In this document: piece by piece, positions 1-47,331 of the stretch
Layout: the number at the start of each line of letters is the position of its first letter
How positions within the stretch are numbered: position 1 is the first letter of the stretch
Source: a virus
Taxonomy: Duplodnaviria > Heunggongvirae > Uroviricota > Caudoviricetes
DNA length: 47,331 nucleotides
IMG/VR virus record: IMGVR_UViG_2778261458_000002
Direction: 5' to 3' (one strand)
Program-made: the position numbers and the translations under genes
Notes under the pieces: model-generated
The model's database searches: none
Told to the model about the DNA's origin: nothing
Seen by the model: only the letters and a program-made list of their open reading frames with translations

Positions 1-81
1 CCATTTGATCATATGACAAGATGTGTATCCACCTTAACTTAATGATTTTTACCAAAATCATTAGGGGATTCATCAGTACTG

Positions 82-106
82 AGCACCGCTTTACGGTGCT
101 TTTTTC
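82..106 (+). terminator. intrinsic terminator-like hairpin
   Basis: Inverted repeat AGCACCG/CGGTGCT with 5-nt loop followed by TTTTT, just upstream of the first tail gene. Confidence 0.45.
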
Positions 107-186
107 TGCGGGAATTATTCTTAAAGTTCCTGATGCTCCGGTTATGCCAATATCAGTAAACAATTTGCCTCCGTGGAGACGCAACA

Positions 187-1188
187 GTGTTACGTAAAAC
201 GCTTTTTGATGTTATATATCAGAATGTAAATATTACCGCTCATATGTCACCTGATGTTTTGTCAATGTCTTATACAGATAATGAAGATGGTCAGGTCGAT
301 GATATTTCTATTATATTAAAAAATGATGATGGGAAATGGTCTGGAGACTGGACACCTAAAAAGGGTGATTTTATTGATTTGAGCTTTAAGCCTATAAATC
401 AAATCGTCCTTGAGTGCGGGAAATTCCAGGTAGATGGCATAACTTGCTCTGGACCACCTTCTGTTGTTGAGGTAACTGCTGTTTCTGTTCCTGTTTCATC
501 AGGCATTAGACGTGATTTAAAAAGTAATGCATGGGAAAAAACAACTCTTAAAGATATAGCAACTTCTATAGCTAAATTAGCTAACCTTGAACTGTTGTTT
601 CTTATTGATGGTGATAGTAATCCATATTATGCGCGTGAAGATCAAATGGAGGAAAGCGATTTAAAATTTCTCCATCGACTTTGCCAGGATGAAGGGTTGT
701 CGTTAAAGGTCACTGATAGCCAATTAATAATATTTGCTCAAGAGATGTTTGAGCAAAAAGATCCTATCGCTACGCTTACGTTAGGTATTGATGAGATAAT
801 CAGATATAGCTTTAGCACACAATCTACAGATTTGTATAAAAGTTGCACGTGCAAATATCGCGTACCTAAAAAAAGAAAGTCGCTTTCGTATACTTGGGTA
901 GATCCATCCGTAGAAGAAGGGTCGAATCTTAAGATAAGAAAACTGGTAGCTAATTTAGATGAAGCAAAACGTAAGGCAAAGGCTGCTTTGCGGCTTAAAA
1001 ATAGATATCAAAATACAGGGGCTTTAGTATTGGTTGGAGACACCAGATTGGTAGCTGGTGTAACTATAAATCTGGACGGATTCGGTTCATTTTCTGGAAA
1101 ATATCTTATATCGAAAGCTGTGCATTCAATTGGGGCTAGTGGTTATACCACCTCGATTGATGTCCGAAGAGTAATTAATGGGTATTAA
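187..1188 (+). CDS. tail/baseplate hub protein, late control gene D family (P2 gpD / Mu gp44-like)
   Basis: 333-aa ORF, GTG start 8 nt after GGAG; first gene of a D-V-W-J-I-fibre cluster; family assigned from recalled sequence character and gene order. Confidence 0.65.
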   Translation: MLRKTLFDVIYQNVNITAHMSPDVLSMSYTDNEDGQVDDISIILKNDDGKWSGDWTPKKGDFIDLSFKPINQIVLECGKFQVDGITCSGPPSVVEVTAVSVPVSSGIRRDLKSNAWEKTTLKDIATSIAKLANLELLFLIDGDSNPYYAREDQMEESDLKFLHRLCQDEGLSLKVTDSQLIIFAQEMFEQKDPIATLTLGIDEIIRYSFSTQSTDLYKSCTCKYRVPKKRKSLSYTWVDPSVEEGSNLKIRKLVANLDEAKRKAKAALRLKNRYQNTGALVLVGDTRLVAGVTINLDGFGSFSGKYLISKAVHSIGASGYTTSIDVRRVINGY

Positions 1189-1190
1189 TT

Positions 1191-1811
1191 ATGAATGATT
1201 TAGAAACATTATTACGTCAGACTATAAGAGTTGGCGTTGTTTCTGATATTGATGATGGTGATGTTACAGCAAGAGTTACTTTCGATGATCAGGATAACGT
1301 CACTTCGGCAAAGTTATCAGTTATTGTGAAAAATACGGATAAGAATGCTGATTACTGGATGCCAGATATTGGTGAGCAAGTTTTGTGTATCTTTCATCCC
1401 GCAGGGCCGCAACAAGGTTTTATTCTTGGTAGTTTTTATGATGAAACACAGAAGCCGCCATCTAATACGGTTAATAAACGCGTCATTAGATTTAATAACG
1501 GAACTCGTATTGAGGTAGACAGAGAATCTAATTTACTCCTTGTTGATGCTGTCGGAGATGTAACCGTTAAGGCTACAGGAACCGTAACTATTGATGCTCC
1601 AGAAACCATCATTACCGGAAATGCTACAGTTGAAGGATTACTAACCTTCAAAGGTGGAATGAAAGGATCTTCTGCTGGAGGTGTTGCAGCTACAATTTCT
1701 GGGGATGTTAAGGTTGTTGGTGGTGATATAGATGTTGATGGGATTAAATCTAAAGGCCACCATCACACAGCTCAGGGGGAATACGCTCCGACAACGGAGG
1801 CTCAGGCATGA
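1191..1811 (+). CDS. baseplate assembly protein V-like (central spike)
   Basis: 206-aa ORF starting 2 nt after the gpD-like stop; Gly/Val-rich C-terminal half typical of gpV spikes; position between D-like and W-like genes. Confidence 0.65.
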   Translation: MNDLETLLRQTIRVGVVSDIDDGDVTARVTFDDQDNVTSAKLSVIVKNTDKNADYWMPDIGEQVLCIFHPAGPQQGFILGSFYDETQKPPSNTVNKRVIRFNNGTRIEVDRESNLLLVDAVGDVTVKATGTVTIDAPETIITGNATVEGLLTFKGGMKGSSAGGVAATISGDVKVVGGDIDVDGIKSKGHHHTAQGEYAPTTEAQA

Positions 1812-2275
1812 TTGTGGGTATGCTTGGTACAATGCCTTTTGTTGCCTCATCAATAGTGGTGAATACGTTCAACAATTTTAAAAGGACGTCAAAGCGTCGT
1901 GTAGCGCGCCATGATGTTATTGGGCTTAAACCTGTTCTGGAGGATATAGGTCCAGATCTGGATGAAGTTAGTTTTAATATGCGGTTGGATACAACACTTG
2001 GCATTGTTCCATTGGCTGCGCTTTCATTACTTAGGACAATGCAATCAATTCAGGAAGTAAATCCTGTTGTAATTGGTATTCAGTATTTTGGTAATTTTAT
2101 AATTACAGATATAGAGGAGTCATGGACTTATTTCGGTCCAACTGGAAATCCACGAGTGATTATCGTCGGCATTAAATTACAGGAAGTCGGACAGACCTCT
2201 CTGAAAGAAGCATTAGTTGATATTGCTGGCAATATAGAGTCAAAAACTAGAAGTGCGTTAGGTAAATTATTATGA
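1808..2275 (+). CDS. phage tail protein of uncertain family (possibly P2 gpU-like)
   Basis: 155-aa ORF overlapping neighbours by 4 nt (translational coupling); N-terminal M-x-x-G-M-L-G and RVxRHDVIGxKP resemble gpU-type tail proteins as I recall them; extra gene relative to the V-W-J-I order. Confidence 0.35.
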   Translation: MIVGMLGTMPFVASSIVVNTFNNFKRTSKRRVARHDVIGLKPVLEDIGPDLDEVSFNMRLDTTLGIVPLAALSLLRTMQSIQEVNPVVIGIQYFGNFIITDIEESWTYFGPTGNPRVIIVGIKLQEVGQTSLKEALVDIAGNIESKTRSALGKLL

Positions 2276-2592
2276 ATAATACGTTTACCATATCATCACC
2301 TTCTTACTCGATTGATTGGTCGCCCAAAACAGTTGTAGAAGAAGTTTTGCAAAATGTCTCTACTATTATTAATACTCAGATTGGCACTGTACCATATGCC
2401 AGAAAATTAGGAGTTAATTCAAGTCTTGTTGATAGCCCCAGCCCAATTTTTATTGCTACAGCAACACGAGAAATAATTCAAAAAATTAGTGAGTTTGAGC
2501 CTAGAGCGATTATCCATTCTGTTACTTTTGAAAGAACGGACGTTTCTGATGGTTTTATTAGGCCAAAACTTGTGATAGGAGTTAGAGAATGA
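2272..2592 (+). CDS. baseplate wedge protein gpW / gp25-like
   Basis: 106-aa ORF, size and pattern (conserved EPR, small lysozyme-like fold protein) match gpW/gp25 family; sits directly before J-like gene. Confidence 0.6.
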   Translation: MNNTFTISSPSYSIDWSPKTVVEEVLQNVSTIINTQIGTVPYARKLGVNSSLVDSPSPIFIATATREIIQKISEFEPRAIIHSVTFERTDVSDGFIRPKLVIGVRE

Positions 2593-3713
2593 CGTTGCCG
2601 CGCGGTGGTTTGCCAGATATTACTTTCGCAGATTCTAACCCGACTGATATAACAACTCGTTCAATCAGGGCTTTTGAGAGTATAACAGGTGAAACATTAG
2701 CACCTGCTGATCCACGTAGATTATTCATCTTGTCATTGTGTGAGATTATTATACAGCAAAGAAAAGCTATCGATTTTTCTGCAAAACAAAACCTTCTTAC
2801 ATATGGTGGGGGTGAATATCTCGACCATATAGGCTATCTGACGGATACGCCTAGGCTGGAAGCTCAATCTGCCTTGACTACATTTGAGTTTAAGCTGTCA
2901 ACAAAATTATCGGGGATATATACAATACCTGCTGGCACTCAAATTTCAACTGGAAATAGTGTTATTTTCCAAACAGATGTTTTGTTGGAAATACCAGCTG
3001 GGAAAACAGTTGGTACAGTCTCAGGATATGCTGTTATACCTGGCTTATCGGGGAATGGCTTTTTACCTGGGCAAATAAACGAGTTGGTGACTCCGTTGCC
3101 GTATGTTTCCAGCGTAAGGAATCTAACAACATCTAATTCTGGTGCTGATACAGAGTCAGATGATAATTATGCTGAAAGAATAAAACTGTCGCCGGAAAAA
3201 CTGTCTACAGCAGGGCCGGAGGATTCTTATAAATATTGGACAAGAACAGCCAATCAGAATATAAAAGATGTGAATGTATATACACCATCGCCCGGAACTG
3301 TAGAAATCCGTTCTTTGTTAGAGAACGGAGATATACCTTCTGATGAACTATTAGAGCAGATAAATAGCGTTCTCTCTGCAACTAATATTCGACCATTCAC
3401 AGATAAAGTTCTTGTTAAGAAACCAGAGAGCATTGAATACGATATAATAATTAAATACTGGATTAACTCATCGGACAAAAACAGAACAACTTTAATTCAA
3501 AGTGAGGTTGAGAAAGCTATTGATGAGTATAAACAATGGCAACGTTCGGTTATGGGAAGAGATATAAATCCAGATGAAATTATTCAACGTTTAAAAAATG
3601 CTGGGGCTAAAAGATTAGAAATATCAAGTCCTGTATTTACTGTGGTTGGAGAGACGCAGGTCGCCAGAGAGAGAAATATAAATTGCCAGTATGCGGGGTT
3701 AGAGGATGGCTGA
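2589..3713 (+). CDS. baseplate protein J-like
   Basis: 374-aa ORF coupled (ATGA overlap) to W-like gene and followed by I-like gene; size and position of baseplate J. Confidence 0.65.
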   Translation: MTLPRGGLPDITFADSNPTDITTRSIRAFESITGETLAPADPRRLFILSLCEIIIQQRKAIDFSAKQNLLTYGGGEYLDHIGYLTDTPRLEAQSALTTFEFKLSTKLSGIYTIPAGTQISTGNSVIFQTDVLLEIPAGKTVGTVSGYAVIPGLSGNGFLPGQINELVTPLPYVSSVRNLTTSNSGADTESDDNYAERIKLSPEKLSTAGPEDSYKYWTRTANQNIKDVNVYTPSPGTVEIRSLLENGDIPSDELLEQINSVLSATNIRPFTDKVLVKKPESIEYDIIIKYWINSSDKNRTTLIQSEVEKAIDEYKQWQRSVMGRDINPDEIIQRLKNAGAKRLEISSPVFTVVGETQVARERNINCQYAGLEDG

Positions 3714-4287
3714 TATCTTTAATGTTAGCTTGTTGGATGTTTTACCTCCTAACTTAGCTAGAGATCCCAACGTGATAGCTATGTCGAAAGCTATCGATGA
3801 TGAACTACAAGCAATTAACAATTTAATATATAAGACAGAAATATATAGTGTTGTTGATAACCTGGACTCAGTTGTTCTCGATCATTTAGCTTGGCAATGG
3901 AATGCTGATACATGGAGGGATAGTTGGCCTGTATCGTTAAAGCGTTCTGTTTTTAAATCAATAATACGAACAAAGCGAATAAAGGGTACAAGGGCAGCGG
4001 TTGAAGATGTAGTAAATAGCTTGGGTGGAGAGGTAAATATAACAGAATGGTTTGAAACATCACCACCTGGCGAACCATATACAGCCTCAATTGTTGCTTC
4101 GATTAACTCTTTTGATGGTGGCGTTCCTTCGAAAGAGATGTTGGAAGATACGTTAAGAAGTATCAAGAGCGCAAAGTCGGCAAGAACATTATTTACATTT
4201 TCGCAAGCTGCCAATGTTTCTGGTGGTGTTGGTATTGTTGGTGCTTGTCAGCCTGTGTCCTATGTACGATTAATTGGCGAGTGCTAA
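3706..4287 (+). CDS. tail protein I-like (P2 gpI / Mu gp48 family)
   Basis: 193-aa ORF containing KRIKGTRAAVE and EWFETSPPGEPYT, motifs I recall from gpI-family proteins; immediately upstream of tail fibre. Confidence 0.65.
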   Translation: MADIFNVSLLDVLPPNLARDPNVIAMSKAIDDELQAINNLIYKTEIYSVVDNLDSVVLDHLAWQWNADTWRDSWPVSLKRSVFKSIIRTKRIKGTRAAVEDVVNSLGGEVNITEWFETSPPGEPYTASIVASINSFDGGVPSKEMLEDTLRSIKSAKSARTLFTFSQAANVSGGVGIVGACQPVSYVRLIGEC

Positions 4288-4317
4288 TTCGCAATTTGTT
4301 AATTCAAGGAATTAAGC

Positions 4318-6339
4318 GTGAGTAAATTATTATTTACGATGACTGACGCCGGGCGTCAGGAGTTGGTTAATGCCAACAAAACAGGAACAAATAAAGTTGA
4401 GATTGTTTCTGTTGGTTTAGGTAGTAGATATTATGTCACGTCAACCTCACAAACAAATATAACAGACGAAATAAAACGACTTACCACAATAGGTGGCAAA
4501 GTTGTTTCCCCTGATACAATTCATGTAACGGCGAAGGATGATAGTAAAGATGAGTATGTTGTCCATACAATAGGATTGTATACAAATAAGGGAACGTTGT
4601 TTGCTGTATACTCGCAAGAACAAGCAATAATAAATAAAGCATCATCTACTATTGCTTTAATATCAAGTGACATAGCAATCAAGACTCTTGATACTAAAAA
4701 TATTACATTTGGTGATATTGAGTTTATTAATCCTCCCGCAACCGAAACTGTTGTTGGGGTAGCAAGATTTGCCAATGAACAAGAAATTGATGCAGGTACA
4801 GATGATTCCCTTGCTGTTTCAGCAAAGCGGCTTAAGCAAGCCATTGTGAAACATGAGCAATCACGTAATCATCCCGATGCAACTTTAACCTCAAAAGGCT
4901 TTGTTCAACTTAGCAGCGCCACCAATAGAACGTCTGAAACGCTTGCTGCGACGCCTAAGGCTGTTAAGGCAGCATATGACCTGGCTAATGGCAAATACAC
5001 CGCACAGGACGCTACTACAGCGCGAAAAGGGATTGTTCAGCTCAGTAGTGCCACTAACAGCACGTCTGAAGTGCTGGCCGCCACACCGAAAGCTGTCAAG
5101 GCTGCATATGACCTGGCTAACGGGAAGTATACAGCCCAGGATGCAACCACGGCTCAAAAAGGGATAGTTCAGCTCAGTAGCGACACCAACAGCACTTCTG
5201 AAACATTAGCTGCAACACCAAAAGCGGTTAAAGCTGCATACGATCTAGCAGCCGGAAAGGCACCATCCAGTCATACACATCCCTGGAATCAGATCACTGG
5301 TGTACCAACAGCTTCATTGACAGCGAAAGGCATCACTCAGCTCAGTAGTGCCACTAACAGCACGTCTGAAGTGCTGGCCGCCACACCGAAAGCTGTCAAG
5401 GCTGCATATGACCTGGCTAACGGGAAGTATACAGCCCAGGATGCAACCACGGCTCAAAAAGGGATAGTTCAGCTCAGTAGCGACACCAACAGCACTTCTG
5501 AAACATTAGCTGCAACACCAAAAGCGGTTAAAGCTGCATACGATCTAGCAGCCGGAAAGGCACCATCCAGTCATACACATCCCTGGAATCAGATCACTGG
5601 TGTACCAACAGCTTCATTGACAGCGAAAGGCATCACTCAGCTCAGTAGTGCCACTAACAGCACGTCTGAAGTGCTGGCCGCCACACCGAAAGCTGTCAAG
5701 GCTGCATATGATTTGGCTAATGGAAAGCAAGCGGCAGACGCTACGCTCACTGCTCTAGCGGCACTAGCTACAGCAGCAGATAAACTCCCTTATTTCACAG
5801 GTGTTGATCGTGCCGCGTTAACTGCATTGACAAGTGTTGGACGCGCCATTCTTGGTAAGACCAGTATTCAGAGCGTTCTTGATTACCTTGGTTTGGGAGA
5901 AGGCTCTGCATTACCTGTTGGTGTCCCTGTTCCGTGGCCTTCAGCTACGCCGCCAACAGGCTGGCTGAAATGCAATGGCGCTGCCTTTGATAAGGTTAAA
6001 TATCCCCGTCTTGCTACAGCATATCCATCAGGGAAACTACCTGATCTCCGCGGTGAGTTTATTCGTGGCTGGGATGATGGGCGCGGCATTGATACAGGGC
6101 GTGCTTTATTGAGTATTCAGAGTGATGAAGTCAGAAAGCTCGCATTAAAATACTGGGGGCCAGCTTCAAACAGTTCACCATCAAAAACATTTGCACTCAG
6201 CGACAGTGCCGGTGGCGGGTTGTACACGGATGGAATAAGTCAGGCAAGCGGTGGGATTATCAACGCTTTTCAGCTCCCTGGCGGTAACGAAACCCGCCCA
6301 CGAAATGTTGCATTTAACTATATCGTGAGGGCTGCATAA
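4318..6339 (+). CDS. tail fibre protein with tandem fibre repeats; constant part plus currently expressed variable C-terminal segment (Sv)
   Basis: 673-aa ORF; repeated 40-aa units (GIVQLSSATNSTSEVLAATPKAVKAAYDLA...); C-terminal collar-like receptor-binding domain; the inversion crossover site lies inside the gene at about 5877-5902. Confidence 0.85.
   Translation: MSKLLFTMTDAGRQELVNANKTGTNKVEIVSVGLGSRYYVTSTSQTNITDEIKRLTTIGGKVVSPDTIHVTAKDDSKDEYVVHTIGLYTNKGTLFAVYSQEQAIINKASSTIALISSDIAIKTLDTKNITFGDIEFINPPATETVVGVARFANEQEIDAGTDDSLAVSAKRLKQAIVKHEQSRNHPDATLTSKGFVQLSSATNRTSETLAATPKAVKAAYDLANGKYTAQDATTARKGIVQLSSATNSTSEVLAATPKAVKAAYDLANGKYTAQDATTAQKGIVQLSSDTNSTSETLAATPKAVKAAYDLAAGKAPSSHTHPWNQITGVPTASLTAKGITQLSSATNSTSEVLAATPKAVKAAYDLANGKYTAQDATTAQKGIVQLSSDTNSTSETLAATPKAVKAAYDLAAGKAPSSHTHPWNQITGVPTASLTAKGITQLSSATNSTSEVLAATPKAVKAAYDLANGKQAADATLTALAALATAADKLPYFTGVDRAALTALTSVGRAILGKTSIQSVLDYLGLGEGSALPVGVPVPWPSATPPTGWLKCNGAAFDKVKYPRLATAYPSGKLPDLRGEFIRGWDDGRGIDTGRALLSIQSDEVRKLALKYWGPASNSSPSKTFALSDSAGGGLYTDGISQASGGIINAFQLPGGNETRPRNVAFNYIVRAA
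5041..5711 (+). repeat. perfect 300-bp tandem duplication (2 full copies 5041-5340 and 5341-5640 plus 71-bp third partial copy) inside tail-fibre gene
   Basis: Lines 5041-5340 and 5341-5640 are base-for-base identical; 5641-5711 repeats the first 71 bp; in-frame (100 codons per unit). Confidence 0.9.
5877..5902 (-). other. inversion crossover site (left), Gin/Hin/Cin-type 26-bp site
   Basis: Reverse complement reads TTCTCCCAAACC-AA-GGTAATCAAGAA, resembling hix/gix-type sites; 15-nt core TTGGTTTGGGAGAAG is inverted-repeated at 7736-7750. Confidence 0.55.
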
Positions 6340-6941
6340 TGGATAATGCTGTATTAAATAGCGAGTTTATTGCCACGAAGGCGGGGAATATTACCGTCTA
6401 TAACTATGATAGTGAAACACGGGAATATATTTCCACATCAACTGAATATCTTGCTGTGGGGGTCGGTATTCCAGCATGTTCCTGTCTTGATGCACCTGGC
6501 ATACATAAGGTTGGTTATGCAATCTGTCGTTCTGTGAATTTAAATTCATGGAAATATGTGCCAGACCATCGCGGTGAAATCGTCTATAGCACAGAAACAG
6601 GAGAATCAAAAGAAATCACAGCTCCGGGTGATTACCCTGAAAATACAACCACTATCGCCCCTTTATCTCCATACGATAAATGGGATGGTGAGAAATGGGT
6701 GACCGATACTGAGGCACAGCATAGCGCCGCAGTCGAAGCGGCAGAAGCACAGCGCCAGTCACTGATTGATGCTGCTATGGCTTCCATCAGTCTGATTCAG
6801 CTGAAATTGCAGGCCGGACGTAAACTGACGCAGGCAGAAACAACCCGCCTTAACGCTGTGCTGGATTACATTGACGCGGTGACGGCAACAGATACCAGCA
6901 CCGCGCCGGATGTCATCTGGCCTGAACTGCCGGAGGCGTAG
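6339..6941 (+). CDS. tail fibre assembly protein (Tfa)
   Basis: 200-aa ORF with C-terminal LDYIDAVTATDTSTAPDVIWPELP motif characteristic of Tfa chaperones; start overlaps fibre stop. Confidence 0.75.
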   Translation: MDNAVLNSEFIATKAGNITVYNYDSETREYISTSTEYLAVGVGIPACSCLDAPGIHKVGYAICRSVNLNSWKYVPDHRGEIVYSTETGESKEITAPGDYPENTTTIAPLSPYDKWDGEKWVTDTEAQHSAAVEAAEAQRQSLIDAAMASISLIQLKLQAGRKLTQAETTRLNAVLDYIDAVTATDTSTAPDVIWPELPEA

Positions 6942-7365
6942 GCCATTCAATATCTGGCGCACCGGAAGTATCGACCAGTTCCAGTGCGTCCAGATAATCC
7001 AGCCACAGATTATATTGCGCCAGTTCCTCGCCTTTCAGACGACCAATAGCCGCTTTACCAGGCCATTGTTTACTGTTCATATAATCGTTGGCCTGATTAA
7101 TTAGTAGCTGTCTTTCTGATTCAGTAATTTCAATAAGTTCTTCATGCGTGGGTGGAGGAATATCTGCCCACGCAGGCAGCCCATCACCTCCGGCAATACG
7201 GATTTTTCCTTGTGGCGGTTCAGCCATAAATTCACTGATAATATTTTGATTCACCTCTTTAGCATCTGATAAATCCCATCCCTCTGATTTATATTTATCA
7301 ATCATATCCACAGGGAAAAAAGCATTATGCCTTGCGCTATAAACATATTCGTTCATATAAATCAC
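6913..7365 (-). CDS. alternative tail fibre assembly protein (Tfa')
   Basis: 150-aa minus-strand ORF with the same C-terminal Tfa motif (WLDYLDALELVDTSGAPDIEWPTPP); convergent and 3'-overlapping with tfa. Confidence 0.7.
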   Translation of the reverse strand: MIYMNEYVYSARHNAFFPVDMIDKYKSEGWDLSDAKEVNQNIISEFMAEPPQGKIRIAGGDGLPAWADIPPPTHEELIEITESERQLLINQANDYMNSKQWPGKAAIGRLKGEELAQYNLWLDYLDALELVDTSGAPDIEWPTPPAVQAR

Positions 7366-7376
7366 CCTTAATAAAA

Positions 7377-7745
7377 TTACTCACCAACAGCCCACCAACT
7401 GTAATTCATCGATACTGTGGAACTGGTTGATGCAGTTCTGTAAGCGGAATTAAAACCGGTTAATGTTGGACCTTCTGCGGACATAACGAATCCACGCCCT
7501 GCACCAAAAGGCGCACCGCCATCGCCAGAATGGGTAAGAATGGCGATATCCGCTTTTTTAGGGAAAGGGATAGGAAATGTAATCCTCATTGTTTGCGTCG
7601 ATAATTTCGGCATAGCCTCACCTCGACCATATTGCAGGATTTTCCCGTTGGGTAATTTCATCCATCCATCACCACTGGCAAAAGAGGCCATGTCCGGTAT
7701 CTGATTTTCCCCTGTCCCCACATTCCGTTTTGCCGCTTCTCCCAA
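7377..7745 (-). CDS. alternative tail-fibre C-terminal segment (Sv'), promoterless and start-less in this orientation
   Basis: Minus-strand reading frame runs from the right crossover site to a stop just before tfa'; after inversion it would fuse in frame to the fibre constant part (…DYLGLGE | AAKRNVGTG…). Confidence 0.55.
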
Positions 7746-7762
7746 ACCAACGTTTTAGTCTT
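7737..7762 (+). other. inversion crossover site (right)
   Basis: TTCTCCCAAACC-AA-CGTTTTAGTCTT, inverted copy of the site at 5877-5902, 55 bp upstream of the invertase start. Confidence 0.55.
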
Positions 7763-7816
7763 AATCCCTACCTATACCAACGATGTATTTTTAACTAAAC
7801 AAAGAGGTTGTTTTTC

Positions 7817-8371
7817 ATGCAAATTGGCTACATTCGTGTGTCAACAAATGACCAAAACACAGATTTACAAAGAAATGCACTGAACTGCGCAGGATGTGAA
7901 CTGATTTTTGAAGATAAAATATCCGGTGCTAAATCAAAACGACCAGGACTTGATAAGCTACTGAAGGTGTTACGACCGGGCGATACGGTTATTGTCTGGA
8001 AGCTGGACCGAATGGGGCGTTCTCTGATTCATCTTGTTGATTTACTTAACCATTTTTTATCAAACGACATTGAGTTTATTTCAATTACGGAAGGGATAAA
8101 AATCAGCACTTCAATTGGCCGCTTTGCCTACACGATGCTGAGTGCAGTCGCAGAGATGGAGCGGGAAAATATGATTGAAAGAACGCGTGCAGGATTGGCG
8201 GTGGCAAGGGCTAACGGCAGGATAGGAGGACGTCGCTCAAAACTGGCACCAGAGCAATGGGAACAGATCGGAAGGCTTATTGCGAATGGTGTTTCACGTA
8301 AGCGGATAGCGATTATCTTCGATGTTACCTTATCCACGCTTTACCGCAGGTTTCCGGCTGGGAATCATTGA
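7817..8371 (+). CDS. DNA invertase, small serine recombinase (Gin/Cin/Pin/Hin family)
   Basis: 184 aa from ATG 7817 (AAAGAGG RBS 9 nt upstream); MQIGYIRVSTNDQNTDLQRNAL with catalytic-Ser motif and C-terminal HTH (GVSRKRIAIIFDVTLSTLYRRF). Confidence 0.9.
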   Translation: MQIGYIRVSTNDQNTDLQRNALNCAGCELIFEDKISGAKSKRPGLDKLLKVLRPGDTVIVWKLDRMGRSLIHLVDLLNHFLSNDIEFISITEGIKISTSIGRFAYTMLSAVAEMERENMIERTRAGLAVARANGRIGGRRSKLAPEQWEQIGRLIANGVSRKRIAIIFDVTLSTLYRRFPAGNH

Positions 8372-8502
8372 CTGGAGTTAGGCCAGTAGTATGATGCTCG
8401 CAAAACGAGATCCAATTTAGATCCTTTTACTGGTGGATTATCGTTCGATCAGTGAGAGACTTCGTGCATGACCGAAAGTGTTGTGGTAGAGTTCTCTTAA
8501 AA

Positions 8503-8515
8503 CCACGTAACGTGG
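8503..8515. promoter_or_regulatory. operator-like palindrome CCACGTAACGTGG upstream of repA leader
   Basis: 11/13 match to the CCACATATCGTGG boxes found three times between the CI-like repressor gene and its divergent neighbour. Confidence 0.35.
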
Positions 8516-8559
8516 TTATGATTGTGGGTGTCTGGTTGGAAAGTGACCAGATATGGAAA

Positions 8560-8670
8560 CAAAAAGCCCGCAGATAAATCTGCGGGCTTCTTGCGACATC
8601 CACGGAAAACCAACAACTAACCATGGGCGCCTCGACAACTCCCATTATACGTTGGTTTTCCGTGGACGCA
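8560..8670 (-). ncRNA. candidate countertranscript (CopA/Inc-RNA-like) of the repA leader
   Basis: Minus-strand intrinsic terminator (AGCCCGCAGA-loop-TCTGCGGGCT then TTTTTGTTT, at 8561-8588) and a 16-bp stem (8599-8614 / 8651-8666) just upstream of the repA start; promoter not identified. Confidence 0.3.
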
Positions 8671-8681
8671 AGAGCGAACAT

Positions 8682-9530
8682 ATGGATAGACCAATGCCGT
8701 CTCTACGTTCAGCTTACGTTTGTAATTTGTCGCCGGAGTTCCAGCCTCCAAAGCACCATACGCACAAGCTGCCGCTGGTGTTATCTGATGCTTTACAGCG
8801 CATTAATGGGCGTGATCTTACGTGTGAGGTTGCGTTCTACGTTAATCAACCGTCAGAGCGGAAGCGCCGGATAAACGAGCATCGTCGTCGGGCGATTAAT
8901 GCTGTGATCGCTGCGATTTTGCACCATGTAAACATCATTTCTAAGCGGGTTCTGGCTAGTGCTGAGGCGTTGGCTGATTTTTGCGGCCTGTCTACCGTAT
9001 CCGAAGCTGGGAACAAGTCTATAACGCGCTGTACAAGGGCGTTGTCGCAACTGAAAGCGTTAGGTTTTATTGATTATGAACGTCGCTGGGATCGGGTGAA
9101 TAAACAGTATTGGCCAGCGAAAATAGAGATTCGTGATCAACTGCTGGAAACCGTTGGTATTACTGAACAAGCATGGAGACGTGCGGTTAGCCAGAAACTT
9201 AATTACTTCAATGCGAAGAATAGCGAACGGCTTAAAAAAGCGATAACGGAGGCTGATTATAAGCGTATTGTTATTCAGGAGCAGATGGAGAATGTATGGC
9301 GTCAGAGGAAGACGGCCAGAGAGATAAAGGCAAAACAGAAAGCAGCGGAGAGAGCTGCGCGTCTTGTTCAGGAAAAGGGAGAGGCCGAACTTCGTCATCA
9401 AATCACTAGAGAGGTTAGCCAGGAATTTGCTGATGGCATGTATCCTGGTGCTGACCTTGCATATTTACGATCCCTCGTTGAGCAGCGTTATAACAGGCTA
9501 AGAAAGACCTGGAAATCACTCCAACATTAA
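8682..9530 (+). CDS. repA: plasmid replication initiator RepA (IncFII RepA1-like family)
   Basis: 282 aa from ATG 8682; AGNKSITRCTRALSQLKALGFIDYERRWD and RRRAINAVIAAILHH align with my recollection of R100/R1 RepA1; upstream in-frame extension to 8553 crosses the structured leader and is rejected. Confidence 0.75.
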   Translation: MDRPMPSLRSAYVCNLSPEFQPPKHHTHKLPLVLSDALQRINGRDLTCEVAFYVNQPSERKRRINEHRRRAINAVIAAILHHVNIISKRVLASAEALADFCGLSTVSEAGNKSITRCTRALSQLKALGFIDYERRWDRVNKQYWPAKIEIRDQLLETVGITEQAWRRAVSQKLNYFNAKNSERLKKAITEADYKRIVIQEQMENVWRQRKTAREIKAKQKAAERAARLVQEKGEAELRHQITREVSQEFADGMYPGADLAYLRSLVEQRYNRLRKTWKSLQH

Positions 9531-9599
9531 CTCACCTGAATGATGAATCCGGTTTTACCGGAGGATTATCTACGTCGCAAAAAAATAGCTGTTCAAAAA

Positions 9600-9780
9600 A
9601 CAAGCTAAATTAATTTTCTCTAAACCTGAACTCAGCAAAAATATCGCCTTTACAGGTATCAACTAATCAAGTTATCCACAGTTTTGATATGTATATGCAA
9701 ATGGTTTTTTATAATAGATGCACTAAACAAATAAATGCAAAATCACTTTCTTTTATTAAAACTTTCTTTATTTAACTTAC
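9600..9780. other. probable replication origin: AT-rich region with DnaA box
   Basis: Perfect DnaA box TTATCCACA at 9672-9680 inside an AT-rich stretch directly downstream of repA; followed by three GC-rich hairpins at 9826-9926. Confidence 0.5.
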
Positions 9781-10160
9781 GCAGGCTTTGCCTGTGAATA
9801 TGTTCGCCCTTGCAGCGAGCTAAAGCTCGCGCCGGTTCGAGTCGCTACGCTCAAATATACCTCCTCCGGCACTTGCCGGAGGCATGGAGTAGCCTGATCA
9901 TCCTTTTCGAAACGGCGCGTTTCGAACTATACAAAATCAATTTATATAAGGACGAAATAAGGCCTACGGCCGGGCTTTGCAGGAGGAAGGGGGAGCCTTA
10001 TCAATAAACGTCGATAAATACGCACACAGTAGCCATCAGAACGCGATAAAACGTAAGAAACATCATTTCCTATTAGACATAGAAAAGTTGTCTTATACGC
10101 AATGTAGTAAATTTCTATTGCCACATAGGAAAAGATTTCCTACCATCGTAGATATAATAA

Positions 10161-10460
10161 ATGGAGATGGTTATGGATAAAGATACTGTTTTAAAAATGT
10201 TGAATCCGGCTTGTTTAAAAAAAGCGGATGAATGGGAGTCTCCTACATGTGGAGAAGTTCGGGCAGTCATTGGCCTGACCGGAATGAGCGGCTCGCAGTT
10301 GGCCAAAAAACTTGGCTTAAAAGATAGTCGCAATGTTCGCAATTGGCAGATGTTAAAGGAGTCCACATCCAGATCCAGCATTCCGTATGCAGCCTGGGCG
10401 CTGCTGTGTTACTTCGCTGGGTTAGGGTTAATCTTCATTGATAACAAAACAGATGTTTGA
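10161..10460 (+). CDS. hypothetical protein with possible HTH
   Basis: 99-aa ORF; GLTGMSGSQLAKKLGL helix-turn-helix-like segment; palindromic TTTCCTAT/ATAGGAAA boxes upstream. Confidence 0.4.
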   Translation: MEMVMDKDTVLKMLNPACLKKADEWESPTCGEVRAVIGLTGMSGSQLAKKLGLKDSRNVRNWQMLKESTSRSSIPYAAWALLCYFAGLGLIFIDNKTDV

Positions 10461-10747
10461 AACATGCAAATATGAGGTTTGTTATGGAACTTGTACGCAA
10501 AACACGCAAAGAGTTCTTGGACCTGTATCGCATGGGAGCTTTCACTTGTGTTGTGGCTACCCAGGACGAAGTGACAAAAAGCTGGCGGCTTTTTGCTCTC
10601 AATAAAAAAGGGATTGCCGTTTTCATTGAAAAAGCCCGTGGTGGTATCCGCGAATGGGCGGGATTGAATTATGTGGCTGATTTTTGCGCAGCTATGGGGA
10701 TTCGTCGCTGGGAAGTCCATATGCCAGGAGTAAAGTCACAAAAATAG
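10457..10747 (+). CDS. hypothetical protein
   Basis: 96-aa ORF overlapping the upstream gene by 4 nt; no family recognised. Confidence 0.35.
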   Translation: MKHANMRFVMELVRKTRKEFLDLYRMGAFTCVVATQDEVTKSWRLFALNKKGIAVFIEKARGGIREWAGLNYVADFCAAMGIRRWEVHMPGVKSQK

Positions 10748-10936
10748 GGCTTTCGCGTCGAAAATGAGGCGAAACTGAAAACGAGATTTCATTAACAAAT
10801 AAGCAACATAAAAAACGGTGGAAAACGCCCAGGAAAACATGATCTTTTGAGCGGATTTTTTAGATCCGACAATGAACGGTGATCCGGTGGTGCCGATAAC
10901 GTCCATTATGTTAAATAGCCCCGTTTTTCTTGAAAT

Positions 10937-10985
10937 TATAACCTACGGGTTATATAGTTAGCGATATAAACTACAGGTTATAGGA
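10937..10985. promoter_or_regulatory. operator-like inverted repeats upstream of toxin-antitoxin operon
   Basis: TATAACC-TACG-GGTTATA palindrome and a partial second copy (ACAGGTTATA) within 50 bp of the toxin start. Confidence 0.3.
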
Positions 10986-10991
10986 TCGATC

Positions 10992-11339
10992 ATGTGGACG
11001 GTACTTTTTAGCCAGCGATTTGACGACTGGCTAAATGAGCAAGAAGACGCTCTTCAGGAAAAGGTTTTGGCTGATTTGAAAAATCTACAGGTTTACGGAC
11101 CTGAGTTACCCAGGCCATATGCCGATACCGTAAAAGGTTCTCGGTACAAAAATATGAAAGAGCTTCGCGTTCAGTTTTCTGGCCGTCCGATAAGAGCCTT
11201 TTATGCGTTCGATCCGATTCGCCGGGCTATCGTTCTTTGTGCAGGAGACAAAAGTAACGATAAGCGGTTTTATAAAAAACTGGTGCGTATAGCTGAGGAT
11301 GAGTTTGCAGCACATCTGAACACACTGGAGAGTAAGTAA
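10992..11339 (+). CDS. type II toxin, RelE/ParE superfamily (HigB / Gp49-like)
   Basis: 115-aa ORF, toxin-first order, start-stop overlap with an HTH antitoxin gene; pattern typical of Gp49-like killer proteins. Confidence 0.65.
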   Translation: MWTVLFSQRFDDWLNEQEDALQEKVLADLKNLQVYGPELPRPYADTVKGSRYKNMKELRVQFSGRPIRAFYAFDPIRRAIVLCAGDKSNDKRFYKKLVRIAEDEFAAHLNTLESK

Positions 11340-11638
11340 TGAGAACATTAGATGAGGTGATTGCCAGCCGTTCACCTGAAAGCCAGGCGCGAATTAAAGA
11401 AATGGCAGATGAGATGATTCTTGAGGTCGGCTTGCAGATGATGCGTGAAGAACTCCAGTTATCACAAAAACAGGTTGCTGAGGCGATGGGTATAAGCCAG
11501 CCAGCAGTAACAAAGCTGGAGCAGCGCGGAAATGATTTAAAGCTGGCGACATTAAAGCGTTACGTTGAAGCTATGGGAGGCAAATTAAGCCTGGATGTTG
11601 AGCTTCCCACAGGAAAACGAATAGCGTTTAACATCTGA
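11339..11638 (+). CDS. type II antitoxin, XRE-family HTH (HigA-like)
   Basis: 99-aa ORF with LSQKQVAEAMGISQPAVTKLE helix-turn-helix; ATG overlaps toxin stop. Confidence 0.65.
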   Translation: MRTLDEVIASRSPESQARIKEMADEMILEVGLQMMREELQLSQKQVAEAMGISQPAVTKLEQRGNDLKLATLKRYVEAMGGKLSLDVELPTGKRIAFNI

Positions 11639-11653
11639 CCAGAACGAATGATA

Positions 11654-11680
11654 AGCCCCTGTTGCAAAGGGGCTTTTTTG
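11654..11680 (+). terminator. intrinsic terminator
   Basis: AGCCCCT-GTTGCAA-AGGGGCT hairpin followed by TTTTTT, directly after the antitoxin gene. Confidence 0.65.
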
Positions 11681-11682
11681 TG

Positions 11683-11801
11683 CTCATAGAATTATATAAT
11701 TATAGATTTATATAAAAAGTGCTTTACAGGTGGGAAAAAATTTCCTAAGGTTATGCCCGAAACCGAGCGATACCCGCCCTGGTTAAACCGGAGATAACCC
11801 G
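11683..11801 (+). promoter_or_regulatory. conserved promoter + 5' leader module, copy A
   Basis: AT-rich palindromic box, TTTACA-N16-TAAGGT, then conserved leader CCCGAAACCGAGCGATACCCGCCCTGGTTAAACCGGAGA ending at ATG 11802; near-identical copies at 21925 and 27617. Confidence 0.5.
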
Positions 11802-12182
11802 ATGAGCATGATTAAAATCCGTAAAAACGCTTTCCTTAAAATTCAAACTATCCTGGCTGGTTCTGTTGGCGTGATTTGCCGTTCTTCTTCAAGCCGCATT
11901 GATGACGGCTACGATGATGAGTATCGTGTGTCCTCGTGCGATGAGGCTTTAACCTGGCTGAAGGAGAATCAGGAACGTGCCCAGGTATATCTGGAAACAG
12001 AGAACGGCAACCAGATGCTGCGTATTAGCGGTCGTTATGGATTTGAAACTACATTCATTGCCTATTTTAATCAGGCTTACTTTGACAAGGAGCTGGCCTG
12101 GTACACTGATCGCATGAGCAAAAGCGAGCCAGCCCCGATTACACCGCCGAACAATAAACCATTTTTATTCCTCGTTAAGTAA
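11802..12182 (+). CDS. hypothetical protein
   Basis: 126-aa ORF beginning exactly at the end of conserved module A. Confidence 0.5.
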   Translation: MSMIKIRKNAFLKIQTILAGSVGVICRSSSSRIDDGYDDEYRVSSCDEALTWLKENQERAQVYLETENGNQMLRISGRYGFETTFIAYFNQAYFDKELAWYTDRMSKSEPAPITPPNNKPFLFLVK

Positions 12183-12192
12183 ACACGATGTG

Positions 12193-12219
12193 CGCAAAGT
12201 GTCATTTTGACACTTTGCG
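12193..12219. promoter_or_regulatory. operator palindrome
   Basis: Perfect 12-bp arms CGCAAAGTGTCA-TTT-TGACACTTTGCG immediately upstream of the HTH gene. Confidence 0.45.
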
Positions 12220-12247
12220 AGTGTTAATATTGTGCGCGGAGGATGCT

Positions 12248-12499
12248 ATGACTGGTTATGAATTGAAATTATGGCGTCGAGGGATGAACTGGACGCAGGA
12301 GCGAGCCGCCGAAGAATTTGGGATATCGTTGGCTACATATAAGCGATATGAGAAGGGGGAGCCGCCGAGGGTCATGGAGATGGCCATTCGCGTTCTGTCG
12401 TTTGACGATATGGTTAAAGATCTTTCACACCTTGATAAAGATGCGATTCTGTTAAGGCTGCAAACCCTTGTATGGGAAAAGGTTAAAGTGTCGTCATAA
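12248..12499 (+). CDS. XRE-family HTH transcriptional regulator
   Basis: 84 aa from ATG 12248 (GGAGG 6 nt upstream); WTQERAAEEFGISLATYKRYE helix-turn-helix; the longer ORF from 12188 would read through its own operator. Confidence 0.55.
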   Translation: MTGYELKLWRRGMNWTQERAAEEFGISLATYKRYEKGEPPRVMEMAIRVLSFDDMVKDLSHLDKDAILLRLQTLVWEKVKVSS

Positions 12500-12571
12500 T
12501 TGGAACAAGGGATCAAATGATCCTTTACGGATCGTTTTATGGTGGTGTAATGTAAGCGCCAGAAAGACAAA

Positions 12572-12594
12572 AACCGCCTTGCCGGGCGGTTTTC
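12572..12594. terminator. bidirectional terminator-like hairpin
   Basis: AACCGCC / GGCGGTT stem flanked by A-run upstream and T-run downstream. Confidence 0.45.
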
Positions 12595-13155
12595 AGTCTG
12601 AAATTTAAATCTTGCTTGGTAGGCTGGATTTAAAAAGACACCTCTTGATTGGGGCGGCTTTCTTGCGTCTAAAGATAATCAAATCTTTTTGCGCCTGCAA
12701 CCCCTTTTTTACTGGTGCCCATTTCAGACTCACGCTCGCGTCGTTGTCTTTGCCACTTCGTTGGGTTCGGTGTTTTTGGGCGAAGTGGCGCGCGGGTATG
12801 CGTACAAGGGGAAAGTGTGCTGACGCAAGCCAGGAACAGCGATCTAAACTAAGTCGAGTCTGAGAAAGGCAGGAGTGCGACAACTCGCCTGTGCTCTATG
12901 AGCAGAAGAAGGTATATCAGACGACCAATGGCATGATTGTGGGCCACAGGGCGCACACGGCGGCGAAGCATTGGAAACGATGTGGAGCTATCTGGTGGCA
13001 TGAGTTCCGGTACTCGATCTCGAGCTTTTTTTGATGCTTTTGAGAAGGGGCCGGAACTCCGGTAAAGGGCACCCTGTATGGGGGGAGGGGGGGTTGTGTC
13101 TAAAGGAAGATCTAATACGATATTGCTTTACCCTTATATCTAAAAGGAGATTTCT

Positions 13156-13791
13156 ATGGGGATGCTGGTGGCGTTTATTATTAGCCTGATTTTGTGTTTC
13201 TTCGTAGTTCGTGGCGCATATCGGAAACAATGTGCCTCGTCTTCTGGTAGTAGGTTCAAAGCTGTTTTAGTGAGTGGCTTTCTCGGGATTGCTACTTTTG
13301 TAGTTGTTAATACTCTTGCGGCTGTGACCTTGATCCCAGAAGACTCCAGCACTACGGCTACCACCGGAGCTGCTTTTGATGGTGTGACCGTAGATAAGTT
13401 TAAGCAGTTATATAATGATGACCTTGAAGGCATCGCTACATCAGGAAAAGCCACCTCCACTATAAGAATTAAGTCTGTTAAACAAGGTAACAACACCGTT
13501 GAATTTGCCATCAACTCATCTGTTAACGGTCGGGCTAGAGTTGATAAGGATGGAAAGATTTCTGAGTTATTATGGCGAGTATCCAAGCCTAACTCTGATT
13601 CCTTGCTTTCTATGGCCGTAGCAGTTGAAGTCTTGGATGCGTCAAGTGAAAGAGACACCGTGATTGCGCAGTTAGAGCAGATTGTTAAATCTGATATGCA
13701 GAAAGCTGAGTTCAAGACTAAGAGAGGCGAGTATTACGTTTCTCGTGACAAATCAGGGCATGTATCGCTACTGATTACACCGAAATATTAA
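13156..13791 (+). CDS. membrane-anchored or secreted protein, unknown function
   Basis: 211-aa ORF with N-terminal hydrophobic helix (LVAFIISLILCFFVV), AAGGAG RBS, own terminator; isolated between non-coding stretches. Confidence 0.5.
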   Translation: MGMLVAFIISLILCFFVVRGAYRKQCASSSGSRFKAVLVSGFLGIATFVVVNTLAAVTLIPEDSSTTATTGAAFDGVTVDKFKQLYNDDLEGIATSGKATSTIRIKSVKQGNNTVEFAINSSVNGRARVDKDGKISELLWRVSKPNSDSLLSMAVAVEVLDASSERDTVIAQLEQIVKSDMQKAEFKTKRGEYYVSRDKSGHVSLLITPKY

Positions 13792-13802
13792 GAATTGAAG
13801 AA

Positions 13803-13826
13803 GCGCCCAAATCGGGCGCTTTGTTT
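13803..13826. terminator. intrinsic terminator shared by convergent genes
   Basis: GCGCCC-AAATC-GGGCGC hairpin followed by TTTGTTTT. Confidence 0.6.
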
Positions 13827-14995
13827 TATGGTTTTGCACCTGCGGCCAGTTTATCCGCAGATATTTTTATCAGTTCCTGTAGTGTCCTGGCTGGCAGGTT
13901 TGCATCCAGTACGCTGAGTATGCTGTTGTGATCAGCTTGGTCGACTACTTTGCCTGTCGGTGGTAGTAGTTTGAGCTGAGGGTTCAGATTTTCGTCAAAG
14001 CTGATAAGTGCTCTGGCGTTTCTGAGCAGATCAAGAAGTAAGGCTGATATCACATTTTCCTGAGTCATTGCTGGCAGATTTAGCGCCGCTTTGGTTTTCC
14101 CTGTTGCCTTGTCAAACTCCTTTATTAGTTCCTTCCTGTAGTTCGGTTCCGTTAATAGCCGATTATGCTCTGTTGCCGCGCGGATAATCGTTTTTTCCTG
14201 GTACAGTCGTTTAGCCAGATCACGCTCGTACTGTGTTTTTAACACGCTGCTGATAGCGTTAAAGGCTTCAATGTAGGCCAGCTTGATATCTTTCACGCCT
14301 GGACCGTCGATACTCTCCATGAGCAAGGTAAATCCGTCTTTTGTCATGCGATAGATTGTTATTTCGCGGTCGCTTCCTTCCAGCGGTCGTTGTTCTTTAA
14401 AGAAGTGACGCGCCGCAGCCGTGCGAGGAATGCGTAACGCATCGATGGCCATAACGATGGAATTGTTTGTGGTGCTGAATGCCTGAGCAACATCGGCTGA
14501 GGTTGTGAGTGGCTCGTTGTTGCACACCTTAATGTAAAATATCGGTTTGGCGTTGAGCGTATCGACAACCTCACGAGCATTGCTTGGCGAGACGGTAACG
14601 GTCGCGGCCGTTTGTGCGTTCTGGTTGAAATAGCAGTCTTCCAGCCGTTCGAACACATCCCACGCTTGGTTAGTTTCAAGCATTTTGGCGTGACGTGCAG
14701 CCCCGCGTTCTGTCCAGAGGATGAGGGAGCGAACTTTCGGGGGAATTTGTAACCCTCTTAAAGATGGTTCGTTAACTACTCTCACAGGAACTCTTAAAGA
14801 GTTTTTGTTCTTCAACTCTCGTAACTCTTTACCTTCTATCCTAAAAAAGTGTTTACCTTCTATAAAACGTTCCTTGTTTCTATTGAAATTGTTTGTCAGA
14901 CGTTGGCGCTCGGTTCCATACAATTGCGCCAGTAGTTCAGTAGTGATAACGGGGATCTGGTTATGCAGGATAGGCTGTAGGGTGTTAACGGTCAT
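13826..14995 (-). CDS. phage antirepressor-like protein (ORF6N/KilAC-type domains)
   Basis: 389-aa ORF; N-terminal ITTELLAQLYGTERQRLTNNFNRNKERF resembles antirepressor N-domains; translationally coupled to a small upstream ORF. Confidence 0.55.
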   Translation of the reverse strand: MTVNTLQPILHNQIPVITTELLAQLYGTERQRLTNNFNRNKERFIEGKHFFRIEGKELRELKNKNSLRVPVRVVNEPSLRGLQIPPKVRSLILWTERGAARHAKMLETNQAWDVFERLEDCYFNQNAQTAATVTVSPSNAREVVDTLNAKPIFYIKVCNNEPLTTSADVAQAFSTTNNSIVMAIDALRIPRTAAARHFFKEQRPLEGSDREITIYRMTKDGFTLLMESIDGPGVKDIKLAYIEAFNAISSVLKTQYERDLAKRLYQEKTIIRAATEHNRLLTEPNYRKELIKEFDKATGKTKAALNLPAMTQENVISALLLDLLRNARALISFDENLNPQLKLLPPTGKVVDQADHNSILSVLDANLPARTLQELIKISADKLAAGAKP

Positions 14996-15183
14996 TTTGC
15001 ACCTCCCATCACTACTTTGGTTACGAGGGAGATTTTTGCGTCAGAAACAGTGTTATCGTTGCTGGCGATGCGCATAGCTTCGCGCTCGATGATTTCAGCC
15101 AGGCGGAATTTATCGGCGTATGAGGCTTTCTTGAGAAGGATCTTTACGAGGTTGACGTAATAGTCATGGGGTAAGTTTGTCAT
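14992..15183 (-). CDS. small protein in the position of P1 icd, upstream of ant
   Basis: 63-aa ORF whose stop overlaps the ant start (ATGA); assignment by position only. Confidence 0.35.
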   Translation of the reverse strand: MTNLPHDYYVNLVKILLKKASYADKFRLAEIIEREAMRIASNDNTVSDAKISLVTKVVMGGAK

Positions 15184-15189
15184 GGTGAT

Positions 15190-15540
15190 AGTTCCCTTAA
15201 AGGTTAAGGATACTCACCACCGTCTGGTTCCAATCATTGGGTGGTGAGACGTACAGGGTTGGAACTACCGGTCACCATGGAATCCGGCGAGTCTTACGAC
15301 TCCCCCGCACGCCCCACCATAATTTGGGTGTAGCAGTGCTTTACGCATAAAAAACCGCTAACGCGGTATGCGCCATGATGATTATCGGGGTTCCAATCCC
15401 GACCGTAGATTTTGCTACGGCTCGGAAAGTGTCCACCAATGGCGCATTCATGTCAATACGGCGAGATTTTAACAGAGACAACCACATAGCGTGGGTTTGA
15501 AAAACGGAATTTTCTGTTCATTAAGCGCATGATTTGACCA
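15190..15540 (-). ncRNA. structured leader / candidate c4-like antisense RNA of the ant operon
   Basis: 350-nt untranslated region with repeated GGTTCCAAYC segments (15227, 15386) and a complementary TTGGAAC segment (15259), plus a CTCACCACC...GGTGGTGAG stem; boundaries unknown. Confidence 0.3.
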
Positions 15541-15576
15541 ATCAAATTTGTTTGATACTGGATTGTTGAGAACATT

Positions 15577-15687
15577 GTGTGAATGTAGGGAACTTATATG
15601 TGAGTATAAGGAACTTTGTGTGATTTATTTGCGAAAAAGTTTGCTTCATATCCAGTTTTTTGGGTATGCTGTGAATGTAGGGAACTA
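15577..15687. promoter_or_regulatory. three 17-bp direct repeats (operator candidates) in divergent intergenic region
   Basis: GTGAATGTAGGGAACT at 15581-15596 and 15671-15686, variant GTGAGTATAAGGAACT at 15600-15615. Confidence 0.4.
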
Positions 15688-15756
15688 GATGGTATTGATT
15701 GTGGTTTCTTTTGAGATTGGAAATTGGTAGTGAATTTAATGCAGAGGAGGTAAAAA

Positions 15757-16296
15757 ATGACTGAAACATCAAAAAATTCATGTTTTTCAACAATTCACCT
15801 AATGATCATAAAAGAACTTAGGCTGGAAAGAGGTGTGCATCAAGGAGTACTGGCTCAAGCTGCCGGAAAAACACCAAACGCATGGACAAAGATAGAGAAC
15901 GGGCAGTCTGTATTAACAGTTGATGCCCTTTTTGGTGCTTGCACAGCCCTTAATATTAGCCCAATGAATTTCATGTTGTTGGTAGAAAAACTGATTCCCG
16001 AATTTAATCGCCATGGTTACTACTTTTTCCCTGGAACAATCAGTCAGGACGAGGATAACCTTTTACCTCTGATGCTGCGTTACTTTAATAGCAAGGGGTT
16101 TGAAGCATTGAGAAATAGGCCATTCGAAAGAATTAGCATAAGCTCAATGGGATTTTCATTTGGGGGCGGCATCCCTGTTACTCCAACTGCTGTAATGTAT
16201 TGTTGCGATGAAGCATACAGAGATTGGGTCGATAACGGTGCTGATACGGATAATCGAGATTATCAGAAGCCATTAACAGGTCTTGGACTGTTTTAA
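15757..16296 (+). CDS. HTH (XRE-like) regulator, candidate repressor of the ant region
   Basis: 179-aa ORF, GAGGAGG RBS; N-terminal LAQAAGKTPNAWTKIENGQSVLTVDALF helix-turn-helix; divergent from ant operon. Confidence 0.5.
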   Translation: MTETSKNSCFSTIHLMIIKELRLERGVHQGVLAQAAGKTPNAWTKIENGQSVLTVDALFGACTALNISPMNFMLLVEKLIPEFNRHGYYFFPGTISQDEDNLLPLMLRYFNSKGFEALRNRPFERISISSMGFSFGGGIPVTPTAVMYCCDEAYRDWVDNGADTDNRDYQKPLTGLGLF

Positions 16297-16733
16297 TGAG
16301 TGAAGAAACAAAAAAACCGCCCTATTGAGGACGGTTCTTTCGTGCTGATCGGATTCGCGGTCCTTTCAGCATTACGTTGTTGTATAAACAACCACGCAAG
16401 CACAAGCAGCAAGTTGATTTTACCCAAAAGGTAATAATAGTCCACTATTATGCTTCAAAAAATTGTGGTTCTTGTTGTGTCTGCAAACTCACAGATTGTG
16501 GGTAGGTTACTGATTTTGTGAAAATAAACTGGTTTTTTCGTTTAATTTATTTCCTATTACTAATCTTAAAATAATCGTAAAATACCTGTGGACCTTCCCG
16601 CCGATTCGCACCCGGGCACCGACTTTAGGGGAGGATTCTCCGTTGCCGTACATGCAAGCACAAGCAGCCGTGCTTGCTCTCGCGTTGTTTTCGTCGGTGG
16701 GGATGCCGTGAAACGGCCTGTAAGGGCCATACA

Positions 16734-16856
16734 ATGAAAAAATACTGTATGTGTATTTTTATCGTTGTTACTGGGGCTTTGTTTACGCCACATGGGGAGG
16801 GTTGGAAGATTACTGATAACGCTCTGAATGTGACGATAAACATTAGCAGCAAGTAG
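16734..16856 (+). CDS. small hydrophobic peptide (40 aa), speculative
   Basis: MKKYCMCIFIVVTGALFTPHG... preceded by a long hairpin-rich leader and followed by a strong terminator; no Hok signature. Confidence 0.25.
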   Translation: MKKYCMCIFIVVTGALFTPHGEGWKITDNALNVTINISSK

Positions 16857-16862
16857 CGATTA

Positions 16863-16884
16863 GGCCCCTTCGGGGGCCTTTTTT
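16863..16884 (+). terminator. intrinsic terminator
   Basis: GGCCCC-TTCG-GGGGCC hairpin followed by TTTTTT. Confidence 0.7.
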
Positions 16885-16894
16885 ATGGTTGAAT

Positions 16895-17077
16895 TTAAAC
16901 GCTGGAGCGCATTAAGCCTTTCAGAACTGCTTCACGTACCCATTCTGGCTTGGTGGATAGCAGGGCAAATAAGCGACCAGCTTGCAGCCGTTTGAGGTCG
17001 GTTAGACGAGTTTTCAGTAACCGTGTATATTGTTGCTCGGACATAACAAATTCCCCTTGTTGTGTCGCGACGGCCAA
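16895..17077 (-). CDS. small hypothetical protein downstream of par genes
   Basis: 60-aa ORF co-oriented with parA/parG; weak support. Confidence 0.25.
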   Translation of the reverse strand: MAVATQQGEFVMSEQQYTRLLKTRLTDLKRLQAGRLFALLSTKPEWVREAVLKGLMRSSV

Positions 17078-17106
17078 CAGTTGGCGCTGGAGGCCGTCAC
17101 CTTCTC

Positions 17107-17355
17107 TTACTTCTGGTTGTATTGAGCCTTGAGTAACTCAAAAGATTTTGTCAGCACTTCTTTCAATGACATATCCATTGAGCTGGCGAACGTTTTGTAC
17201 TCGCGTTTAAATTCAGGGTCGACGTTAAACGCCATTTGTGCCCCACCTGATTTGGTTCTGGTTGGCGTTTCAGTCGGGTCGAAAACCTGCGGTTGTTCGA
17301 TCGATGGCGGTACGCCTTTGCTGTTCTTCTTTGGTGGTTTTGATGGTCCGGCCAT
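17107..17355 (-). CDS. ParG-like ribbon-helix-helix partition/centromere-binding protein
   Basis: 82-aa ORF directly downstream of ParA gene; basic Pro-rich N-tail and C-terminal RHH-like segment (MAFNVDPEFKREYKTFA). Confidence 0.55.
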   Translation of the reverse strand: MAGPSKPPKKNSKGVPPSIEQPQVFDPTETPTRTKSGGAQMAFNVDPEFKREYKTFASSMDMSLKEVLTKSFELLKAQYNQK

Positions 17356-17398
17356 GTGTATCCCCTCTTATATAAATCTATAAAACTATAATTATATA

Positions 17399-18067
17399 TT
17401 ACGCGGCAGTAGTCAGAGCCTCAAGCTGGTTGATAATCCCCTGAATAACGTCGTCTGCCTTTTTGCGTGGCGCAACGTATGAGCACTCAATGAGGCTTAA
17501 GCCCTTATCCTGAGCTTTGCTCAGAGCTGGCTTGTGGGGAATGTACTTATCGACAACAAAGTATGGCGTATTAGCCAGGTACTCTTGGGCTTCGATGTAG
17601 TCAGCTTCGTTTTCAGCCGCGCCGGAAAACACCATGCAAATTTTCTTGATTGGTACACCCTTTTTAACGATGCCGTGAGCCGTGTTAACGGTGGTTTCCA
17701 GGTCATCGGTAGAGAATCTGGTTGGCAAAATAACCATATCCAGAAATTCAGAGAGCTTCGGTACTGATTCAGATGCGTAGGCACCGCCATCGACGATAAC
17801 CAGGTCGTATACTTCTGATTCGATGATTTTCTGGACTTGTGATGGTGTGCCGCACGGCTGCGCCGCGATTGCTGGTTCGATATTGTTGGCCATTCTGCGT
17901 TGTACCCAACGCGTTACCGTTCCGTTAAGCACATCCATATCGATCAGGCATACATTCCAGCCAGCCTTTGCATAAGCAACTGCTAAAGCACGGGCAATTG
18001 TTGATTTGGTTACGCCGCCTTTTCCGTTGAAAATACCTACAGAGATAGTCATTTGTCGAGACTCCAT
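17399..18067 (-). CDS. parA: ParA-family partition ATPase (small type Ib, ParF-like)
   Basis: 222-aa ORF with deviant Walker A GKGGVTKST near N-terminus and Walker B-like LVIVDGG. Confidence 0.8.
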   Translation of the reverse strand: MESRQMTISVGIFNGKGGVTKSTIARALAVAYAKAGWNVCLIDMDVLNGTVTRWVQRRMANNIEPAIAAQPCGTPSQVQKIIESEVYDLVIVDGGAYASESVPKLSEFLDMVILPTRFSTDDLETTVNTAHGIVKKGVPIKKICMVFSGAAENEADYIEAQEYLANTPYFVVDKYIPHKPALSKAQDKGLSLIECSYVAPRKKADDVIQGIINQLEALTTAA

Positions 18068-18075
18068 GTGTTTGG

Positions 18076-18170
18076 TTATATAATTCTATAAATCTATATT
18101 TATAGAACGAGGTAAGCATAACCAACTTTTTGGCGGATGAAAAGCGTTTTATATAATTATATAAATCTAT
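18076..18170. repeat. two 23-bp direct repeats upstream of parA (centromere/operator candidate)
   Basis: TTATATAATTCTATAAATCTATA (18076-18098) and TTATATAATTATATAAATCTATA (18148-18170); a related box lies between parA and parG (17368-17400). Confidence 0.45.
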
Positions 18171-18202
18171 AATCATATAAGCGGGCGTTAGCCCGCTTGC
18201 AG

Positions 18203-18577
18203 TCAGAGGTCAGCTATCGTTGATATCAGTTGATTTGCTAGCTGTCGCTGTTTACGTGAGAGGGTTAGAGCAGCTTCTGAGCGGTCGCTAAGAGGGGTGT
18301 TTTCATCAAGAATCATGAGGCATACAGAAATAATAGCCCTGTTATATGCCATCAATGGCTGGCACAGCTTCGATACCGCTGGCACATCGTATTGTAAGGC
18401 CGTTTTGAGGCAGACTTTTTGTTCTGATGCCAGATGAAGGATAGATTCTATCCAGTCGATATCTTTCTCATTATCAATGATTTGGCATAACATACACTCA
18501 ATCGCTATGTTCAACGCTTGGATTTCGATTCCAGCAGTGATCAGAGTTTCGTTTTTATTGGCTGTATGTAATTCCAT
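18203..18577 (-). CDS. hypothetical protein
   Basis: 124-aa ORF downstream of repressor gene; operator-like CCACAAAGTGTGG 37 bp upstream of its start. Confidence 0.4.
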   Translation of the reverse strand: MELHTANKNETLITAGIEIQALNIAIECMLCQIIDNEKDIDWIESILHLASEQKVCLKTALQYDVPAVSKLCQPLMAYNRAIISVCLMILDENTPLSDRSEAALTLSRKQRQLANQLISTIADL

Positions 18578-18613
18578 GCGTAGCCTCTTTTATACTTTCA
18601 CATGTTGTCAAAA

Positions 18614-18626
18614 CCACAAAGTGTGG
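18614..18626. promoter_or_regulatory. operator-like palindrome CCACAAAGTGTGG
   Basis: Same CCAC-N5-GTGG architecture as the boxes at 19447-19501. Confidence 0.35.
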
Positions 18627-18669
18627 TTTTTTTGAGCGTAGAAATGCACGGCTTTCGCCGTGCTGTGTA

Positions 18670-19326
18670 TCATAACCAGTTGACAACACTAACTACGCGG
18701 CCAAGAACTTTATAACGCTTAAATTCCTCGTTATTCAGATGCTTAGTGTTCATTTCAGCATCCCTTTCGGTTGACAGCATAACAGCATTGTCACCCGGTA
18801 TGACTCTACAGTGCCTCAAAACAACCAGGCCATTTCTGTCTTCAAGGGCATAGATCCCCTCATGAATCTCTGTATCGTCTGTATCAATCAGGACTTGGGA
18901 GCCTGGGGATATTGTTGGTGACATTAACTCATCGTTGCTCTGGAGAACTGACAGAGACGATGGGTTGATGTTCTTGCTTCGTAGAATCTCCTGTTCTATC
19001 GCCAGCACTGGCTTTTCTCCGGCGTGCGATGCTATGTCATTTTTTATGGCTACAAGCCCAGGAATAACAGGAGCGTTAGTATTCTGGGGTGGGAACGGGT
19101 TATCTGTTAAGCACGCGATATAAGGCGCTGATGCTTTCAGGGCGTGCGCAATTTTCTTGATGGCAGGTATAGATGGTTGTCTTAATCCGGCCTCATAGTT
19201 CTGCAAGGTGCTTAAGCCTATTCCAGTGACTTGCTGGAGATCTCCGGCAGTCATGCCGGATTGTTTCCGTAGAGTCTGAATGCGCAGACCTATTTCTTTC
19301 TTGATGTTCTCGTCGTTGCTTTTCAT
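18670..19326 (-). CDS. CI/LexA-like repressor (N-terminal HTH, C-terminal S24 peptidase-like domain)
   Basis: 218-aa ORF; HTH IGLRIQTLRKQSGMTAGDLQQVTGIGLSTLQNYEAG; C-terminal domain with Ser (ELMSP) and Lys (KVLGRVV) as in autocleaving repressors. Confidence 0.75.
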   Translation of the reverse strand: MKSNDENIKKEIGLRIQTLRKQSGMTAGDLQQVTGIGLSTLQNYEAGLRQPSIPAIKKIAHALKASAPYIACLTDNPFPPQNTNAPVIPGLVAIKNDIASHAGEKPVLAIEQEILRSKNINPSSLSVLQSNDELMSPTISPGSQVLIDTDDTEIHEGIYALEDRNGLVVLRHCRVIPGDNAVMLSTERDAEMNTKHLNNEEFKRYKVLGRVVSVVNWL

Positions 19327-19364
19327 GTCTCATCAATCGTGAATGGTGGGTTATTTATACATTA

Positions 19365-19501
19365 CCACATTTAGTGGTTTTCACATGGTAAGACGAGAGG
19401 TGGACCACAAATAGAAGGTTATTTTTTGTTTCGCCCATTGAAAAGCTCACGATATGTGGTTTTAATACCACATATCGTGGTTTTAATACCACATATCGTG
19501 G
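19365..19501. promoter_or_regulatory. operator array between divergent repressor and early genes
   Basis: CCACATATCGTGG at 19468-19480 and 19489-19501, inverted variant at 19447-19459 (21-bp spacing), variant CCACATTTAGTGG at 19365-19377. Confidence 0.55.
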
Positions 19502-19521
19502 TTTTAATTGGAGTTCGTTAA

Positions 19522-20016
19522 ATGACCTTTCAGGAGTGGGTTGACGAAAATGGAGGCCAAATTGGTGTTGCCAGAAAGTTTGGCTTTACGTCATCACTGA
19601 TTGGTGCCTGGTATCGCTTCGAGAGATTCCCTCGTGCGGATAACCTGACGCTGCTGGTGGCGTATTCGGAAGGCCGGATTAACGTCCAGCAATGGGCGGC
19701 AGATTTTGCCGAACGTCAGCGCCAGCGTAGCGATGGCACATCGGTTCGGCAGAACAAGATCAAAGGGAATCTCCCTGTTAACTGCTTATCAAGGTTGAAA
19801 GCGGTTTTCTCTGAGCTGGGGATGCCTGCGGAGCGTTGCAATCTACGCGGTCCGCGATTCATTGCTCGCTGGAAACACTCACACGTAACCGTTTCAGAGG
19901 TTCGTGATGCGATTACCGTGCTGGAGCTTAAGAATAAAGATTCCAGCGATATCGAGCTGATTCATAAGGAGATTAGCAACGCCCGGCGTTCAGCACTTGG
20001 GAGGCTTGAGGAATGA
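19522..20016 (+). CDS. early regulatory protein, possibly Cro-like
   Basis: 164-aa ORF divergent from repressor, GGAG RBS; N-terminal GQIGVARKFGFTSSLIGAW HTH-like segment. Confidence 0.35.
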   Translation: MTFQEWVDENGGQIGVARKFGFTSSLIGAWYRFERFPRADNLTLLVAYSEGRINVQQWAADFAERQRQRSDGTSVRQNKIKGNLPVNCLSRLKAVFSELGMPAERCNLRGPRFIARWKHSHVTVSEVRDAITVLELKNKDSSDIELIHKEISNARRSALGRLEE

Positions 20017-20528
20017 TGATTCTGGCCTTCTTTGGTGATAATCACCAGATTCAATCGCAGGTGGTGCACTACCTTGATCAAACGATTAAAGGATTTGTTA
20101 TCGATCATATTGATAACGATAGTAAACGTCTATCTGTAGAGCAGAAAATTGGACGTGTGCAGCGACTGGTTGCCAGCCGTAACAGACGTGACACCGTAAC
20201 AGTCGTCACGGGGATAACGGAGGTCATGGAGTACCAGATGTTGCTGCATCGCGGAGCTGTTTTCTGCGTTCTTCCTGGCATTCTGCCAGCAATTCTTGCT
20301 CGTGGTTTTGTCCCTATTGATGAGTCGTTCTTATATGTAACCCCAAGCCGTTCCCTTCTGGATACGGAGGCGAAGCGTCGCATTTATATGATGCCGGACG
20401 AGGCATTTTCTGAATGTTACCGCCGTGAAATGAGGTTGGGTAAACGAGAAGTGTCTGTTGTTCGTGATGGCAGGTTTTTAAGAAGCCGCACGGTGAAAAG
20501 CACCAGAAATGACGGGGGGCATCAATGA
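20013..20528 (+). CDS. hypothetical protein
   Basis: 171-aa ORF, ATGA overlap with upstream gene. Confidence 0.4.
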   Translation: MMILAFFGDNHQIQSQVVHYLDQTIKGFVIDHIDNDSKRLSVEQKIGRVQRLVASRNRRDTVTVVTGITEVMEYQMLLHRGAVFCVLPGILPAILARGFVPIDESFLYVTPSRSLLDTEAKRRIYMMPDEAFSECYRREMRLGKREVSVVRDGRFLRSRTVKSTRNDGGHQ

Positions 20529-20758
20529 GTAGTTATGTTCGCGGTGCTGCGATGCATTGCCAGAATCCCCAATTCTGGCGCTTTCTGACCAGTAAAACAG
20601 GGAAGAACGTTTCAAACAGTTCTGAGGCCTCTGTGATTCTGCGTGAGTTTTGCGGGATCTCATCCCGTAAAGAGCTGGCAAAGAACTACGCGGCCAGAAG
20701 CATGTATGTCCAGTTAATCAACGAGTTCAACCTCTTTATCAATGGTAAGGGGCGCTGA
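20525..20758 (+). CDS. hypothetical protein
   Basis: 77-aa ORF, coupled to neighbours. Confidence 0.3.
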   Translation: MSSYVRGAAMHCQNPQFWRFLTSKTGKNVSNSSEASVILREFCGISSRKELAKNYAARSMYVQLINEFNLFINGKGR

Positions 20759-21162
20759 TGAACGGACGTACACCAACGAAGAAAGAGAAACTTTATATAC
20801 AAGCGGTGCTCACTCATGTGGGTTGCATAGCTTGCATTATTGATGGCCGTGAAATTGAGAATCCAGAGCTGTGGACGGAGCTACATCACGATCCTGATTA
20901 CGGCAGCGTTGATGAGAATTGCCACTTCCATAGCTTTGGGTTGTGCGCACCACATCATCGCGGTGTTGTGCCTGGTGGTGGGCGCGTGCCTCCGCATATT
21001 GCCGTTCGTCACCCTCCCCTGAGTAATTGTGCTCGCTTTGTTGAGCGTTATGGCACCGATGAATTTTTGTGTGCGCAGACGTGGGAGCTGTTGCCGCAGT
21101 CAGTTAAAGACGAAATTGGGTTTGATCTTAGTCTTGGTGAAGTACCAGGGGATACCAAATGA
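20758..21162 (+). CDS. Cys/His-rich protein, possibly HNH/Ref-like nuclease
   Basis: 134-aa ORF with GCIACIIDGR ... ELHHDPDYG ... CHFHSFGLCAPHH metal-binding pattern. Confidence 0.3.
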   Translation: MNGRTPTKKEKLYIQAVLTHVGCIACIIDGREIENPELWTELHHDPDYGSVDENCHFHSFGLCAPHHRGVVPGGGRVPPHIAVRHPPLSNCARFVERYGTDEFLCAQTWELLPQSVKDEIGFDLSLGEVPGDTK

Positions 21163-21491
21163 GATATACCGGCTTTCGCAAACCAGCGACAAGGAAAAGC
21201 AAATACGGCAATAAAAAAACGGTTGTCGATGATATCGCTTTTGATAGCAAAAAAGAGGCTGATTACTACTGCGAACTGAAGCTACTGAGAAAAGCTGGCC
21301 GCGTTGTGACGTTTCTTATGCAGGTGCCTTTTCATCTGCCTGGTGGTGTCGTTTATAAACTTGATTTCATGGTGTTTTATGACGATGGGACGATTGATTG
21401 TGTCGACACTAAAGGTGTGCGAACAGACGTCTACATCATGAAGAAAAAGCAGGTAGAGGCACTTTATCCCGTCACGATACGGGAGATCTGA
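21159..21491 (+). CDS. phage protein, DUF1064-like
   Basis: 110-aa ORF with SKYGNKKTVVDDIAFDSKKEADYYCELKLLRKAG, a pattern I associate with DUF1064 phage proteins. Confidence 0.45.
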   Translation: MRYTGFRKPATRKSKYGNKKTVVDDIAFDSKKEADYYCELKLLRKAGRVVTFLMQVPFHLPGGVVYKLDFMVFYDDGTIDCVDTKGVRTDVYIMKKKQVEALYPVTIREI

Positions 21492-21494
21492 ACA

Positions 21495-21872
21495 GTGAGA
21501 CGCGATCTGGATAGCTTGTTTGAGCTATGGGCGCTGTGGGTGCGCAATGGCTGCAACGCCCGTAGCGGTTTCGCGTCGATGTTAGAAATGATGATGGTTA
21601 CGCGCTGCCAGTTTACCGGAGGGGGCGGCGCACCAAATGACTCACTGGAAACCAGTATAGAGGGAGCGGTGACGGCCCTCACGGTAGTTGATGAGACTGC
21701 GGCGCTGGTTATCCGAATTGAATACGGGGCGTGGGAGATTCGGGGCCTCGACATAAATGCACCGCATATTGATAAAGCCCACGCCCTTTCTCTTAGTCTC
21801 AGACAGTATCGCCGGAAGCTGGCAAAAGCCAGGGCGTATGTTGTCGACTATTTGAAAAAGCGAAGAGAGTAA
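21495..21872 (+). CDS. candidate late-gene antiterminator (Q-like)
   Basis: 125-aa ORF (GTG start) ending ~50 bp before conserved promoter module B and upstream of the lysis cassette; weak resemblance to small Q proteins. Confidence 0.3.
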   Translation: MRRDLDSLFELWALWVRNGCNARSGFASMLEMMMVTRCQFTGGGGAPNDSLETSIEGAVTALTVVDETAALVIRIEYGAWEIRGLDINAPHIDKAHALSLSLRQYRRKLAKARAYVVDYLKKRRE

Positions 21873-21924
21873 AAGTGTCATTTTGAGCTGTTTTGATGGT
21901 GTGTAGACATCGGGAATATCGAAA

Positions 21925-22041
21925 ATCTATAAATATATAATTATAGATTTATATAAAAAGTGCTTTACAGGTGGGAAAAAATTTCCTAAGGTTATACCCG
22001 AAACCGAGCGATACCCGCCCTGGTTAAACCGGAGAAATCTG
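21925..22041 (+). promoter_or_regulatory. conserved promoter + 5' leader module, copy B
   Basis: Near-identical to 11683-11801 and 27617-27730; ends at ATG 22042. Confidence 0.5.
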
Positions 22042-23109
22042 ATGAATAAACAAGTAATTATTTCTGACTGGATCAACAACCCTAACAGCCTGTTAAGCAC
22101 TGATACTGGCTACCTATTACGCCATGTTAATGGTCGTATGGTCAAAAGCGATGAGCACGAAACCTTTTTCTTTGTTGAAGACGATGGGCGCATCTATGAG
22201 GATGGTTACTCTTATGAAGCCCAAACTGGTTGTATCCCTGCGGAGCTGGTGGACGTAACAGAAGATCTGCGCAAAGCATGGCTTGAACAGCAGCAGCGCG
22301 GAGATGATTACGTAAACACCTATCAGGAACGCCAGAACGCGCGTCTTGCCCGATATATTGCTCGTGCAGAAAAAGCCAGAAAAGAAGGTGCGGTAGCGCA
22401 TAAGCGAGCGCATGACCTGTTGGATGTGATCCCGTTAGGCCAGCCGATTTTAGTTGACCATTATAGCGCGAAAGGCCATCGCCGCCGTTTGTCTAAAGCT
22501 GATGCGTTATTCAGAAAAGCGTTTGTTGAATGCGAAAGTAAAGCATCACACTACGAGAGCAAAGCCGCAGGTGTTGGTCGTAATGGAATTTCGTCTGATG
22601 ATCCTGATGCGCTATTTAAGTTGCTTCGTAAGCTGCAAGGCTGCATGAAGTCACACGTCAAAATGAAGGCCGCAAATAAGGCCATTCGCAAATACAAAAA
22701 AGACCAATTACAGCAGCTTTCTGCATTAATCGATCTCAGGTTTACAGAAAGCGAAGCCAAAGAGTTACTGGCCGGAGATTTTTGTGGGCGCATCGGATTC
22801 CCTTCATACGCACTGAGCAACAATAACGCCGAGATCAAACGACTACAGAGCCGTATTAAGGAGCTTGAATCGGTCAAGTCTGTAACAGGAGCACAGCGCG
22901 AAGAATACGACGACTTTTCTATGGAGATAGATCCAGAGGATAACCGCATCCTGTTTTATTTCCCTGGCAAACCAGAGGCAAACATTCGTTCGCTGCTTAA
23001 ATCACGCGCCTTTAAGTGGAGTCCAACCCGTAATGCATGGGTTCGCAAGATTACTCCAAACGCCCTGGCTGATGCCCGATATCTAAAAGAATCGCTATTG
23101 AAAGCCTGA
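22042..23109 (+). CDS. hypothetical protein (DUF3560-like)
   Basis: 355-aa ORF starting at end of module B; HYSAKGHRRRLSKADALF and FKWSPTRNAWVRK segments. Confidence 0.45.
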   Translation: MNKQVIISDWINNPNSLLSTDTGYLLRHVNGRMVKSDEHETFFFVEDDGRIYEDGYSYEAQTGCIPAELVDVTEDLRKAWLEQQQRGDDYVNTYQERQNARLARYIARAEKARKEGAVAHKRAHDLLDVIPLGQPILVDHYSAKGHRRRLSKADALFRKAFVECESKASHYESKAAGVGRNGISSDDPDALFKLLRKLQGCMKSHVKMKAANKAIRKYKKDQLQQLSALIDLRFTESEAKELLAGDFCGRIGFPSYALSNNNAEIKRLQSRIKELESVKSVTGAQREEYDDFSMEIDPEDNRILFYFPGKPEANIRSLLKSRAFKWSPTRNAWVRKITPNALADARYLKESLLKA

Positions 23110-23120
23110 CAGTAAGCCTA

Positions 23121-23140
23121 CGGCGGGACGTCTCCCGCCG
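23121..23140 (+). terminator. terminator-like hairpin
   Basis: CGGCGGGA-CGTC-TCCCGCCG hairpin after the 355-aa gene; followed by AT-rich box rather than a clean T-run. Confidence 0.35.
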
Positions 23141-23186
23141 TATATAGAATTATATATTTATATAAATGTATAAGGACGCCTCGACA

Positions 23187-23468
23187 ATGAAACGCAAAAT
23201 TATTAACCCCCAAGATGTGATTAATTTCCTGACCGATCACCCATGTTCAAAAGTGGACGTAATCGCGGAGCACATTGGTGTGTCGCAGAACTCTATGCGT
23301 TGCAGACTGAGAAGCATGGTTGCCGAAGGACAGATAACAACCAGGAAAATAAATGGTTGCCTGTACTACTCCGCTAAACCGGAATTGCCATTTGGCATGA
23401 ATCCTAACTCCATGTTGTTTAACACCTTATTAGCCAAAGTTAAGCCGTTGAGAGAGGCTGTGGCATGA
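23187..23468 (+). CDS. winged-helix DNA-binding protein (FaeA-like)
   Basis: 93 aa from ATG 23187 (AAGGA RBS); VDVIAEHIGVSQNSMRCRLRSMVAEGQI helix-turn-helix. Confidence 0.45.
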   Translation: MKRKIINPQDVINFLTDHPCSKVDVIAEHIGVSQNSMRCRLRSMVAEGQITTRKINGCLYYSAKPELPFGMNPNSMLFNTLLAKVKPLREAVA

Positions 23469-23830
23469 GCATCAAAACACATACCGGAATAATCATTACC
23501 AATGATGGTGAGAAAAAAGTGAAGTTGCGCGAGACGCCGACAACCTGGTGTGTTGGTCCGAAAGAAACATATCGCAAGGAAGATGGCCGTCGTTGTGGGG
23601 CACCACTTTCCCGCCGTCGCCTCCTTTTGAGCACGATAAAACCTATCGGGCAGGTTGAGCAACCAACGACTCCGGTAACGAAGATTTCAGACAAGAGTCT
23701 GGCAAACCTGATCGCCGATGCGGACAAGGTGCTGGAGCGGAACACCCCAGTAGCCGATGAGGAATGGTGGCAGGATTTCCGAGCCGCAATGCTAGAGCTT
23801 CAGGAACGTCGTCGGGAGGAGTTGAAGTGA
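23465..23830 (+). CDS. hypothetical protein
   Basis: 121-aa ORF, ATGA-coupled. Confidence 0.4.
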   Translation: MSIKTHTGIIITNDGEKKVKLRETPTTWCVGPKETYRKEDGRRCGAPLSRRRLLLSTIKPIGQVEQPTTPVTKISDKSLANLIADADKVLERNTPVADEEWWQDFRAAMLELQERRREELK

Positions 23831-24018
23831 GCAAGAAAAATGCCGGATGGGTCAGGCCAATGAAGGCGAATAAACATCATTATTTTAATGAAGGTGAAGT
23901 AACCAGCATTTGCGGCCGTTGGATGTATTTTGGTGATTACCGTGAGCCAGACACTTTTGAGAGTCCTGATGATTGCGTGTCTTGTCGCCGGAAATTGAAC
24001 AAGGTGGCTTCTAAATGA
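23827..24018 (+). CDS. small Cys-rich protein (zinc-ribbon-like)
   Basis: ICGRW...DDCVSCRR pattern; start uncertain (GTG 23827 or ATG 23860). Confidence 0.3.
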   Translation: MSKKNAGWVRPMKANKHHYFNEGEVTSICGRWMYFGDYREPDTFESPDDCVSCRRKLNKVASK

Positions 24019-24404
24019 AAGAACGTGGTGTTGTTTTTAATGACGATATGGTTAGGTCCATCCTCGAAGGAAGGAAGACGCAGACTCGCCGACCTGTAAA
24101 AAATGTCAGGGCCGATAACTGCCTGGTTATCCGTAAACCGACAAAGAAACGCAATGGTGTCTATACCCACGTTATGGATGCACCTGAACATGGTTTATGC
24201 CCGTTCGGTAACGTTGGTGATCGCATATGGGTCCGTGAGGCGTGGGCGATATTAGGCAATGAGGATGGTTGCAGTGTGGACTGGAACGACAACCTTTGTC
24301 GTGGCGATGAGAAGAACGCAGCAAGGATTTATCGGGCCAGTTGTGAGCAAAAGCCTGGTGATTACGGTTTGTGGTCGATATCCCAGCCAGTGGTTGAGAG
24401 TTAG
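24015..24404 (+). CDS. ASCH-like domain protein
   Basis: 129-aa ORF; N-terminal FNDDMVRSILEGRKTQTRRP resembles ASCH/PUA-like proteins. Confidence 0.4.
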   Translation: MKERGVVFNDDMVRSILEGRKTQTRRPVKNVRADNCLVIRKPTKKRNGVYTHVMDAPEHGLCPFGNVGDRIWVREAWAILGNEDGCSVDWNDNLCRGDEKNAARIYRASCEQKPGDYGLWSISQPVVES

Positions 24405-24848
24405 CAATCGCCGTGTGGTGTTGTTCTCATTTTCTGGAATTGCCAGAGAGGGAGTAAAAGAGAAGCGCAGCGCGGCGCAAAACCGCTGGAAAAACCACTT
24501 ATATAAGCTGTAGTGAGAAACCATGCGCTTACGAGCAGTATTCAGATATTCAGAGCGGGTAATGAAGCACATACAACCGAAAACATGGCAGAAACTGGAC
24601 TCTATGGGAGTTAAGTTGGAGAAGATTACTCAACTTAAGCAGTGGCATATCGGCGAATATTATGGAAGTCCTGGTCGGGATGTTCGGTTGGTAAAAAGTT
24701 GAATATTGCTTTTTTATTGATCGATTAACCACAATATGAAGTTTTTTTTATGGGAAAACCTTGTTTTAGGTGGTAACTGGGTGTAGTGTTTCATTTAACG
24801 TAGTAAAACTGCGTTAAGCGATTACCGCGTAATTTGTTGCTTTATGAA

Positions 24849-24879
24849 GCCCTGCCTTTTTCGGCGGGGCTTTTTTTTT
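24849..24879 (+). terminator. intrinsic terminator upstream of lysis cassette
   Basis: GCCCTGCC / GGCGGGGC stem (one G-U pair) followed by nine T. Confidence 0.65.
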
Positions 24880-24892
24880 AACGAGGATTTCA

Positions 24893-25288
24893 ATGTCAGC
24901 AGAACCAATTTCCGGTACGGCCGTTGCTGCTGGTGGCCTGATGGGTGCCAGCGTTTTTGGTATTGCAACTGGTATTGATTACGGCGTTGTATTCGGGGCA
25001 TTTGCTGGCGCTGTTTTCTATGTTGCTACAGCGGTGAATATTAGCCGTCTCAAGCTGATTGGCTATTTCTTTACATCGTTCATTGTTGGAGTGATTGGAG
25101 CGCCGTTAGTTGGCTCATTTCTTGCCAAATGGACCAGCTACAACGATCGTCCTCTTGATGCACTTGGTGCGGTTATTGTGGCTGCATTGACAATTAAAAT
25201 CCTCACGTTCGTAAACAGCCAGGATCTCGGTAGCATCTTTGGAATGCTTTCCCGCTTACGTGGAGGGGGGGCAAATGGTAAGCAGTGA
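24893..25288 (+). CDS. membrane protein, putative holin
   Basis: 131-aa ORF with several hydrophobic helices, first gene of lysis cluster. Confidence 0.45.
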   Translation: MSAEPISGTAVAAGGLMGASVFGIATGIDYGVVFGAFAGAVFYVATAVNISRLKLIGYFFTSFIVGVIGAPLVGSFLAKWTSYNDRPLDALGAVIVAALTIKILTFVNSQDLGSIFGMLSRLRGGGANGKQ

Positions 25289-25571
25289 CCCGTCAGCACT
25301 GATTAATGCGGTGCTTTGCACAGTAATAGTAATGGCGCTGATGCTTTATCGACGGAAAGACTCCAGGCATCGTCCATTTGTTTCCTTTCTGGCTTATATC
25401 TACGTCATTGTATACGCCAATGTTCCCTTCCGTTATGTGTTCGGTCTTTATCAAGAATCCCACTGGTTGGTGGTTATTGGAAATCTGATTATCTGCATCG
25501 TTGTTCTGTATTTCAGGGGCAATCTGGCGAGGATAGTTGACTCATTAGGGTTTAATCATGACCAAAGATGA
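25275..25571 (+). CDS. small membrane protein (holin/antiholin candidate)
   Basis: 98 aa from ATG 25275 (G-rich RBS); three predicted TM helices. Confidence 0.4.
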   Translation: MVSSDPSALINAVLCTVIVMALMLYRRKDSRHRPFVSFLAYIYVIVYANVPFRYVFGLYQESHWLVVIGNLIICIVVLYFRGNLARIVDSLGFNHDQR

Positions 25572-26100
25572 GATTTTTAACAGCGTTCTTGGAAAAGAGG
25601 GTGGCTATGTGGAGCACCCTGACGACAAGGGAGGCCCAACAAAGTGGGGCATTACTCAGAACACTGCCCGTGCTCATGGATACCGTGGCGATATGCGCGA
25701 TTTAACCCGCGAACAGGCACTGGAAATCCTTGAGGCTGATTACTGGTACGGACCACGCTTTGATCAGGTGGCCGCATTATCCTCTGATATTGCCGCAGAG
25801 CTGTGTGACACGGGGGTGAACATGGGGCCAACAGTGGCGTCAAAAATGCTTCAACGCTGGCTGAATGTGTTCAACCTGCGCGGGAAGCTGTATCCCGATT
25901 TGGATGCAGACGGACGAATCGGTCCACGTACCATTAATGCGCTACGTGCTTATCTTGGGAATCGGGGAAAAGATGGCGAACGGGTGATGCTGACGTCGCT
26001 GAACTGTACGCAGGGCGAACGCTATCTGGAGCTGGCGGAGAAGCGCGAGGCTAATGAGTCGTTTGTCTACGGCTGGATGAAAGAGCGAGTGGTGGTATGA
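25558..26100 (+). CDS. endolysin, GH108-like lysozyme with peptidoglycan-binding domain
   Basis: 180-aa ORF; N-terminal VLGKEGGYVEHPDDKGGPTKWGIT (EGGY motif) and C-terminal PG-binding-like region. Confidence 0.7.
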   Translation: MTKDEIFNSVLGKEGGYVEHPDDKGGPTKWGITQNTARAHGYRGDMRDLTREQALEILEADYWYGPRFDQVAALSSDIAAELCDTGVNMGPTVASKMLQRWLNVFNLRGKLYPDLDADGRIGPRTINALRAYLGNRGKDGERVMLTSLNCTQGERYLELAEKREANESFVYGWMKERVVV

Positions 26101-26375
26101 CTGGTTTGAAAGCCGTTTTGTCATTTATCGGCACCGTTATATTGGTTGCATTCGGTGCGTTTGGTTTTGGTCGAATGAAGGGGCGAGAAAAGGCCGAAGA
26201 TGAAGCTGAAAAGCAGCGCATTAATGAGAATGCAGCCGCCGTAAAAGCCACTGCGGAGCGGCGTATAGAAGTGACAAAAGAGGTGGGGAATGTACAGCAG
26301 AGTGTTAACCATATGGCTGATGACGATGTTGATCGCGAGCTGCGGGAGTCGTGGAAGCGTCCCGGTGGTGGTTGA
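26097..26375 (+). CDS. i-spanin (Rz-like)
   Basis: 92-aa ORF, N-terminal TM helix then charged coiled-coil; overlaps endolysin stop. Confidence 0.55.
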   Translation: MTGLKAVLSFIGTVILVAFGAFGFGRMKGREKAEDEAEKQRINENAAAVKATAERRIEVTKEVGNVQQSVNHMADDDVDRELRESWKRPGGG

Positions 26376-26499
26376 TACCGCCTGTGATTGGGTAAAGCCC
26401 ATCTACCTGACTGATCACGATATCGATGTTATGGACCGCCAGACAAAGAAAGATATTCTGGCTCATAACAGGGCATGGGAAATCAACTGCCCAAAGTAA
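26290..26499 (+). CDS. o-spanin (Rz1-like lipoprotein) overlapping Rz in another frame
   Basis: 69-aa ORF with lipobox-like LIASC starting inside the Rz gene. Confidence 0.45.
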   Translation: MYSRVLTIWLMTMLIASCGSRGSVPVVVDTACDWVKPIYLTDHDIDVMDRQTKKDILAHNRAWEINCPK

Positions 26500-26668
26500 T
26501 ATATATTTCTATAATTATATAAATATATAGTTACAACATTCTATGCGCTTTTCTCATGAGCGCACGCATCAACCATGTTTGTCTGATATGCCGCCGCGCC
26601 CAAAAATCCTGAATTTATTGGCTGGGATTTTCGTGCGCGGCGCCACACCAGACAAACAAATCAAATAT

Positions 26669-26744
26669 GGCCCCTTAGCTCAGTGGTTAGAGCAGGCGAC
26701 TCATAATCGCACGGTCATCGGTTCAAATCCGGTAGGGGCCACCA
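26669..26744 (+). tRNA. tRNA with CAU anticodon, ileX-like (tRNA-Ile2 lysidine type) or tRNA-Met
   Basis: 76 nt, GGCCCCTTAGCTCAGTGGTTAGAGCAGGCGACTCATAATCGC... with acceptor stem GGCCCCT/AGGGGCC and 3' CCA; 5' half matches my recollection of E. coli ileX. Confidence 0.85.
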
Positions 26745-27030
26745 ATTCACTCTCACACATAAAGATAAGCGCGGTGGAGTTACTTCTTCGTGCTCATCTT
26801 TATGCGTGCCTGGTGCGCATTTCGGAGGCAGGGCCTGTTATCCGCAAAGGGGTAAAAGCTGGAGCGGCACGGAACTGTAGCCGTGTGACCAAAACAGCGT
26901 TGTCGGGCGATATCCGGCACACAACAGGCAAGGGCATTAATCAGTCTGGTTAGTGCCCTTTTCGTTGTGTTTGCTGTAGAGCTGGCCAGCGTTATGACTG
27001 CCGGAGATAAGCGCCGGAGGCACAACTAAC

Positions 27031-27618
27031 ATGGAGGCAATTGCATTGTTTAATCTGATTTATGCAGATCCCCCCTGGGAATACAAAGACAAGTGTAAGG
27101 ATGGGAATCGTGGCGCTGGTTTTAAGTATCCAACGATGAAAGCTGAGGAGATTGCTCGTATTCCTGTCTGGCAGCTTGCTAATCCTGAATCGTGTTTGTT
27201 GGCCATGTGGTGGGTTCCGACTCAGCCAGAAGAAGCGTTGCTGGTGGTGAAAGCATGGGGATTCAGGCTTATGACCATGAAGGGCTTCACATGGAACAAA
27301 TGTGGTAGCCGACAGCCAGATAAGCTGGTGATGGGGATGGGGCATATGACTCGTGCGAACAGTGAAGATTGCTTGTTTGCGGTAAAAGGCAAACTGCCGA
27401 CCCGCCTTGATGCGGGAATCATTCAGTCGTTTACATCGCCTCGTCTGGAACATTCACGGAAGCCTGATGTGGTTCGTGACAAGCTGGTAAGACTGTTAGG
27501 TGATGTTCCTCGTATTGAGCTGTTTGCTCGCGGTGATTTACCTGATGGCTGGCATGGCTGGGGCAACCAGTGCAATGGAGGTATCCAATTGCATGATGCT
27601 CTCTGGCAAGTGGTATAG
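27031..27618 (+). CDS. DNA N6-adenine methyltransferase, MT-A70 family (orphan)
   Basis: 195-aa ORF with IYADPPWEY catalytic motif; no restriction endonuclease gene adjacent. Confidence 0.75.
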   Translation: MEAIALFNLIYADPPWEYKDKCKDGNRGAGFKYPTMKAEEIARIPVWQLANPESCLLAMWWVPTQPEEALLVVKAWGFRLMTMKGFTWNKCGSRQPDKLVMGMGHMTRANSEDCLFAVKGKLPTRLDAGIIQSFTSPRLEHSRKPDVVRDKLVRLLGDVPRIELFARGDLPDGWHGWGNQCNGGIQLHDALWQVV

Positions 27619-27730
27619 AATTATATAATTATAGATTTATATAAAAAGTACTTTACAGGTGAGAAAAAATTTCCTAAGGTTGTACCCGAAACCGAGCGAT
27701 ACCCGCCCTGGTTAAACCGGAGATAACCCG
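27617..27730 (+). promoter_or_regulatory. conserved promoter + 5' leader module, copy C
   Basis: Near-identical to copies A and B; ends at ATG 27731. Confidence 0.5.
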
Positions 27731-28000
27731 ATGAAAGTACAAGACCGTGAAGTAGTAAAAAACCTCCTGCAATACCTGACCTCAAAAAATCTGACGGGCA
27801 GCGTTGAGTTCCGTGAAGCGTTAAAACATTTCAACGTCACTACGGTTTATCGTTGGGAAAACCAACATTCTGAAAGACCGTATGTGGTGGATGTTTTTGC
27901 GCCTGATATTGAGTGCGGTTTTGAGCGCCATTCATTCAAAAAGAAACATTCCGCTGATGTTTTTTGTGAGGTTGTATGTGCGGCAGGAGATGATGAGTGA
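27731..28000 (+). CDS. hypothetical protein
   Basis: 89-aa ORF starting at end of module C. Confidence 0.45.
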   Translation: MKVQDREVVKNLLQYLTSKNLTGSVEFREALKHFNVTTVYRWENQHSERPYVVDVFAPDIECGFERHSFKKKHSADVFCEVVCAAGDDE

Positions 28001-28197
28001 TGCGTATTTCCTTCAAACGTGCGACTGAGCAGCAACGCAAAGAGTTCCTGGCTGATGATGTTGCGGCCGTTTATGACCTCATGAAAGAGGTTGTGGAATC
28101 AGGAAACTACACGGCGGCAAAGATGCTTAAACTGCAATTCTTGCTGGGCGACCTGAAATACAAATCCGAAGTTGTCGCCGGACGACGCGAGCATTAA
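27997..28197 (+). CDS. hypothetical protein
   Basis: 66-aa ORF, ATGA-coupled to upstream gene; terminator-like hairpin follows at ~28219-28245. Confidence 0.35.
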   Translation: MMRISFKRATEQQRKEFLADDVAAVYDLMKEVVESGNYTAAKMLKLQFLLGDLKYKSEVVAGRREH

Positions 28198-28271
28198 ACC
28201 GTAACGATAACGAACAACGAGCCTCGGCAATTGCCGGGGCTTTTTTACATCCAGACAAAGGAGAACATGGG

Positions 28272-28571
28272 ATGCCTTCGACAAGCACCAAAAAAGAAAT
28301 GGCGGTTAGTGATGTGCTTTACGCGCTTTCGACTATATGTGACGGAGCAATGATGAGGATGAAAGTCCTCCATGAAGCATACGGAAAAAGTCACGATGAG
28401 GCAGCTAAAGAATGCCTGAATGAGATTGTGGACTTCATTGATAGCCATCGTTCAGTTATATCGCGTCAACCGACAGCGTCGTCCATCACGATTAGCGCAC
28501 CGGTTATCAATATATCAGTAACTGCGGCATGTAAATCAGCAGCGGAAGATGATCGTGCTTATGCCGAGTGA
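28272..28571 (+). CDS. hypothetical protein
   Basis: 99-aa ORF with upstream AAGGAGAA. Confidence 0.4.
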   Translation: MPSTSTKKEMAVSDVLYALSTICDGAMMRMKVLHEAYGKSHDEAAKECLNEIVDFIDSHRSVISRQPTASSITISAPVINISVTAACKSAAEDDRAYAE

Positions 28572-28761
28572 TTTGTTCTGGTTTCCGCTTCCAATAAGAG
28601 ATTTGTTGGTATTTCTGGCTGGCGCTTACGTCTGGAGAAAAGCGAAAGATACCTCGTTATCTTTGAGGTTTGTCTTAGCTATATCGGTAGGAACCGCGCT
28701 GGGTACGGCGTATCTCTTGATATTACTGGAGGTATTCATTGAAAAATGGATAGTTTCATGA
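28549..28761 (+). CDS. small membrane protein
   Basis: 70-aa ORF with two hydrophobic helices. Confidence 0.3.
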   Translation: MIVLMPSDLFWFPLPIRDLLVFLAGAYVWRKAKDTSLSLRFVLAISVGTALGTAYLLILLEVFIEKWIVS

Positions 28762-28910
28762 ATGGTCTTGGCATTTTTCTGATGGTTGTGGCCGTGTGTT
28801 TTTGTATCTCGCTGGTGGTTATTGCTGGTGTCCTGTGGCGCATCTTAGTGGCGCAGAGAGCTTTTCGGCGTAAGCGGGAGCAATTATTGATTGATAAATT
28901 TAGGCAGTAA
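28758..28910 (+). CDS. small membrane peptide (50 aa)
   Basis: Own translation of 28758-28910: MNGLGIFLMVVAVCFCISLVVIAGVLWRIL...; below ORF-track cutoff. Confidence 0.25.
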   Translation: MNGLGIFLMVVAVCFCISLVVIAGVLWRILVAQRAFRRKREQLLIDKFRQ

Positions 28911-28996
28911 TTGGTCGATTAAAATGAGGCATAAATAAAACAATGTGTCTTTTTTAAAGGTTGTGTAACATTTGCGTTCCATTTAAGGAGGGTAAA

Positions 28997-29404
28997 ATGC
29001 GCACCGATCTAGATTATCTAAAAAAGATGCTGACTGTGTTTTTGGATTCAGAAAGCACGTTCATAACAGTAAATCAACTAAGAGATGCGGGGTTTGATAT
29101 AGCCTCAGAAAAGGGCATGTTTCATTATATGCAATTGATTGAGCAAGGTTTTATCAGCAATATGAAGATGGAAACGCGTGATCCTCTGCGTCTTGGCTAT
29201 GTTAATTCCTTTGCAGGAATGAGGACTGTTGATGTAGATATTAGATTGACTACAGAGGGACAGGATTTTGCCTGTGCACTAGAGAGCAAAGATGTTTTCG
29301 CTAGACTAAAAGAAATTAGCAATGAGCCATTGGCTGTTATGAAGGATGTTGGTGTAGAACTTCTCAAGTCATTGGCAAAGAAGAAGTTTGGTTTATCTGA
29401 TTAG
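28997..29404 (+). CDS. hypothetical protein
   Basis: 135 aa from ATG 28997 (AAGGAGG RBS 6 nt upstream); followed by strong terminator. Confidence 0.45.
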   Translation: MRTDLDYLKKMLTVFLDSESTFITVNQLRDAGFDIASEKGMFHYMQLIEQGFISNMKMETRDPLRLGYVNSFAGMRTVDVDIRLTTEGQDFACALESKDVFARLKEISNEPLAVMKDVGVELLKSLAKKKFGLSD

Positions 29405-29434
29405 TGCAGATACCTGTTTGCTATTTATTTATAA

Positions 29435-29462
29435 AACCACCTGCGGGTGGTTTTGTTTTTTT
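29435..29462 (+). terminator. intrinsic terminator
   Basis: AACCACC-TGCG-GGTGGTT hairpin followed by TTTTGTTTTTTT. Confidence 0.7.
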
Positions 29463-29696
29463 AGCATTACAGCAGCTCTTGTGCTTACCAGGGGCTGCGA
29501 TAATGCGCAAACCAAAGCTGCCTCATTAACTCCAGCTCGCTGTAGAGTTAATGCTGGTTGCTTTTTTATTACTGGAAGGTGGGCGACCGCCGTCAGTTGC
29601 GACCTGACGACAGTCATTCATACCCACAGGGTGCCGTGGATACAAACCGAGGCCCACTTGCTTGCACAAGCGAGGGGATTTTAGCGGATAAACGGC

Positions 29697-30320
29697 ATGA
29701 CAAAACATCTTAATGTGGTTTCTTTACCACTTTCTGTGTTGATTGGTTATGAAAAGAACGCTCGCACACACTCCGTGGAGCAGGTAGATCAGATTGTTGC
29801 CAGCATACAGGAGTACGGATGGACTAATCCGATCCTGATAGACGAGAACAACGTTGTAATTGCTGGTCATGGTCGAATTGCTGCGGCCACTCAGTTGGGG
29901 ATGGATGATGTTCCCTGCATTGTTCTGGAAGGGCTAACGGAGAATCAGAAGAAGGCATATCGTCTGGCCGACAACCGTATTCCGCTGAATGCTGGTTGGG
30001 ATGAAGAGCTGTTAAGCGCGGAGCTTGCAGATCTTGCGGCCGATGATTTTGCTCTGGACTCAATTGGTTTTACTCAGCGCGAACTGGATAACTTATTGAG
30101 TGCGGCAGTCTACGATGACACAGAGGGTATGGATATCCCATTTGAGAAGGATGAGGCCAAATCAGGCGTAAAAGTTCAGTACCTGTCATTTGGAGGTCAT
30201 AAAATCCCGGCAACGGATGAGGAAGCGGATCGTTTTGACTGCGCGGTGTCTCGTTATGTTGATGATAATGGCAGCTATATCGGATTTGTATCCGCATTGC
30301 TGGCTGGGGAGGTGTGCTGA
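29697..30320 (+). CDS. ParB-like nuclease domain protein (paralog 1)
   Basis: 207-aa ORF; KNARTHSVEQVDQIVASIQEYGWTNPILID...AGHGR ParB/Srx-type N-domain; homologous over its length to ORF 32986-33576. Confidence 0.65.
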   Translation: MTKHLNVVSLPLSVLIGYEKNARTHSVEQVDQIVASIQEYGWTNPILIDENNVVIAGHGRIAAATQLGMDDVPCIVLEGLTENQKKAYRLADNRIPLNAGWDEELLSAELADLAADDFALDSIGFTQRELDNLLSAAVYDDTEGMDIPFEKDEAKSGVKVQYLSFGGHKIPATDEEADRFDCAVSRYVDDNGSYIGFVSALLAGEVC

Positions 30321-31693
30321 TGCTTCACCTCAATTACGACATAACGCACCTACGCGGCGCGGAATATAACCCGCGTTTTATCGGTGAGGATGATCTTGCG
30401 AGGCTGGCAGAAAGCGTCAGGGAGCTGGGGCTTGTGAAGCCATTGATAGTGCGCGGCGATTTGCTGGTGGCGGGACACCAAAGGACGAAGGCGCTACGTA
30501 AGTTGGGAATAACGCGTGCTGCGGTGTATGTGTTGCCCTGTGAAACGACGGTATACGACGAAGTACGGTTTAACCAACTGCATAACGGAACGGATTTTGA
30601 TAGCGGAGATGAGCGTTGCAGGGTGTCCGGTCTGGAAGATAAGCATGGTTTTGTTCAGGTATCGGCAAGCCAGATCTCAGGCAATATGCGCGCGAAAATG
30701 GCATATGTTCGAAAGAACATAGCGGAACTGGTTATCAAGTATGGTCCGTGGGGGGGTTGTGTTGCGACTCAGTCTGGCGAGGTTATTCACTGTGCTCAGT
30801 ATGCATTAGCAGCGAAGATGACGCGCACACCGCTAACGGTGTTTGTGATCCCTGATGTTGAGAAGGAAAAATACCAAAGTTATCTGAATAAAACTTATGG
30901 TGTATTTGAGTATTCTCATCTGGAGAAAACAACATACATCCAGACGTATGCGCAGCTTATGCGGTTGCGTAATGGTGGCAGCCTGAAATCAAACCTGTAT
31001 GAGTCGTTGATCCTCCCGATCATTGCCAAGACGCCAAGAGGAATTGATTTTGGTTCGGGGCAGGGAGACTACGCGCGAATGCTCAGGGCAAAGGGGTATA
31101 ACCTGCATGATCTCGAGCTTTTCCGCCGTAAGGGCGCAGGAAACACTCTGGATAGGGCTGCAACAAACCGAATGATTGATACGCTGGTGGACGACTTAAA
31201 AACGCGAGGGCGTTACGACTACGTGATTTGCGATAGCGTTTTGAACTCGGTCGATAGTGTCGAGGCTGAATGGTCCGTTCTGACGGTTCTGAAAGGCCTG
31301 TGTAAAGCTGGTGGGTCAATATTCTTTTCTGGTCGTAGCCGTGGAGAGCTGGAAACAGTCCTGAAGCAAACACAAGCGGCGAGTTCCAAAAGCCGGCTTT
31401 ATTTTATTGATCATAACGGTTTTACCGCGTTGTACCGGAAGGGGCACTGGTTTTACCAGAAGTTTCACTCTGATGATGAAGTGAAGCAGTTGTGTCGTGT
31501 ACATGGTTTCAGGATTAAGCGGTCAATATTCAACTGTAAGAGCTGGTATTTGCACGTCATTAACGATGATTCCCTTAGTTGGGCGAGTCTGGAGAAAGCT
31601 GTTCGTTTTGAGTTTGAGTTGCCGTTGCCTGGTGGTTCAACAATCGGACGATCTGATGATGTGCTGGCGGCTTTCCGGCCGTTGATTAAGTAG
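30314..31693 (+). CDS. fusion protein: ParB-like N-terminal domain + class I SAM-dependent methyltransferase-like domain
   Basis: 459-aa ORF; N-terminal NPR...VAGHQR ParB-like segment; C-terminal DFGSGQGDYARML (GxGxG) and DYVICDSVL; no DPPY/DPPW motif. Confidence 0.55.
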   Translation: MLMLHLNYDITHLRGAEYNPRFIGEDDLARLAESVRELGLVKPLIVRGDLLVAGHQRTKALRKLGITRAAVYVLPCETTVYDEVRFNQLHNGTDFDSGDERCRVSGLEDKHGFVQVSASQISGNMRAKMAYVRKNIAELVIKYGPWGGCVATQSGEVIHCAQYALAAKMTRTPLTVFVIPDVEKEKYQSYLNKTYGVFEYSHLEKTTYIQTYAQLMRLRNGGSLKSNLYESLILPIIAKTPRGIDFGSGQGDYARMLRAKGYNLHDLELFRRKGAGNTLDRAATNRMIDTLVDDLKTRGRYDYVICDSVLNSVDSVEAEWSVLTVLKGLCKAGGSIFFSGRSRGELETVLKQTQAASSKSRLYFIDHNGFTALYRKGHWFYQKFHSDDEVKQLCRVHGFRIKRSIFNCKSWYLHVINDDSLSWASLEKAVRFEFELPLPGGSTIGRSDDVLAAFRPLIK

Positions 31694-31709
31694 TGTGTAG
31701 GAGGCGCTG

Positions 31710-32429
31710 GTGGCTGACAGAATTGAGATAAAGATGGATTTTTCTTCTCAGGATATTCAACGACAACTCCAGCGCCTTGAAGAACGCGAATTGCCGTTCG
31801 CAATGGCGCTTGCGGCAACCAGAACGGCAAAGGCTTCTCAGGCTGCGATTAAGAATGAAATTAATCGGGTATTTGACAGGCCCACGCCGTGGATTCAGAA
31901 CTCTACTTACGTTTTGGCCGCAAAGAAGAGTGATCCTACAGCCATTGTGTATGCTCGTGAATGGGGAGGAACGCCAGCCCCTGTAACGTTGACTCCGCAA
32001 ATCGAAGGTGGCCAACGACAGTACAAACGCTCAGAAGGGGCGCTAAGGGCTGGTGGATATTTGCCTAACGGCTGGCAGCTTGCTCCTGGTCCCGGCGCAA
32101 AGCTGGACAAATACGGGAATATTTCGCGGGGGCAATTACAGCAGGTCTTATCTGGCCTAAGAGTTCAGCGAGATGCGCATCAAAATCGCCGTCAGGGCAA
32201 GCCTACGGAGTTTTTTGTTGTTCGACCTGGTACAAGTAACCCGCTTCAACCAGGCGTCTGGCAGCGCGTTGGGCGGCGTCCTACGTTGATCCTTACGTTT
32301 ATCCAGCAACCTAACTATTCGCAGCGTCTTGATTGGCATGGCGTGGCGCTGCGTGCTGGTGAGGATGCGTTTGCTGATGAAGTCACAAAGGCTATTGATG
32401 ACATTCTTTCTAAGACCTTCTCTCGTTAA
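31710..32429 (+). CDS. hypothetical protein
   Basis: 239-aa ORF directly downstream of ParB-MTase gene; no family recognised. Confidence 0.4.
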   Translation: MADRIEIKMDFSSQDIQRQLQRLEERELPFAMALAATRTAKASQAAIKNEINRVFDRPTPWIQNSTYVLAAKKSDPTAIVYAREWGGTPAPVTLTPQIEGGQRQYKRSEGALRAGGYLPNGWQLAPGPGAKLDKYGNISRGQLQQVLSGLRVQRDAHQNRRQGKPTEFFVVRPGTSNPLQPGVWQRVGRRPTLILTFIQQPNYSQRLDWHGVALRAGEDAFADEVTKAIDDILSKTFSR

Positions 32430-32985
32430 TCATCGTGTGGTTGATGGTGTTGTTATGCAGAGTGTATTCACTGTGTTCTGTAGTGTCGCTCGCTGGCTGT
32501 CTGTGGGGGAGCACGAGCATCGTTTCATCGTCCGGCAGAATTGGGTCCTTCTGGCCAAAAGCGTTGGATGCGGGTCATTCGAACCCCGATGTTCGGCTAG
32601 CTAAACGTGAAAAAAGTTAGGTTAAAAGTTGCGGTAAAAGAAATTTACTCATCTCATTGAAAAATATCGGGAAAACGTGATTTTTTGCTGTATTTGTGCT
32701 GGTAAAAAGAAAGTAGAAAATTTTCTTTTAGATCATCAAGATACGCGCAGATCTTTAACCAATGTGATGTTGTTCTGATAAAAATCGTTATAAATCATGC
32801 AAATACATCCAATCTTTTAACCAAAACACCATCTCAAGATCCTTTTTACTTATAAAAACTTAATAAAATCAGATATTATGCTGGTTTGTGTGATTTTTTA
32901 TGAGTAAAAAGATCGTCATTTTTCTCTTTTAGTATCAATAAGTTAAACAGTTTTCTTTAACCTGTTGTGTTATGGCGGTTAAAAA

Positions 32986-33576
32986 ATGGCTCTAAAAATC
33001 GAATATTTACCAGTCGGTAAGCTGCTCAGATATGCCAAAAATTCACGGACTCATTCAGATGAGCAAGTTGAACAGTTGGTGAACAGTATCCGTGAGTTCG
33101 GTTTCACTAATCCTGTGCTGATCGATGAAAAGAATGAACTGATTGCGGGGCATGGGCGGCTTGCAGCAGCCGAAATTCTGGAAATGGATAAAGTTCCGGC
33201 GATTCGGTTGAGTAACCTTTCTGAAAAACAGAAGAAGGCGTACAGGATTGCAGATAACAAGCTGGCCTTAAATGCTGGCTGGGATATGCAGCTTCTGGCC
33301 GAAGAAGTCAAAGAGTTAATGGATGATGATTTTGATATTGATCTGCTTGGGTTTAATGATGCAGAGCTTGACGAAATGTTAAGCGATGAACAGCCGCAGG
33401 AAGAAGACGATAATTCTTCCCCTGTTGTTCAAATTAAGTACCTGGCTATTGATAAAGAACGTATTCCCGCGACGGATATGGAAATTGCATTGTTGCTGGA
33501 TGTTTATCGTCAGTACCACGACGCGCATGAAACGCATGAGGGATTTGTTCAGTATCTTGCTAATGGTTGCAAGTAA
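32986..33576 (+). CDS. ParB-like nuclease domain protein (paralog 2), first gene of packaging operon
   Basis: 196-aa ORF sharing KNSRTHSDEQVEQLVNSIREFGFTNPVLIDE...AGHGR and C-terminal IPATD segments with paralog 1; stop overlaps terminase small subunit start. Confidence 0.65.
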   Translation: MALKIEYLPVGKLLRYAKNSRTHSDEQVEQLVNSIREFGFTNPVLIDEKNELIAGHGRLAAAEILEMDKVPAIRLSNLSEKQKKAYRIADNKLALNAGWDMQLLAEEVKELMDDDFDIDLLGFNDAELDEMLSDEQPQEEDDNSSPVVQIKYLAIDKERIPATDMEIALLLDVYRQYHDAHETHEGFVQYLANGCK

Positions 33577-34127
33577 TGGTCATCGTCAGTAAGTCAGAGT
33601 TTGCCCGCCGGAAAGGTATTTCTCCGGCAATGGTTACGAAGCTCTGTCGTTCCGGTCGCATTCCAGTGCTGAAAAGCGGCAAGCTGGATTTTGATAAAGC
33701 CAGTGCGGCTTATGAAGCGAGCCGACAGGTTGGCCGTGAGGTATCTGCTGAAAATGGAAAAAGAGGGCATGGGATATCTTCGGAACAACCAGAGTTACCC
33801 GCTGATGATGCCGGATTAGCTGGTGGTACTTCCGGTGTTGCGGTGCAATTCAACAAGGCTAAGACCGCAGAAAAAATTTATCAGGCAAAGCTGAAACGCC
33901 TTGAATTTGAAGAAAAGGAAGGCTCTCTCATCGCTAAAGATGCGGTCAGGGATGATGCATTTCTGGCAGCTAATGAATTGCGTAGCCGCTTATTTAGTAT
34001 TGCTCCAAGAGCAGCTCCCCGTTGTGAAGGCAAAACAGCCAGGGAGATCGAACGCATTATTGAAGACGAGATTAATTTTGCGCTTCAGGCGCTCCAGGAA
34101 TCCCGATTTATTAAGCAGGAAGAATAA
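33576..34127 (+). CDS. terminase small subunit (Nu1-like N-terminal HTH)
   Basis: ATG 33576 overlaps upstream TAA; SKSEFARRKGISPAMVTKLCRSGRIPV winged-HTH like lambda Nu1; directly upstream of large terminase. Confidence 0.5.
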   Translation: MVIVSKSEFARRKGISPAMVTKLCRSGRIPVLKSGKLDFDKASAAYEASRQVGREVSAENGKRGHGISSEQPELPADDAGLAGGTSGVAVQFNKAKTAEKIYQAKLKRLEFEEKEGSLIAKDAVRDDAFLAANELRSRLFSIAPRAAPRCEGKTAREIERIIEDEINFALQALQESRFIKQEE

Positions 34128-34132
34128 ACCTC

Positions 34133-35989
34133 ATGGGCGAAACAGTATGGAGCACCGCTTTTTTCCGTGCGCTTCGCCCTAAATCACGGCTAACTGTTTC
34201 CGAATGGGCTGATAAGTATCGTCATGTAGCGCCGGGAACGTCTCCAGAGCCAGGGCCGTGGCGTACAAGCCGAGTGCCATATTTGCGTGAACCAATGGAT
34301 GTTATTGGTGACGCTGATACAGAAACAGTAGTGATGCAATGTAGCTCGCAAATTGGTAAATCCGAATTACAGCTAAATGTTATGGGTTACTTTGCAGATC
34401 AGGAGCCATCTCCTCAGTTGATGATTTATCCAACGGTAGAGGCGGCTGAGGCTTTTTCAAAAGAGCGTATTGATCCGACGTTCAAATATTCCCCTGGTTT
34501 GAAACACAAGCTGCATGAAGGGAAAGAGGGGCGCGGTGCAGCCAAAAAGTCCAGCACGACTATACGTATGAAGCATTACGCTGGTGGATATATAGCACTT
34601 GTTGGTGCTAATTCCCCAGCAGGTCTTGCATCCAGGCCAATTCGAATACTGTTAGCTGATGAGATTGATCGTTACGGTGTGACGCAGGAGGGCGACCCAC
34701 TAAAACTAGGTATTCAGCGTACTACCAACTTTCATAATCGTAAGAAAGTTTTTGTTTCTACTCCTGTTTTGGAGGAAACGAGCAAAATCCACAAGTGGTT
34801 TAAGCTCTCCGATCAGCGTTACTACCATGTTCCTTGCCCATGTTGTGGCACCATGCAGGTGATGAAATGGTCGCAAGTCAGATGGGATAAGAGCGATTCA
34901 GGTGAGGCGTTACCGGAAACGGCCAGATATGAGTGCTGTGAGTGCGGCGGGATTATGCGCGGATCTGGTAAACCAGACGTTGATTGGTTGGCGAAGGGGG
35001 TATGGATAGCTGAACATACTGGAGTTAAAGGTATTGTTGGTTTTCATATTAACAGTCTTTACTCCCCGTGGGTTGCATTGTCAGAGCTGGTTGAAGAATT
35101 TACGGAAGCAACCAGAAACCGCGATAAAAATGGATTAATGGAGTTTATTAACCTTAAGCTGGGTGAGCCATGGAAAGAGGATGCTAAAGACGATATAGAT
35201 CCTGAATACTTGTTGCAACGCAGAATAAGGTTTGAAGAGTTTTTACCAGATGATGTTTTATTGTTAAGTGCTGGTGTTGACGTACAGGACACGTATTTAG
35301 TTTGTGAATTGGTCGGTTGGGGAAAAGGTAAGGAGTCATGGGGGATAGAATATAAAATATTCCCAGGTGATCCCGCACAAGATGTTGTCTGGAAACAACT
35401 TGATGAATACTTACTCCGTAGCTGGTCATTCCGTGACGGTCGAAAATTACAGATTTCTTCTGTTTGTATTGACTCTGGTGGGCATTTTACGACAGAGGTA
35501 TATCGCTTTACTAAGCCGAGAGAATCAAGGCGAATATACTCTATCAGGGGGCGTGGTGGGGTAGGTTTACCATTTATAGGAAAGCCAAGTAATAATAACC
35601 GTGTGGGTGCTATGTTGTTTAATTTAGGGGTTGATGATGGTAAAGGGACCATCATGGCAAGAATTAAACTACATGATCCTGGTCCTGGTTATATGCATTT
35701 CCCATTAGATTCTGACAGAGGATATGATACCGAATACTTTAAAGGATTATTATCAGAGAAAAAAATATTTGAATATAAAAATGGGCAGACAAAAGAAAAG
35801 TGGGTGAAAGTCTACGAGCGTAACGAGCCTCTTGATTGCCGTAACTATGCAACTGCCGCGATGGAAATTCTGAACCCTAATTTTAACTGGCTTGCCGAAC
35901 AGGAAATGCGAGGTAATGTGTATGTGCAGAACTCGTCAGGTATACGTAGAAGACGCCGTAGAGTTATAAGTAAAGGCGTAACCATATAG
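34133..35989 (+). CDS. terminase large subunit (lambda gpA family)
   Basis: 618-aa ORF; N-terminal TVSEWADKYRHVAPGTSPEPGPWRTSRVPY resembles gpA; Walker-A-like SSQIGKS; size and position. Confidence 0.8.
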   Translation: MGETVWSTAFFRALRPKSRLTVSEWADKYRHVAPGTSPEPGPWRTSRVPYLREPMDVIGDADTETVVMQCSSQIGKSELQLNVMGYFADQEPSPQLMIYPTVEAAEAFSKERIDPTFKYSPGLKHKLHEGKEGRGAAKKSSTTIRMKHYAGGYIALVGANSPAGLASRPIRILLADEIDRYGVTQEGDPLKLGIQRTTNFHNRKKVFVSTPVLEETSKIHKWFKLSDQRYYHVPCPCCGTMQVMKWSQVRWDKSDSGEALPETARYECCECGGIMRGSGKPDVDWLAKGVWIAEHTGVKGIVGFHINSLYSPWVALSELVEEFTEATRNRDKNGLMEFINLKLGEPWKEDAKDDIDPEYLLQRRIRFEEFLPDDVLLLSAGVDVQDTYLVCELVGWGKGKESWGIEYKIFPGDPAQDVVWKQLDEYLLRSWSFRDGRKLQISSVCIDSGGHFTTEVYRFTKPRESRRIYSIRGRGGVGLPFIGKPSNNNRVGAMLFNLGVDDGKGTIMARIKLHDPGPGYMHFPLDSDRGYDTEYFKGLLSEKKIFEYKNGQTKEKWVKVYERNEPLDCRNYATAAMEILNPNFNWLAEQEMRGNVYVQNSSGIRRRRRRVISKGVTI

Positions 35990-36000
35990 AGGAAATATAA

Positions 36001-36240
36001 ATGAACAATGAAGCATTTTCTCTGACTGAAGCCAGAGAGATGTTATCTGTCTGGCGGGAAGCATATCGCGCTATTGCTATTGGCGGTCAGTCATATAAAT
36101 TTGGTACGCGGCAGTTAACTCGTGCGGATTTATCAGAAGTCAGAAAAGAGATGGATTACTGGCGTAATGAAGTAGAAAGATTATCAGCAGGTATACGCCG
36201 AGGCCCACGAATTAAACGAGTGGTGATAAGAGATTTATGA
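36001..36240 (+). CDS. head-tail joining protein (gpW-like)
   Basis: 79-aa ORF between terminase and portal, as in lambda. Confidence 0.45.
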   Translation: MNNEAFSLTEAREMLSVWREAYRAIAIGGQSYKFGTRQLTRADLSEVRKEMDYWRNEVERLSAGIRRGPRIKRVVIRDL

Positions 36241-37811
36241 ATATTCTTGATCGAGTTATTGCGCCGTTTTCACCTCAGAGGGCATTAAATCGAGCTTTGG
36301 CAAGAAAACGGTTAGAAGCACTTGAAGGTATTAATAACCTTGGATATTCACGTCATGGTGCAAGCACTCATAAAAAATCATTAAGGGGTTGGTTTAGTAA
36401 AGCTGGTTCTCCTGATGATGATATTGTTAAAAATATAGATAAATTGCGTGAGCGTTCTCGTGATCTCTTCATGGGAAACCCGCTATCGGTTGGCGCAATA
36501 AAAACTATCAGGACAAACGTTGTTGGTTCCGGTTTAAAACTAAATGCGAACATTGATGCCGATTTCTTGGGGATGACGCAGGAAGAAGCGCGAGCATGGG
36601 AAAAGCATGTTGAGCGTGAGTTTAGATTATGGGCTGATTCTCCAAATTGTGATGCATCAAGAATGTGTACTTTTGGACAATTGCAATCATTGGTTCAAAT
36701 ATCTGCTTTAACATCTGGCGATATATTTGCTGCGCTACCAGTTATTAAGCGTAAGGGTGTTATATATGATTTGTGCGTCTATTTAATTGAAGGTGATCGT
36801 GTTTGCAATCCAGAGGATCGTTTTATACCAAATCTTTACGGTGGCGTAGAGGTTGGTGAATTTAGCGAGCCTGTGGCGTACTGGGTTGCAAAACATCACC
36901 CAGCCGGGACTTCTGGTTTTGTAACCCGCAAGTGGGAACGTATTCCCGCATATGGGAGTAAAACAGGAAGAAGAAATATTCTGCATGTCATGCAGGATTT
37001 TGAAAGGCCTGGGCAACGCCGTGGCGTTCCTGTCCTTGCTCCTGTAATTGAAGCATTGAAGCAGTTAGGACGATACACCGATGCTGAATTGGTTGCTGCG
37101 GTTGTGTCAGGGATGTTTACTGTCTTTATTAAAACAGACGCTCCTGATGGACCAGTCGGTGAATCGGGTATCCCTCAGTACGAGCAGATCGATAACCATG
37201 ATGATAACACCCAAGAAATGGGGAATGGCTCCATAGTAAGTTTGGGTGAAGGTGAGTCGATAGATACAGCAAATCCCGGGCGACCAAATACGGCATTTGA
37301 TGGTTTTGTTGTCGCCATATGCCGTCAAATTGGGGCTGCTTTAGAACTCCCTTACGAACTCTTGGTAAAGCATTTTACAGCAAGTTATAGCGCAAGCAGG
37401 GCCGCATTACTTGAAGCCTGGAAAATGTTCCGTATGCGACGTGACTGGATGGTTCAGTCATTTTGCCAACCGATCTATGAGGAATGGTTGGCCGAAGCCG
37501 TTGCTAAAGGTCGTGTTATTGCCCCTGGTTTTTTTTATGGGCCTGAATATCGCGCTGCATGGAGTGGCGCTCAATGGTATGGCCCATCACAAGGCCAATT
37601 AGATCCCCTTAAAGAAGTCAAAGCTGCAAAACTGCGTGTTGAGGAAACATTCTCTACCCGTGAAAAGGAAGCGGCTGAAATGTCAGGTCTTAACTGGGAA
37701 GAAACCGCACAAATTTGTGGCAGAGAAGAGAATGCTCGCCGTGAGTTGGGGCTGATTACGCCTCCTGTTTCTGAGGTAAATGAACAAAATATGGAGACAG
37801 ATGATGCCTAA
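36237..37811 (+). CDS. portal protein (lambda gpB family)
   Basis: 524-aa ORF, ATGA-coupled; position after gpW-like gene and before protease. Confidence 0.75.
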   Translation: MNILDRVIAPFSPQRALNRALARKRLEALEGINNLGYSRHGASTHKKSLRGWFSKAGSPDDDIVKNIDKLRERSRDLFMGNPLSVGAIKTIRTNVVGSGLKLNANIDADFLGMTQEEARAWEKHVEREFRLWADSPNCDASRMCTFGQLQSLVQISALTSGDIFAALPVIKRKGVIYDLCVYLIEGDRVCNPEDRFIPNLYGGVEVGEFSEPVAYWVAKHHPAGTSGFVTRKWERIPAYGSKTGRRNILHVMQDFERPGQRRGVPVLAPVIEALKQLGRYTDAELVAAVVSGMFTVFIKTDAPDGPVGESGIPQYEQIDNHDDNTQEMGNGSIVSLGEGESIDTANPGRPNTAFDGFVVAICRQIGAALELPYELLVKHFTASYSASRAALLEAWKMFRMRRDWMVQSFCQPIYEEWLAEAVAKGRVIAPGFFYGPEYRAAWSGAQWYGPSQGQLDPLKEVKAAKLRVEETFSTREKEAAEMSGLNWEETAQICGREENARRELGLITPPVSEVNEQNMETDDA

Positions 37812-38868
37812 TTGGTGGGAAATAAAAAATAGCACGGGTGAAGATGACTCTCCGGCTGAACTTTTAATCTACGGATATATTGGCGAATTTGATGAGGTTT
37901 CTTCTTCTGACATAGTTAATAAATTAAAGGATATATCATCAAATGCTATCAACGTAAAAATTAATAGTTATGGTGGTTCTGTTTTTACTGCTCAAGCTAT
38001 TCTTTCTTCATTAAAACGTCATAAGGCTAATATTACTGTTTATATTGATGGTATTGCTGCATCGGCTGCAACCATTATTGCAATGGCAGGTGATAAAGTT
38101 GTTATCCCATCTAATGCTATGATGATGATCCATAATCCGTGGACATTTGCTGCTGGTGATGCGGATGAACTACGTGATATTGCTGAGATGATGGATAAGA
38201 TACGAGATAGTATTTTATCTGCATATAAGGAGAAAACAGGGCTTTCTGAGGATAAATTAATTGAACTAATGGATCAGGAAACATGGCTAAATGCAGAAGA
38301 GGCTGTAGAGCTTGGATTTGCTGACGAAGTTGAAAAACCAATGCGCTTATCCGCTTCTATAAATGAAGGGATGCTTTCGCTCAATGGAATAACTTTTGAA
38401 GCATCAAGGTTTTCAAAATTACCTGATTCGCTCGCAAAGTTGCCACAAAATAAAAATGAATTATCTACTGAATTAAATGAACAAAATGAGGACGATGTTG
38501 TGACTCTTGATGAATTAAAAAATAAACATCCAGAATTATACAATCAGGTTTTTAATGCTGGTAAAGACGAGGGCGTTAAATCAGAACGCGAGCGCATTGA
38601 AACAATCGAGAATAGCGTAATTCCAGGTCATGACGACCTGGTTAAGAATGCAAAGTTCAAAACGGGAATTTCTGCGGCTGAACTTGCTTTAGAAATTATG
38701 AATGCAGAGCGAGCGCGTAACAAAAACTTTCTTAATCAACGGCAAGAAGACGCAAATGAGGTGAATGATTCAGTTGATGTTAATCAACCAGAAAACAACG
38801 GCGATAAACAAGCTGAAGTAGTAAAAAATGTTATTGGGTCAGTATTTAAAAACCGCGATAAAAATTAA
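37780..38868 (+). CDS. prohead protease, ClpP-like (S14), with C-terminal scaffold-like region
   Basis: 362-aa ORF; KINSYGGSVFTAQAI ... GIAASAATIIAMAGD ... MMMIHNPW matches ClpP-type Ser/His arrangement; start could be ATG 37801/37804. Confidence 0.7.
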   Translation: MNKIWRQMMPNWWEIKNSTGEDDSPAELLIYGYIGEFDEVSSSDIVNKLKDISSNAINVKINSYGGSVFTAQAILSSLKRHKANITVYIDGIAASAATIIAMAGDKVVIPSNAMMMIHNPWTFAAGDADELRDIAEMMDKIRDSILSAYKEKTGLSEDKLIELMDQETWLNAEEAVELGFADEVEKPMRLSASINEGMLSLNGITFEASRFSKLPDSLAKLPQNKNELSTELNEQNEDDVVTLDELKNKHPELYNQVFNAGKDEGVKSERERIETIENSVIPGHDDLVKNAKFKTGISAAELALEIMNAERARNKNFLNQRQEDANEVNDSVDVNQPENNGDKQAEVVKNVIGSVFKNRDKN

Positions 38869-38877
38869 GGTGAGTTT

Positions 38878-39261
38878 ATGCGAGAGTCTTTTTCATTTGA
38901 ACCAGATAATCTGATTATTTCTGGTGGTATGCCAGCAATTACAACAAGTATTAAACTTGCCAGCGGTAAAGTAAATCGAGGTGAGTTGCTTGCTTTTGTC
39001 AGTATTGATCAGACAACAAATGTTGTCACTGTGGCACCAATAAATCTCTCTGGTGAGGGGGTGGCAAAAGAACCGTATTGTATCGCTCAACATAGTATTG
39101 ATGCGACTGATTCAGCGCAAGTTGGAACAGCATGGCTGACCGGAATGTTCAATGCACATGCGGTTATCCTTCCTGAATCAGCAAAGATTGCCGATGTATA
39201 TCTGGCTTGCCGGAAGGTTGGGATATTCCTTAATACCGCACAACAAAATCCATCTGCATAA
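38878..39261 (+). CDS. head decoration protein-like
   Basis: 127-aa ORF between protease and major capsid gene (lambda D position). Confidence 0.45.
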   Translation: MRESFSFEPDNLIISGGMPAITTSIKLASGKVNRGELLAFVSIDQTTNVVTVAPINLSGEGVAKEPYCIAQHSIDATDSAQVGTAWLTGMFNAHAVILPESAKIADVYLACRKVGIFLNTAQQNPSA

Positions 39262-39281
39262 TATAAAGAGGTCGTATTTTT

Positions 39282-40325
39282 ATGCCGAATATTGATATTT
39301 TTGAACGACGTACAATGCTTGAGCCTGTTATTCAGAATTTCAAGGCTCGTCGTTTTCTTCTTCGTACCTTTTTTCCTGGTGTTCAGACCTTTAATACAAA
39401 GAAAGTTGATCTGGATTTTGTTCGCGGTGGCCGTACTATGGCTCCGTTTGTTGGTAAAGGTTTTGGCTCAAAAACCGTTGAGCGACGCGGCTTTGTAACG
39501 AGAACTCTGGAGCCACCACTTGTTGCACCTGATTTGGTAACAACAGCCGAGCTGCTTTTAAACAGGCTTCCGGGTGAGAATATTTACAACGCAAAATCGC
39601 CAGCAGAACGAGCCGCCGAGCAATTAGGTAAAGATTTGCTTGAGCTTGATGAAATGGTTAACCGCCGTGAAGAATGGATGTGTGCACAAGTCTTGTTTAC
39701 GGGGCAGGTTGATATTGTTGGTGAAGGAGTGGATGACACAGTTTATTTTTGGCCTGAAGAGGAAGGAGATAAACCATATCTTGAACTGACAGGTGATGAT
39801 TTATGGAGTGCAGCAAAATCAGATCCGTTGGTTAATGTTCGCAACTGGAGACGTCGGGTATCACTAACTTCAGGTTTTACACCTCGTGTTGCCGTAATGG
39901 GCGCAAAAGTTGTTGATGCCTTCGTTAAAAATGAAGCAGTAACTAAATATCTTGAGAATCGCCGAAAAGAGCTTGGGTATATTGAGCCTAAGGAGTTAGA
40001 AGAAGGCGTAACTCATTATGGCAATCTTGAAGGTGTCGATTTTTATGGTTACGACGAACTTATTCGCAATGATAAAACAGGAAAACCAGAACCATTAGTA
40101 CCGGAAGATAAGATCCTCTTTGGCTCTCCTGGTCGAGGAACGATGCTGTATGGTGCTGTAGAGCTTGTAGATGACGCCGAAAAGACTCTAACGATTGTTG
40201 AGTCACCGCGAGTTCCAGACACCTGGGTAACTCGTAAGCCGGCTGGCCGTTATGTTGCCATGAAGTCATCTCCACTGCCTAATCCAGGTGTGGCTGATGC
40301 CTATCTGGTGGCTAAGGTGGTTTAA
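39282..40325 (+). CDS. major capsid protein (lambda gpE-like family)
   Basis: 347-aa ORF, size and position of gpE; FLLRTFFPGVQTF near N-terminus parallels gpE FLRLFFRESYPF. Confidence 0.7.
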   Translation: MPNIDIFERRTMLEPVIQNFKARRFLLRTFFPGVQTFNTKKVDLDFVRGGRTMAPFVGKGFGSKTVERRGFVTRTLEPPLVAPDLVTTAELLLNRLPGENIYNAKSPAERAAEQLGKDLLELDEMVNRREEWMCAQVLFTGQVDIVGEGVDDTVYFWPEEEGDKPYLELTGDDLWSAAKSDPLVNVRNWRRRVSLTSGFTPRVAVMGAKVVDAFVKNEAVTKYLENRRKELGYIEPKELEEGVTHYGNLEGVDFYGYDELIRNDKTGKPEPLVPEDKILFGSPGRGTMLYGAVELVDDAEKTLTIVESPRVPDTWVTRKPAGRYVAMKSSPLPNPGVADAYLVAKVV

Positions 40326-40718
40326 ATGGCCAGACTGATTAAAAATATTGATACGATAAGCCACGGCTCGCTAAAAGCGGGCCGTTTGCTTAATGGGCTA
40401 ATGGATAACTCCAGAATTGCTGAACTGATTGCGTCAGGACATGCTATTGCCACCGAAGAGGATGGGGATTTGGCATCGGCCGGGGGCTATGATGCTGCTA
40501 AGTTAGCTTTTGAGCATGGATACGCATCTGCTGTTAATGATGCTGTGGACGCGGGGTTGATTACGCGAACGGAGGCGGGTAGCTGTGTATTCGAGGTTGA
40601 GTTTGAGGATGATGGCGGCAATGAGGAAACGGTTGCTGATGATTCATCTGAATCTGTAGCTACTTCTGATACCAGTAATGCGAAAAAATCAACGCAAAAA
40701 AAAGGTAATAAGAAGTAA
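40326..40718 (+). CDS. head-associated protein (FI-like position), acidic C-terminus
   Basis: 130-aa ORF immediately after capsid gene. Confidence 0.3.
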   Translation: MARLIKNIDTISHGSLKAGRLLNGLMDNSRIAELIASGHAIATEEDGDLASAGGYDAAKLAFEHGYASAVNDAVDAGLITRTEAGSCVFEVEFEDDGGNEETVADDSSESVATSDTSNAKKSTQKKGNKK

Positions 40719-41062
40719 TGAACTCCTTCAAAGAGGTTATAGCGCAAGATATTTCTGCAATATTCCTCAATGAAAAAGAGTTTGCCGATACATATAACAT
40801 AGACGGCAAGGATATCCTTGCCGTTATTGATACAGACCTTATTCATGAGCGGAATAAACGCTCATATGCTGAGTTTGCAGAGGGAATAAATCAGGGGCAA
40901 ATAATATTATTTGTTTCAAGAAAAGATTTTCCTGTTCTCCCAGTCAAAGACCAGTCAATGAAAATCAACGGTAAAAATTATATTGTTGATGAAGTATCAG
41001 ATAATGTTGGTGTATTGGAAATAACTCTCACTGTTAATACTAACAGAGGAATGCCGATTTGA
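40718..41062 (+). CDS. head completion / head-tail connector protein (FII-like position)
   Basis: 114-aa ORF, coupled to neighbours. Confidence 0.3.
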   Translation: MNSFKEVIAQDISAIFLNEKEFADTYNIDGKDILAVIDTDLIHERNKRSYAEFAEGINQGQIILFVSRKDFPVLPVKDQSMKINGKNYIVDEVSDNVGVLEITLTVNTNRGMPI

Positions 41063-41544
41063 TTAATCTTTTGATAGATGCAATAAAAAATCGGTTGGAA
41101 CATGAGGTTTTCCATGATTTATTAGTGCAGGGACCTCCTTATGATGAAACAGACAGCGATATTAAATTGTTTGTTCCAACAATATTTAAAGGGTACTTGC
41201 CTCCTAAATCACAACCATCTCCAGATAAACCGCCAGAATTTCCTCATGTGATTATCAGGCCCACGGAAGGAGGAATGCAGCCTGAAACGGATGAAGTTAA
41301 GGTTAAGTTTCTTCTAGGTGGTTTTTGTGAGGACCATACTGGATATGAATGGGTAATGGCTCTTCTTGAAAGGATGATGTTTCATTTTCAGGAGAAGCCT
41401 TTACTTGAAGAGAAATTTCTTTTTCAGGGCGATATCAGATGGCGAATGTTTGATGATCAACCGTATCCATATTGGATAACGGAGGCAACTGGAACGTGGC
41501 TAGTATTAAAACCTCAGAATATTCAGTCTCAGGAGTTTATCTAA
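41059..41544 (+). CDS. neck / tail completion protein candidate
   Basis: 161-aa ORF between head and sheath genes. Confidence 0.3.
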   Translation: MINLLIDAIKNRLEHEVFHDLLVQGPPYDETDSDIKLFVPTIFKGYLPPKSQPSPDKPPEFPHVIIRPTEGGMQPETDEVKVKFLLGGFCEDHTGYEWVMALLERMMFHFQEKPLLEEKFLFQGDIRWRMFDDQPYPYWITEATGTWLVLKPQNIQSQEFI

Positions 41545-41835
41545 ATGGCTAATAAGAAAAGTAGTAAAGAAAATATAGATAAGAAGGAAGATGTTGATCA
41601 AACATTTGTGTATATAGGTCCAACAATCCCTCAAATCTCACTTTTGAAGCATAAACTATTCAAGAATGGTTTATCTCCAGAGTGTGAAAAATTAATTTCA
41701 TATATTCCTGGTGCAAAGTGTTTGTTTGTGGCAACCAGTGACTTTGCAGATGCAGAAAAAAGACTTTCTGATAAAACCAGCGTTGAGTATGTAATGTACT
41801 CTCGTGTTTCTTCTTCTATCATGGAGATTAAATAA
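41545..41835 (+). CDS. hypothetical structural protein
   Basis: 96-aa ORF immediately upstream of sheath gene. Confidence 0.3.
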   Translation: MANKKSSKENIDKKEDVDQTFVYIGPTIPQISLLKHKLFKNGLSPECEKLISYIPGAKCLFVATSDFADAEKRLSDKTSVEYVMYSRVSSSIMEIK

Positions 41836-43298
41836 TGGGATATCGCCACGGTATTTATATATCTGAGCTGGCTACATCTATAACTCCTCCAGTGCAAGTT
41901 AGTGCTGGGTTGATTGTCGCATTTGGTACGGCTCCTGTTAATCAGTTAGAAGATCCAGCCTCAGCGGTAAATAAACCTATCATTGCTTATACATACGCAG
42001 AGGCCGTATCTAAAATAGGATATAGCACAAACTTCGAGAAATATACTTTAAGCGAAGTAATTAAAGTCGCATTTGGAATATATGGTGTTGCGCCAGTTGT
42101 ATTTATCAATGTGCTTGATCCAGCAAAGCATAAGAAAGACGTTACTGATGAGTTAGTAAAACTTTCTGGCGGGAAAGGTACGCTCTCTAACGATGGTGTC
42201 TTATATAAATCTGTTGTTGTGAAAAAAGCAGATGGTGATTCGCCTGGGTTAACGGTTGATACCGATTATGTGCTGGCGCTGGATGATAATGGCTATACGG
42301 TCATTACAGCTATTAGCGGAGGAAAAATTACCGAAAAAGACGCTACTCTTAAGGTTAGTTATACGCATCTTGATCCCGGTGCCGTAACTAAAAATGACAT
42401 TATCGGTGGTGTGGATTCCAACACTAAAGCCAATACAGGGCTTGAGTTACTGTCAGATGTGTATCCCCGCTTCAAGTTAGTTCCTGGACAAGTGATTGCA
42501 CCTGGATTTAGTTCTGATAGTGAAGTTGGTCAGCTAATGGCGGCTAAAGCCGCGCTGATTAGTGAATTGTTCAAAGCAGAAGCTATAACGGATGCGCCGA
42601 CCGATAAATCTACTATCAGTGATTACTCGGCTGTTCCTGAATGGAAACAGAACAATAATCACATGGCCGCTAACCAGACAGTGTGCTGGCCGATGGTGAA
42701 ACTTGGTGACAATATTTACCATCACTCAACCCATTTAGCGGCCGCAACATGCTTGCTGGATAGTCAGTATGGTGATATTCCATCACGTTCTCCGTCAAAT
42801 ATAAAACTACAGATGGACGGTGCTGTACGTAAAGATGGCAGTGAAGTATGGCTTAACATTAGCCAGGCAAACTACTTAAATGGACAGGGGATTGTAACAA
42901 GCCTTAATTTTGATGGTTGGAAATCATGGGGAAACCGTAATGCTATTTATCCAACATCTACAGACCCCAAAGACGCATTTCGTGTTTGCCGACGTATGTT
43001 TAACTGGGTGGGTAATACGTTAATTCTTTCGCATTGGTCAAAAATAGACAATCCTGCAAACCGTCGATTAATTGAATCGATTGTTACAAGTGCGAATATT
43101 TGGCTTAACGGCCTCACAGGTAATCAGGATATTGCAGGTGGTGTTGTTACCTTTGATCAGTCTGAAAACACGATTACGTCATTGATGGACGGGATTGTTA
43201 AATTCCATGTAAAAATGACACCATTCTCACCTGCCAGAGATATAGAGTTCGTCATGGAATATAATCCTGATTATCTGCTGAACTTGTTTTCTGAATAA
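41835..43298 (+). CDS. contractile tail sheath protein
   Basis: 487-aa ORF followed by tube, chaperone and tape measure genes; size typical of Mu L-type sheath. Confidence 0.75.
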   Translation: MGYRHGIYISELATSITPPVQVSAGLIVAFGTAPVNQLEDPASAVNKPIIAYTYAEAVSKIGYSTNFEKYTLSEVIKVAFGIYGVAPVVFINVLDPAKHKKDVTDELVKLSGGKGTLSNDGVLYKSVVVKKADGDSPGLTVDTDYVLALDDNGYTVITAISGGKITEKDATLKVSYTHLDPGAVTKNDIIGGVDSNTKANTGLELLSDVYPRFKLVPGQVIAPGFSSDSEVGQLMAAKAALISELFKAEAITDAPTDKSTISDYSAVPEWKQNNNHMAANQTVCWPMVKLGDNIYHHSTHLAAATCLLDSQYGDIPSRSPSNIKLQMDGAVRKDGSEVWLNISQANYLNGQGIVTSLNFDGWKSWGNRNAIYPTSTDPKDAFRVCRRMFNWVGNTLILSHWSKIDNPANRRLIESIVTSANIWLNGLTGNQDIAGGVVTFDQSENTITSLMDGIVKFHVKMTPFSPARDIEFVMEYNPDYLLNLFSE

Positions 43299-43314
43299 AT
43301 AATAGGAGGTTGCT

Positions 43315-43836
43315 TTGAGCAATCAAATTCCTGAGAGACTTATTAACTTTACAGTATACGGTGAGGGAAACCGTATTATCGGTGTTGCTGACGCAAAGCT
43401 GCCATCAATCGAGATGATGACAGAGACAGTTAGTGGTGCAGGTATTGCTGGAGAGCTTGAGAGCGGAACGCTGGGGCATTTCAAACCAATGACCGTCTCT
43501 CTTAAATGGCGAACCCTAACCTCTGCTGGTACAAAATTATTTCTATCCTCATCGCATCAGGTAGATTTTCGTGGTAGCCAGCAGGTTTATGATGCCGGAA
43601 CAGGAAAATATAAAACGGTTCCCATTCGGGCTTCAATGAAGCTAAACCCTAAAAAACTGGATTTAGGTTCGCTACAGGTGGCAAAGGCTACTGATTCAGA
43701 GAATGAATTTGAAGTTCTCTATATCAAATTATTTATTGATGGAAAAGAAGTCCTGGAAATTGATAAATTGAACTTTATTTGTATCTTCGATGGTGAAGAT
43801 ATATTAAAAAGCGTTCGTGATGATTTAGGTTTATAA
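43315..43836 (+). CDS. tail tube protein
   Basis: 173-aa ORF directly after sheath gene. Confidence 0.65.
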   Translation: MSNQIPERLINFTVYGEGNRIIGVADAKLPSIEMMTETVSGAGIAGELESGTLGHFKPMTVSLKWRTLTSAGTKLFLSSSHQVDFRGSQQVYDAGTGKYKTVPIRASMKLNPKKLDLGSLQVAKATDSENEFEVLYIKLFIDGKEVLEIDKLNFICIFDGEDILKSVRDDLGL

Positions 43837-43845
43837 GGTGACAAA

Positions 43846-44127
43846 ATGGAAACCGTTAAATTAAGTAAAGAGTATCGTTTTGAAGACTTCGAGCCGGTGA
43901 CTGAACTCAACCTTGATTTAGACAACCTAAAAGGCAGCGATATTTTAGAAGTATCGGACTTACTGCAATCTCAAGGGCATGTTACAGTTCAAACATCACT
44001 TGATCATAAAGTCCACGTTGCTCTGGCTGCTCGCTGTATTGGCCGTCCGATAGAGTATCTGAATGGATTGCCAGCGAAAGACTTTGTTAAAGTTTGCCAA
44101 AAGGTACAGAATTTTTTGCTCTCGTAG
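43846..44127 (+). CDS. tail assembly chaperone (short form, P2 gpE-like)
   Basis: 93-aa ORF upstream of tape measure; contains T_TTT_TTG slippery heptamer near its 3' end. Confidence 0.6.
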   Translation: METVKLSKEYRFEDFEPVTELNLDLDNLKGSDILEVSDLLQSQGHVTVQTSLDHKVHVALAARCIGRPIEYLNGLPAKDFVKVCQKVQNFLLS

Positions 44128-44276
44128 GTTTTGATGAGCAAAAACCTATTGATAAGCAAATAATGAGGGCCGCGAGTTCTCTATCTCAATCATCTCAATC
44201 AACACCTATATCCTACTGGCTTTCGCTTCGGTTGAGGCGAATTGTCGCATGGATTGATGTGTTTAATGAGGATTAA
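44112..44276 (+). other. programmed -1 frameshift site and extension ORF (E+E'-like long chaperone form)
   Basis: Heptamer TTTTTTG at 44112-44118 in X_XXY_YYZ register of the chaperone frame; -1 frame stays open to 44276, ending just before the tape measure start. Confidence 0.55.
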
Positions 44277-44281
44277 TACTA

Positions 44282-47074
44282 ATGGCCAGCAATAAGAACT
44301 TTAAGCTGGCTTTTGAAATTGGCGGCAAAGTTGCCGCCTCTCTCCCCAAAAGTTTTACTACAGCTAATCAGGCTGTTGCTAAATTAAATGCCGAGCTTGC
44401 TGGATTAACGAAAGAACATGGGGAAATTCAAAAGCTACAATCTGTAAAAGTAAAGGTTGGACAGACTGCCCTCGAATATCATAAAGCTGCCGCTCGCGTT
44501 GAAGAGTTACAGAAGCAAATAAAAAACACGGCCAATCCAACCAGAGCGATGCTTCGTGACTTTGAGAAGGCAAAAACACATTCATCGAATTTACGAGCAT
44601 CACTACGTTCTCAGCGTGAAGAACTGGCCGCTTTAAAGTCTGCCTATCAGGGAGCTGATACATCTGCCAGAGCTTTGGCCTCAAGAGAGAAAGAACTTAA
44701 AGCCAGCATTGATCGTAATCGTGAGGCTCAGGCCCGTAGCGTTGAGCAGGTTAACCGCTACAGAACGGCTTTGGCTTTAGCCAGAGCAAATGTTCAGCAA
44801 GTGAAAAAACAGCAGGAGGAACTTAACCGGGCATTAGAAAAACAACGTATTGATAAAATTAACAGCTATAAAAATGCGTTGGCTGAAGCACGGAAAAATG
44901 TTCTTGCAGTAAAACGTGCTCAGGAGGAGTTAAACCGCGCGTTGGAAAGGCAGCGTGAATTGAAGCGAGAGCATCTTGGTGAGGCAAAGAGTCAACTTGT
45001 AAGGTCAGGATTACAAACTGGTGCTGTAGCGGCTGGTGCATTTGCTGCTGCTAACAATGCAGCAAATTTCAATCGTGAAAACAAAATGATTGGTCTTACG
45101 GCAGATATGAAGCCGGAAGAAGTTCAGGCGATGGGGCAGGCGATGCTTGTTACCGGAACGGCTACCAACCAGTTTGCATCTGATATTCAGGCCGCTCAGG
45201 GTTTTCTCGTCGCTGCTGGGCAGGATTATAAAGAGGCTCAGGCGAATCTACTAACTATTGGGCGAACAGCTACAGCTACTGGCTCTGATATCCTCGATGT
45301 CTCGAAAGCATCATTTACATTAAGTGACTCATTGAAGATTGATCCATCTCAAATGAAGTCTGCAATGGGGATTCTGGTTCAGGCAGGGAAAGAGGGAAAC
45401 TTTGAATTTAAAGATATGGCCAAAAATCTTCCTGTGCTTGGTGCCCAGTTCCAGGCATTAAAAATGGGAGGTAAAGAAGCCGCCGCGACGATGGGGGCAG
45501 CTTTGCAGATAGCTCGCAAAGGTGCTGCAACTTCGGATGAGGCTGCTAATAATATGAACAACTTTTTGGCGAAAATACTTTCCCCTGAAACGCTAAAAAA
45601 AGCAAAGAAAAATTTCGGTGTAGATTTATATAAAATTGTCACAACAGCGCAGAAAAAAGGGAAGAATCCATTCGAAGCTGCAATGCATTCTGTCATGAAA
45701 ATGACTAAGAACGGAGATCAGAAGTTACTTGGTGAGCTATTTGGCGATATGCAGGTTCAGAACTTTGTTCGTCCGATGATTCAAAACTGGAAGGAATACC
45801 AGAGAATCAAAGCAACATCTCTTGGTGCTGGAAGTGCTGTTATTGACCGCGATTTTGCCAACATAACGAAAGACAATGCGGAGCGATTGAAACAATTACG
45901 TATTCAGGCTAGCAATGCATCATTAAGTTTTGGTCAGGCCTTGCAACCTGCTTTGAATGCCGCGCTTAGTGTTTTGGTTCCGCTGATTACAAAAATTAGT
46001 GAATTTGTAGCTAACAACCCCAATTTTGTGTCTCAGATTGTGATGGCGGCAGGTGCGTTTCTAACCATGAAAAGTGTGGTTATAGCGTGTAGGGTAGCTA
46101 TGCTGGCTTTATCTGTAGCGACAAAGCTAACACCCTTCGGGTGGATTCAGATGGCTATATCTGCGCTGGTTGCCGCAGGAATATTGCTCTATCAGAACTG
46201 GGATAAGATCAGAGATTATGCTGTCAGAGTTTGGCCTTCTGTTAAGGAATATACAGTTAAATCGTTTGAAGCTATAAAAAACTTTATCTTAAACTTTGAT
46301 CTCAATGGATGGATTATATCTATGTTTGGTAAAGCATGGGATTATCTTTCCAACATAAACTGGAGTTCGGCAGGAGTAAGAATTTACAGTACATTAATTA
46401 GTGCTTTTAAATGGATGTCTCCGCTTCCGTTCTTAATTAAAGCATTTAAACTTACAACAAATTACCTTTCTGGCATTAACTGGAGCGAAACAGGAAAGAA
46501 AATCATAGATACACTGGTGTCTGTTTTTATGCGTTTTTCACCAGTTGGACTCTTTATAAGAGCATTCCAATCTGTAACGGCTTATTTATCTGGAATAAAC
46601 TGGAGTGAGTCAGGTGCAAAAATAATTGAGACGTTAATCACTGGGATAAAATCAAAAGCAAATGCTTTAATTAATGAAGTGAAAGGCGTTTTTTCTTCTG
46701 TACGTGAGTATTTACCGTTCTCTGACGCGAAAAAAGGTCCATTCACACAGCTAACAAAGTCAGGGGGGGCAATAATGACTACTCTGGCATCAGGTGTTAG
46801 CAGGAATAACAGCTTACAGAATGCAATAGCAACCAAGTTCGGGCAATCAAATTTATCACCTCACGGGATATCTGCCGCCGGGACTTCTGGAACTCGCCAG
46901 AACGTTAACGCTGTGACTGGTGGAATAACCTATTCACCTGTAATCAATCTTCCGACTGGTTCACCAAAGGAAACTGAGGCGGCAGCTAAAAGAGCATTAG
47001 ATGCGGGATATTCTGATTTTGAGAAGAAATTGAGTGCTCATATGTTCCAACAACGGAGATTAAGTTTTGGATGA
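44282..47074 (+). CDS. tail tape measure protein
   Basis: 930-aa ORF; coiled-coil-rich N-terminal third, hydrophobic central helices, repeated W-containing motifs (INWSSAG, INWSETG, INWSESG). Confidence 0.85.
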   Translation: MASNKNFKLAFEIGGKVAASLPKSFTTANQAVAKLNAELAGLTKEHGEIQKLQSVKVKVGQTALEYHKAAARVEELQKQIKNTANPTRAMLRDFEKAKTHSSNLRASLRSQREELAALKSAYQGADTSARALASREKELKASIDRNREAQARSVEQVNRYRTALALARANVQQVKKQQEELNRALEKQRIDKINSYKNALAEARKNVLAVKRAQEELNRALERQRELKREHLGEAKSQLVRSGLQTGAVAAGAFAAANNAANFNRENKMIGLTADMKPEEVQAMGQAMLVTGTATNQFASDIQAAQGFLVAAGQDYKEAQANLLTIGRTATATGSDILDVSKASFTLSDSLKIDPSQMKSAMGILVQAGKEGNFEFKDMAKNLPVLGAQFQALKMGGKEAAATMGAALQIARKGAATSDEAANNMNNFLAKILSPETLKKAKKNFGVDLYKIVTTAQKKGKNPFEAAMHSVMKMTKNGDQKLLGELFGDMQVQNFVRPMIQNWKEYQRIKATSLGAGSAVIDRDFANITKDNAERLKQLRIQASNASLSFGQALQPALNAALSVLVPLITKISEFVANNPNFVSQIVMAAGAFLTMKSVVIACRVAMLALSVATKLTPFGWIQMAISALVAAGILLYQNWDKIRDYAVRVWPSVKEYTVKSFEAIKNFILNFDLNGWIISMFGKAWDYLSNINWSSAGVRIYSTLISAFKWMSPLPFLIKAFKLTTNYLSGINWSETGKKIIDTLVSVFMRFSPVGLFIRAFQSVTAYLSGINWSESGAKIIETLITGIKSKANALINEVKGVFSSVREYLPFSDAKKGPFTQLTKSGGAIMTTLASGVSRNNSLQNAIATKFGQSNLSPHGISAAGTSGTRQNVNAVTGGITYSPVINLPTGSPKETEAAAKRALDAGYSDFEKKLSAHMFQQRRLSFG

Positions 47075-47077
47075 TTA

Positions 47078-47179
47078 TAGAACGGTTCAAGGGGACTCAT
47101 GGGATAGTATCGCGTTAAAGTTGTATGGTAATGAGTACCTGTCTTATCTTCTTATTGATGCTAATACTGAGCACTGAGA
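47078..47179 (+). pseudogene. truncated LysM-like tail protein X fragment
   Basis: Frame without start codon encodes RTVQGDSWDSIALKLYGNEYLSYLLIDAN then stop, resembling the N-terminal half of P2 gpX; an ATG at 47071 is in a different frame. Confidence 0.25.
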
Positions 47180-47331
47180 GATCCCCTCATAATTTCCCCA
47201 AAGCGTAACCATGTGTGAATAAATTTTGAGCTAGTAGGGTTGCAGCCACGAGTAAGTCTTCCCTTGTTATTGTGTAGCCAGAATGCCGCAAAACTTCCAT
47301 GCCTAAGCGAACTGTTGAGAGTACGTTTCGA

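Follow-up and report, generated by a model that had tools for sequence, protein, structure and literature searches.

Eight arrays of tandem 8-bp boxes as predicted binding sites of an RHH partition protein in an E. coli phage-plasmid

A family of AT-rich repeats is present both at the partition (par) locus of an E. coli phage-plasmid of about 47 kb and at sites distant from it, which raises the question of which protein is bound by these repeats and whether the par-proximal and distal copies are sites of the same system. The whole stretch of DNA analysed, 47,331 nt with a GC content of about 45%, is referred to as the window.

Architecture and distribution of the arrays

The eight repeat loci listed in the initial annotation were all found at the positions given there (Table 1). 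Their description as palindromic boxes was inaccurate, since the repeats are tandem direct repeats and palindromic only in the TATA core. Every locus is 32 bp long and made up of exactly four 8-bp units with the consensus TATAGAWT / TATATAAW. The five distal arrays (A, D, E, G and H), those away from par, are spread over 16 kb. All eight arrays are co-oriented with transcription, an orientation for which binding alone gives no reason.

The enrichment of the motif, proposed as a check in the same annotation, was borne out. The window contains 243 TATA tetramers, and chains of at least three TATA at a period of 8 bp were identified nine times, corresponding to the eight loci with array E counted in two registers; none was found outside these loci across the 47-kb window. 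Each of the other periods from 4 to 15 gave zero or one chain. Local shuffles in blocks of 40-1000 bp yielded a mean of 0.007-0.026 period-8 chains with a maximum of 1, so that the chance expectation is below 0.03, compared to the eight loci observed. When a 6-mer vocabulary was derived from the par-proximal arrays B, C1 and C2 only, the five distal arrays scored 21-27 of 27. The best score elsewhere in the 47 kb was 11, the shuffle maximum was 17, and a 50-kb stretch of E. coli K-12 including the horizontally acquired CP4-6 prophage reached 13 and contained no TATA-8 chain. The bare TATA-N4 x4 pattern alone is not diagnostic: over 120 IMG/VR contigs, whose median GC content is 33%, carry it, mostly as one chain per locus, and about 20 loci have at least two separate chains. 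The exceptional feature is the presence of eight arrays within a single element of about 45% GC.

At par, array C2 (about -41 to -72) is preceded by a terminator-like hairpin and lies 4 nt upstream of the predicted -35 hexamer, and array C1, at about +2 to +33, is located inside the predicted parA leader, with GGAG and the start codon downstream. The space from the parA stop codon to the RBS of the parG-like gene is occupied by array B. The array-promoter-array layout was also identified at par in the Salmonella, Serratia and Vibrio elements and in two further loci, L017 and L153. Arrays A, D and H, in contrast to B, E and G, for which a downstream promoter is not recognisable, are part of a triplicated module of about 116 bp, in which the array occupies -43 to -74 and has an A-tract at its end. 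In module 1, the gap between array A and the predicted -35 hexamer is 6 nt, the 17-nt spacer carries the inverted repeat GGAAA-AAA-TTTCC, and the 5'UTR contains GGAG. For C2, A, D and H, the distance to the predicted -35 hexamer is 4-6 nt, a geometry conserved in Salmonella, Serratia, L017 and L153. A consensus promoter scan did not flag the predicted promoters, which match 8 of 12 consensus positions.

Table 1. Arrays, predicted promoters and neighbouring genes in the window.
Feature	Position	Strand	Boxes	Remarks
higBA terminator				before array A
Array A	11685-11716	+	CATAGAAT TATATAAT TATAGATT TATATAAA	upstream of promoter/leader module 1
Promoter/leader module 1	11717-11801	+		predicted from sequence and conservation in Salmonella and Serratia; predicted -35 TTTACA, 11723-11728; predicted -10 TAAGGT, 11746-11751
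phrog_8090 gene, 126 aa	ATG 11802	+		after promoter/leader module 1
ParG-like predicted centromere-binding protein, 82 aa	17107-17355	-		modelled RHH fold
Array B	17367-17398	-	TATATAAT TATAGTTT TATAGATT TATATAAG	between parA and the parG-like gene
parA, 217 aa	17399-18052	-		Walker-type partition ATPase, type Ib-like; ATG 18052
Array C1	18075-18106	-	TCTATAAA TATAGATT TATAGAAT TATATAAC	
Predicted par promoter	18115-18143	-		TTTTCA-17-TATGCT; between arrays C2 and C1
Array C2	18148-18179	-	TATATGAT TATAGATT TATATAAT TATATAAA	
Array D	21926-21957	+	four boxes	upstream of promoter/leader module 2
Promoter/leader module 2	21958-22041	+		predicted -35, 21964-21969; predicted -10, 21987-21992
DUF3560 gene	ATG 22042	+		after promoter/leader module 2
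Array E	23143-23174	+	TATAGAAT TATATATT TATATAAA TGTATAAG	flanked by a terminator-like hairpin (23121-23142) and the RBS of the winged-helix/MarR-like gene
Winged-helix/MarR-like gene	ATG 23187	+		RBS adjoined by array E
Array G	26500-26531	+	TATATATT TCTATAAT TATATAAA TATATAGT	after lysis/spanin genes, about 135 nt upstream of tRNA-Met
Array H	27614-27645	+	four boxes	upstream of promoter/leader module 3
Promoter/leader module 3	27646-27730	+		predicted -35, 27652-27657; predicted -10, 27675-27680
phrog_6143 gene, 89 aa	ATG 27731	+		head of the late, structural-gene side

The ParA and RHH proteins

For ParA, Pfam matches to CbiA, ParA and MipZ were obtained, and the protein aligned over its full length to the NCBIfam model ParA_partition with a score of 78.6 bits, which falls short of the curated cut-off. 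The Pfam and NCBIfam domain search did not reveal an HTH domain. ParA is small and, unlike type Ia proteins, has no N-terminal HTH, as is the case for type Ib. Two further type Ib features were identified, a small RHH protein with a flexible N-terminal tail encoded directly after parA, and short-repeat arrays beside the operon, with C2 and C1 upstream of parA and B between the two genes. A 124-aa protein is also encoded beside parA.

The gene for the 82-aa protein starts 43 nt past parA. Residues 1-40 are disordered and consist of a conserved basic tail, MAxPSKPPKKxxKGxPP, plus a linker, and the C-terminal part is predicted to form the RHH fold, with the strand QMAFNVD and helices at 46-58 and 63-79. 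The AlphaFold2 model, based on an alignment of 46 sequences, has pLDDT values of 90-97 for residues 41-80. In a Foldseek search of the PDB with this model, nearly all of the top 50 or so matches were RHH proteins (CopG, Arc, AmrZ, ParD) with probabilities reaching 0.98, and ParG (1P94) was found at rank 12. Pfam RHH_10 was matched weakly by 20 of the 46 family members. A profile search of the PDB with the family placed ParG at the top in the correct register with E = 0.28, hhalign gave a probability of 52% for the family versus ParG, and Pfam ParG (PF09274) was matched by one of the 46 relatives with E = 0.09. The window protein itself matched no model in Pfam (E <= 0.01) or NCBIfam. Since a significant match to a ParG profile is absent, the protein is described as ParG-like in its modelled fold and presumed role, and not as a demonstrated member of the ParG family (PF09274).

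Box sequences in related elements

Homologous ParA/RHH cassettes bearing arrays were identified at 12 other loci, representing about ten distinct elements, with boxes of 8-bp period or spacing upstream of parA, in the parA-parG gap or past parG (set compared: Serratia, L017, L025, Vibrio, L018/L022, Salinicola L019, L024, L026, L027, L148, L149, L151 and L153). Of the encoded proteins, only ParA and the RHH protein occur at every array-bearing locus. In the distant relatives Erwinia phage LS-2018a and L020, clear 8-bp arrays were not seen.

Five related phage-plasmids (Salmonella, Serratia, L017, L025 and Vibrio) contain distal arrays. In each of them the distal box is that of the element's own par locus, and in syntenic regions the arrays occupy homologous positions. 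The Salmonella element has kept all eight arrays, with diverged flanks. Serratia, L017 and L025 carry their own box at the homologous par promoter, module and E-type sites; homologues of array E were located at 27684 in Serratia L003 and at 3925 in L017. With the 6-mer vocabulary of the par-proximal arrays, every distal array of matching specificity was recovered, and no array of another box type. The Vibrio and Salinicola arrays are not confined to A and T (GAAAGnnn, ATAAAGCN) but share the architecture of 8-bp units in groups of four to five.

The box sequence varies with the RHH variant. When the strand residues flanking the invariant Phe of the RHH protein were compared to the boxes, A/S,N was found with the TATA(G/T)A box (window and Salmonella), N,N with a TTTAAA core (three elements) and N,K with an ACGAA core (three unrelated elements), while other residue pairs were found with GTAC, ATAAAGC, GCATG and GGAAMC boxes.

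Because of this covariation and the association of cassettes with arrays, binding by the RHH protein is the favoured prediction: the eight arrays are probably cooperative binding sites of the 82-aa protein within a type Ib-like ParA/RHH partition system, a reading based on sequence comparison to which we assign a probability of about 0.72. The suggestion in the initial annotation that centromere or operator sites of a partition system lie near promoters is supported by the same evidence together with the predicted RHH fold. Its alternative of a shared activator or a nucleoid-protein site fared less well and is treated below.

Comparison to known systems and possible roles

The closest analogues are ParG of TP228, omega of pSM19035 and the dispersed partition sites of phage N15. 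In the type Ib system of TP228, which consists of ParF and ParG with parH and the operator OF, a small Walker ParA is likewise followed by a protein of about 76-82 aa with a flexible basic N-terminal tail and a C-terminal RHH, and arrays of 8-bp period are located upstream of the operon. Its ParG sites, in which 4-bp boxes that each bind one dimer alternate with 4-bp AT spacers, double as operator and centromere (PMC3130281), the role also proposed for the window arrays. About eight boxes are needed for efficient centromere activity (PMC3130281), and single four-box arrays may therefore be weak centromeres. In contrast to the window, TP228 has an ACTC core instead of TATA(G/T)A, 20 contiguous boxes in one place instead of eight separate four-box arrays over 16 kb, and a plasmid instead of a phage-plasmid as host replicon, and the sequence similarity to ParG is marginal.

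For pSM19035, the minimal ParA-activating unit is at least four contiguous repeats (PMC9499535), a minimum matched by the four boxes of every window array. Omega activates or represses depending on occupancy (PMC4627068). The short non-palindromic repeats of this RHH-type ParB overlap the copS, delta and omega promoters and serve as parS centromeres and operators; in the window, repeat arrays are similarly present at several promoters, here predicted, on one replicon. However, pSM19035 (inc18, Firmicutes) is a Gram-positive resistance plasmid with 7-bp WATCACW heptads in arrays of 7-10 units and a regulon of copy control and toxin-antitoxin genes without phage genes. Its protein family is unrelated in sequence, and omega was absent from the sequence matches of the 82-aa protein.

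In the linear phage-plasmid N15, the sites IR1-4 are dispersed along the genome. These four inverted repeats are the centromere sites (PMC7205306), and Ravin et al. (2008), as cited in PMC11652158, reportedly found that the partition system promotes the expression of late genes. The window resembles N15 as a phage-plasmid with several dispersed candidate sites of the centromere type, namely the five distal arrays. It differs from the SopA/SopB/sopC type, since N15 is type Ia, with unrelated proteins (a large SopA that carries an HTH, and a SopB of the HTH type) and with a single palindrome at each site in place of tandem direct boxes.

KorB of RK2 is a partition centromere-binding protein that acts as a global transcriptional regulator. 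Unlike the window protein, KorB belongs to the HTH ParB family and recognizes 13-bp palindromes on a conjugative plasmid. The OB sites of KorB are scattered over the replicon (PMC5016525). An RHH protein bound to tandem 8-bp boxes is exemplified by MetJ, with one dimer per box on 2-5 met boxes and cooperative dimer contacts. MetJ differs as a chromosomal metabolic repressor with a corepressor and without a ParA partner; it is cited in the TP228 ParG paper as reference 54 (PMC3130281).

It is unlikely that the RHH protein binds all arrays with the distal ones serving solely as centromere or bridging sites, or solely as operators. This would fit the four separate partition sites IR1-4 of N15 (PMC7205306), the Vibrio distal arrays, which lie in short gaps within late operons with no obvious promoters, and the non-phage plasmids, which keep arrays at par only (no distal arrays within +/-10 kb in three contexts), but is at odds with the conserved 4-6-nt distance of C2, A, D and H to the -35 hexamer and with the dual role of the pSM19035 arrays.

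Less probable still is a different element-encoded regulator of the arrays, with the par operon as one member of its regulon and the RHH protein binding elsewhere or only to some of the arrays. Candidates would be the 124-aa protein, the winged-helix protein encoded after array E, and the DUF1064 and 97-aa proteins, which besides ParA and the RHH protein are all that the window and the Vibrio element have in common outside the structural genes; in enterobacterial elements, a small gene without an assigned role is also present between cI and parA. The arrays nevertheless follow ParA/RHH pairs without these genes, in conjugative-type and other plasmids and in 1.3-kb contigs containing parA, arrays and parG alone. 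Moreover, the type of box follows the strand residues of the RHH protein across unrelated backbones, tandem 8-bp boxes are the known site architecture of RHH proteins, and the CI-like repressor owns separate palindromic operators at 19447-19502, distinct from the eight arrays.

That the distal arrays are AT-rich UP elements, curved DNA or H-NS/Fis/IHF targets copied with the duplicated module is highly improbable: A, D and H do belong to this module, end in an A-tract and lie where UP elements act, and AT-rich viral DNA carries TATA-N4 arrays by chance, but B, E and G lie apart from the module, all eight arrays retain the exact 8-bp register and the four units, as do those of Salmonella with its diverged flanks, the Vibrio and Salinicola arrays share the architecture without being AT-only, and a host nucleoid protein cannot account for the change of box at homologous sites between the E. 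coli/Salmonella and Serratia elements, whose hosts share these proteins.

In the favoured reading of the arrays as sites of the RHH partition protein, one dimer would bind each 8-bp box, by analogy to TP228 ParG and pSM19035 omega. Arrays C2 and C1, bracketing the par promoter, together with B would form an autoregulatory operator and centromere. Of the distal arrays, A, D and H would abut the -35 hexamers of the triplicated sigma-70-type promoter-leader module, E would adjoin the winged-helix gene RBS and G would precede the tRNA-Met gene. Loading of the same protein at eight places could create several minimal ParA-activating partition sites and make at least four promoters respond to a single regulator in a concentration-dependent manner, like omega on pSM19035, with repression at high occupancy as the favoured sign of regulation. 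If the arrays bind the partition protein, plasmid segregation would be linked to phage gene control.

The phage-plasmid and its ParA/RHH cassette

The 47,331-bp window represents essentially a whole circularly permuted phage-plasmid. The plasmids closest to it, ~48 kb long and non-mobilizable, come from E. coli, E. fergusonii, E. albertii, Klebsiella and Salmonella; the isolated Yersinia myophages vB_YpM_39/41/44 are also among its closest relatives. The par locus of this family was identified in 71 of 5,426 complete E. coli genomes; one of these belongs to the reference strain ATCC 25922, in which the relative NZ_CP009073.1 resides. Phages obtained on Yersinia pestis have the locus as well. 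The window encodes an IncFII-type RepA, a HigBA-like toxin-antitoxin pair, an ORF6N/Rha antirepressor-like gene and a CI-like HTH-S24 repressor, together with an early operon, lysis genes and a myovirus morphogenesis block. In the late region, 5' of the terminase, three proteins with ParB/Srx N-terminal domains are encoded, which are unrelated to the ParA/RHH cassette. Rfam matches to C4 antisense RNA and isrK lie directly 5' of a small ORF and the 389-aa ORF6N/Rha gene, a region which looks like the c4-icd-ant antirepressor control region of the P1/P7 immI type. ryfA, a chromosomal small-RNA/toxin locus of E. coli, is matched over its full length by a segment that separates the parG-like gene from the Rha region.

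The parA gene codes for a small Walker ATPase without an HTH domain, and the cassette which it forms with the downstream gene for an 82-aa ribbon-helix-helix (RHH) protein is type Ib-like. The RHH protein is annotated as "hypothetical" or of "unknown function" in all sources checked, the latter also being the label of its PHROG family, and no match was obtained in Pfam, NCBIfam or with phmmer against the PDB. A word-indexed protein search retrieved relatives at ≥80% identity only. An exhaustive HMMER search of 1.84 billion representatives identified 93 clusters at 50% identity, nearly all of 70-90 aa. Their alignment revealed a conserved basic N-terminus, MAxPSKPPKKxxKGxPP, a variable linker, and the segment xLNFKVxxEFxxEFKxFAxxxDMSMxxLLxxxFExYK.

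With the family alignment, AlphaFold2 modelled residues 41-80 at a pLDDT of 90-97 as an extended segment followed by two helices (46-58 and 63-79); residues 1-40 are of low confidence. Foldseek against the PDB returned almost exclusively RHH proteins, namely StnY, CdbA, CopG, ORF56, AmrZ, Arc, ParD antitoxins and, at rank 12, ParG (1P94), with probabilities up to 0.98 and an rmsd of 1.1-2.4 Å over 42-45 residues. Among 46 relatives, Pfam RHH_10 was matched weakly by 20 and Antitox_RHH by 11. The top PDB sequence-profile match was TP228 ParG, in the correct strand-helix-helix register (E = 0.28), and hhalign against ParG gave 52% probability. On the basis of the model and of the Foldseek, Pfam and profile matches, the predicted RHH fold and ParG-like architecture are considered established; membership in the ParG sequence family is not established at the sequence level.

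Eight arrays of four boxes

The initial annotation had described a family of AT-rich palindromic boxes at at least eight loci of the window, of which it listed eight. All eight are present at the positions given, but the boxes are not palindromes: each site consists of four tandem 8-bp units with a TATA core, of the consensus TATAGAWT or TATATAAW, and every array is exactly 32 bp long. Arrays B, C1 and C2 are located at par, and arrays A, D, E, G and H are distal to it.

Features of the window discussed in the text
Feature	Position	Strand	Remark
RelE/HigB-like toxin and HTH antitoxin pair	10992-11638	+	followed by a strong terminator, directly 5' of array A
Array A	11685-11716		four 8-bp units
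Module copy 1 leader	11717-11801		heads 126-aa phrog_8090 gene
ORF6N/Rha gene, 389 aa	14995-13826	-	behind C4/isrK RNAs
Small ORF	15183-14992	-	behind C4/isrK RNAs
C4 antisense RNA and isrK	15237-15421	-	84 and 65 bits
ryfA RNA	16588-16884	+	142 bits
82-aa RHH gene	17355-17107	-	after parA
Array B	17367-17398		four 8-bp units
parA	18052-17399	-	small, 217 aa
Initiation region behind C1	18069-18050	-	GGAGTCTCGACAAATG
Array C1	18075-18106		four 8-bp units
Predicted par promoter	18143-18115	-	TTTTCA-17 nt-TATGCT
Array C2	18148-18179		four 8-bp units
Probable CI operators	19360-19502		three copies of CCACATATCGTGG
Array D	21926-21957		four 8-bp units
Module copy 2 leader	21958-22041		heads DUF3560 gene
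Array E	23143-23174		four 8-bp units
Initiation region behind E	23171-23189		AAGGACGCCTCGACAATG
Array G	26500-26531		four 8-bp units
Mechanical ORF	26543-26953		probably not a real gene
tRNA-Met (CAT)	26669-26744	+	
Array H	27614-27645		four 8-bp units
Module copy 3 leader	27646-27730		heads 89-aa gene, start of late side
Three ParB/Srx-domain proteins	29697-33576	+	

The window contains 243 TATA tetramers, of which runs of at least three at a period of 8 are confined to the eight array loci, while each other period from 4 to 15 gave 0-1 runs. Shuffling in local blocks of 40-1000 bp yielded a mean of 0.007-0.026 period-8 runs, and none was found in eight other elements, together ~225 kb, which served as negative controls along with 50 kb of E. 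coli K-12. With a par vocabulary of 68 hexamers drawn from B, C1 and C2 alone, the five distal arrays score 21-27 of 27, compared to 11 for the best other place in the 47 kb and a shuffle maximum of 17. The initial annotation had proposed a motif search of the element and of the host genome; on the host side, 50 kb of K-12 including the CP4-6 prophage was covered, where the top score was 13. The bare pattern of four TATA-N4 units occurs in >120 viral contigs of IMG/VR (median GC 33%), mostly once per locus, with two or more separate chains at about 20 loci. The bare pattern is therefore not diagnostic by itself, and since it is unspecific in AT-rich contigs, the IMG/VR scan is unusable as an enrichment test; eight copies in one element of ~45% GC are diagnostic.

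At par, the order on the minus strand is a terminator-like hairpin, C2, ACGC, the predicted promoter, C1 (beginning 8 nt after the promoter), GGAG and the parA ATG; the parA stop codon is followed by array B, GAGGGG and the ATG of the parG-like gene. By this layout, C2 covers about -41 to -72 and C1 about +2 to +33 of the predicted promoter. The array-promoter-array arrangement is repeated in Serratia, L017, Salmonella, Vibrio and L153, all of which are related cassette-bearing loci.

Arrays A, D and H form the opening 32 bp of a ~116-bp promoter-leader module. Its three copies are 97-100% identical, and every one of 62 PLSDB relatives likewise has the module three times. Here, the array is followed by AAGTGC, TTTACA, a 17-nt spacer and TAAGGT, after which a leader of ~50 nt, containing GGAG, extends to the ATG. 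The predicted module and par promoters match 8/12 consensus positions, conserved geometry being their sole support; both were read manually, and a sigma-70 consensus scan flagged neither. For the module leader, RNA structure was not significant (z = -1.6) and no Rfam family was matched. An inverted repeat, GGAAA-AAA-TTTCC, is kept in the -35/-10 spacer of all three modules, with AGGA-A6-GTCCT as its Serratia counterpart, and may be a second operator for another regulator.

Array E has a hairpin on one side and, on the other, the RBS of a winged-helix/MarR-like gene; array G is located 3' of the spanin genes, 135 nt 5' of a tRNA-Met; the mechanical ORF in this region is probably not a real gene, because the tRNA gene falls within it. 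The translation-initiation region behind E resembles the one behind C1, before parA, and the same pairing was found in Serratia, L017 and Salmonella, which suggests from sequence that array-plus-RBS units were duplicated. All eight arrays point in the direction of local transcription, as do the six distal arrays of the Vibrio element (L005), most of which adjoin an RBS or ATG. Such polarity is not expected for box binding by an RHH protein, because TP228 tolerates box inversion.

Covariation of box and RHH protein

Homologous ParA/RHH cassettes were gathered from plasmid, phage, viral-contig and metagenome collections; a search with the ParA alignment added few distant loci (4 viral and 2 genomic). 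Almost all of these cassettes have arrays with 8-bp period or spacing, located 5' of parA, between parA and the RHH gene, or just after the RHH gene. No clear arrays were found in two distant relatives, Erwinia phage LS-2018a and L020.

Boxes of related cassettes and the residue pair flanking the invariant Phe in the RHH strand
Locus	Strand residues	Box
Window, Salmonella	A/S,N	TATA(G/T)AWW
Serratia pJSRIV006_2, L017, L025	N,N	TTTAAATA / TCTTTAAA (TTTAAA core)
Vibrio phage PE002A (with L018/L022), plasmid L026, contig L153	N,K	CACGAAAG / TAACGAWW (ACGAA core)
L024	K,A	GTAC
Salinicola L019	N,R	ATAAAGCN
L148	F,W	GCATG
L149	N,Q	GTAGAA / AAAACC
L151	S,T	GGAAMCAR, about 40 units

Cassettes on unrelated backbones share a core when their strand residues are identical, and the core differs when the residues differ. 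The distal copies follow the par box of their own element. In Salmonella, with an RHH protein 89% identical to that of the window, all eight arrays are retained in diverged flanks. The Serratia element has siphovirus-like tail genes, the same maintenance/regulatory core and an RHH protein about 40% identical to that of the window; its TTTAAATA-type arrays lie at homologous places, two around the par promoter, three before the triplicated module and one further before the conserved '...AGGACnCCTCGACAATG' gene start. L017 and L025 show the same placement. The Vibrio phage-plasmid, with a P2-like backbone, contains six distal GAAAG arrays and two at par (0.017 expected). Par words of the window pick out the full set of eight arrays, both in the window itself and in Salmonella, and none in Serratia, L025, L017, Vibrio, Erwinia or L026; those of Serratia and L025 detect each other's distal arrays and none in the window. 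The vocabulary test is specific in both directions.

These comparisons suggest, with a probability of roughly 0.7, that the arrays of the window belong to the 82-aa RHH protein as its putative binding sites. Binding by another regulator encoded on the element is disfavoured by the minimal contexts in which the cassette occurs, in addition to the covariation of residues and boxes: ParA and the RHH protein are the only proteins common to all array-bearing loci, the window and Vibrio share outside the structural genes only these two, DUF1064 and one 97-aa protein, and 1.3-kb contigs contain parA, arrays and the RHH gene, with nothing further. Neither host nucleoid proteins nor UP-element function would by itself account for the switch of boxes between elements of closely related hosts, or for the non-AT boxes of other elements. 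RepA iterons were rejected because the arrays move with par into replicons with other replication proteins, CI operators because separate palindromes exist at 19447-19502, and -10 promoter elements because other box types have no likeness to TATAAT.

The interval separating the CI-like repressor gene from the early operon contains CCACATATCGTGG three times, once in inverted orientation, with TTTTAATA between the copies and weaker CCAC...GTGG sites 5' of them. These copies probably represent the CI operators and have no relation to the TATA arrays.

In the non-phage plasmid contexts L026, L148 and L151, arrays were found at par only, within ±10 kb, so that array dispersal is a phage-plasmid trait in this small sample. 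L151, a GC-poor plasmid contig encoding a giant ankyrin-repeat protein, carries its consecutive 8-bp units at 8920-9240, 5' of the homologous parA/RHH pair, which by its sequence would be a conventional single large centromere of the same protein family.

Possible role of the dispersed arrays

The RHH centromere-binding protein of TP228 offers a precedent for 8-bp-spaced boxes, with the same period as the window arrays: operator OF and centromere parH consist of 4-bp ACTC boxes with regular 4-bp AT-rich spacers, each bound by one RHH dimer (PMC3130281). For pSM19035, at least four contiguous repeats are needed for ParA activation (PMC9499535), a minimum equal to the four boxes of each window array. 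Its six omega parS sites overlap the copS, delta and omega promoters (PMC9499535), a precedent for arrays that are centromere and operator at several promoters, and omega acts as activator at low and as repressor at full occupancy (PMC4627068). The phage-plasmid N15 provides a precedent for multiple centromere sites (PMC7205306), and its partition system is reported to facilitate the expression of late genes (Ravin et al. 2008, cited in PMC11652158). Scattered partition-protein operators are known for RK2 KorB (PMC5016525).

By analogy, RHH dimers would cover each four-box array. At par, this coating would repress the operon and build a partition complex which stimulates ParA via the basic N-terminal tail, as in the type Ib system of TP228. 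With five distal arrays, the RHH protein would become a multi-site factor: these arrays would add minimal partition sites and would bring three identical promoters, along with two more gene starts, under its control; that they act as centromere only or operator only is considered improbable. Repression at saturating RHH protein is favoured. A more speculative extension, in which the partition RHH protein of these phage-plasmids is a copy-number-sensing master switch, is considered unlikely. In the plasmid state, the autoregulated protein would then saturate all eight arrays, segregating the replicon and keeping the three modules, including the late-side one, at a set level; arrays multiplying in lytic replication would titrate the protein, a timer by which the modules fire. 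On this reading, two or three residues of the strand would largely determine which box is recognised (A/S,N for TATA, N,N for TTTAAA, N,K for ACGAA), and specificity would therefore be reprogrammable.

The searchable literature yielded no account of this phage family, nor of type Ib sites dispersed over phage-plasmids. Three things appear to be new: a previously unannotated family of RHH proteins, the box arrays of this family, which come in natural specificity variants, and the fact that minimal four-box units have spread, in several lineages of phage-plasmids, to gene starts and promoters; every single ingredient has a precedent in TP228, pSM19035, N15 or RK2 KorB. The phage-plasmid family is common, and its maintenance and regulatory logic has been without annotation. 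A putative function, with candidate DNA sites defined, is given to an unannotated family of about 93 clusters, and a simple residue-to-box correlation is suggested which is open to mutagenesis. Candidate incompatibility and curing targets for these elements are also supplied. The comparison indicates that phage-plasmids, in contrast to ordinary plasmids with the same cassette, have spread putative minimal centromere units to promoters and gene starts. The coupling of plasmid partition and phage development is a long-standing question, hitherto addressed mainly by work on N15, and with these arrays it becomes directly testable in a tractable E. coli system.

Follow-up and report, generated by a model that had tools for sequence, protein, structure and literature searches.

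Organization of the antirepressor operon and its leader

The 47 kb of viral DNA analysed here (47,331 nt, hereafter the window) includes a two-gene operon on the minus strand, preceded by a structured leader in which both a C4 and an IsrK RNA are found. The locus is very probably a C4/IsrK-type anti-immunity operon of a temperate phage-plasmid of E. coli (~48 kb), and its features are collected in Table 1. The two genes, for proteins of 389 and 63 aa, are present as described in the initial annotation, and overlap by 4 nt (ATGA). The leader is shorter than the ~350 nt given there, extending over about 238 nt (15421 to 15184), while nt 15422-15500 are promoter and upstream DNA.

Table 1. Features of the operon, its leader and the adjacent cassette, with positions in the window.
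Feature	Position	Strand	Details
XRE-family HTH protein, 179 aa	15757-16296	+	Pfam HTH_3, HTH_31
Three 17-bp direct repeats	15578-15594, 15599-15615 (3 mismatches), 15670-15686	+	Core GTGA-N6-GGAACT
Palindrome ACCACATAGCGTGGG	15481-15495		Candidate operator of the CI-like repressor
Inferred sigma-70 operon promoter	15428-15456	-	TTGACA 15456-15451, 17-nt spacer, GACACT 15433-15428
IsrK / c4-a1b1-type leader RNA	15348-15421	-	Rfam RF01394, 65.4 bits (threshold 50), full length
C4-type antisense RNA	15237-15324	-	Rfam RF01695, 84.3 bits (threshold 45), model positions 1-87 of 87
Target box a2, UUGGAAC	15227-15233	-	Perfect 7-nt complement of a'; 4 nt past C4 3' end
Predicted hairpin holding Shine-Dalgarno AAGGG (15194-15198)	15190-15214	-	Inverted repeat and folds
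Target box b2, UCACCAUG	15181-15188	-	Perfect 8-nt complement of b'; positions -5 to +3 of the 63-codon ORF start codon
63-codon leader cistron	14992-15183	-	Stop overlaps antirepressor start (AUGA)
Antirepressor, 389 aa	13826-14995	-	ORF6N and Rha domains, uncharacterised C-terminal part
G+C-rich hairpin	13800-13822		Terminator scan; between convergent 211-aa gene and antirepressor gene

The 63-aa protein matches phrog_7886 (1e-46), a family of unknown function, and its homologues in E. coli, Salmonella, Yersinia, Hafnia and Erwinia are nearly all of the same length (60–98% identity). In three of four more distant loci inspected, the gene for the homologue also overlaps the following one by 4 nt. 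The antirepressor has Pfam matches to ORF6N (5e-22) and Phage_pRha (4e-12), is matched by anti-repressor families of PHROG as well, and has a Shine-Dalgarno sequence of its own (GGAGG, 7 nt upstream). The G+C-rich hairpin beyond its gene probably marks the end of the operon, where it would be used on the minus strand.

Transcription is likely to begin at about G15421, as read from the sequence. The -10 hexamer of the proposed promoter is weak (3/6 consensus positions), which is why a promoter scan did not list it, and the TTGAC-type -35 and TAnAnT -10 hexamers that precede isrK in 14 other loci, including those of Gifsy-1 and N15, are in register with this promoter. Control of the operon by LexA was considered and rejected, the sole CTGT-N8-ACAG sequence in the window being far off, at 41031, and at chance level. 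A palindrome upstream of the promoter shares 13 of its 15 positions with the cI-cro operator (ACCACATATCGTGGT), and CCAC-N5-GTGG occurs seven times in the window, where 0.41 copies are expected. Its centre is ~67 nt upstream of the inferred transcription start, outside the core promoter. The palindrome is retained in all relatives and is the last conserved element, with homology breaking off beyond it (~15497); no counterpart was seen upstream of the N15 promoter. In P1, an operator for the primary repressor (Op51) is part of the immI operon.

The IsrK RNA has the layout of its family (isrK/c4-a1b1), with two hairpins and a terminator, and lies directly 3' of the promoter and directly 5' of C4. 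Further traits of this family are binding by Hfq and a short RNA species ended at the terminator. Its decoy box a1 (UUGGAAC, 15390-15396) occupies the loop of hairpin 2, and box b1 (UCAUCAUGG, 15373-15381) is in the linker, ending 5 nt ahead of the hairpin of a short intrinsic terminator detected by a terminator scan at 15348-15367. The C4 RNA has a minimum-energy fold of -44.3 kcal/mol (z = -4.57), in which a long closing stem surrounds two inner hairpins. Box b' (CCAUGGUGA, 15272-15280) is in the loop of hairpin 2, box a' (GUUCCAA, 15259-15265) is in an unpaired junction, and the Rfam alignment shows an unpaired, tRNA-like 3' tail (CCCAA) after the closing stem. In P1 and P7, C4 is reported to be released from a longer precursor by RNase P.

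Each of the two C4 boxes has one complement upstream, within IsrK, and one downstream, with matches of 7, 7, 9 and 8 nt. A GGTTCCAAYC-type repeat had been pointed out in the initial annotation, and this is borne out by GGTTCCAATC, which occurs exactly twice in the window (15226 and 15389; 0.19 copies expected, two copies reached in 2/100 shuffles) with its complement TTGGAAC between the two (15259-15265). The complementary segments noticed at that stage make up one set of boxes, and a second set (15272-15280, 15373-15381 and 15181-15188) had been missed. Downstream of C4, the predicted hairpin that holds the Shine-Dalgarno sequence has a modest z-score (-1.4 to -2.3), and a predicted outer helix pairs GGUGGUGAG (15213-15221) with the start-codon region. 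In the predicted fold of the full leader (-98.7 kcal/mol, z = -4.66), a1 and b1 are paired with a' and b'.

Co-variation of the pairing boxes

In each of the 17 loci scanned, P1, N15 and Gifsy-1 among them, C4 was found to follow an a1b1-type element. The upstream element is isrK in 15 of these and c4-a1b1 in P1, while in SW-37 C4 alone was detected at threshold. In a positional scan, a perfect 7–8 nt complement of a' was found right after C4 in 17/17 loci, and the isrK hairpin-2 loop contains such a complement as well in those loci where the loop aligns. For b', a 7–12 nt complement is present in the isrK linker and again 30–50 nt past C4 (17 loci compared). The boxes themselves are diverse: the 17 loci have no fewer than 10 distinct sequences for a and no fewer than 13 for b. 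When C4 RNAs were compared for pairing with all targets, their own target ranked first in 15 of 16 cases for the downstream site and in 16 of 16 for isrK; the C4 of the window pairs with the target of a Citrobacter phage about as well as with its own.

A formal count of pairs was made for a1/b1 against a'/b', and the pairs a'/a2 and b'/b2 were judged by the positional scan, as the alignment is disrupted by indels beyond C4. In the 15 loci counted, 92% of cells were paired and 14 of 16 pairs had changed on both sides, a result equalled by none of 500 shuffles, while controls slid along the alignment were 28–55% paired. Co-variation of the boxes is also seen at closer range. Three alleles occur within the phage-plasmid family, with concerted change at three sites: type 1 (b boxes CCAUGGUGA / UCACCAUG / UCAUCAUGG), type 2 (b boxes GUCAUUGUGU / CACAAUGAC / ACACAAUGG) and type 3 (a boxes UUAGCCU / AGGCUAA / UUAGCCU). 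The central proposal of the initial annotation, that an antisense RNA and its targets are co-transcribed as in c4-type control, is strongly supported by these concerted changes, by the co-variation among loci and by C4 and isrK matches above the Rfam thresholds.

A further proposal, tentative and on the whole doubtful, is that the a and b boxes have been exchanged independently in the family, giving at least three anti-immunity specificities and leaving near-identical elements possibly heteroimmune, and that the CI-like repressor may bind the palindrome at -67, coupling the main switch to the production of C4 and IsrK. If true, the IsrK:C4 ratio, and not a protein repressor, would be the induction threshold of the plasmid prophage.

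Relationship to characterized anti-immunity systems

The switch is of a known phage type, cleanly preserved, and does not represent a new kind of system. In P1 and P7, the first cistron of immI is icd, which specifies a cell-division inhibitor. The operon (c4 - icd - ant1/2) was reportedly described by Citron and Schuster in 1990. It is summarised in PMC12197685. As in immI of P1/P7, the locus in the window consists of a1b1, C4, a2b2, a small ORF and an overlapping antirepressor gene, and Rfam gives the same c4-a1b1/C4 order in P1. As in P1, the small ORF has the second target box in its translation initiation region, and natural specificity alleles exist, as between P1 and P7. The proteins, however, are unrelated to those of P1: the 63-aa protein and Icd gave no BLASTP alignment, and have in common only their position and the overlapping stop and start, and the antirepressor gave no significant alignment to Ant. 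The label 'P1 immI-like' in the initial annotation suits the RNA part of the locus but not these proteins, the antirepressor being homologous to AnrP of Gifsy-1. The RNA part also differs from P1 in that the upstream target element is the longer IsrK form with its own terminator, and in that b2 covers the AUG rather than the Shine-Dalgarno sequence.

The immA anti-immunity region of the linear phage-plasmid N15 is said to have been described by Ravin et al. in 1999. That work is cited in PMC4488713. An isrK-type element with a terminator, a C4-type RNA, a small ORF and antirepressor genes are shared with immA, and both elements are plasmid prophages with a CI-like primary repressor. In contrast to the two genes found here, N15 has three, and the proteins are dissimilar, with no significant alignment of the antirepressor to gp30 and no relationship apparent by eye between the first residues of the small ORFs.

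In Gifsy-1, anrP is driven by the isrK promoter, in a read-through mRNA that is silent in translation; providing IsrK in trans increases translation of anrP more than 100-fold (139-fold), translation of an upstream ORF is needed, and the isrK promoter is required for a stable RNA encoded downstream of IsrK (PMC4825925, Hershko-Shalev et al. 2016). The operon in the window resembles this region (isrK-orf45/STnc1160-anrP) in having the promoter in register and IsrK with its terminator followed by a C4-family RNA. Downstream of isrK, both encode an AnrP-type antirepressor N-terminal domain (53% identity over residues 1-125 of the antirepressor, E = 9e-52), and here, as in Gifsy-1, the antirepressor would depend on an upstream reading frame. 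The differences are also clear. In the window, C4 and the antirepressor gene are separated by a conserved 63-codon cistron, whereas the upstream ORF proposed for Gifsy-1 is inside the C4 stretch, in a frame that is closed in the window. A Q-like antiterminator gene is missing upstream, the neighbour on that side being a cassette with an HTH gene, and isrJ, which is found in Gifsy-1, has no Rfam match in the window. The antirepressor is twice as long as AnrP, with an added Rha domain, and the host element is a plasmid prophage. The published Gifsy-1 model is at odds with a repressor role for C4, as it takes the C4-homologous stretch to be coding ('orf45') and assigns regulation to IsrK as an activator rather than to C4 as a repressor (PMC4825925). 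The same authors name the CI RNA of P4 as a structural relative (PMC4825925). By description, the P4 RNA (seqA, seqC) is a processed leader RNA which, like C4, has one complementary target upstream and one downstream in the same transcript, but it controls replication genes rather than an antirepressor.

Proposed control of the antirepressor, and the adjacent HTH cassette

From this layout we infer the following course of events. Transcription from about 15421 would first produce the 74 nt IsrK-like RNA, and many transcripts probably stop at this point because IsrK ends in a short intrinsic terminator. Read-through transcripts would carry C4 (15324-15237) which, by analogy with P1, would be cut out and accumulate. 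Its two single-stranded boxes could then pair with a2, just downstream, and with b2, over the AUG of the 63-codon ORF, blocking initiation of translation of that ORF. The antirepressor would not be made either, because its start overlaps the stop of the blocked ORF, and the untranslated RNA would probably also be terminated or degraded. IsrK has a second copy of both targets (a1 and b1), so it could bind C4 in cis or in trans and set the threshold for escape of the antirepressor. The antirepressor, when produced, would inactivate the 218-aa CI-like repressor (18670-19326), leading to prophage induction. Most likely, the antirepressor is kept silent in this way by a small C4-type antisense RNA that derives from the operon's own leader. 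C4 may not be the sole block on the start region, because the latter is predicted to be in a hairpin even without C4. Counting against the proposed course is the position of b2, which is on the AUG here and abuts the Shine-Dalgarno sequence in most other loci.

The homologous RNAs of N15 and P4 are reported to act by premature termination of transcription. C4 might similarly exert its control mainly on transcription elongation, with pairing to a1/b1 in the nascent leader or to a2/b2 causing transcription to end early, at the IsrK terminator or a Rho-dependent site, so that no antirepressor mRNA is formed. This is a realistic possibility, though not a probable one, and may coexist with a translational block. 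It is favoured by N15, which has the same isrK and C4 tandem and a record that annotates a rho-independent terminator exactly at the isrK terminator, and by the short distance between b1 and the terminator hairpin in the window. The Gifsy-1 authors suggest likewise by analogy with the P4 CI RNA, and IsrK in trans raised an anrP transcriptional fusion 8-fold, yet this is much less than the 139-fold effect on translation (PMC4825925). The location of b2 on the start codon is, moreover, the geometry expected for a translational block.

The Gifsy-1 model could also apply literally, the read-through mRNA being silent by its own fold and opened by IsrK as a trans-activator, in which case the C4-like stretch would only belong to this fold and would not act as a repressor RNA of its own. 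Besides the experiments on Gifsy-1 itself (PMC4825925), the predicted leader fold agrees with such a scheme, since it pairs a1/b1 with a'/b' in cis and has the start region in a hairpin. We nonetheless consider it unlikely for this operon. The frame that matches orf45 (AUG in AAUUAUGG) is closed after eight codons, and the C4 fold is one retained by a covariance model built from P1-type antisense RNAs. In addition, a2/b2 co-vary with a'/b', which a model acting only in cis does not need, and a stable processed RNA from the C4 stretch exists in Salmonella. The three alleles, in near-identical backbones, provide a natural experiment on the specificity of C4-type immunity, and could show which model of the same RNA pair holds, that of P1 (repressor RNA) or that of Gifsy-1 (activator RNA).

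Beyond the palindrome lies the divergent gene for a 179-aa HTH protein, which the initial annotation had correctly described and, together with three direct repeats, had taken for a second immunity layer of the module. The protein has a conserved C-terminal domain of unknown fold, and full-length homologues were found; its AlphaFold model has a pLDDT of 85.5, and PDB matches cover the N-terminal HTH domain only. Searches with PADLOC and NCBIfam for a known defence or toxin-antitoxin component gave generic HTH matches only. All three repeats are present, the first starting at 15578 rather than 15581, with no further copies in the window, and none of 100 shuffles reached three. The third copy covers the start of a candidate promoter for the HTH gene (TTGCTT 15641-15646, TATGCT 15665-15670), which was recognised by sequence alone. 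A plasmid origin was considered for the repeats and rejected, as they are missing from close relatives that are complete circular plasmids.

If the HTH protein were to bind these repeats and repress or activate the antirepressor operon, independently of the CI-like repressor, it would form such a layer. In favour of this are the divergent, adjacent position of the gene, the significance of the repeats and the presence of their GGAAC core in the three a boxes of the leader DNA as well. The repeats are, however, 157–265 nt upstream of the operon start, outside the conserved module, and the a boxes of the type 3 allele lack GGAAC. The whole region (about 15498-16300) is an indel relative to close relatives, in which homology stops at ~15497: two relatives keep the entire operon and lack the cassette, and a third has the HTH gene without the three repeats. 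The plasmid of ATCC 25922 retains the repeats, which are missing where the cassette is missing. Homologues in Vibrio, Deefgea and Advenella are solitary, with no antirepressor neighbour, and have GGAAC repeats upstream that adjoin their own promoters. The HTH gene is a separate, optional cassette, and a second layer of control by its product is very unlikely. Reading the repeats as operators remains plausible, but for the HTH gene and not for the antirepressor module: as the GGAAC core is found again ahead of distant homologues, the repeats probably serve the HTH protein as its own operators.

That the module is a decaying remnant, functionless in this element, is most improbable: the -10 hexamer is weak and the antirepressor gene is split, truncated or a pseudogene in some relatives, but both ORFs are intact, both RNA models are matched over their full length, the three family alleles changed in concert at three sites, and at least 73 complete E. 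coli genomes contain the leader, small ORF included, over 80% or more of its length.

The proposed silencing of the antirepressor by C4 provides a mechanistic reading of a region which, in dozens of E. coli plasmids and three Yersinia phages, bears no label beyond 'hypothetical protein / ORF6N domain protein'. Some spurious gene calls for an 'Ash family protein' are explained as translations of the C4 RNA gene.

The antirepressor operon and its leader RNAs

Curated Rfam models place two RNA genes, isrK and then C4, in the leader of the minus-strand antirepressor operon. The C4 stretch adopts a predicted family-like fold (-44.3 kcal/mol, z -4.57), and a short hairpin with a U run is found at the end of the isrK stretch. 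Directly upstream of isrK are the hexamers TTGACA and GACACT, separated by a 17-nt spacer and in register with the isrK promoters of 14 other loci. One of these is Gifsy-1, in which experiments showed that the downstream antirepressor gene is expressed from the isrK promoter (PMC4825925). An untranslated leader of about 350 nt had been described in the initial annotation; such a leader is present, but because the candidate promoter lies directly upstream of isrK its length is reduced to about 238 nt. The window holds exactly two copies of the repeated leader segment GGTTCCAATC, at 15226 and 15389, with its complement between them. The three 17-bp direct repeats are the only ones in the 47 kb, and three copies arose in none of 100 shuffles. 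Since the ORFs, the short repeat and the 17-bp repeats were all found, that observation is confirmed, with slightly corrected coordinates.

Features of the antirepressor operon, its pairing boxes and associated candidate operators (window positions unless a comparison locus, L, is named)
Feature	Position	Strand	Description
389-aa ORF (antirepressor)	13826-14995	-	ORF
63-aa ORF (leader cistron)	14992-15183	-	ORF; stop overlaps antirepressor start as ATGA
C4 antisense RNA	15237-15324	-	Rfam, 84.3 bits (threshold 45), full length
isrK RNA	15348-15421	-	Rfam, 65.4 bits (threshold 50)
179-aa ORF (HTH)	15757-16296	+	ORF, divergent from operon
17-bp direct repeats	15578, 15599, 15670
b'		-	CCAUGGUGA; loop of hairpin 2 of C4
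a'		-	GUUCCAA; C4 junction
a1		-	UUGGAAC; loop of isrK hairpin 2
b1		-	UCAUCAUGG; isrK linker
a2		-	UUGGAAC; starts 4 nt after C4
b2	15181-15188	-	UCACCAUG; over start codon of 63-codon ORF
ACCAC-N5-GTGGT-type palindrome	8502-8516		50 nt upstream of IncFII-RepA-like gene at 8553
Palindrome ACCACATAGCGTGGG	15481-15495		last conserved element of antirepressor module; centre ~67 nt upstream of inferred transcription start
ACCAC-N5-GTGGT-type palindrome	18613-18627		just 3' of repressor gene; also terminator-like
GGAAC, Vibrio parahaemolyticus	L020 4902-4926		perfect 12+12 palindrome
GGAAC, Deefgea	L022 ~4940-4960		inverted repeat just after -10-like hexamer TATACT
GGAAC, Advenella	L024 4706-4892		six to eight tandem 20-bp units of AGGAACATGCATATCTTTTC

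In the 389-aa protein, ORF6N and Rha domains are recognised, along with matches to PHROG anti-repressor families. Its residues 1-125 are 53% identical to AnrP of Gifsy-1, but neither P1 Ant nor N15 gp30 is similar to it, and the 63-aa ORF likewise lacks similarity to P1 Icd. In RNA content the operon is closest to the C4/isrK (c4-a1b1) family, and for the antirepressor to the Gifsy-1 isrK-anrP locus, whereas in layout, with a small overlapping leader cistron, it is closest to P1 immI and N15 immA, the proteins of which are unrelated to those here.

The 63-aa ORF represents a conserved family, almost always 63 aa long, in E. coli, Salmonella, Yersinia, Hafnia and Erwinia. Among four more distant loci, the homologue overlaps the next gene by 4 nt in three and has no gene directly after it in the fourth; what follows differs between loci (an ORF6N gene, a P22_AR_N gene or small ORFs), and upstream are isrK and C4 in one locus and sRNA-Xcc1 in two. 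The ORF behaves as a portable leader cistron. The sRNA-Xcc1 (RF02221) matches, at L025 3876-3960 (an Erwinia prophage) and L027 3882-3965 (another enterobacterial locus), are found where isrK and C4 are expected, so the same slot is taken by a different small RNA family. In relatives of 15184-15280 (proteins P0032 and P0039), certain gene callers lengthen the 63-aa ORF into a 95-aa product named 'ash family protein'. The Pfam PF10554 match at residues 2-39 of this version corresponds to translation of the C4 3' half plus the a2 region, and the name seems to have arisen spuriously when an RNA gene was translated. On E. coli chromosomes, too, genes called 'ash family protein' coincide with C4-like matches.

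Pairing boxes and proposed control

The complements of the two antisense boxes of C4, a' and b', each occur twice on the transcript, in isrK (a1, b1) and downstream of C4 (a2, b2). Complementary leader segments had been noted previously, and the a set is borne out, but the b set had been missed. The loci fetched for comparison were P1, N15, Gifsy-1, ST64B, Stx phages, phiV10, APSE-2, P88 and others. Rfam found C4 in every one, preceded by isrK in all but P1, which has c4-a1b1 in its place, and SW-37, which has no isrK match at threshold. The same four complements are present in the 17 loci compared, with differing box sequences (10 or more versions of the a box and 13 or more of the b box), and the best partner of each C4 is its own target in 15 of 16 cases for the downstream target and in all 16 for isrK. 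When a1/b1 were counted against a'/b' in 15 loci, 92% of cells were paired and both sides had changed in 14 of the 16 pairs; no shuffle of 500 was as good, and sliding the partner by 1-3 columns gave 28-55% paired.

Near-identical relatives provide the sharpest evidence for the pairing. In three plasmids, among them that of ATCC 25922 (type 2), nearly all differences from the window (type 1) fall in b', b1 and b2, and these boxes have changed together; in pWP5-S18-ESBL-08_3 (type 3) all three a boxes are exchanged in addition (UUAGCCU / AGGCUAA / UUAGCCU). Such box exchange agrees with the reported heteroimmunity of P1 and P7 (summarised in PMC12197685). The third allele lies at L029 515-860, in a plasmid that is otherwise similar; one inner C4 hairpin is altered with compensating substitutions, and the antirepressor gene of this plasmid is annotated as split or truncated.

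Most likely, C4 blocks initiation at the leader cistron and isrK carries decoys. C4 would be made from read-through transcripts and pair with a2 and b2. Translation of the antirepressor would then fail as well, because its start overlaps the leader-cistron stop; IsrK RNA would supply decoy targets able to bind C4. Control may be mainly translational or work through premature termination, RNase P may process C4, and the 389-aa protein may act on the 218-aa CI-like repressor. The published Gifsy-1 results fit this reading: the read-through mRNA is silent, antirepressor translation rises more than 100-fold with IsrK in trans, an upstream reading frame is needed, and a stable RNA dependent on the isrK promoter arises from the C4 stretch (PMC4825925). 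In the predicted fold of the whole leader, a1/b1 are paired with a'/b' in cis and the ribosome-binding region lies within a hairpin. The AUG proposed to start 'orf45' in Gifsy-1 falls within AAUUAUGG, a conserved segment at the C4 5' end (15300-15320, minus strand), and as this frame closes after 8 codons in the window, there is no conserved orf45 equivalent. The main value of the system lies in its three natural specificity alleles and the possible roles of IsrK and C4.

The HTH cassette and candidate operators

The divergent HTH gene had been suggested to form a second immunity layer, a proposal that is not upheld; its cassette is not a layer of the antirepressor module. Operon homology stops at ~15497 in an alignment with four relatives, and two plasmids continue from that break directly to the sequence at window position 16305, so ~15498-16300 is an optional cassette. 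A Yersinia phage carries the HTH gene with a different upstream region, without the three repeats. Vibrio, Deefgea, Advenella and Photobacterium have full-length homologues (45-57% identity). The three contexts examined, from Vibrio, Deefgea and Advenella, each show a solitary gene, adjacent to a prophage integrase or surrounded by defence-type genes; none has an antirepressor as its neighbour. The C-terminal domain gave a confident structure model, with no match in PDB.

Because GGAAC, the conserved core of the 17-bp repeats, recurs upstream of distant HTH homologues, the repeats are most likely operators of the HTH protein itself; the third overlaps the start of a candidate promoter. The a boxes (15226-15235, 15258-15266 and 15389-15398) also contain this presumed half-site pentamer, as GGAAC/GTTCC, which is probably a coincidence; the pentamer is missing from type 3 a boxes and is kept in plasmids without the HTH gene.

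Four palindromes of the ACCACAT-N-GTGGT type are found in the cI-cro intergenic region (19364-19502), and the whole window contains seven CCAC-N5-GTGG sites where 0.41 would be expected. In P1, Op51 ties the antirepressor operon to the primary repressor, and the candidate palindrome at 15481-15495 may do so here, a link absent from the initial annotation. Its effect is not predictable because it lies outside the core promoter. No LexA box was found near the operon. Via the candidate palindrome before the RepA-like gene, the CI-like repressor may also control plasmid replication.

The element and its relatives

The window is an essentially complete temperate phage-plasmid. Over the parts compared, its identity to the three Yersinia phages vB_YpM_39, 41 and 44 is 93-99%, and it also matches about 60 non-mobilizable plasmids of ~48 kb each (Escherichia in 58 of 60), one of them in ATCC 25922. 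Encoded are an IncFII-type RepA, ParA, a HigB/HigA-like pair, a Hin-type invertase and the CI-like repressor, which has a weak S24 peptidase match. At least 73 of 5426 complete E. coli genomes carry the operon leader with 80% or more of its length covered, and the annotated features beneath these matches list no RNA gene.

A Gp49/HigB-like toxin gene overlapping an HTH antitoxin gene lies at 10992-11638 (+), and another small HTH gene, with a weak MqsA-like match, at 12188-12499 (+). A full-length ryfA RNA match (141.8 bits) spans 16588-16884 (+), and the element is kept in relatives (L002 5709-6007 and L003 4962-5258). Inside it is a hydrophobic 40-codon ORF with its ATG at 16734 (MKKYCMCIFIVVTGALF...), which is similar to the small toxin encoded by the RyfA/TimP type I system and may aid plasmid maintenance.

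Follow-up and report, generated by a model that had tools for sequence, protein, structure and literature searches.

Probable repressor operators at the lysogeny switch and at outlying promoters of an Escherichia coli phage-plasmid

Gene order and boxes at the switch

The window analysed here, by which we mean the whole stretch of 47,331 nucleotides, contains a prophage repressor gene (18670-19326, minus strand) that encodes a protein of 218 amino acids with an N-terminal HTH_3 domain and an S24-like C-terminal domain. An early operon runs divergently from it and opens with a gene (19522-20016, plus strand) for a protein of 164 amino acids assigned to phrog_7452, the function of which is not known. 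At the other side, 3' of the repressor gene, lies a gene (18203-18577, minus strand) for a protein of 124 amino acids that belongs to phrog_7632, again with a function that is not known. The DNA between the repressor gene and the early operon is occupied by short palindromic boxes of the type CCAC-N5-GTGG. Three of them, O1 (19447-19459, TCACGATATGTGG), O2 (19468-19480, CCACATATCGTGG) and O2' (19489-19501, CCACATATCGTGG, identical to O2), precede the early operon and follow each other at a start-to-start distance of 21 bp; TRF reports a period of 21 with 2.8 copies for this array. A single mismatch separates O1 from CCAC, and reverse-complementing its spacer gives that of the 19468 and 19489 boxes. 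A further box, OM (19365-19377, CCACATTTAGTGG), precedes the repressor ATG (19326, minus strand) by 39 bp. All box coordinates given in a preliminary description of this DNA were correct when re-checked. That description had also called OM a variant box in the repressor promoter region; its position holds, but the box is an exact match and not a variant.

The boxes are closely associated with putative promoter elements. O1 fills the 17-bp gap between a putative -35 hexamer TTGAAA (19438-19443) and a -10 hexamer TTTAAT (19461-19466) of the early promoter PR, and these hexamers are conserved among relatives (TTGAAA, TTGATA or TTGCTT, a 17-bp spacer and TTTAAT). The PR -10 lacks the usual A at position 2; TTTAAT is the functional -10 of the pBR322 tet promoter. 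O2 would then cover the expected PR transcription start, as far as this can be judged from the conserved hexamers. On the repressor side, the OM box is directly followed by TAA(T/A/G)GT and, a few bases later, by TATAAA, TATTAT or TATTAA. Candidate -10 elements of the repressor promoter thus touch or overlap OM, whose position is invariant in all lineages compared; the -35 elements of both the repressor and the repA promoter are poor. A consensus scan detected no canonical sigma-70 promoter at any box, and the positions of promoters and of boxes relative to transcription starts are consequently based on conserved hexamers read by eye.

Between OM and O1, a conserved element at 19404-19418 (ACCACAAATAGAAGG) comprises one good half-site and has a PWM score of -2.5. 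Its block AACCAC(A/G)AA(A/T)AG(A/G)AGG is invariant across all lineages, and its centre is 42 bp away from the centre of O1 and 40 bp from that of OM. The successive site centres in the switch are thus 40, 42, 21 and 21 bp apart, all near whole helical turns. In L031, a relative with a repressor that is 33% identical, a full box is present approximately 41 bp from the inner PR box, comparable to the 19404-19418 element, which may be a weak or vestigial operator. Two other candidate features of this region were rejected. The frame and stops of a small ORF running through the operators, to which the 21-bp duplication would contribute seven in-frame codons, are not conserved in relatives, and the long O1/O2 inverted repeat, considered as a conserved hairpin, is absent outside the E. 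coli lineage.

The element that carries these boxes is a circular E. coli phage-plasmid of about 47 kb with both plasmid and myovirus genes. It encodes an IncFII-type RepA and ParA (Pfam) and an antirepressor (ORF6N and pRha), with isrK and C4 antisense RNAs ahead of the antirepressor gene. A Hin-type invertase and a HigB-like toxin module, both read from the annotation of a relative, a ryfA-like RNA and one tRNA are found in the window as well. The segment 18100-20600 shares 98% identity with the Yersinia myophages vB_YpM_39, 41 and 44, which have circular genomes of approximately 49 kb, and also 98% identity with 58 PLSDB plasmids from Escherichia and Klebsiella (46-52 kb, non-mobilizable). 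Given this 98% identity to three phages that were isolated on Yersinia pestis, infectious virions are formed. With a 301-bp probe, relatives were detected in 71 of 5,426 complete E. coli genomes, where 71 of the 72 places are plasmids; this family of phage-plasmids of about 47-49 kb is common. The related records are circular, and the genes of the immunity system are annotated as hypothetical in the records. Membership of the pSLy3/SSU5 group was ruled out, those elements being a different supergroup. Scans of the contigs of species-representative genomes gave zero matches to repressor peptides or to the double-box pattern, so the element is not carried by those genomes. Our literature search found the motif, the related phages and the element in no paper, and the immunity system of this phage-plasmid appears never to have been described before.

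The palindrome and its outlying copies

A genome-wide scan with the 13-mer, which the preliminary description had proposed as a check, gave seven exact matches to CCAC-N5-GTGG in the window where 0.41 would be expected; a count of seven was reached in 0 of 100 shuffles. The aligned sites define a longer, 21-bp palindrome, AAAACCAC-RWWWY-GTGGTTTT, with a (G/A)WWW(C/T) spacer. A 21-mer weight matrix was built from them, with the site at 15482 kept out of the training set, and returns seven sites of 19-31 bits; the next best score in the window is 12.2 bits and the mean maximum of the shuffles is 8.3 bits. The highest score belongs to the box at 8503 (31.2 bits), followed by the boxes at 19468 and 19489 (30.3 bits each), 18614 (28.5 bits), 19365 (26.1 bits), 15482 (21.8 bits) and 19447 (19.3 bits). 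The box at 4484-4496 was discarded as a regulon member: it is located inside a tail-fibre ORF without A/T flanks, scores 4.8 bits and is ascribed to chance. As outlying copies, the boxes at 18614 and 8503 had rightly been listed before, while the strong site at 15482-15494 was absent from that list.

The box at 18614-18626 (CCACAAAGTGTGG) had been placed downstream of the repressor gene; this is correct as to position, yet the box lies past a separate terminator and fronts the next gene. In the alignment, the repressor stop codon is followed by a G+C-rich hairpin (18646-18663, minus strand; GCACGGC-GAAA-GCCGUGC, -15 kcal/mol), the box, some 25 nt, and the Shine-Dalgarno sequence and ATG (18577) of the gene for the 124-amino-acid protein. 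The relatives conserve the hairpin and have a T-run after it. Since this separate terminator precedes the box, we assign the box to the control region of the 124-amino-acid gene, a putative regulon member, and not to the repressor terminator. An orthologous box was found in six of six diverged lineages, with six different spacers.

This box and the 14-bp O1/O2 inverted repeat are the places where one might above all suspect that the palindromes are hairpins acting as terminators or attenuators. The 18614 box folds into a hairpin of -9.3 kcal/mol (A-run, stem, T-run), its L002 orthologue reaches -10.5 kcal/mol with a U6 tail, and the segments 19447-19480, 19488-19502 and 15494-15482 are classed as terminator-like by the scan. 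The G+C stem is, however, limited to 4-5 bp, and a strong terminator of its own already stands 3' of the repressor gene. In addition, the A and T runs exchange sides between lineages, which suits a symmetric site and would be unexpected for a terminator with a fixed direction. Other lineages have different spacers and do not share the O1/O2 inverted repeat. The combination of strict 4-bp arms and a free 5-nt loop near promoters is the pattern of a protein site, and we regard a hairpin function as very improbable.

The box at 8503-8515 (CCACGTAACGTGG) is situated upstream of repA (8694-9530, plus strand; IncFII_repA family), between the candidate -10 elements TGgTAGAGT (8484-8492) and TATGAT (8517-8522). 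Both flanking -10-like elements are conserved, as TGnTAGAGT upstream and as TA(T/A)GA(T/A) immediately downstream of the box. The start of repA was set by orthologues of 277-278 amino acids, the longest ORF beginning at 8553, and all four loci that reach repA (L002, L003, L004 and L007) keep a box that precedes the RepA start by approximately 180 bp, in agreement with the box near repA that had been reported. Downstream of the box, the opposite strand of the repA leader contains two hairpins and a U-tract (-70 kcal/mol, z = -8.3), which are likely a CopA-like antisense RNA; the box thus precedes the part of the repA leader that this RNA would target.

Plasmid repA control regions often contain DnaA boxes, and the 3' part of the DnaA box TTATCCACA is similar to ACCACA. 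A host factor such as DnaA could accordingly be proposed to bind the sites, one of which lies in a repA control region. Against this, the resemblance is partial, with the 5' half of the DnaA box unmatched; the sites are strict palindromes with a fixed N5 and symmetric A/T flanks, and they are concentrated at the immunity switch and found together with this repressor gene only. We consider recognition by a host factor hardly credible.

The third outlying box (15482-15494, CCACATAGCGTGG) precedes an immI-like module (13826-15421, minus strand) composed of isrK (15348-15421, minus strand; Rfam 65.4 bits), the C4 antisense RNA (15237-15324, minus strand; Rfam 84.3 bits), a small ORF and the antirepressor gene (13826-14995, minus strand; ORF6N and pRha). 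In relatives too, C4 and isrK are found ahead of the antirepressor gene. The centre of the box is 67 bp upstream of the isrK 5' end, and the box overlaps the -35/spacer region of a candidate extended -10 promoter TGtTAAAAT (15474-15466), which reads TGgTAGATT in relatives. Another conserved promoter candidate, TTGACA-17-GACACT, is located 26 bp downstream of the box. A box AAAACCACAATG(C/T)GTGATTT occurs at the same isrK offset in L004, L006 and L007, and the E. coli plasmid L009 has a close copy of the isrK-proximal box, also at the same offset. The box is absent in the L002/L003/L008 lineage, in which the upstream DNA differs.

The sites were followed through seven lineages with repressors 61-67% identical to that of the window. 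These homologues were retrieved by protein search from syntenic contigs of 46-47 kb and come from Citrobacter, Klebsiella aerogenes, Yokenella, Salmonella and unassigned read assemblies. Within the intergenic DNA of the switch, where column identity averages 75%, the boxes are invariant blocks: the arms of the three full boxes are unchanged at 23 of 24 positions, their spacers at 3 of 15. A box orthologous to O1 is present in all seven lineages (7/7) with a variable spacer, and both O1 and O2 display four or five different spacers in six lineages. Every lineage keeps the 21-bp distance from O1 to O2, and the OM box is 81-83 bp from O1. An exact double-box scan of IMG/VR yielded 10 contigs, and a repressor of this family adjoins the boxes in each of the 10. 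The preliminary proposal of an operator set with a wider regulon is borne out in so far as the same five kinds of position are boxed in the seven lineages, with invariant arms and varying spacers. At a larger distance, a profile-guided scan identified relatives (L031-L034) with a repressor that is only 30-33% identical, in which the helix STLQNYEAG and the divergently oriented early gene (MTFQEWV) have been kept. Their switch regions contain ACCAC/ACTAC-N5-G.GG boxes in the same layout, and in L031 the early-side pair shows the 21-bp spacing. A different palindrome, CGCTTAAAGCG, is found beside three distant HTH proteins that are short and have a similar TLQNYEAG helix. Because the close relatives all share both the HTH and the motif, this comparison is supportive and does not amount to a true covariation test. 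The existence of the sites, their enrichment, their positions and their conservation are direct observations, as are the fold and the residue content of the repressor described below.

The repressor and its presumed mode of action

The repressor is recognized by Pfam HTH_3 (4.5e-11) and by Peptidase_S24 with 20 bits, which is below the cut-off of 23.3 bits, and it matches PHROG 4 and PHROG 6201 ('transcriptional repressor' and 'CI-like repressor'). Its AF2 model (pLDDT 70) retrieved the lambda-186 hybrid repressor, 186 CI, lambda CI, LexA and UmuD' in Foldseek (E 3e-7 to 1e-3), while profile and sequence searches of the PDB with the C-terminal domain of the repressor and with the 164-amino-acid early protein gave no useful match. 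In a MAFFT alignment with LexA, lambda CI and UmuD as references, the catalytic Ser is replaced by Leu (DELM), the Lys by Arg (LRHCR) and the Ala-Gly site by Ile-Lys or Ile-Asp, in every family member. As predicted from these features, the repressor is a non-cleaving protein with a CI/LexA fold. The designation CI/LexA-like that it had received therefore holds for the fold but does not extend to self-cleavage, the Ser/Lys dyad and the Ala-Gly site being absent. Given the absence of these residues, induction probably proceeds via the antirepressor and not via RecA-stimulated autocleavage. LexA boxes match 15 times in the window vs. 14.2 expected, with none at the relevant promoters. Residues 9-49, including the helix-turn-helix GIGLSTLQNYEAG, are nearly invariant, while the linker and the C-terminal domain diverge; the near-invariant helix-turn-helix matches the unchanged arm sequence of the boxes.

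In our view the boxes are quite probably the operators of the 18670-19326 prophage repressor, both at the switch and beyond it. The identity of the binding protein, the promoter assignments and the direction of regulation are what we infer from the sequence. The boxes might instead be recognized mainly by another phage protein, either the 164-amino-acid early protein or a second XRE protein (15757-16296). In lambda, Cro and CI share operators, and the early protein is conserved beside the boxes even where the repressor is only 30% identical. Three of its 11 orthologues show weak YdaS matches (best E 0.0013) and one of 11 a weak P22_Cro match (E 0.11); the protein is a candidate for a Cro-type lytic repressor. 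The window protein itself, however, has no Pfam, NCBIfam or PDB match, and its AF2 model (pLDDT 56) is too poor for a fold search, so that neither a significant family nor a confident fold can be put forward. The second XRE gene is accompanied by 17-nt direct repeats of its own and is missing in some lineages that keep the boxes. A palindrome with half-sites one turn apart suits a dimeric HTH_3/S24-like repressor, and in N15/phiKO2 Cro binds one CB site only (PMC4997575). Recognition mainly by another phage protein is thus improbable, and two proteins sharing the sites would be compatible with the repressor-operator explanation in any case. The strict arms, the free spacers, the promoter-proximal positions and the exclusive co-occurrence with the repressor are less well explained by any of the alternatives considered here than by operators of this repressor.

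With the boxes taken as its operators, a dimer of the HTH_3/S24-like repressor would occupy each 17-21-bp palindrome, the half-site centres being about one helical turn apart. Two dimers at a distance of 21 bp, i.e., two helical turns, would be placed on the same face of the helix, over the spacer and the start of PR. The dimers at O1 and O2 would shut off the divergent early operon, probably in a cooperative way through their C-terminal domains, whereas the single OM site would serve for autoregulation of the repressor. Single sites would hold down the promoters of repA, of the 124-amino-acid gene and, in most lineages, of isrK-C4-ant, by which plasmid replication and the antirepressor module would be tied to the immune state. 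Upon loss of the repressor, early genes, extra RepA and Ant would be expected to rise together, and induction by the antirepressor would also relieve the transcriptional repression of Ant itself.

The preliminary description had presented three boxes 21 bp apart at the switch. Their coordinates and spacing stand, but three boxes are not the general state, since the relatives have two. O2' arose by tandem duplication of the 21-bp unit GTGGTTTTAATACCACATATC, which copied O2 together with the TTTAAT hexamer, and the intergenic region of the Yersinia phages is exactly 21 bp shorter than that of the window. The third box is absent from the 40 plasmid matches listed (of 58), all of which span 2478-2486 bp vs. 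the 2501 bp of the query, and none of the 58 PLSDB plasmids falls in the band of at least 99% identity. The box was likewise found in none of the 71 E. coli genome records, of which the best is 92.7% identical to the 301-bp probe (280/301), in none of the IMG/VR contigs, where 10 of 10 double-box contigs carry two only, and in none of the diverged relatives and the three phages. Judged by these comparisons, a pair of boxes at a distance of 21 bp is the general and ancestral arrangement, and the third PR box is evidently a recent duplication that is private to the window among the relatives examined. O2' would add an in-phase operator downstream of the start site and make the leader 21 nt longer; the extra operator would, if anything, tighten the repression of the early operon.

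Relation to known immunity systems

Induction of N15 proceeds via the antirepressor AntC. The CB repressor of N15 and phiKO2, which lacks the Ser/Lys residues and the cleavage site, binds three OR sites, as well as two OL sites at the repA promoter, and lowers the plasmid copy number (PMC4997575). The element described here resembles this system in being a phage-plasmid with a non-cleaving CI-type repressor and several operators before a divergent early gene, and its repA also carries a predicted repressor site (the 8503 box). The N15/phiKO2 operator is, however, a 16-bp T-A-N10-T-A sequence (PMC4997575), in contrast to CCAC-N5-GTGG within a 21-bp palindrome here. The three OR and two OL sites of N15 contrast with two sites at PR (three in the window) and single sites at four other places here. 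Moreover, N15 is a linear plasmid with telomeres, whereas the present element is circular with an IncFII-type RepA and likely a CopA-like antisense RNA, and, at variance with N15/phiKO2, its antirepressor is embedded in a P1-type isrK/C4 module.

The C1 repressor of P1 controls the immI promoter at Op51. As in P1, one repressor would act at many scattered promoters of a plasmid prophage, and the antirepressor is under a C4 antisense RNA (C4 of 84 bits here). P1 possesses 22 dispersed C1 operators (PMC8546580). These are asymmetric 17-mers (ATTGCTCTAATAAATTT), unlike the approximately six palindromic sites here, and the window has no match to the P1 C1 operator ATTGCTCTAATAAATTT with up to three mismatches allowed. 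Both N15 CB and P1 C1 are set apart by their operators, replicon and Pfam/fold assignment, the repressors having been compared by description only; the element belongs to neither of these two systems.

With lambda CI, the repressor shares a two-domain fold and palindromic operators of the same core geometry. OL1 of lambda reads T-ACCAC-TGGCG-GTGAT-A, and the lambda consensus ATCAC-N5-GTGAT compares to ACCAC-N5-GTGGT here. In both systems, adjacent in-phase sites lie over the rightward early promoter and a site is present at the promoter of the repressor itself. The two systems also differ in several respects. Lambda CI self-cleaves while the present repressor is without the apparatus for it, its recognition helix belongs to the 434/P22 HTH_3 type and is unlike that of lambda CI, and the sites are 21 bp apart instead of 23-24 bp. 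No site has the activating placement of lambda OR2 at the repressor promoter and, beyond the lambda arrangement, extra sites are found at the plasmid replication gene and at the antirepressor module. The logic of the proposed circuit is closest to that of N15/phiKO2 CB, and the operator geometry and protein fold closest to those of lambda CI.

A more far-reaching reading combines four modules, each of which is commonly investigated in a model system of its own. According to it, one non-cleavable repressor of CI fold wires together a lambda-like switch, an IncFII/CopA-type replicon (much as N15 CB acts on an unrelated RepA), the isrK/C4/Ant module and the 124-amino-acid gene, with a looped complex and a super-repressed third operator. 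We put this joint reading forward as a speculative and rather doubtful one. If true, loss of the repressor would simultaneously unleash lytic transcription, runaway RepA and a positive-feedback burst of Ant; one looped higher-order complex would hold the site at approximately 750 bp together with those that are in phase at distances of 40, 42 and 21 bp, and the private third operator would represent a natural 'super-repressed' allele.

N15/phiKO2, P1 and lambda already exemplify the principle at work, and the finding therefore extends a known kind and leaves the concept unchanged; by comparison with these systems, the circuit appears useful but ordinary in kind. For this phage-plasmid family, the operator map provides defined sites for mutagenesis and a natural comparison between two-box and three-box arrangements, and it offers a testable model in which lysogeny, plasmid copy number and antirepressor-driven induction would be coupled.

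The repA leader and a probable antisense RNA

On the strand opposite the repA leader (8545-8680, minus strand), two long hairpins and a U-tract make up a fold of -70 kcal/mol (z = -8.3). A TATAAT motif is found upstream of this fold on the same strand. This segment likely encodes a CopA-like antisense RNA belonging to the IncFII-type replicon; the candidate has no match in Rfam at the gathering threshold. The true start of repA is probably at 8694 rather than 8553.

Other putative regulatory modules of the phage-plasmid

A module resembling immI of phage P1 occupies 13826-15421 on the minus strand. It is organized as isrK (15348-15421) and a C4 antisense RNA (15237-15324), both on the minus strand, followed by a small ORF and then by an antirepressor of 389 aa with ORF6N and pRha domains. 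A conserved, putative TTGACA-17-GACACT promoter ends approximately 7 nt ahead of isrK. Between this module and the par genes lies a ryfA-like RNA (16588-16884, plus strand; Rfam RF00126, 141.8 bits), which is also found in the related contigs L006 and L007.

A second gene of the XRE family, which encodes 179 aa (15757-16296), is preceded by three copies of the 17-nt direct repeat TGTGAATGTAGGGAACT (15578-15686), the first and second of which are 21 bp apart. The gene may represent a separate regulator with these repeats as its own sites.

Elements and conserved genes of the lysogeny switch

Within the switch, ACCAC(A/G)AA(A/T)AG(A/G)AGG at 19404-19418 is an invariant element that carries one operator half-site. 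Its distances to the boxes, 42 and 40 bp, keep it in helical phase with them. In the E. coli/Yersinia-phage lineage, O1 and O2 (19447-19480) are the two arms of a perfect inverted repeat of 14 bp, separated by the 6-nt loop TTTAAT; the other lineages compared do not keep this repeat.

The switch is flanked by a 124-aa gene (18203-18577, minus strand) and by 164-aa and 171-aa genes (19522-20528, plus strand). All three proteins fall in PHROGs of unknown function and have no match in Pfam or NCBIfam, yet their genes are conserved in all lineages. The 164-aa protein shows 71-76% identity in the relatives, exceeding the conservation of the repressor.

Wider distribution of the switch module

IMG/VR contigs L031-L034 (16-47 kb) belong to a wider family of elements sharing the switch module. 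They retain the repressor, at 30-33% identity, together with the MTFQEWV early gene, and their boxes are of the ACCAC/ACTAC type; the switch module therefore predates the E. coli phage-plasmid group.

Follow-up and report, generated by a model that had tools for sequence, protein, structure and literature searches.

The stretch of DNA analysed here (the window, 47,331 nucleotides) represents a circular phage-plasmid of some 48 kb from Enterobacteriaceae; Yersinia phage vB_YpM_41 and about 50 plasmids of 47-50 kb share 98-99% identity with it. Genes for terminase, portal, capsid, sheath and tube co-occur in it with repA and parA; the element is a temperate myovirus kept as a plasmid. All plausible genes from position 19522 to the end of the window lie on the plus strand, which bears out the co-directionality of the late genes proposed in an earlier, sequence-only reading. 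The order of repressor, early operon with its nuclease and DUF1064 genes, Q-like gene, and then accessory and lysis genes is kept in 13 of 13 lineages, and this order is also found in Pseudomonas phage PARCL1pr and in a Vibrio phage. The features of the region are collected in Table 1.

Table 1. Features of the regulatory, accessory and lysis regions of the window
Feature	Position	Strand	Remarks
Terminator and promoter cassette A	11653-11675 and 11684-11801	+	drives 11802-12182 and an HTH gene
Type Ib partition module	17107-18180	-	Pfam and repeat arrays
ParA partner	17107-17355	-	82 aa
Array between parA and partner gene	17368-17399
ParA	17399-18052	-	217 aa; matches CbiA/ParA/MipZ
Arrays around parA promoter	18076-18107 and 18149-18180		two, flanking
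CI-like repressor	18670-19326	-	Pfam HTH_3 and Peptidase_S24
Early operon 5′ of Q-like gene	19522-21491	+	ORF scan; order kept in all relatives
Ref-type nuclease gene, early operon	20758-21162
DUF1064 protein gene, early operon	21159-21491
Q-like gene	21495-21872	+	125 aa, GTG start; predicted divergent Q21-family protein
Promoter cassette B	21925-22041	+	array, −35, spacer, −10, leader, SD
DUF3560 accessory gene	22042-23109	+	Pfam; driven by cassette B
GC-rich hairpin	23119-23142	+	10 bp stem, then AUAUAGAAUU; −18.9 kcal/mol, z −3.4
AT-rich 8-bp-repeat array	23142-23173	.	followed by leader GGACGCCTCGACAATG of the 23187 gene
wHTH/MarR-like phrog_1687 protein	23187-23468	+
Small accessory ORFs	23465-23830, 23827-24018, 24015-24404, 24523-24702	+
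Candidate late promoter block, 57 nt	24759-24815	+	invariant sequence
Pre-holin intrinsic terminator	24846-24873, T tract to 24882	+	11 bp stem and T9; −22.3 kcal/mol, z −4.9
Lysis cassette	24893-26375	+	holin (Phage_holin_8), second holin, GH108 endolysin, Rz-like gene
AT-rich array	26499-26538	+
tRNA-Met	26669-26744	+
Extra hairpin after tRNA-Met	26930-26960	+	partial T tract; −26.7 kcal/mol, z −6.5
Promoter cassette C	27613-27730	+	97% identical to the copy at 11686 (cassette A); drives 27731-28000 and 27997-28197
Intrinsic terminator	28219-28242, to 28248 with tract	+	10 bp stem and T6; −18.8 kcal/mol, z −4.6
Intrinsic terminator	29431-29456, to 29463 with tract	+	11 bp stem and T7; −19.8 kcal/mol, z −5.1

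The CI-like repressor faces the early operon across an interval (19327-19521) that contains ACCACA-N3-TGTGGT operators. The operon includes ORFs of 164, 171 and 77 aa and carries no strong terminator between 19522 and 21491. Its final gene is the Q-like ORF, which is real and conserved (homologues, n=31) and which sits after the early/replication genes, before the lysis genes and under the immunity repressor.

Assignment of the 125-aa product to the Q family had been weak in the sequence-only reading and is strengthened by three lines of evidence. A profile built from 113 family representatives retrieved only Q21 when searched against the PDB sequences with hmmsearch (E 3.5e-5, the next best match being at 0.2). 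Comparison with an alignment of 21 Q21-family sequences by hhalign gave a probability of 95.2% (E 2.9e-8, 78 columns), pairing residues 2-78 of the protein with residues 12-89 of Q21. Finally, a Foldseek search with the predicted fold returned Q21 chains as the top six hits and as 10 of the top 14 (best probability 0.98). Homology to Q21 is therefore detectable by profile methods, and covers the N-terminal two thirds of the protein. The window protein itself matches no Pfam family at E ≤ 0.01 and does not qualify for PF06530, the curated model of Q21-type antiterminators; ten of the 113 representatives touch this model weakly (best E 1e-4, probably below the curated cut-off). In Q21, N-terminal helices are joined to a σ-region-4-like DNA-binding domain, and the fold makes a torus at the RNA exit channel. 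The C-terminal helix-turn-helix (HTH) of the 125-aa protein looks like an ordinary σ region 4, and ECF-σ models match some members of its family. Taken together, these comparisons make the protein a remote homologue of the Q antiterminator of phage 21, with statistical support.

Candidate hairpins were assessed by comparing the RNA folding energy at each site with that of 200 shuffled sequences and by a terminator scan. None of the shuffled sequences folded as well as any of the five hairpins tested. Four terminators had been proposed earlier: those at 24846, 28219 and 29431 are canonical, while the one at 23121 proved to be a strong hairpin lacking a U tract. The latter was also missing from the scan list and was ruled out as a canonical terminator. 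The hairpin following the tRNA gene had been overlooked by the earlier reading. Terminator-like sites numbered 28 between 15 and 34 kb, against 18.3 ± 4.8 expected; the structural region (34-47 kb) had 10 such sites, none of them strong, against 10.5 ± 2.9 expected. The pre-holin terminator keeps its position in three relatives (L015, L016, L027) with altered stem and loop sequences, and most of the other lineages examined have an analogous terminator. The 28219 terminator is kept in L016 and L015, and its L025 version has a stem one base pair shorter, a base being lost from each arm. At 23119-23142, L015 and L016 retain the stem and vary in the loop. The 29431 terminator belongs to a variable accessory gene (28961-29404) that has no cassette of its own, and is missing from the otherwise 99% identical plasmid L002.

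The earlier statement that the region lacks strong promoters holds as far as the consensus is concerned (no plus-strand site with at least 9 of 12 matches between 18.5 and 33.3 kb) but leaves out a conserved block upstream of the holin gene, described below, and three 118-nt promoter cassettes (starting at 11684, 21925 and 27613) that are 90-100% identical to each other. Cassette B opens with an array of four 8-bp AT-rich repeats (21925-21956), followed by the hexamers TTTACA (−35, 21964-21969) and TAAGGT (−10, 21987-21992), whose 17-nt spacer contains the palindrome GGAAA-AAA-TTTCC, and by a ~43-nt leader and a Shine-Dalgarno sequence. Equivalent cassettes with better hexamers, still 17 nt apart, are present in other lineages, and relatives' cassettes usually have a terminator on their 5′ side. 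Cassette B begins the DUF3560 module (21925-23140), which closes at the 23119-23142 hairpin and is missing from the lineage G relatives (L003, L017, L019, L025); the cassette C module (27613-28242) closes at the 28219 terminator. Own promoter, 3′ terminator or hairpin, and variable presence are all features of moron-like units. Comparison thus shows that self-contained, insulated accessory modules have their 3′ ends at the 23121 hairpin and at the 28219 terminator.

Arrays of the cassette type recur elsewhere. In lineage G, the array-plus-leader unit that precedes the 23187 gene in the window lies directly 3′ of the Q-like stop codon. Five of the eight arrays fall in the lytic half of the genome, where they neighbour accessory promoters, the tRNA gene or, as seen in relatives, the pre-holin terminator. 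Two arrays also flank the parA promoter in 12 lineages, with a lineage-specific repeat sequence; this part of the element has the small Walker-type ParA without N-terminal HTH and the short-repeat arrays at the parA promoter that define type Ib partition systems. The ParA partner consists of a disordered tail and, at its C terminus, a domain of two helices that is at most a candidate ribbon-helix-helix fold. Since the 8-bp arrays of the cassettes also flank the parA promoter, they are probably bound by this small protein.

The sequence-only reading placed the late switch directly behind the Q-like gene. The best pR′-like candidate lies instead 2.9 kb downstream, at 24761-24801, within a 57-nt block that is present once per genome and is identical in the window, L015, L016 and L027 despite differing flanks and holin genes. 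The block can be read as a weak σ70 promoter candidate, with TTGTTT (24761-24766) and TAGTGT (24784-24789) separated by 17 nt and a predicted start near 24796. A −10-like TAACGT at 24796-24801, that is, at predicted positions +1 to +6, has the geometry of a candidate σ-dependent pause element, and a single 7-bp hairpin lies at the 5′ end of the predicted transcript (24797-24815), showing one-sided changes among relatives and no compensatory ones. A core of the form TTGTnn-N15-17-TAnnGT/C-N6-8-TAACGTRG is common to four lineages (T, G, Gp and C) whose Q-like proteins are 50-65% identical. The promoter scores 6 of 12 consensus matches in the window's lineage; lineage G has a shorter spacer (15 nt), and a search of lineage A (L004, L021, L022) turned up no TAACGT. 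No direct-repeat Q-binding element (QBE; two 8-bp subsites, published in figures only) was recognised. On its 5′ side, the block is preceded by a motif matching the repressor-operator half-site of the same lineage, and an A/G difference in L016 occurs at both the repressor operator and this motif. The pre-holin terminator (24846-24882) lies some 50 nt beyond the candidate start, between the putative target promoter and the late genes, and stops 10 nt short of the holin ATG; in most lineages examined, those of the window, L003, L017, L019 and L022 among them, a canonical terminator is placed 12-25 nt before the holin start. This gap cannot hold a σ70 promoter, so the terminator has to be crossed by any transcript of the holin gene. 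Block and terminator together resemble the pR′/pause element/tR′ arrangement.

We think it slightly more likely than not that late expression works by Q-type processive antitermination, with a divergent member of the Q21 family as the factor. According to this scheme, the self-cleaving CI-like repressor would hold down the rightward early operon that ends in the Q-like gene. Upon induction, the 125-aa protein would load onto RNA polymerase at a promoter-proximal site, for which 24759-24815 is the best candidate. Without the factor, transcripts would end ~85 nt from their start, at 24846-24882, a strong terminator adjoining the holin ribosome-binding site; with it, polymerase would read through this terminator, then the 26930 hairpin, then the 28219 and 29431 terminators, and would enter the structural operon, which is devoid of strong terminators, in the manner of lambda Q acting at pR′. 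Two of the proposed terminators, the hairpin at 23121 and the one at 28219, are ends of insulated modules that lie in this path. The earlier reading is supported by the terminator before the holin gene and by the structural operon, not by those two hairpins; antitermination itself we infer. The system is most likely a divergent form of the textbook lambdoid late switch, operated by a Q21 relative previously unannotated here.

A serious rival, although distinctly less probable, has several separate promoters serving the lysis and structural genes: those of cassettes B and C, others in or beside the AT-rich arrays, and possibly an extended −10 (TGCGATAAT) at 29496-29504. Expression would be switched on by removal of a repressor, for example by titration or cleavage of the array-binding partition protein or CI; the terminators would merely insulate accessory modules and be leaky or bypassed; and the 125-aa protein would be a σ-region-4-like activator of weak late promoters rather than an antiterminator. 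The three conserved cassettes with their constant hexamer spacing across lineages fit this explanation, as do arrays placed directly 5′ of several start codons with a common leader, GGAGnCTCGACAA(A)TG; cassette and array-embedded promoters alone could supply downstream transcription. The weak consensus of the candidate late promoter and the operator-like motifs around it are likewise expected of an activator- or repressor-dependent promoter, L002 does without the 29431 terminator, and an activator role may be considered for the 125-aa protein because of its σ-4-like C-terminal half and the ECF-σ matches in its family. On the other hand, its sequence and profile homology points to Q21 rather than to any known activator, L016 does not keep the extended −10 at 29496, and there is no cassette between Q-like gene and holin gene in lineage G. 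The terminator-holin gap is too short for a promoter both in the window (10 nt) and in other lineages (12-25 nt), and therefore read-through is unavoidable for lysis.

Two explanations concern RNA. The block and its terminator (about 24719 or 24796 to 24882) might form an Hfq-type small RNA gene with a GU-rich seed, a 5′ hairpin, a single-stranded linker and its own terminator, so that the pre-holin terminator would not be a regulatory tR′. We regard this as improbable, though compatible with Q-type antitermination if one considers the 6S RNA of lambda. The invariant block sequence and the fold of RNA 24796-24885 (−35.8 kcal/mol, z −5.0, a typical sRNA architecture) speak for it, together with a full-length match to GcvB (RF00022) with E 1.6e-4 when 8.6 kb was searched and 6.7e-6 when 351 nt was. 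This match, however, reaches 33.5 bits, below the Rfam gathering threshold of 42 required for membership, and owes much of its score to the terminator and the GU-rich stretch; the corresponding elements of L003, L017 and L024 give no GcvB match, and no convincing conserved promoter precedes 24719. Far less probable still is the notion, also raised by the sequence-only reading, that an RNA element is the antiterminator, a put-like cis RNA in the cassette or late leader modifying RNA polymerase without a protein. The near identity of the ~43-nt cassette leader in its three copies and the 5′ hairpin after the candidate late start could be cited in favour. Yet the leader does not fold stably (z −0.45), a scan of 21.4-30 kb gave no Rfam match above threshold, the late hairpin lacks compensatory changes, a conserved Q21 homologue is present, and put sites consist of two stem-loops, unlike the single hairpin seen here.

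Several known systems invite comparison with the preferred reading of Q-type antitermination and with the modules around it. PA0613 belongs to the R/F-pyocin locus of Pseudomonas aeruginosa, where it lies directly 5′ of the holin gene PA0614 and is termed an adjacent regulatory gene (PMC11871291). Its NCBIfam model, NF051483, matches 58 of the 113 family representatives (best E 6.7e-9) and the window protein over its full length (E 6.6e-4), but all scores fall well short of the 100-bit equivalog cut-off, and the link to PA0613 provides no mechanism.

Plasmid pSM19035 has a type Ib system (δ/ω) whose small centromere-binding protein doubles as a regulator of transcription. The same is true of TP228 ParF/ParG/parH (PMC3130281). 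Both systems resemble the window's in having a small ParA, a partner of ~80 aa built like the one found here, and arrays with an 8-bp period, in both orientations, around the parA promoter and other promoters. They differ in that most of the arrays described here lie in the lytic half of a phage. The DUF3560 (21925-23142) and 27613-28248 modules, with their own promoter and 3′ hairpin or terminator, and variably present among relatives, recall the morons of HK97/HK022-type phages, reportedly described by Juhala et al. in 2000 as units of promoter, gene and terminator. Unlike those, their promoters are one repeated 118-nt cassette with array and spacer palindrome, which implies common regulation rather than independent acquisition.

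In lambda, Q acts at pR′, and a short terminated transcript (6S RNA, ending at tR′) is made directly 5′ of the lysis genes. A short terminated transcript is predicted at the same place here, and the −10-like element at +1 to +6 (AACGAT in lambda, TAACGT here) is a further likeness, even though lambda Q belongs to a different protein family. Lambdoid phages such as the Stx phages also carry accessory genes with their own signals in the interval between Q and lysis genes; their pR′ is directly 3′ of Q with the cargo downstream of it, whereas in the window the candidate promoter comes only after the cargo that follows the Q-like gene. A close parallel is phage 21 (Q, PF06530; PDB 6P18, 6P19, 6JNX). 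The window protein is shorter than Q21 (125 vs 162 aa), is alignable only over residues 2-78, and has an ordinary σ-4-like HTH with no sign of the HT[loop]H insertion; its candidate promoter is distant from the gene, weak by consensus and without a recognised direct-repeat QBE. The likenesses comprise remote sequence homology and a similar predicted fold, a gene at the end of the early operon and upstream of the lysis genes, and, as at pR′21 with its σ-dependent pause element and tR′, a promoter-like element whose predicted transcript opens with a −10-like hexamer, a strong terminator within ~50 nt, the holin gene and a long co-directional late operon downstream.

The product of the Q-like gene (21495-21872, plus strand; 125 aa) is annotated as hypothetical everywhere and belongs to a PHROG of no assigned function, phrog_5285. 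As a single sequence it had no match in Pfam or the PDB and only a weak match to PA0613 in NCBIfam; profiles and fold comparison were the sole approaches that yielded an annotation. When 1.8 billion representatives were searched with a profile, a family of proteins of approximately 125 aa emerged, comprising about 130 clusters at 50% identity, with members in enterobacterial phage-plasmids, 87 Vibrio phages and one Pseudomonas phage. When the profile of 113 representatives was compared with PDB sequences, the sole match was Q21, the antiterminator of phage 21 (E 3.5e-5; next, 0.2). Alignment to the Q21 family with hhalign gave a probability of 95.2% (E 2.9e-8) and paired residues 2-78 with Q21 residues 12-89, a stretch that includes an LELW-W motif common to both. 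The Q21 family PF06530 was also weakly matched by 10 of the 113 members. Because of the PDB profile match, the hhalign result and these weak PF06530 matches, the Q-like protein is, by profile comparison, a remote homologue of Q21. The sequence-only reading had called the gene Q-like on weak grounds; the PDB profile search and hhalign strengthen that assignment.

The NCBIfam model PA0613_fam is matched by 58 of the same 113 representatives (alignment A3), with a best E value of 6.7e-9. PA0613 is an uncharacterised gene adjoining the holin gene in the R/F-pyocin cluster of P. aeruginosa, and a literature search found no paper on its function. Since so many Q-like representatives match this model, PA0613 may be a Q21-type factor as well. 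The homologues in one Pseudomonas phage and one Vibrio phage occupy the same place, in an early operon facing the repressor, and in the Pseudomonas phage this operon lies upstream of the lysis and terminase genes.

Across 21100-25300 the window shares 98% identity with Yersinia phage vB_YpM_41, a circular genome of 49 kb that lacks any annotation, and 99% with about 50 plasmids, all non-mobilizable and 47-50 kb in size, found mostly in Escherichia with one record each from Klebsiella and Kluyvera; relatives also occur in Salmonella. In L002, a relative that is annotated, repA, parA and a toxin-antitoxin pair accompany the complete structural gene set of a myovirus. The plasmid matches, combined with repA/parA and the structural genes of L002, identify the element by homology as a phage-plasmid. 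No paper on this family was found in a literature search. The minus strand of the window also carries an immI module of P1 type (13826-15421), in which isrK and C4 are joined by a 63-aa ORF and a Rha/antirepressor-like gene of 389 aa. Relatives give scores for the c4 a1/b1 target element as well, and in the relative L024 the module is on the plus strand, with the candidate late promoter 1.2 kb downstream of it. The ryfA match, also present in the lineage G relative L025, is followed by a terminator (16862-16879). Tandem direct repeats of 132/168 nt and 300 nt (68-99% identical) at 4894-5755 probably lie inside a tail-fibre gene. The patch 24199-24500 shares 91-97% identity with P1 pmgT and with non-coding sequence from Stx-converting phages, a sign that accessory DNA was recently exchanged with unrelated coliphages.

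The pre-holin terminator (24846-24882) is preceded by a block of 57 nt (24759-24815) that is identical in the window, the relatives L015 and L016 and one Salmonella plasmid; the flanks of the block diverge, and the holin genes are unrelated. The block reads TTGTTT-17-TAGTGT, hexamers that are weak for a promoter, with a predicted start near 24796 followed by TAACGT. The latter is a TAnnnT hexamer at +1 to +6 of the predicted start, within a 7-bp hairpin. In lineages T, G, Gp and C each genome has one copy of the core TTGTnn-N15-17-TA..GT-N6-8-TAACGTRG-loop-YTGCGTT; it was looked for in lineage A and not found. Changes in the 5' hairpin are one-sided only, with no compensatory change, and are thus uninformative on covariation. 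A motif upstream of the block resembles the half-site of the repressor operator in the same lineage, and a base difference in L016 is present in both half-site and motif. The terminator stands about 50 nt beyond the predicted start, with 10 nt separating its end from the holin ATG; in the other lineages, too, a terminator lies 12-25 nt before the holin gene. Taken together, the block and the terminator have the predicted layout of a pR' promoter, pause element and tR' terminator. In lineages G, Gp and C the candidate late promoter is preceded, at a distance of approximately 130 nt, by a 12-bp palindrome, GTGACGCGTCAC, which is absent from the window lineage. Downstream of the candidate promoter, the relative L003 (12216-13978) and, equivalently, L019 and L020 have about 1.7 kb without called genes, GC-rich and hairpin-rich, in which no tRNA or Rfam match was found.

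Features located in the window and in relatives of lineages G, Gp and C
Feature	Sequence	Position	Strand	Remarks
Intrinsic terminator	window	24846-24873	+	hairpin then T9; beats 200/200 shuffles
Intrinsic terminator	window	28219-28242	+	hairpin then T6; beats 200/200 shuffles
Intrinsic terminator	window	29431-29456	+	hairpin then T7; beats 200/200 shuffles
Strong hairpin, not a canonical terminator	window	23119-23142	+	next bases AUAUAGAAUU
Fifth hairpin	window	26930-26960	+	3' of tRNA
isrK	window	15348-15421	-	Rfam; P1-type immI set
C4 antisense RNA	window	15237-15324	-	Rfam; P1-type immI set
ryfA	window	16588-16884	+	Rfam; full-length match, 141.8 bits
Palindrome GTGACGCGTCAC	L003	~12080		
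Palindrome GTGACGCGTCAC	L017	~15310		
Palindrome GTGACGCGTCAC	L024	~20180-20220		two copies
Leader GGAG/AGGA-N2-3-CTCGACAA(A)TG	window	18040-18067		
Leader GGAG/AGGA-N2-3-CTCGACAA(A)TG	window	23173-23189		
Leader GGAG/AGGA-N2-3-CTCGACAA(A)TG	L003	6365-6388		
Leader GGAG/AGGA-N2-3-CTCGACAA(A)TG	L024	~12760		

A promoter cassette of 118 nt is present in three copies (A, 11684; B, 21925; C, 27613) that are 90-100% identical. Each comprises four AT-rich 8-bp repeats, TTTACA, a 17-nt spacer, TAAGGT, a leader of about 43 nt that showed no RNA structure on folding, a Shine-Dalgarno sequence and ATG. The spacer contains a palindrome extending into the -10 (17 bp, TAGGnnn-AAA-nnnCCTA; 21972-21989 in cassette B), found also in L017 (~1180) and L024 (~4940). 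Its outer TAGG/CCTA is constant while the inner bases vary by lineage, so that it looks like the operator of some dimeric regulator. Relatives with 50-65% Q identity have the same cassette architecture in another sequence, with better hexamers (e.g. TTGCAT-17-TATTAT) and usually a terminator just before. Cassette B leads into the DUF3560 gene, its module ending at the 23121 hairpin, and cassette C into two small genes, ending at the 28219 terminator. In lineage G the DUF3560 module is absent, and the Q-like stop codon is immediately followed by the array and leader found at 23142 in the window.

The region had been described as co-directional and interrupted by four terminators. Every plausible gene from 19522 on is indeed on the plus strand, and three of the four hairpins are canonical terminators; the one near 23121 is not. 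Between 15 and 34 kb, terminator-like sites are in modest excess (28 against 18.3 +/- 4.8 expected), with no excess, and none strong, in the structural genes (10 against 10.5). The gene carrying the 29431 terminator is replaced in L002. Because the cassette B and C modules end at such sites and the DUF3560 module is missing from lineage G, several terminators of the region are the ends of insulated accessory modules. A conserved non-coding leader of 240 nt (29457-29696) upstream of the ParB-like gene may act as a further pause site or terminator, or as a cis-regulatory RNA; both arms of its hairpin at 29524-29553 differ from L016, a T run lies 8 nt off, and more hairpins follow. An AT-rich non-coding gap of 560 nt (32430-32990), between a 239-aa gene and a ParB/Srx-like gene just upstream of terminase, is a possible packaging site or further late regulatory region.

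Arrays of 8-bp periodicity were found at eight sites (11684, 17368, 18076, 18149, 21925, 23142, 26499 and 27613). Two of them flank the parA promoter, an arrangement seen in 12 lineages with a lineage-specific repeat sequence. Q21 binds two 8-bp direct repeats. As Q-binding elements the arrays are nevertheless disfavoured: they lie on both sides of the parA promoter, whose activity is required in the prophage state, their units lie in both orientations, and lineages G and C, despite differing arrays, have almost the same Q-like recognition helix. In the ParA partner (82 aa; 17107-17355, minus strand), the predicted beta-strand preceding two helices does change from lineage to lineage where the arrays differ; a ribbon-helix-helix fold for this protein could not be confirmed. 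Given the few lineages, the helix and strand comparisons are suggestive only. From the strand difference, the constancy of the Q-like helix and a layout like that of type Ib partition operators and centromeres such as TP228 parH (PMC3130281), we infer that the arrays are bound by the ParA partner. In several lineages, parA and the gene that comes first after the Q-like gene or the DUF3560 module share one short GGAG/AGGA leader sequence, always directly 3' of an array. The AT-rich array at 26499 lies 130 nt upstream of tRNA-Met (26669-26744), the single tRNA of the window, which may therefore share the array-dependent control of the accessory cassettes. This tRNA is kept in L016; in L015, ARAGORN detected no tRNA.

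A Q-type late switch is the most economical reading: it would be run by a divergent, previously unrecognised Q21 relative, and accessory modules bearing co-regulated promoters of their own would be inserted in the path of late transcription. In the main rival model, separate promoters are enough by themselves and the Q-like protein is an activator. On this point the statement that the late genes have no obvious strong promoters stands literally, as a consensus scan finds no plus-strand promoter between 18.5 and 33.3 kb, but it passes over the repeated cassettes. An extended -10 at 29496-29504 was rejected as a structural-gene promoter, not being conserved in L016. The cassettes were rejected as the primary site of Q loading: they have no conserved TAnnnT at the start of the transcribed sequence, and in lineage G the interval from the Q-like gene to holin contains no cassette. 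A minor rival, a GcvB-like sRNA at the late block, draws on a score of 33.5 bits, which is below the threshold of 42, and the match is not reproduced in other lineages. Antisense pairing of C4 or isrK with the cassette or late leaders gave no significant duplexes. That phrog_5285 is a new branch of Q21-type antiterminators and, jointly, that the ParA partner gates the lytic genes is a tentative proposal that we consider rather unlikely as a whole.

If the Q21 branch is real, antitermination through a factor so far unnamed would control the late operons of pyocin and of many phages. The assignment gives a testable function to a family unannotated in enterobacterial phage-plasmids and in Vibrio and Pseudomonas phages, and possibly extends to the P. 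aeruginosa pyocin locus. The proposed location of the lytic switch (Q-like gene, 24761-24882 promoter-terminator unit and arrays) indicates which fragment of ~150 nt suits a reporter. Were the ParA partner to bind all eight dispersed arrays, beyond the parA centromere/operator, a partition protein of the plasmid state would directly gate the accessory cassettes and entry to the lysis genes, in front of which an array often abuts the pre-holin terminator in relatives; plasmid copy number and partition would thus be coupled to lytic gene expression. The regulatory principle is a textbook one, so the gain lies in annotation and a defined experiment, and a new mechanism would emerge only if lytic genes turn out to be regulated by the dispersed partition-type arrays. 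Around the parA promoter, these arrays have the same architecture as TP228 parH (PMC3130281). The Q-like protein, in turn, differs from Q21 in being shorter (125 as opposed to 162 aa) and in having a plainer C-terminal HTH.
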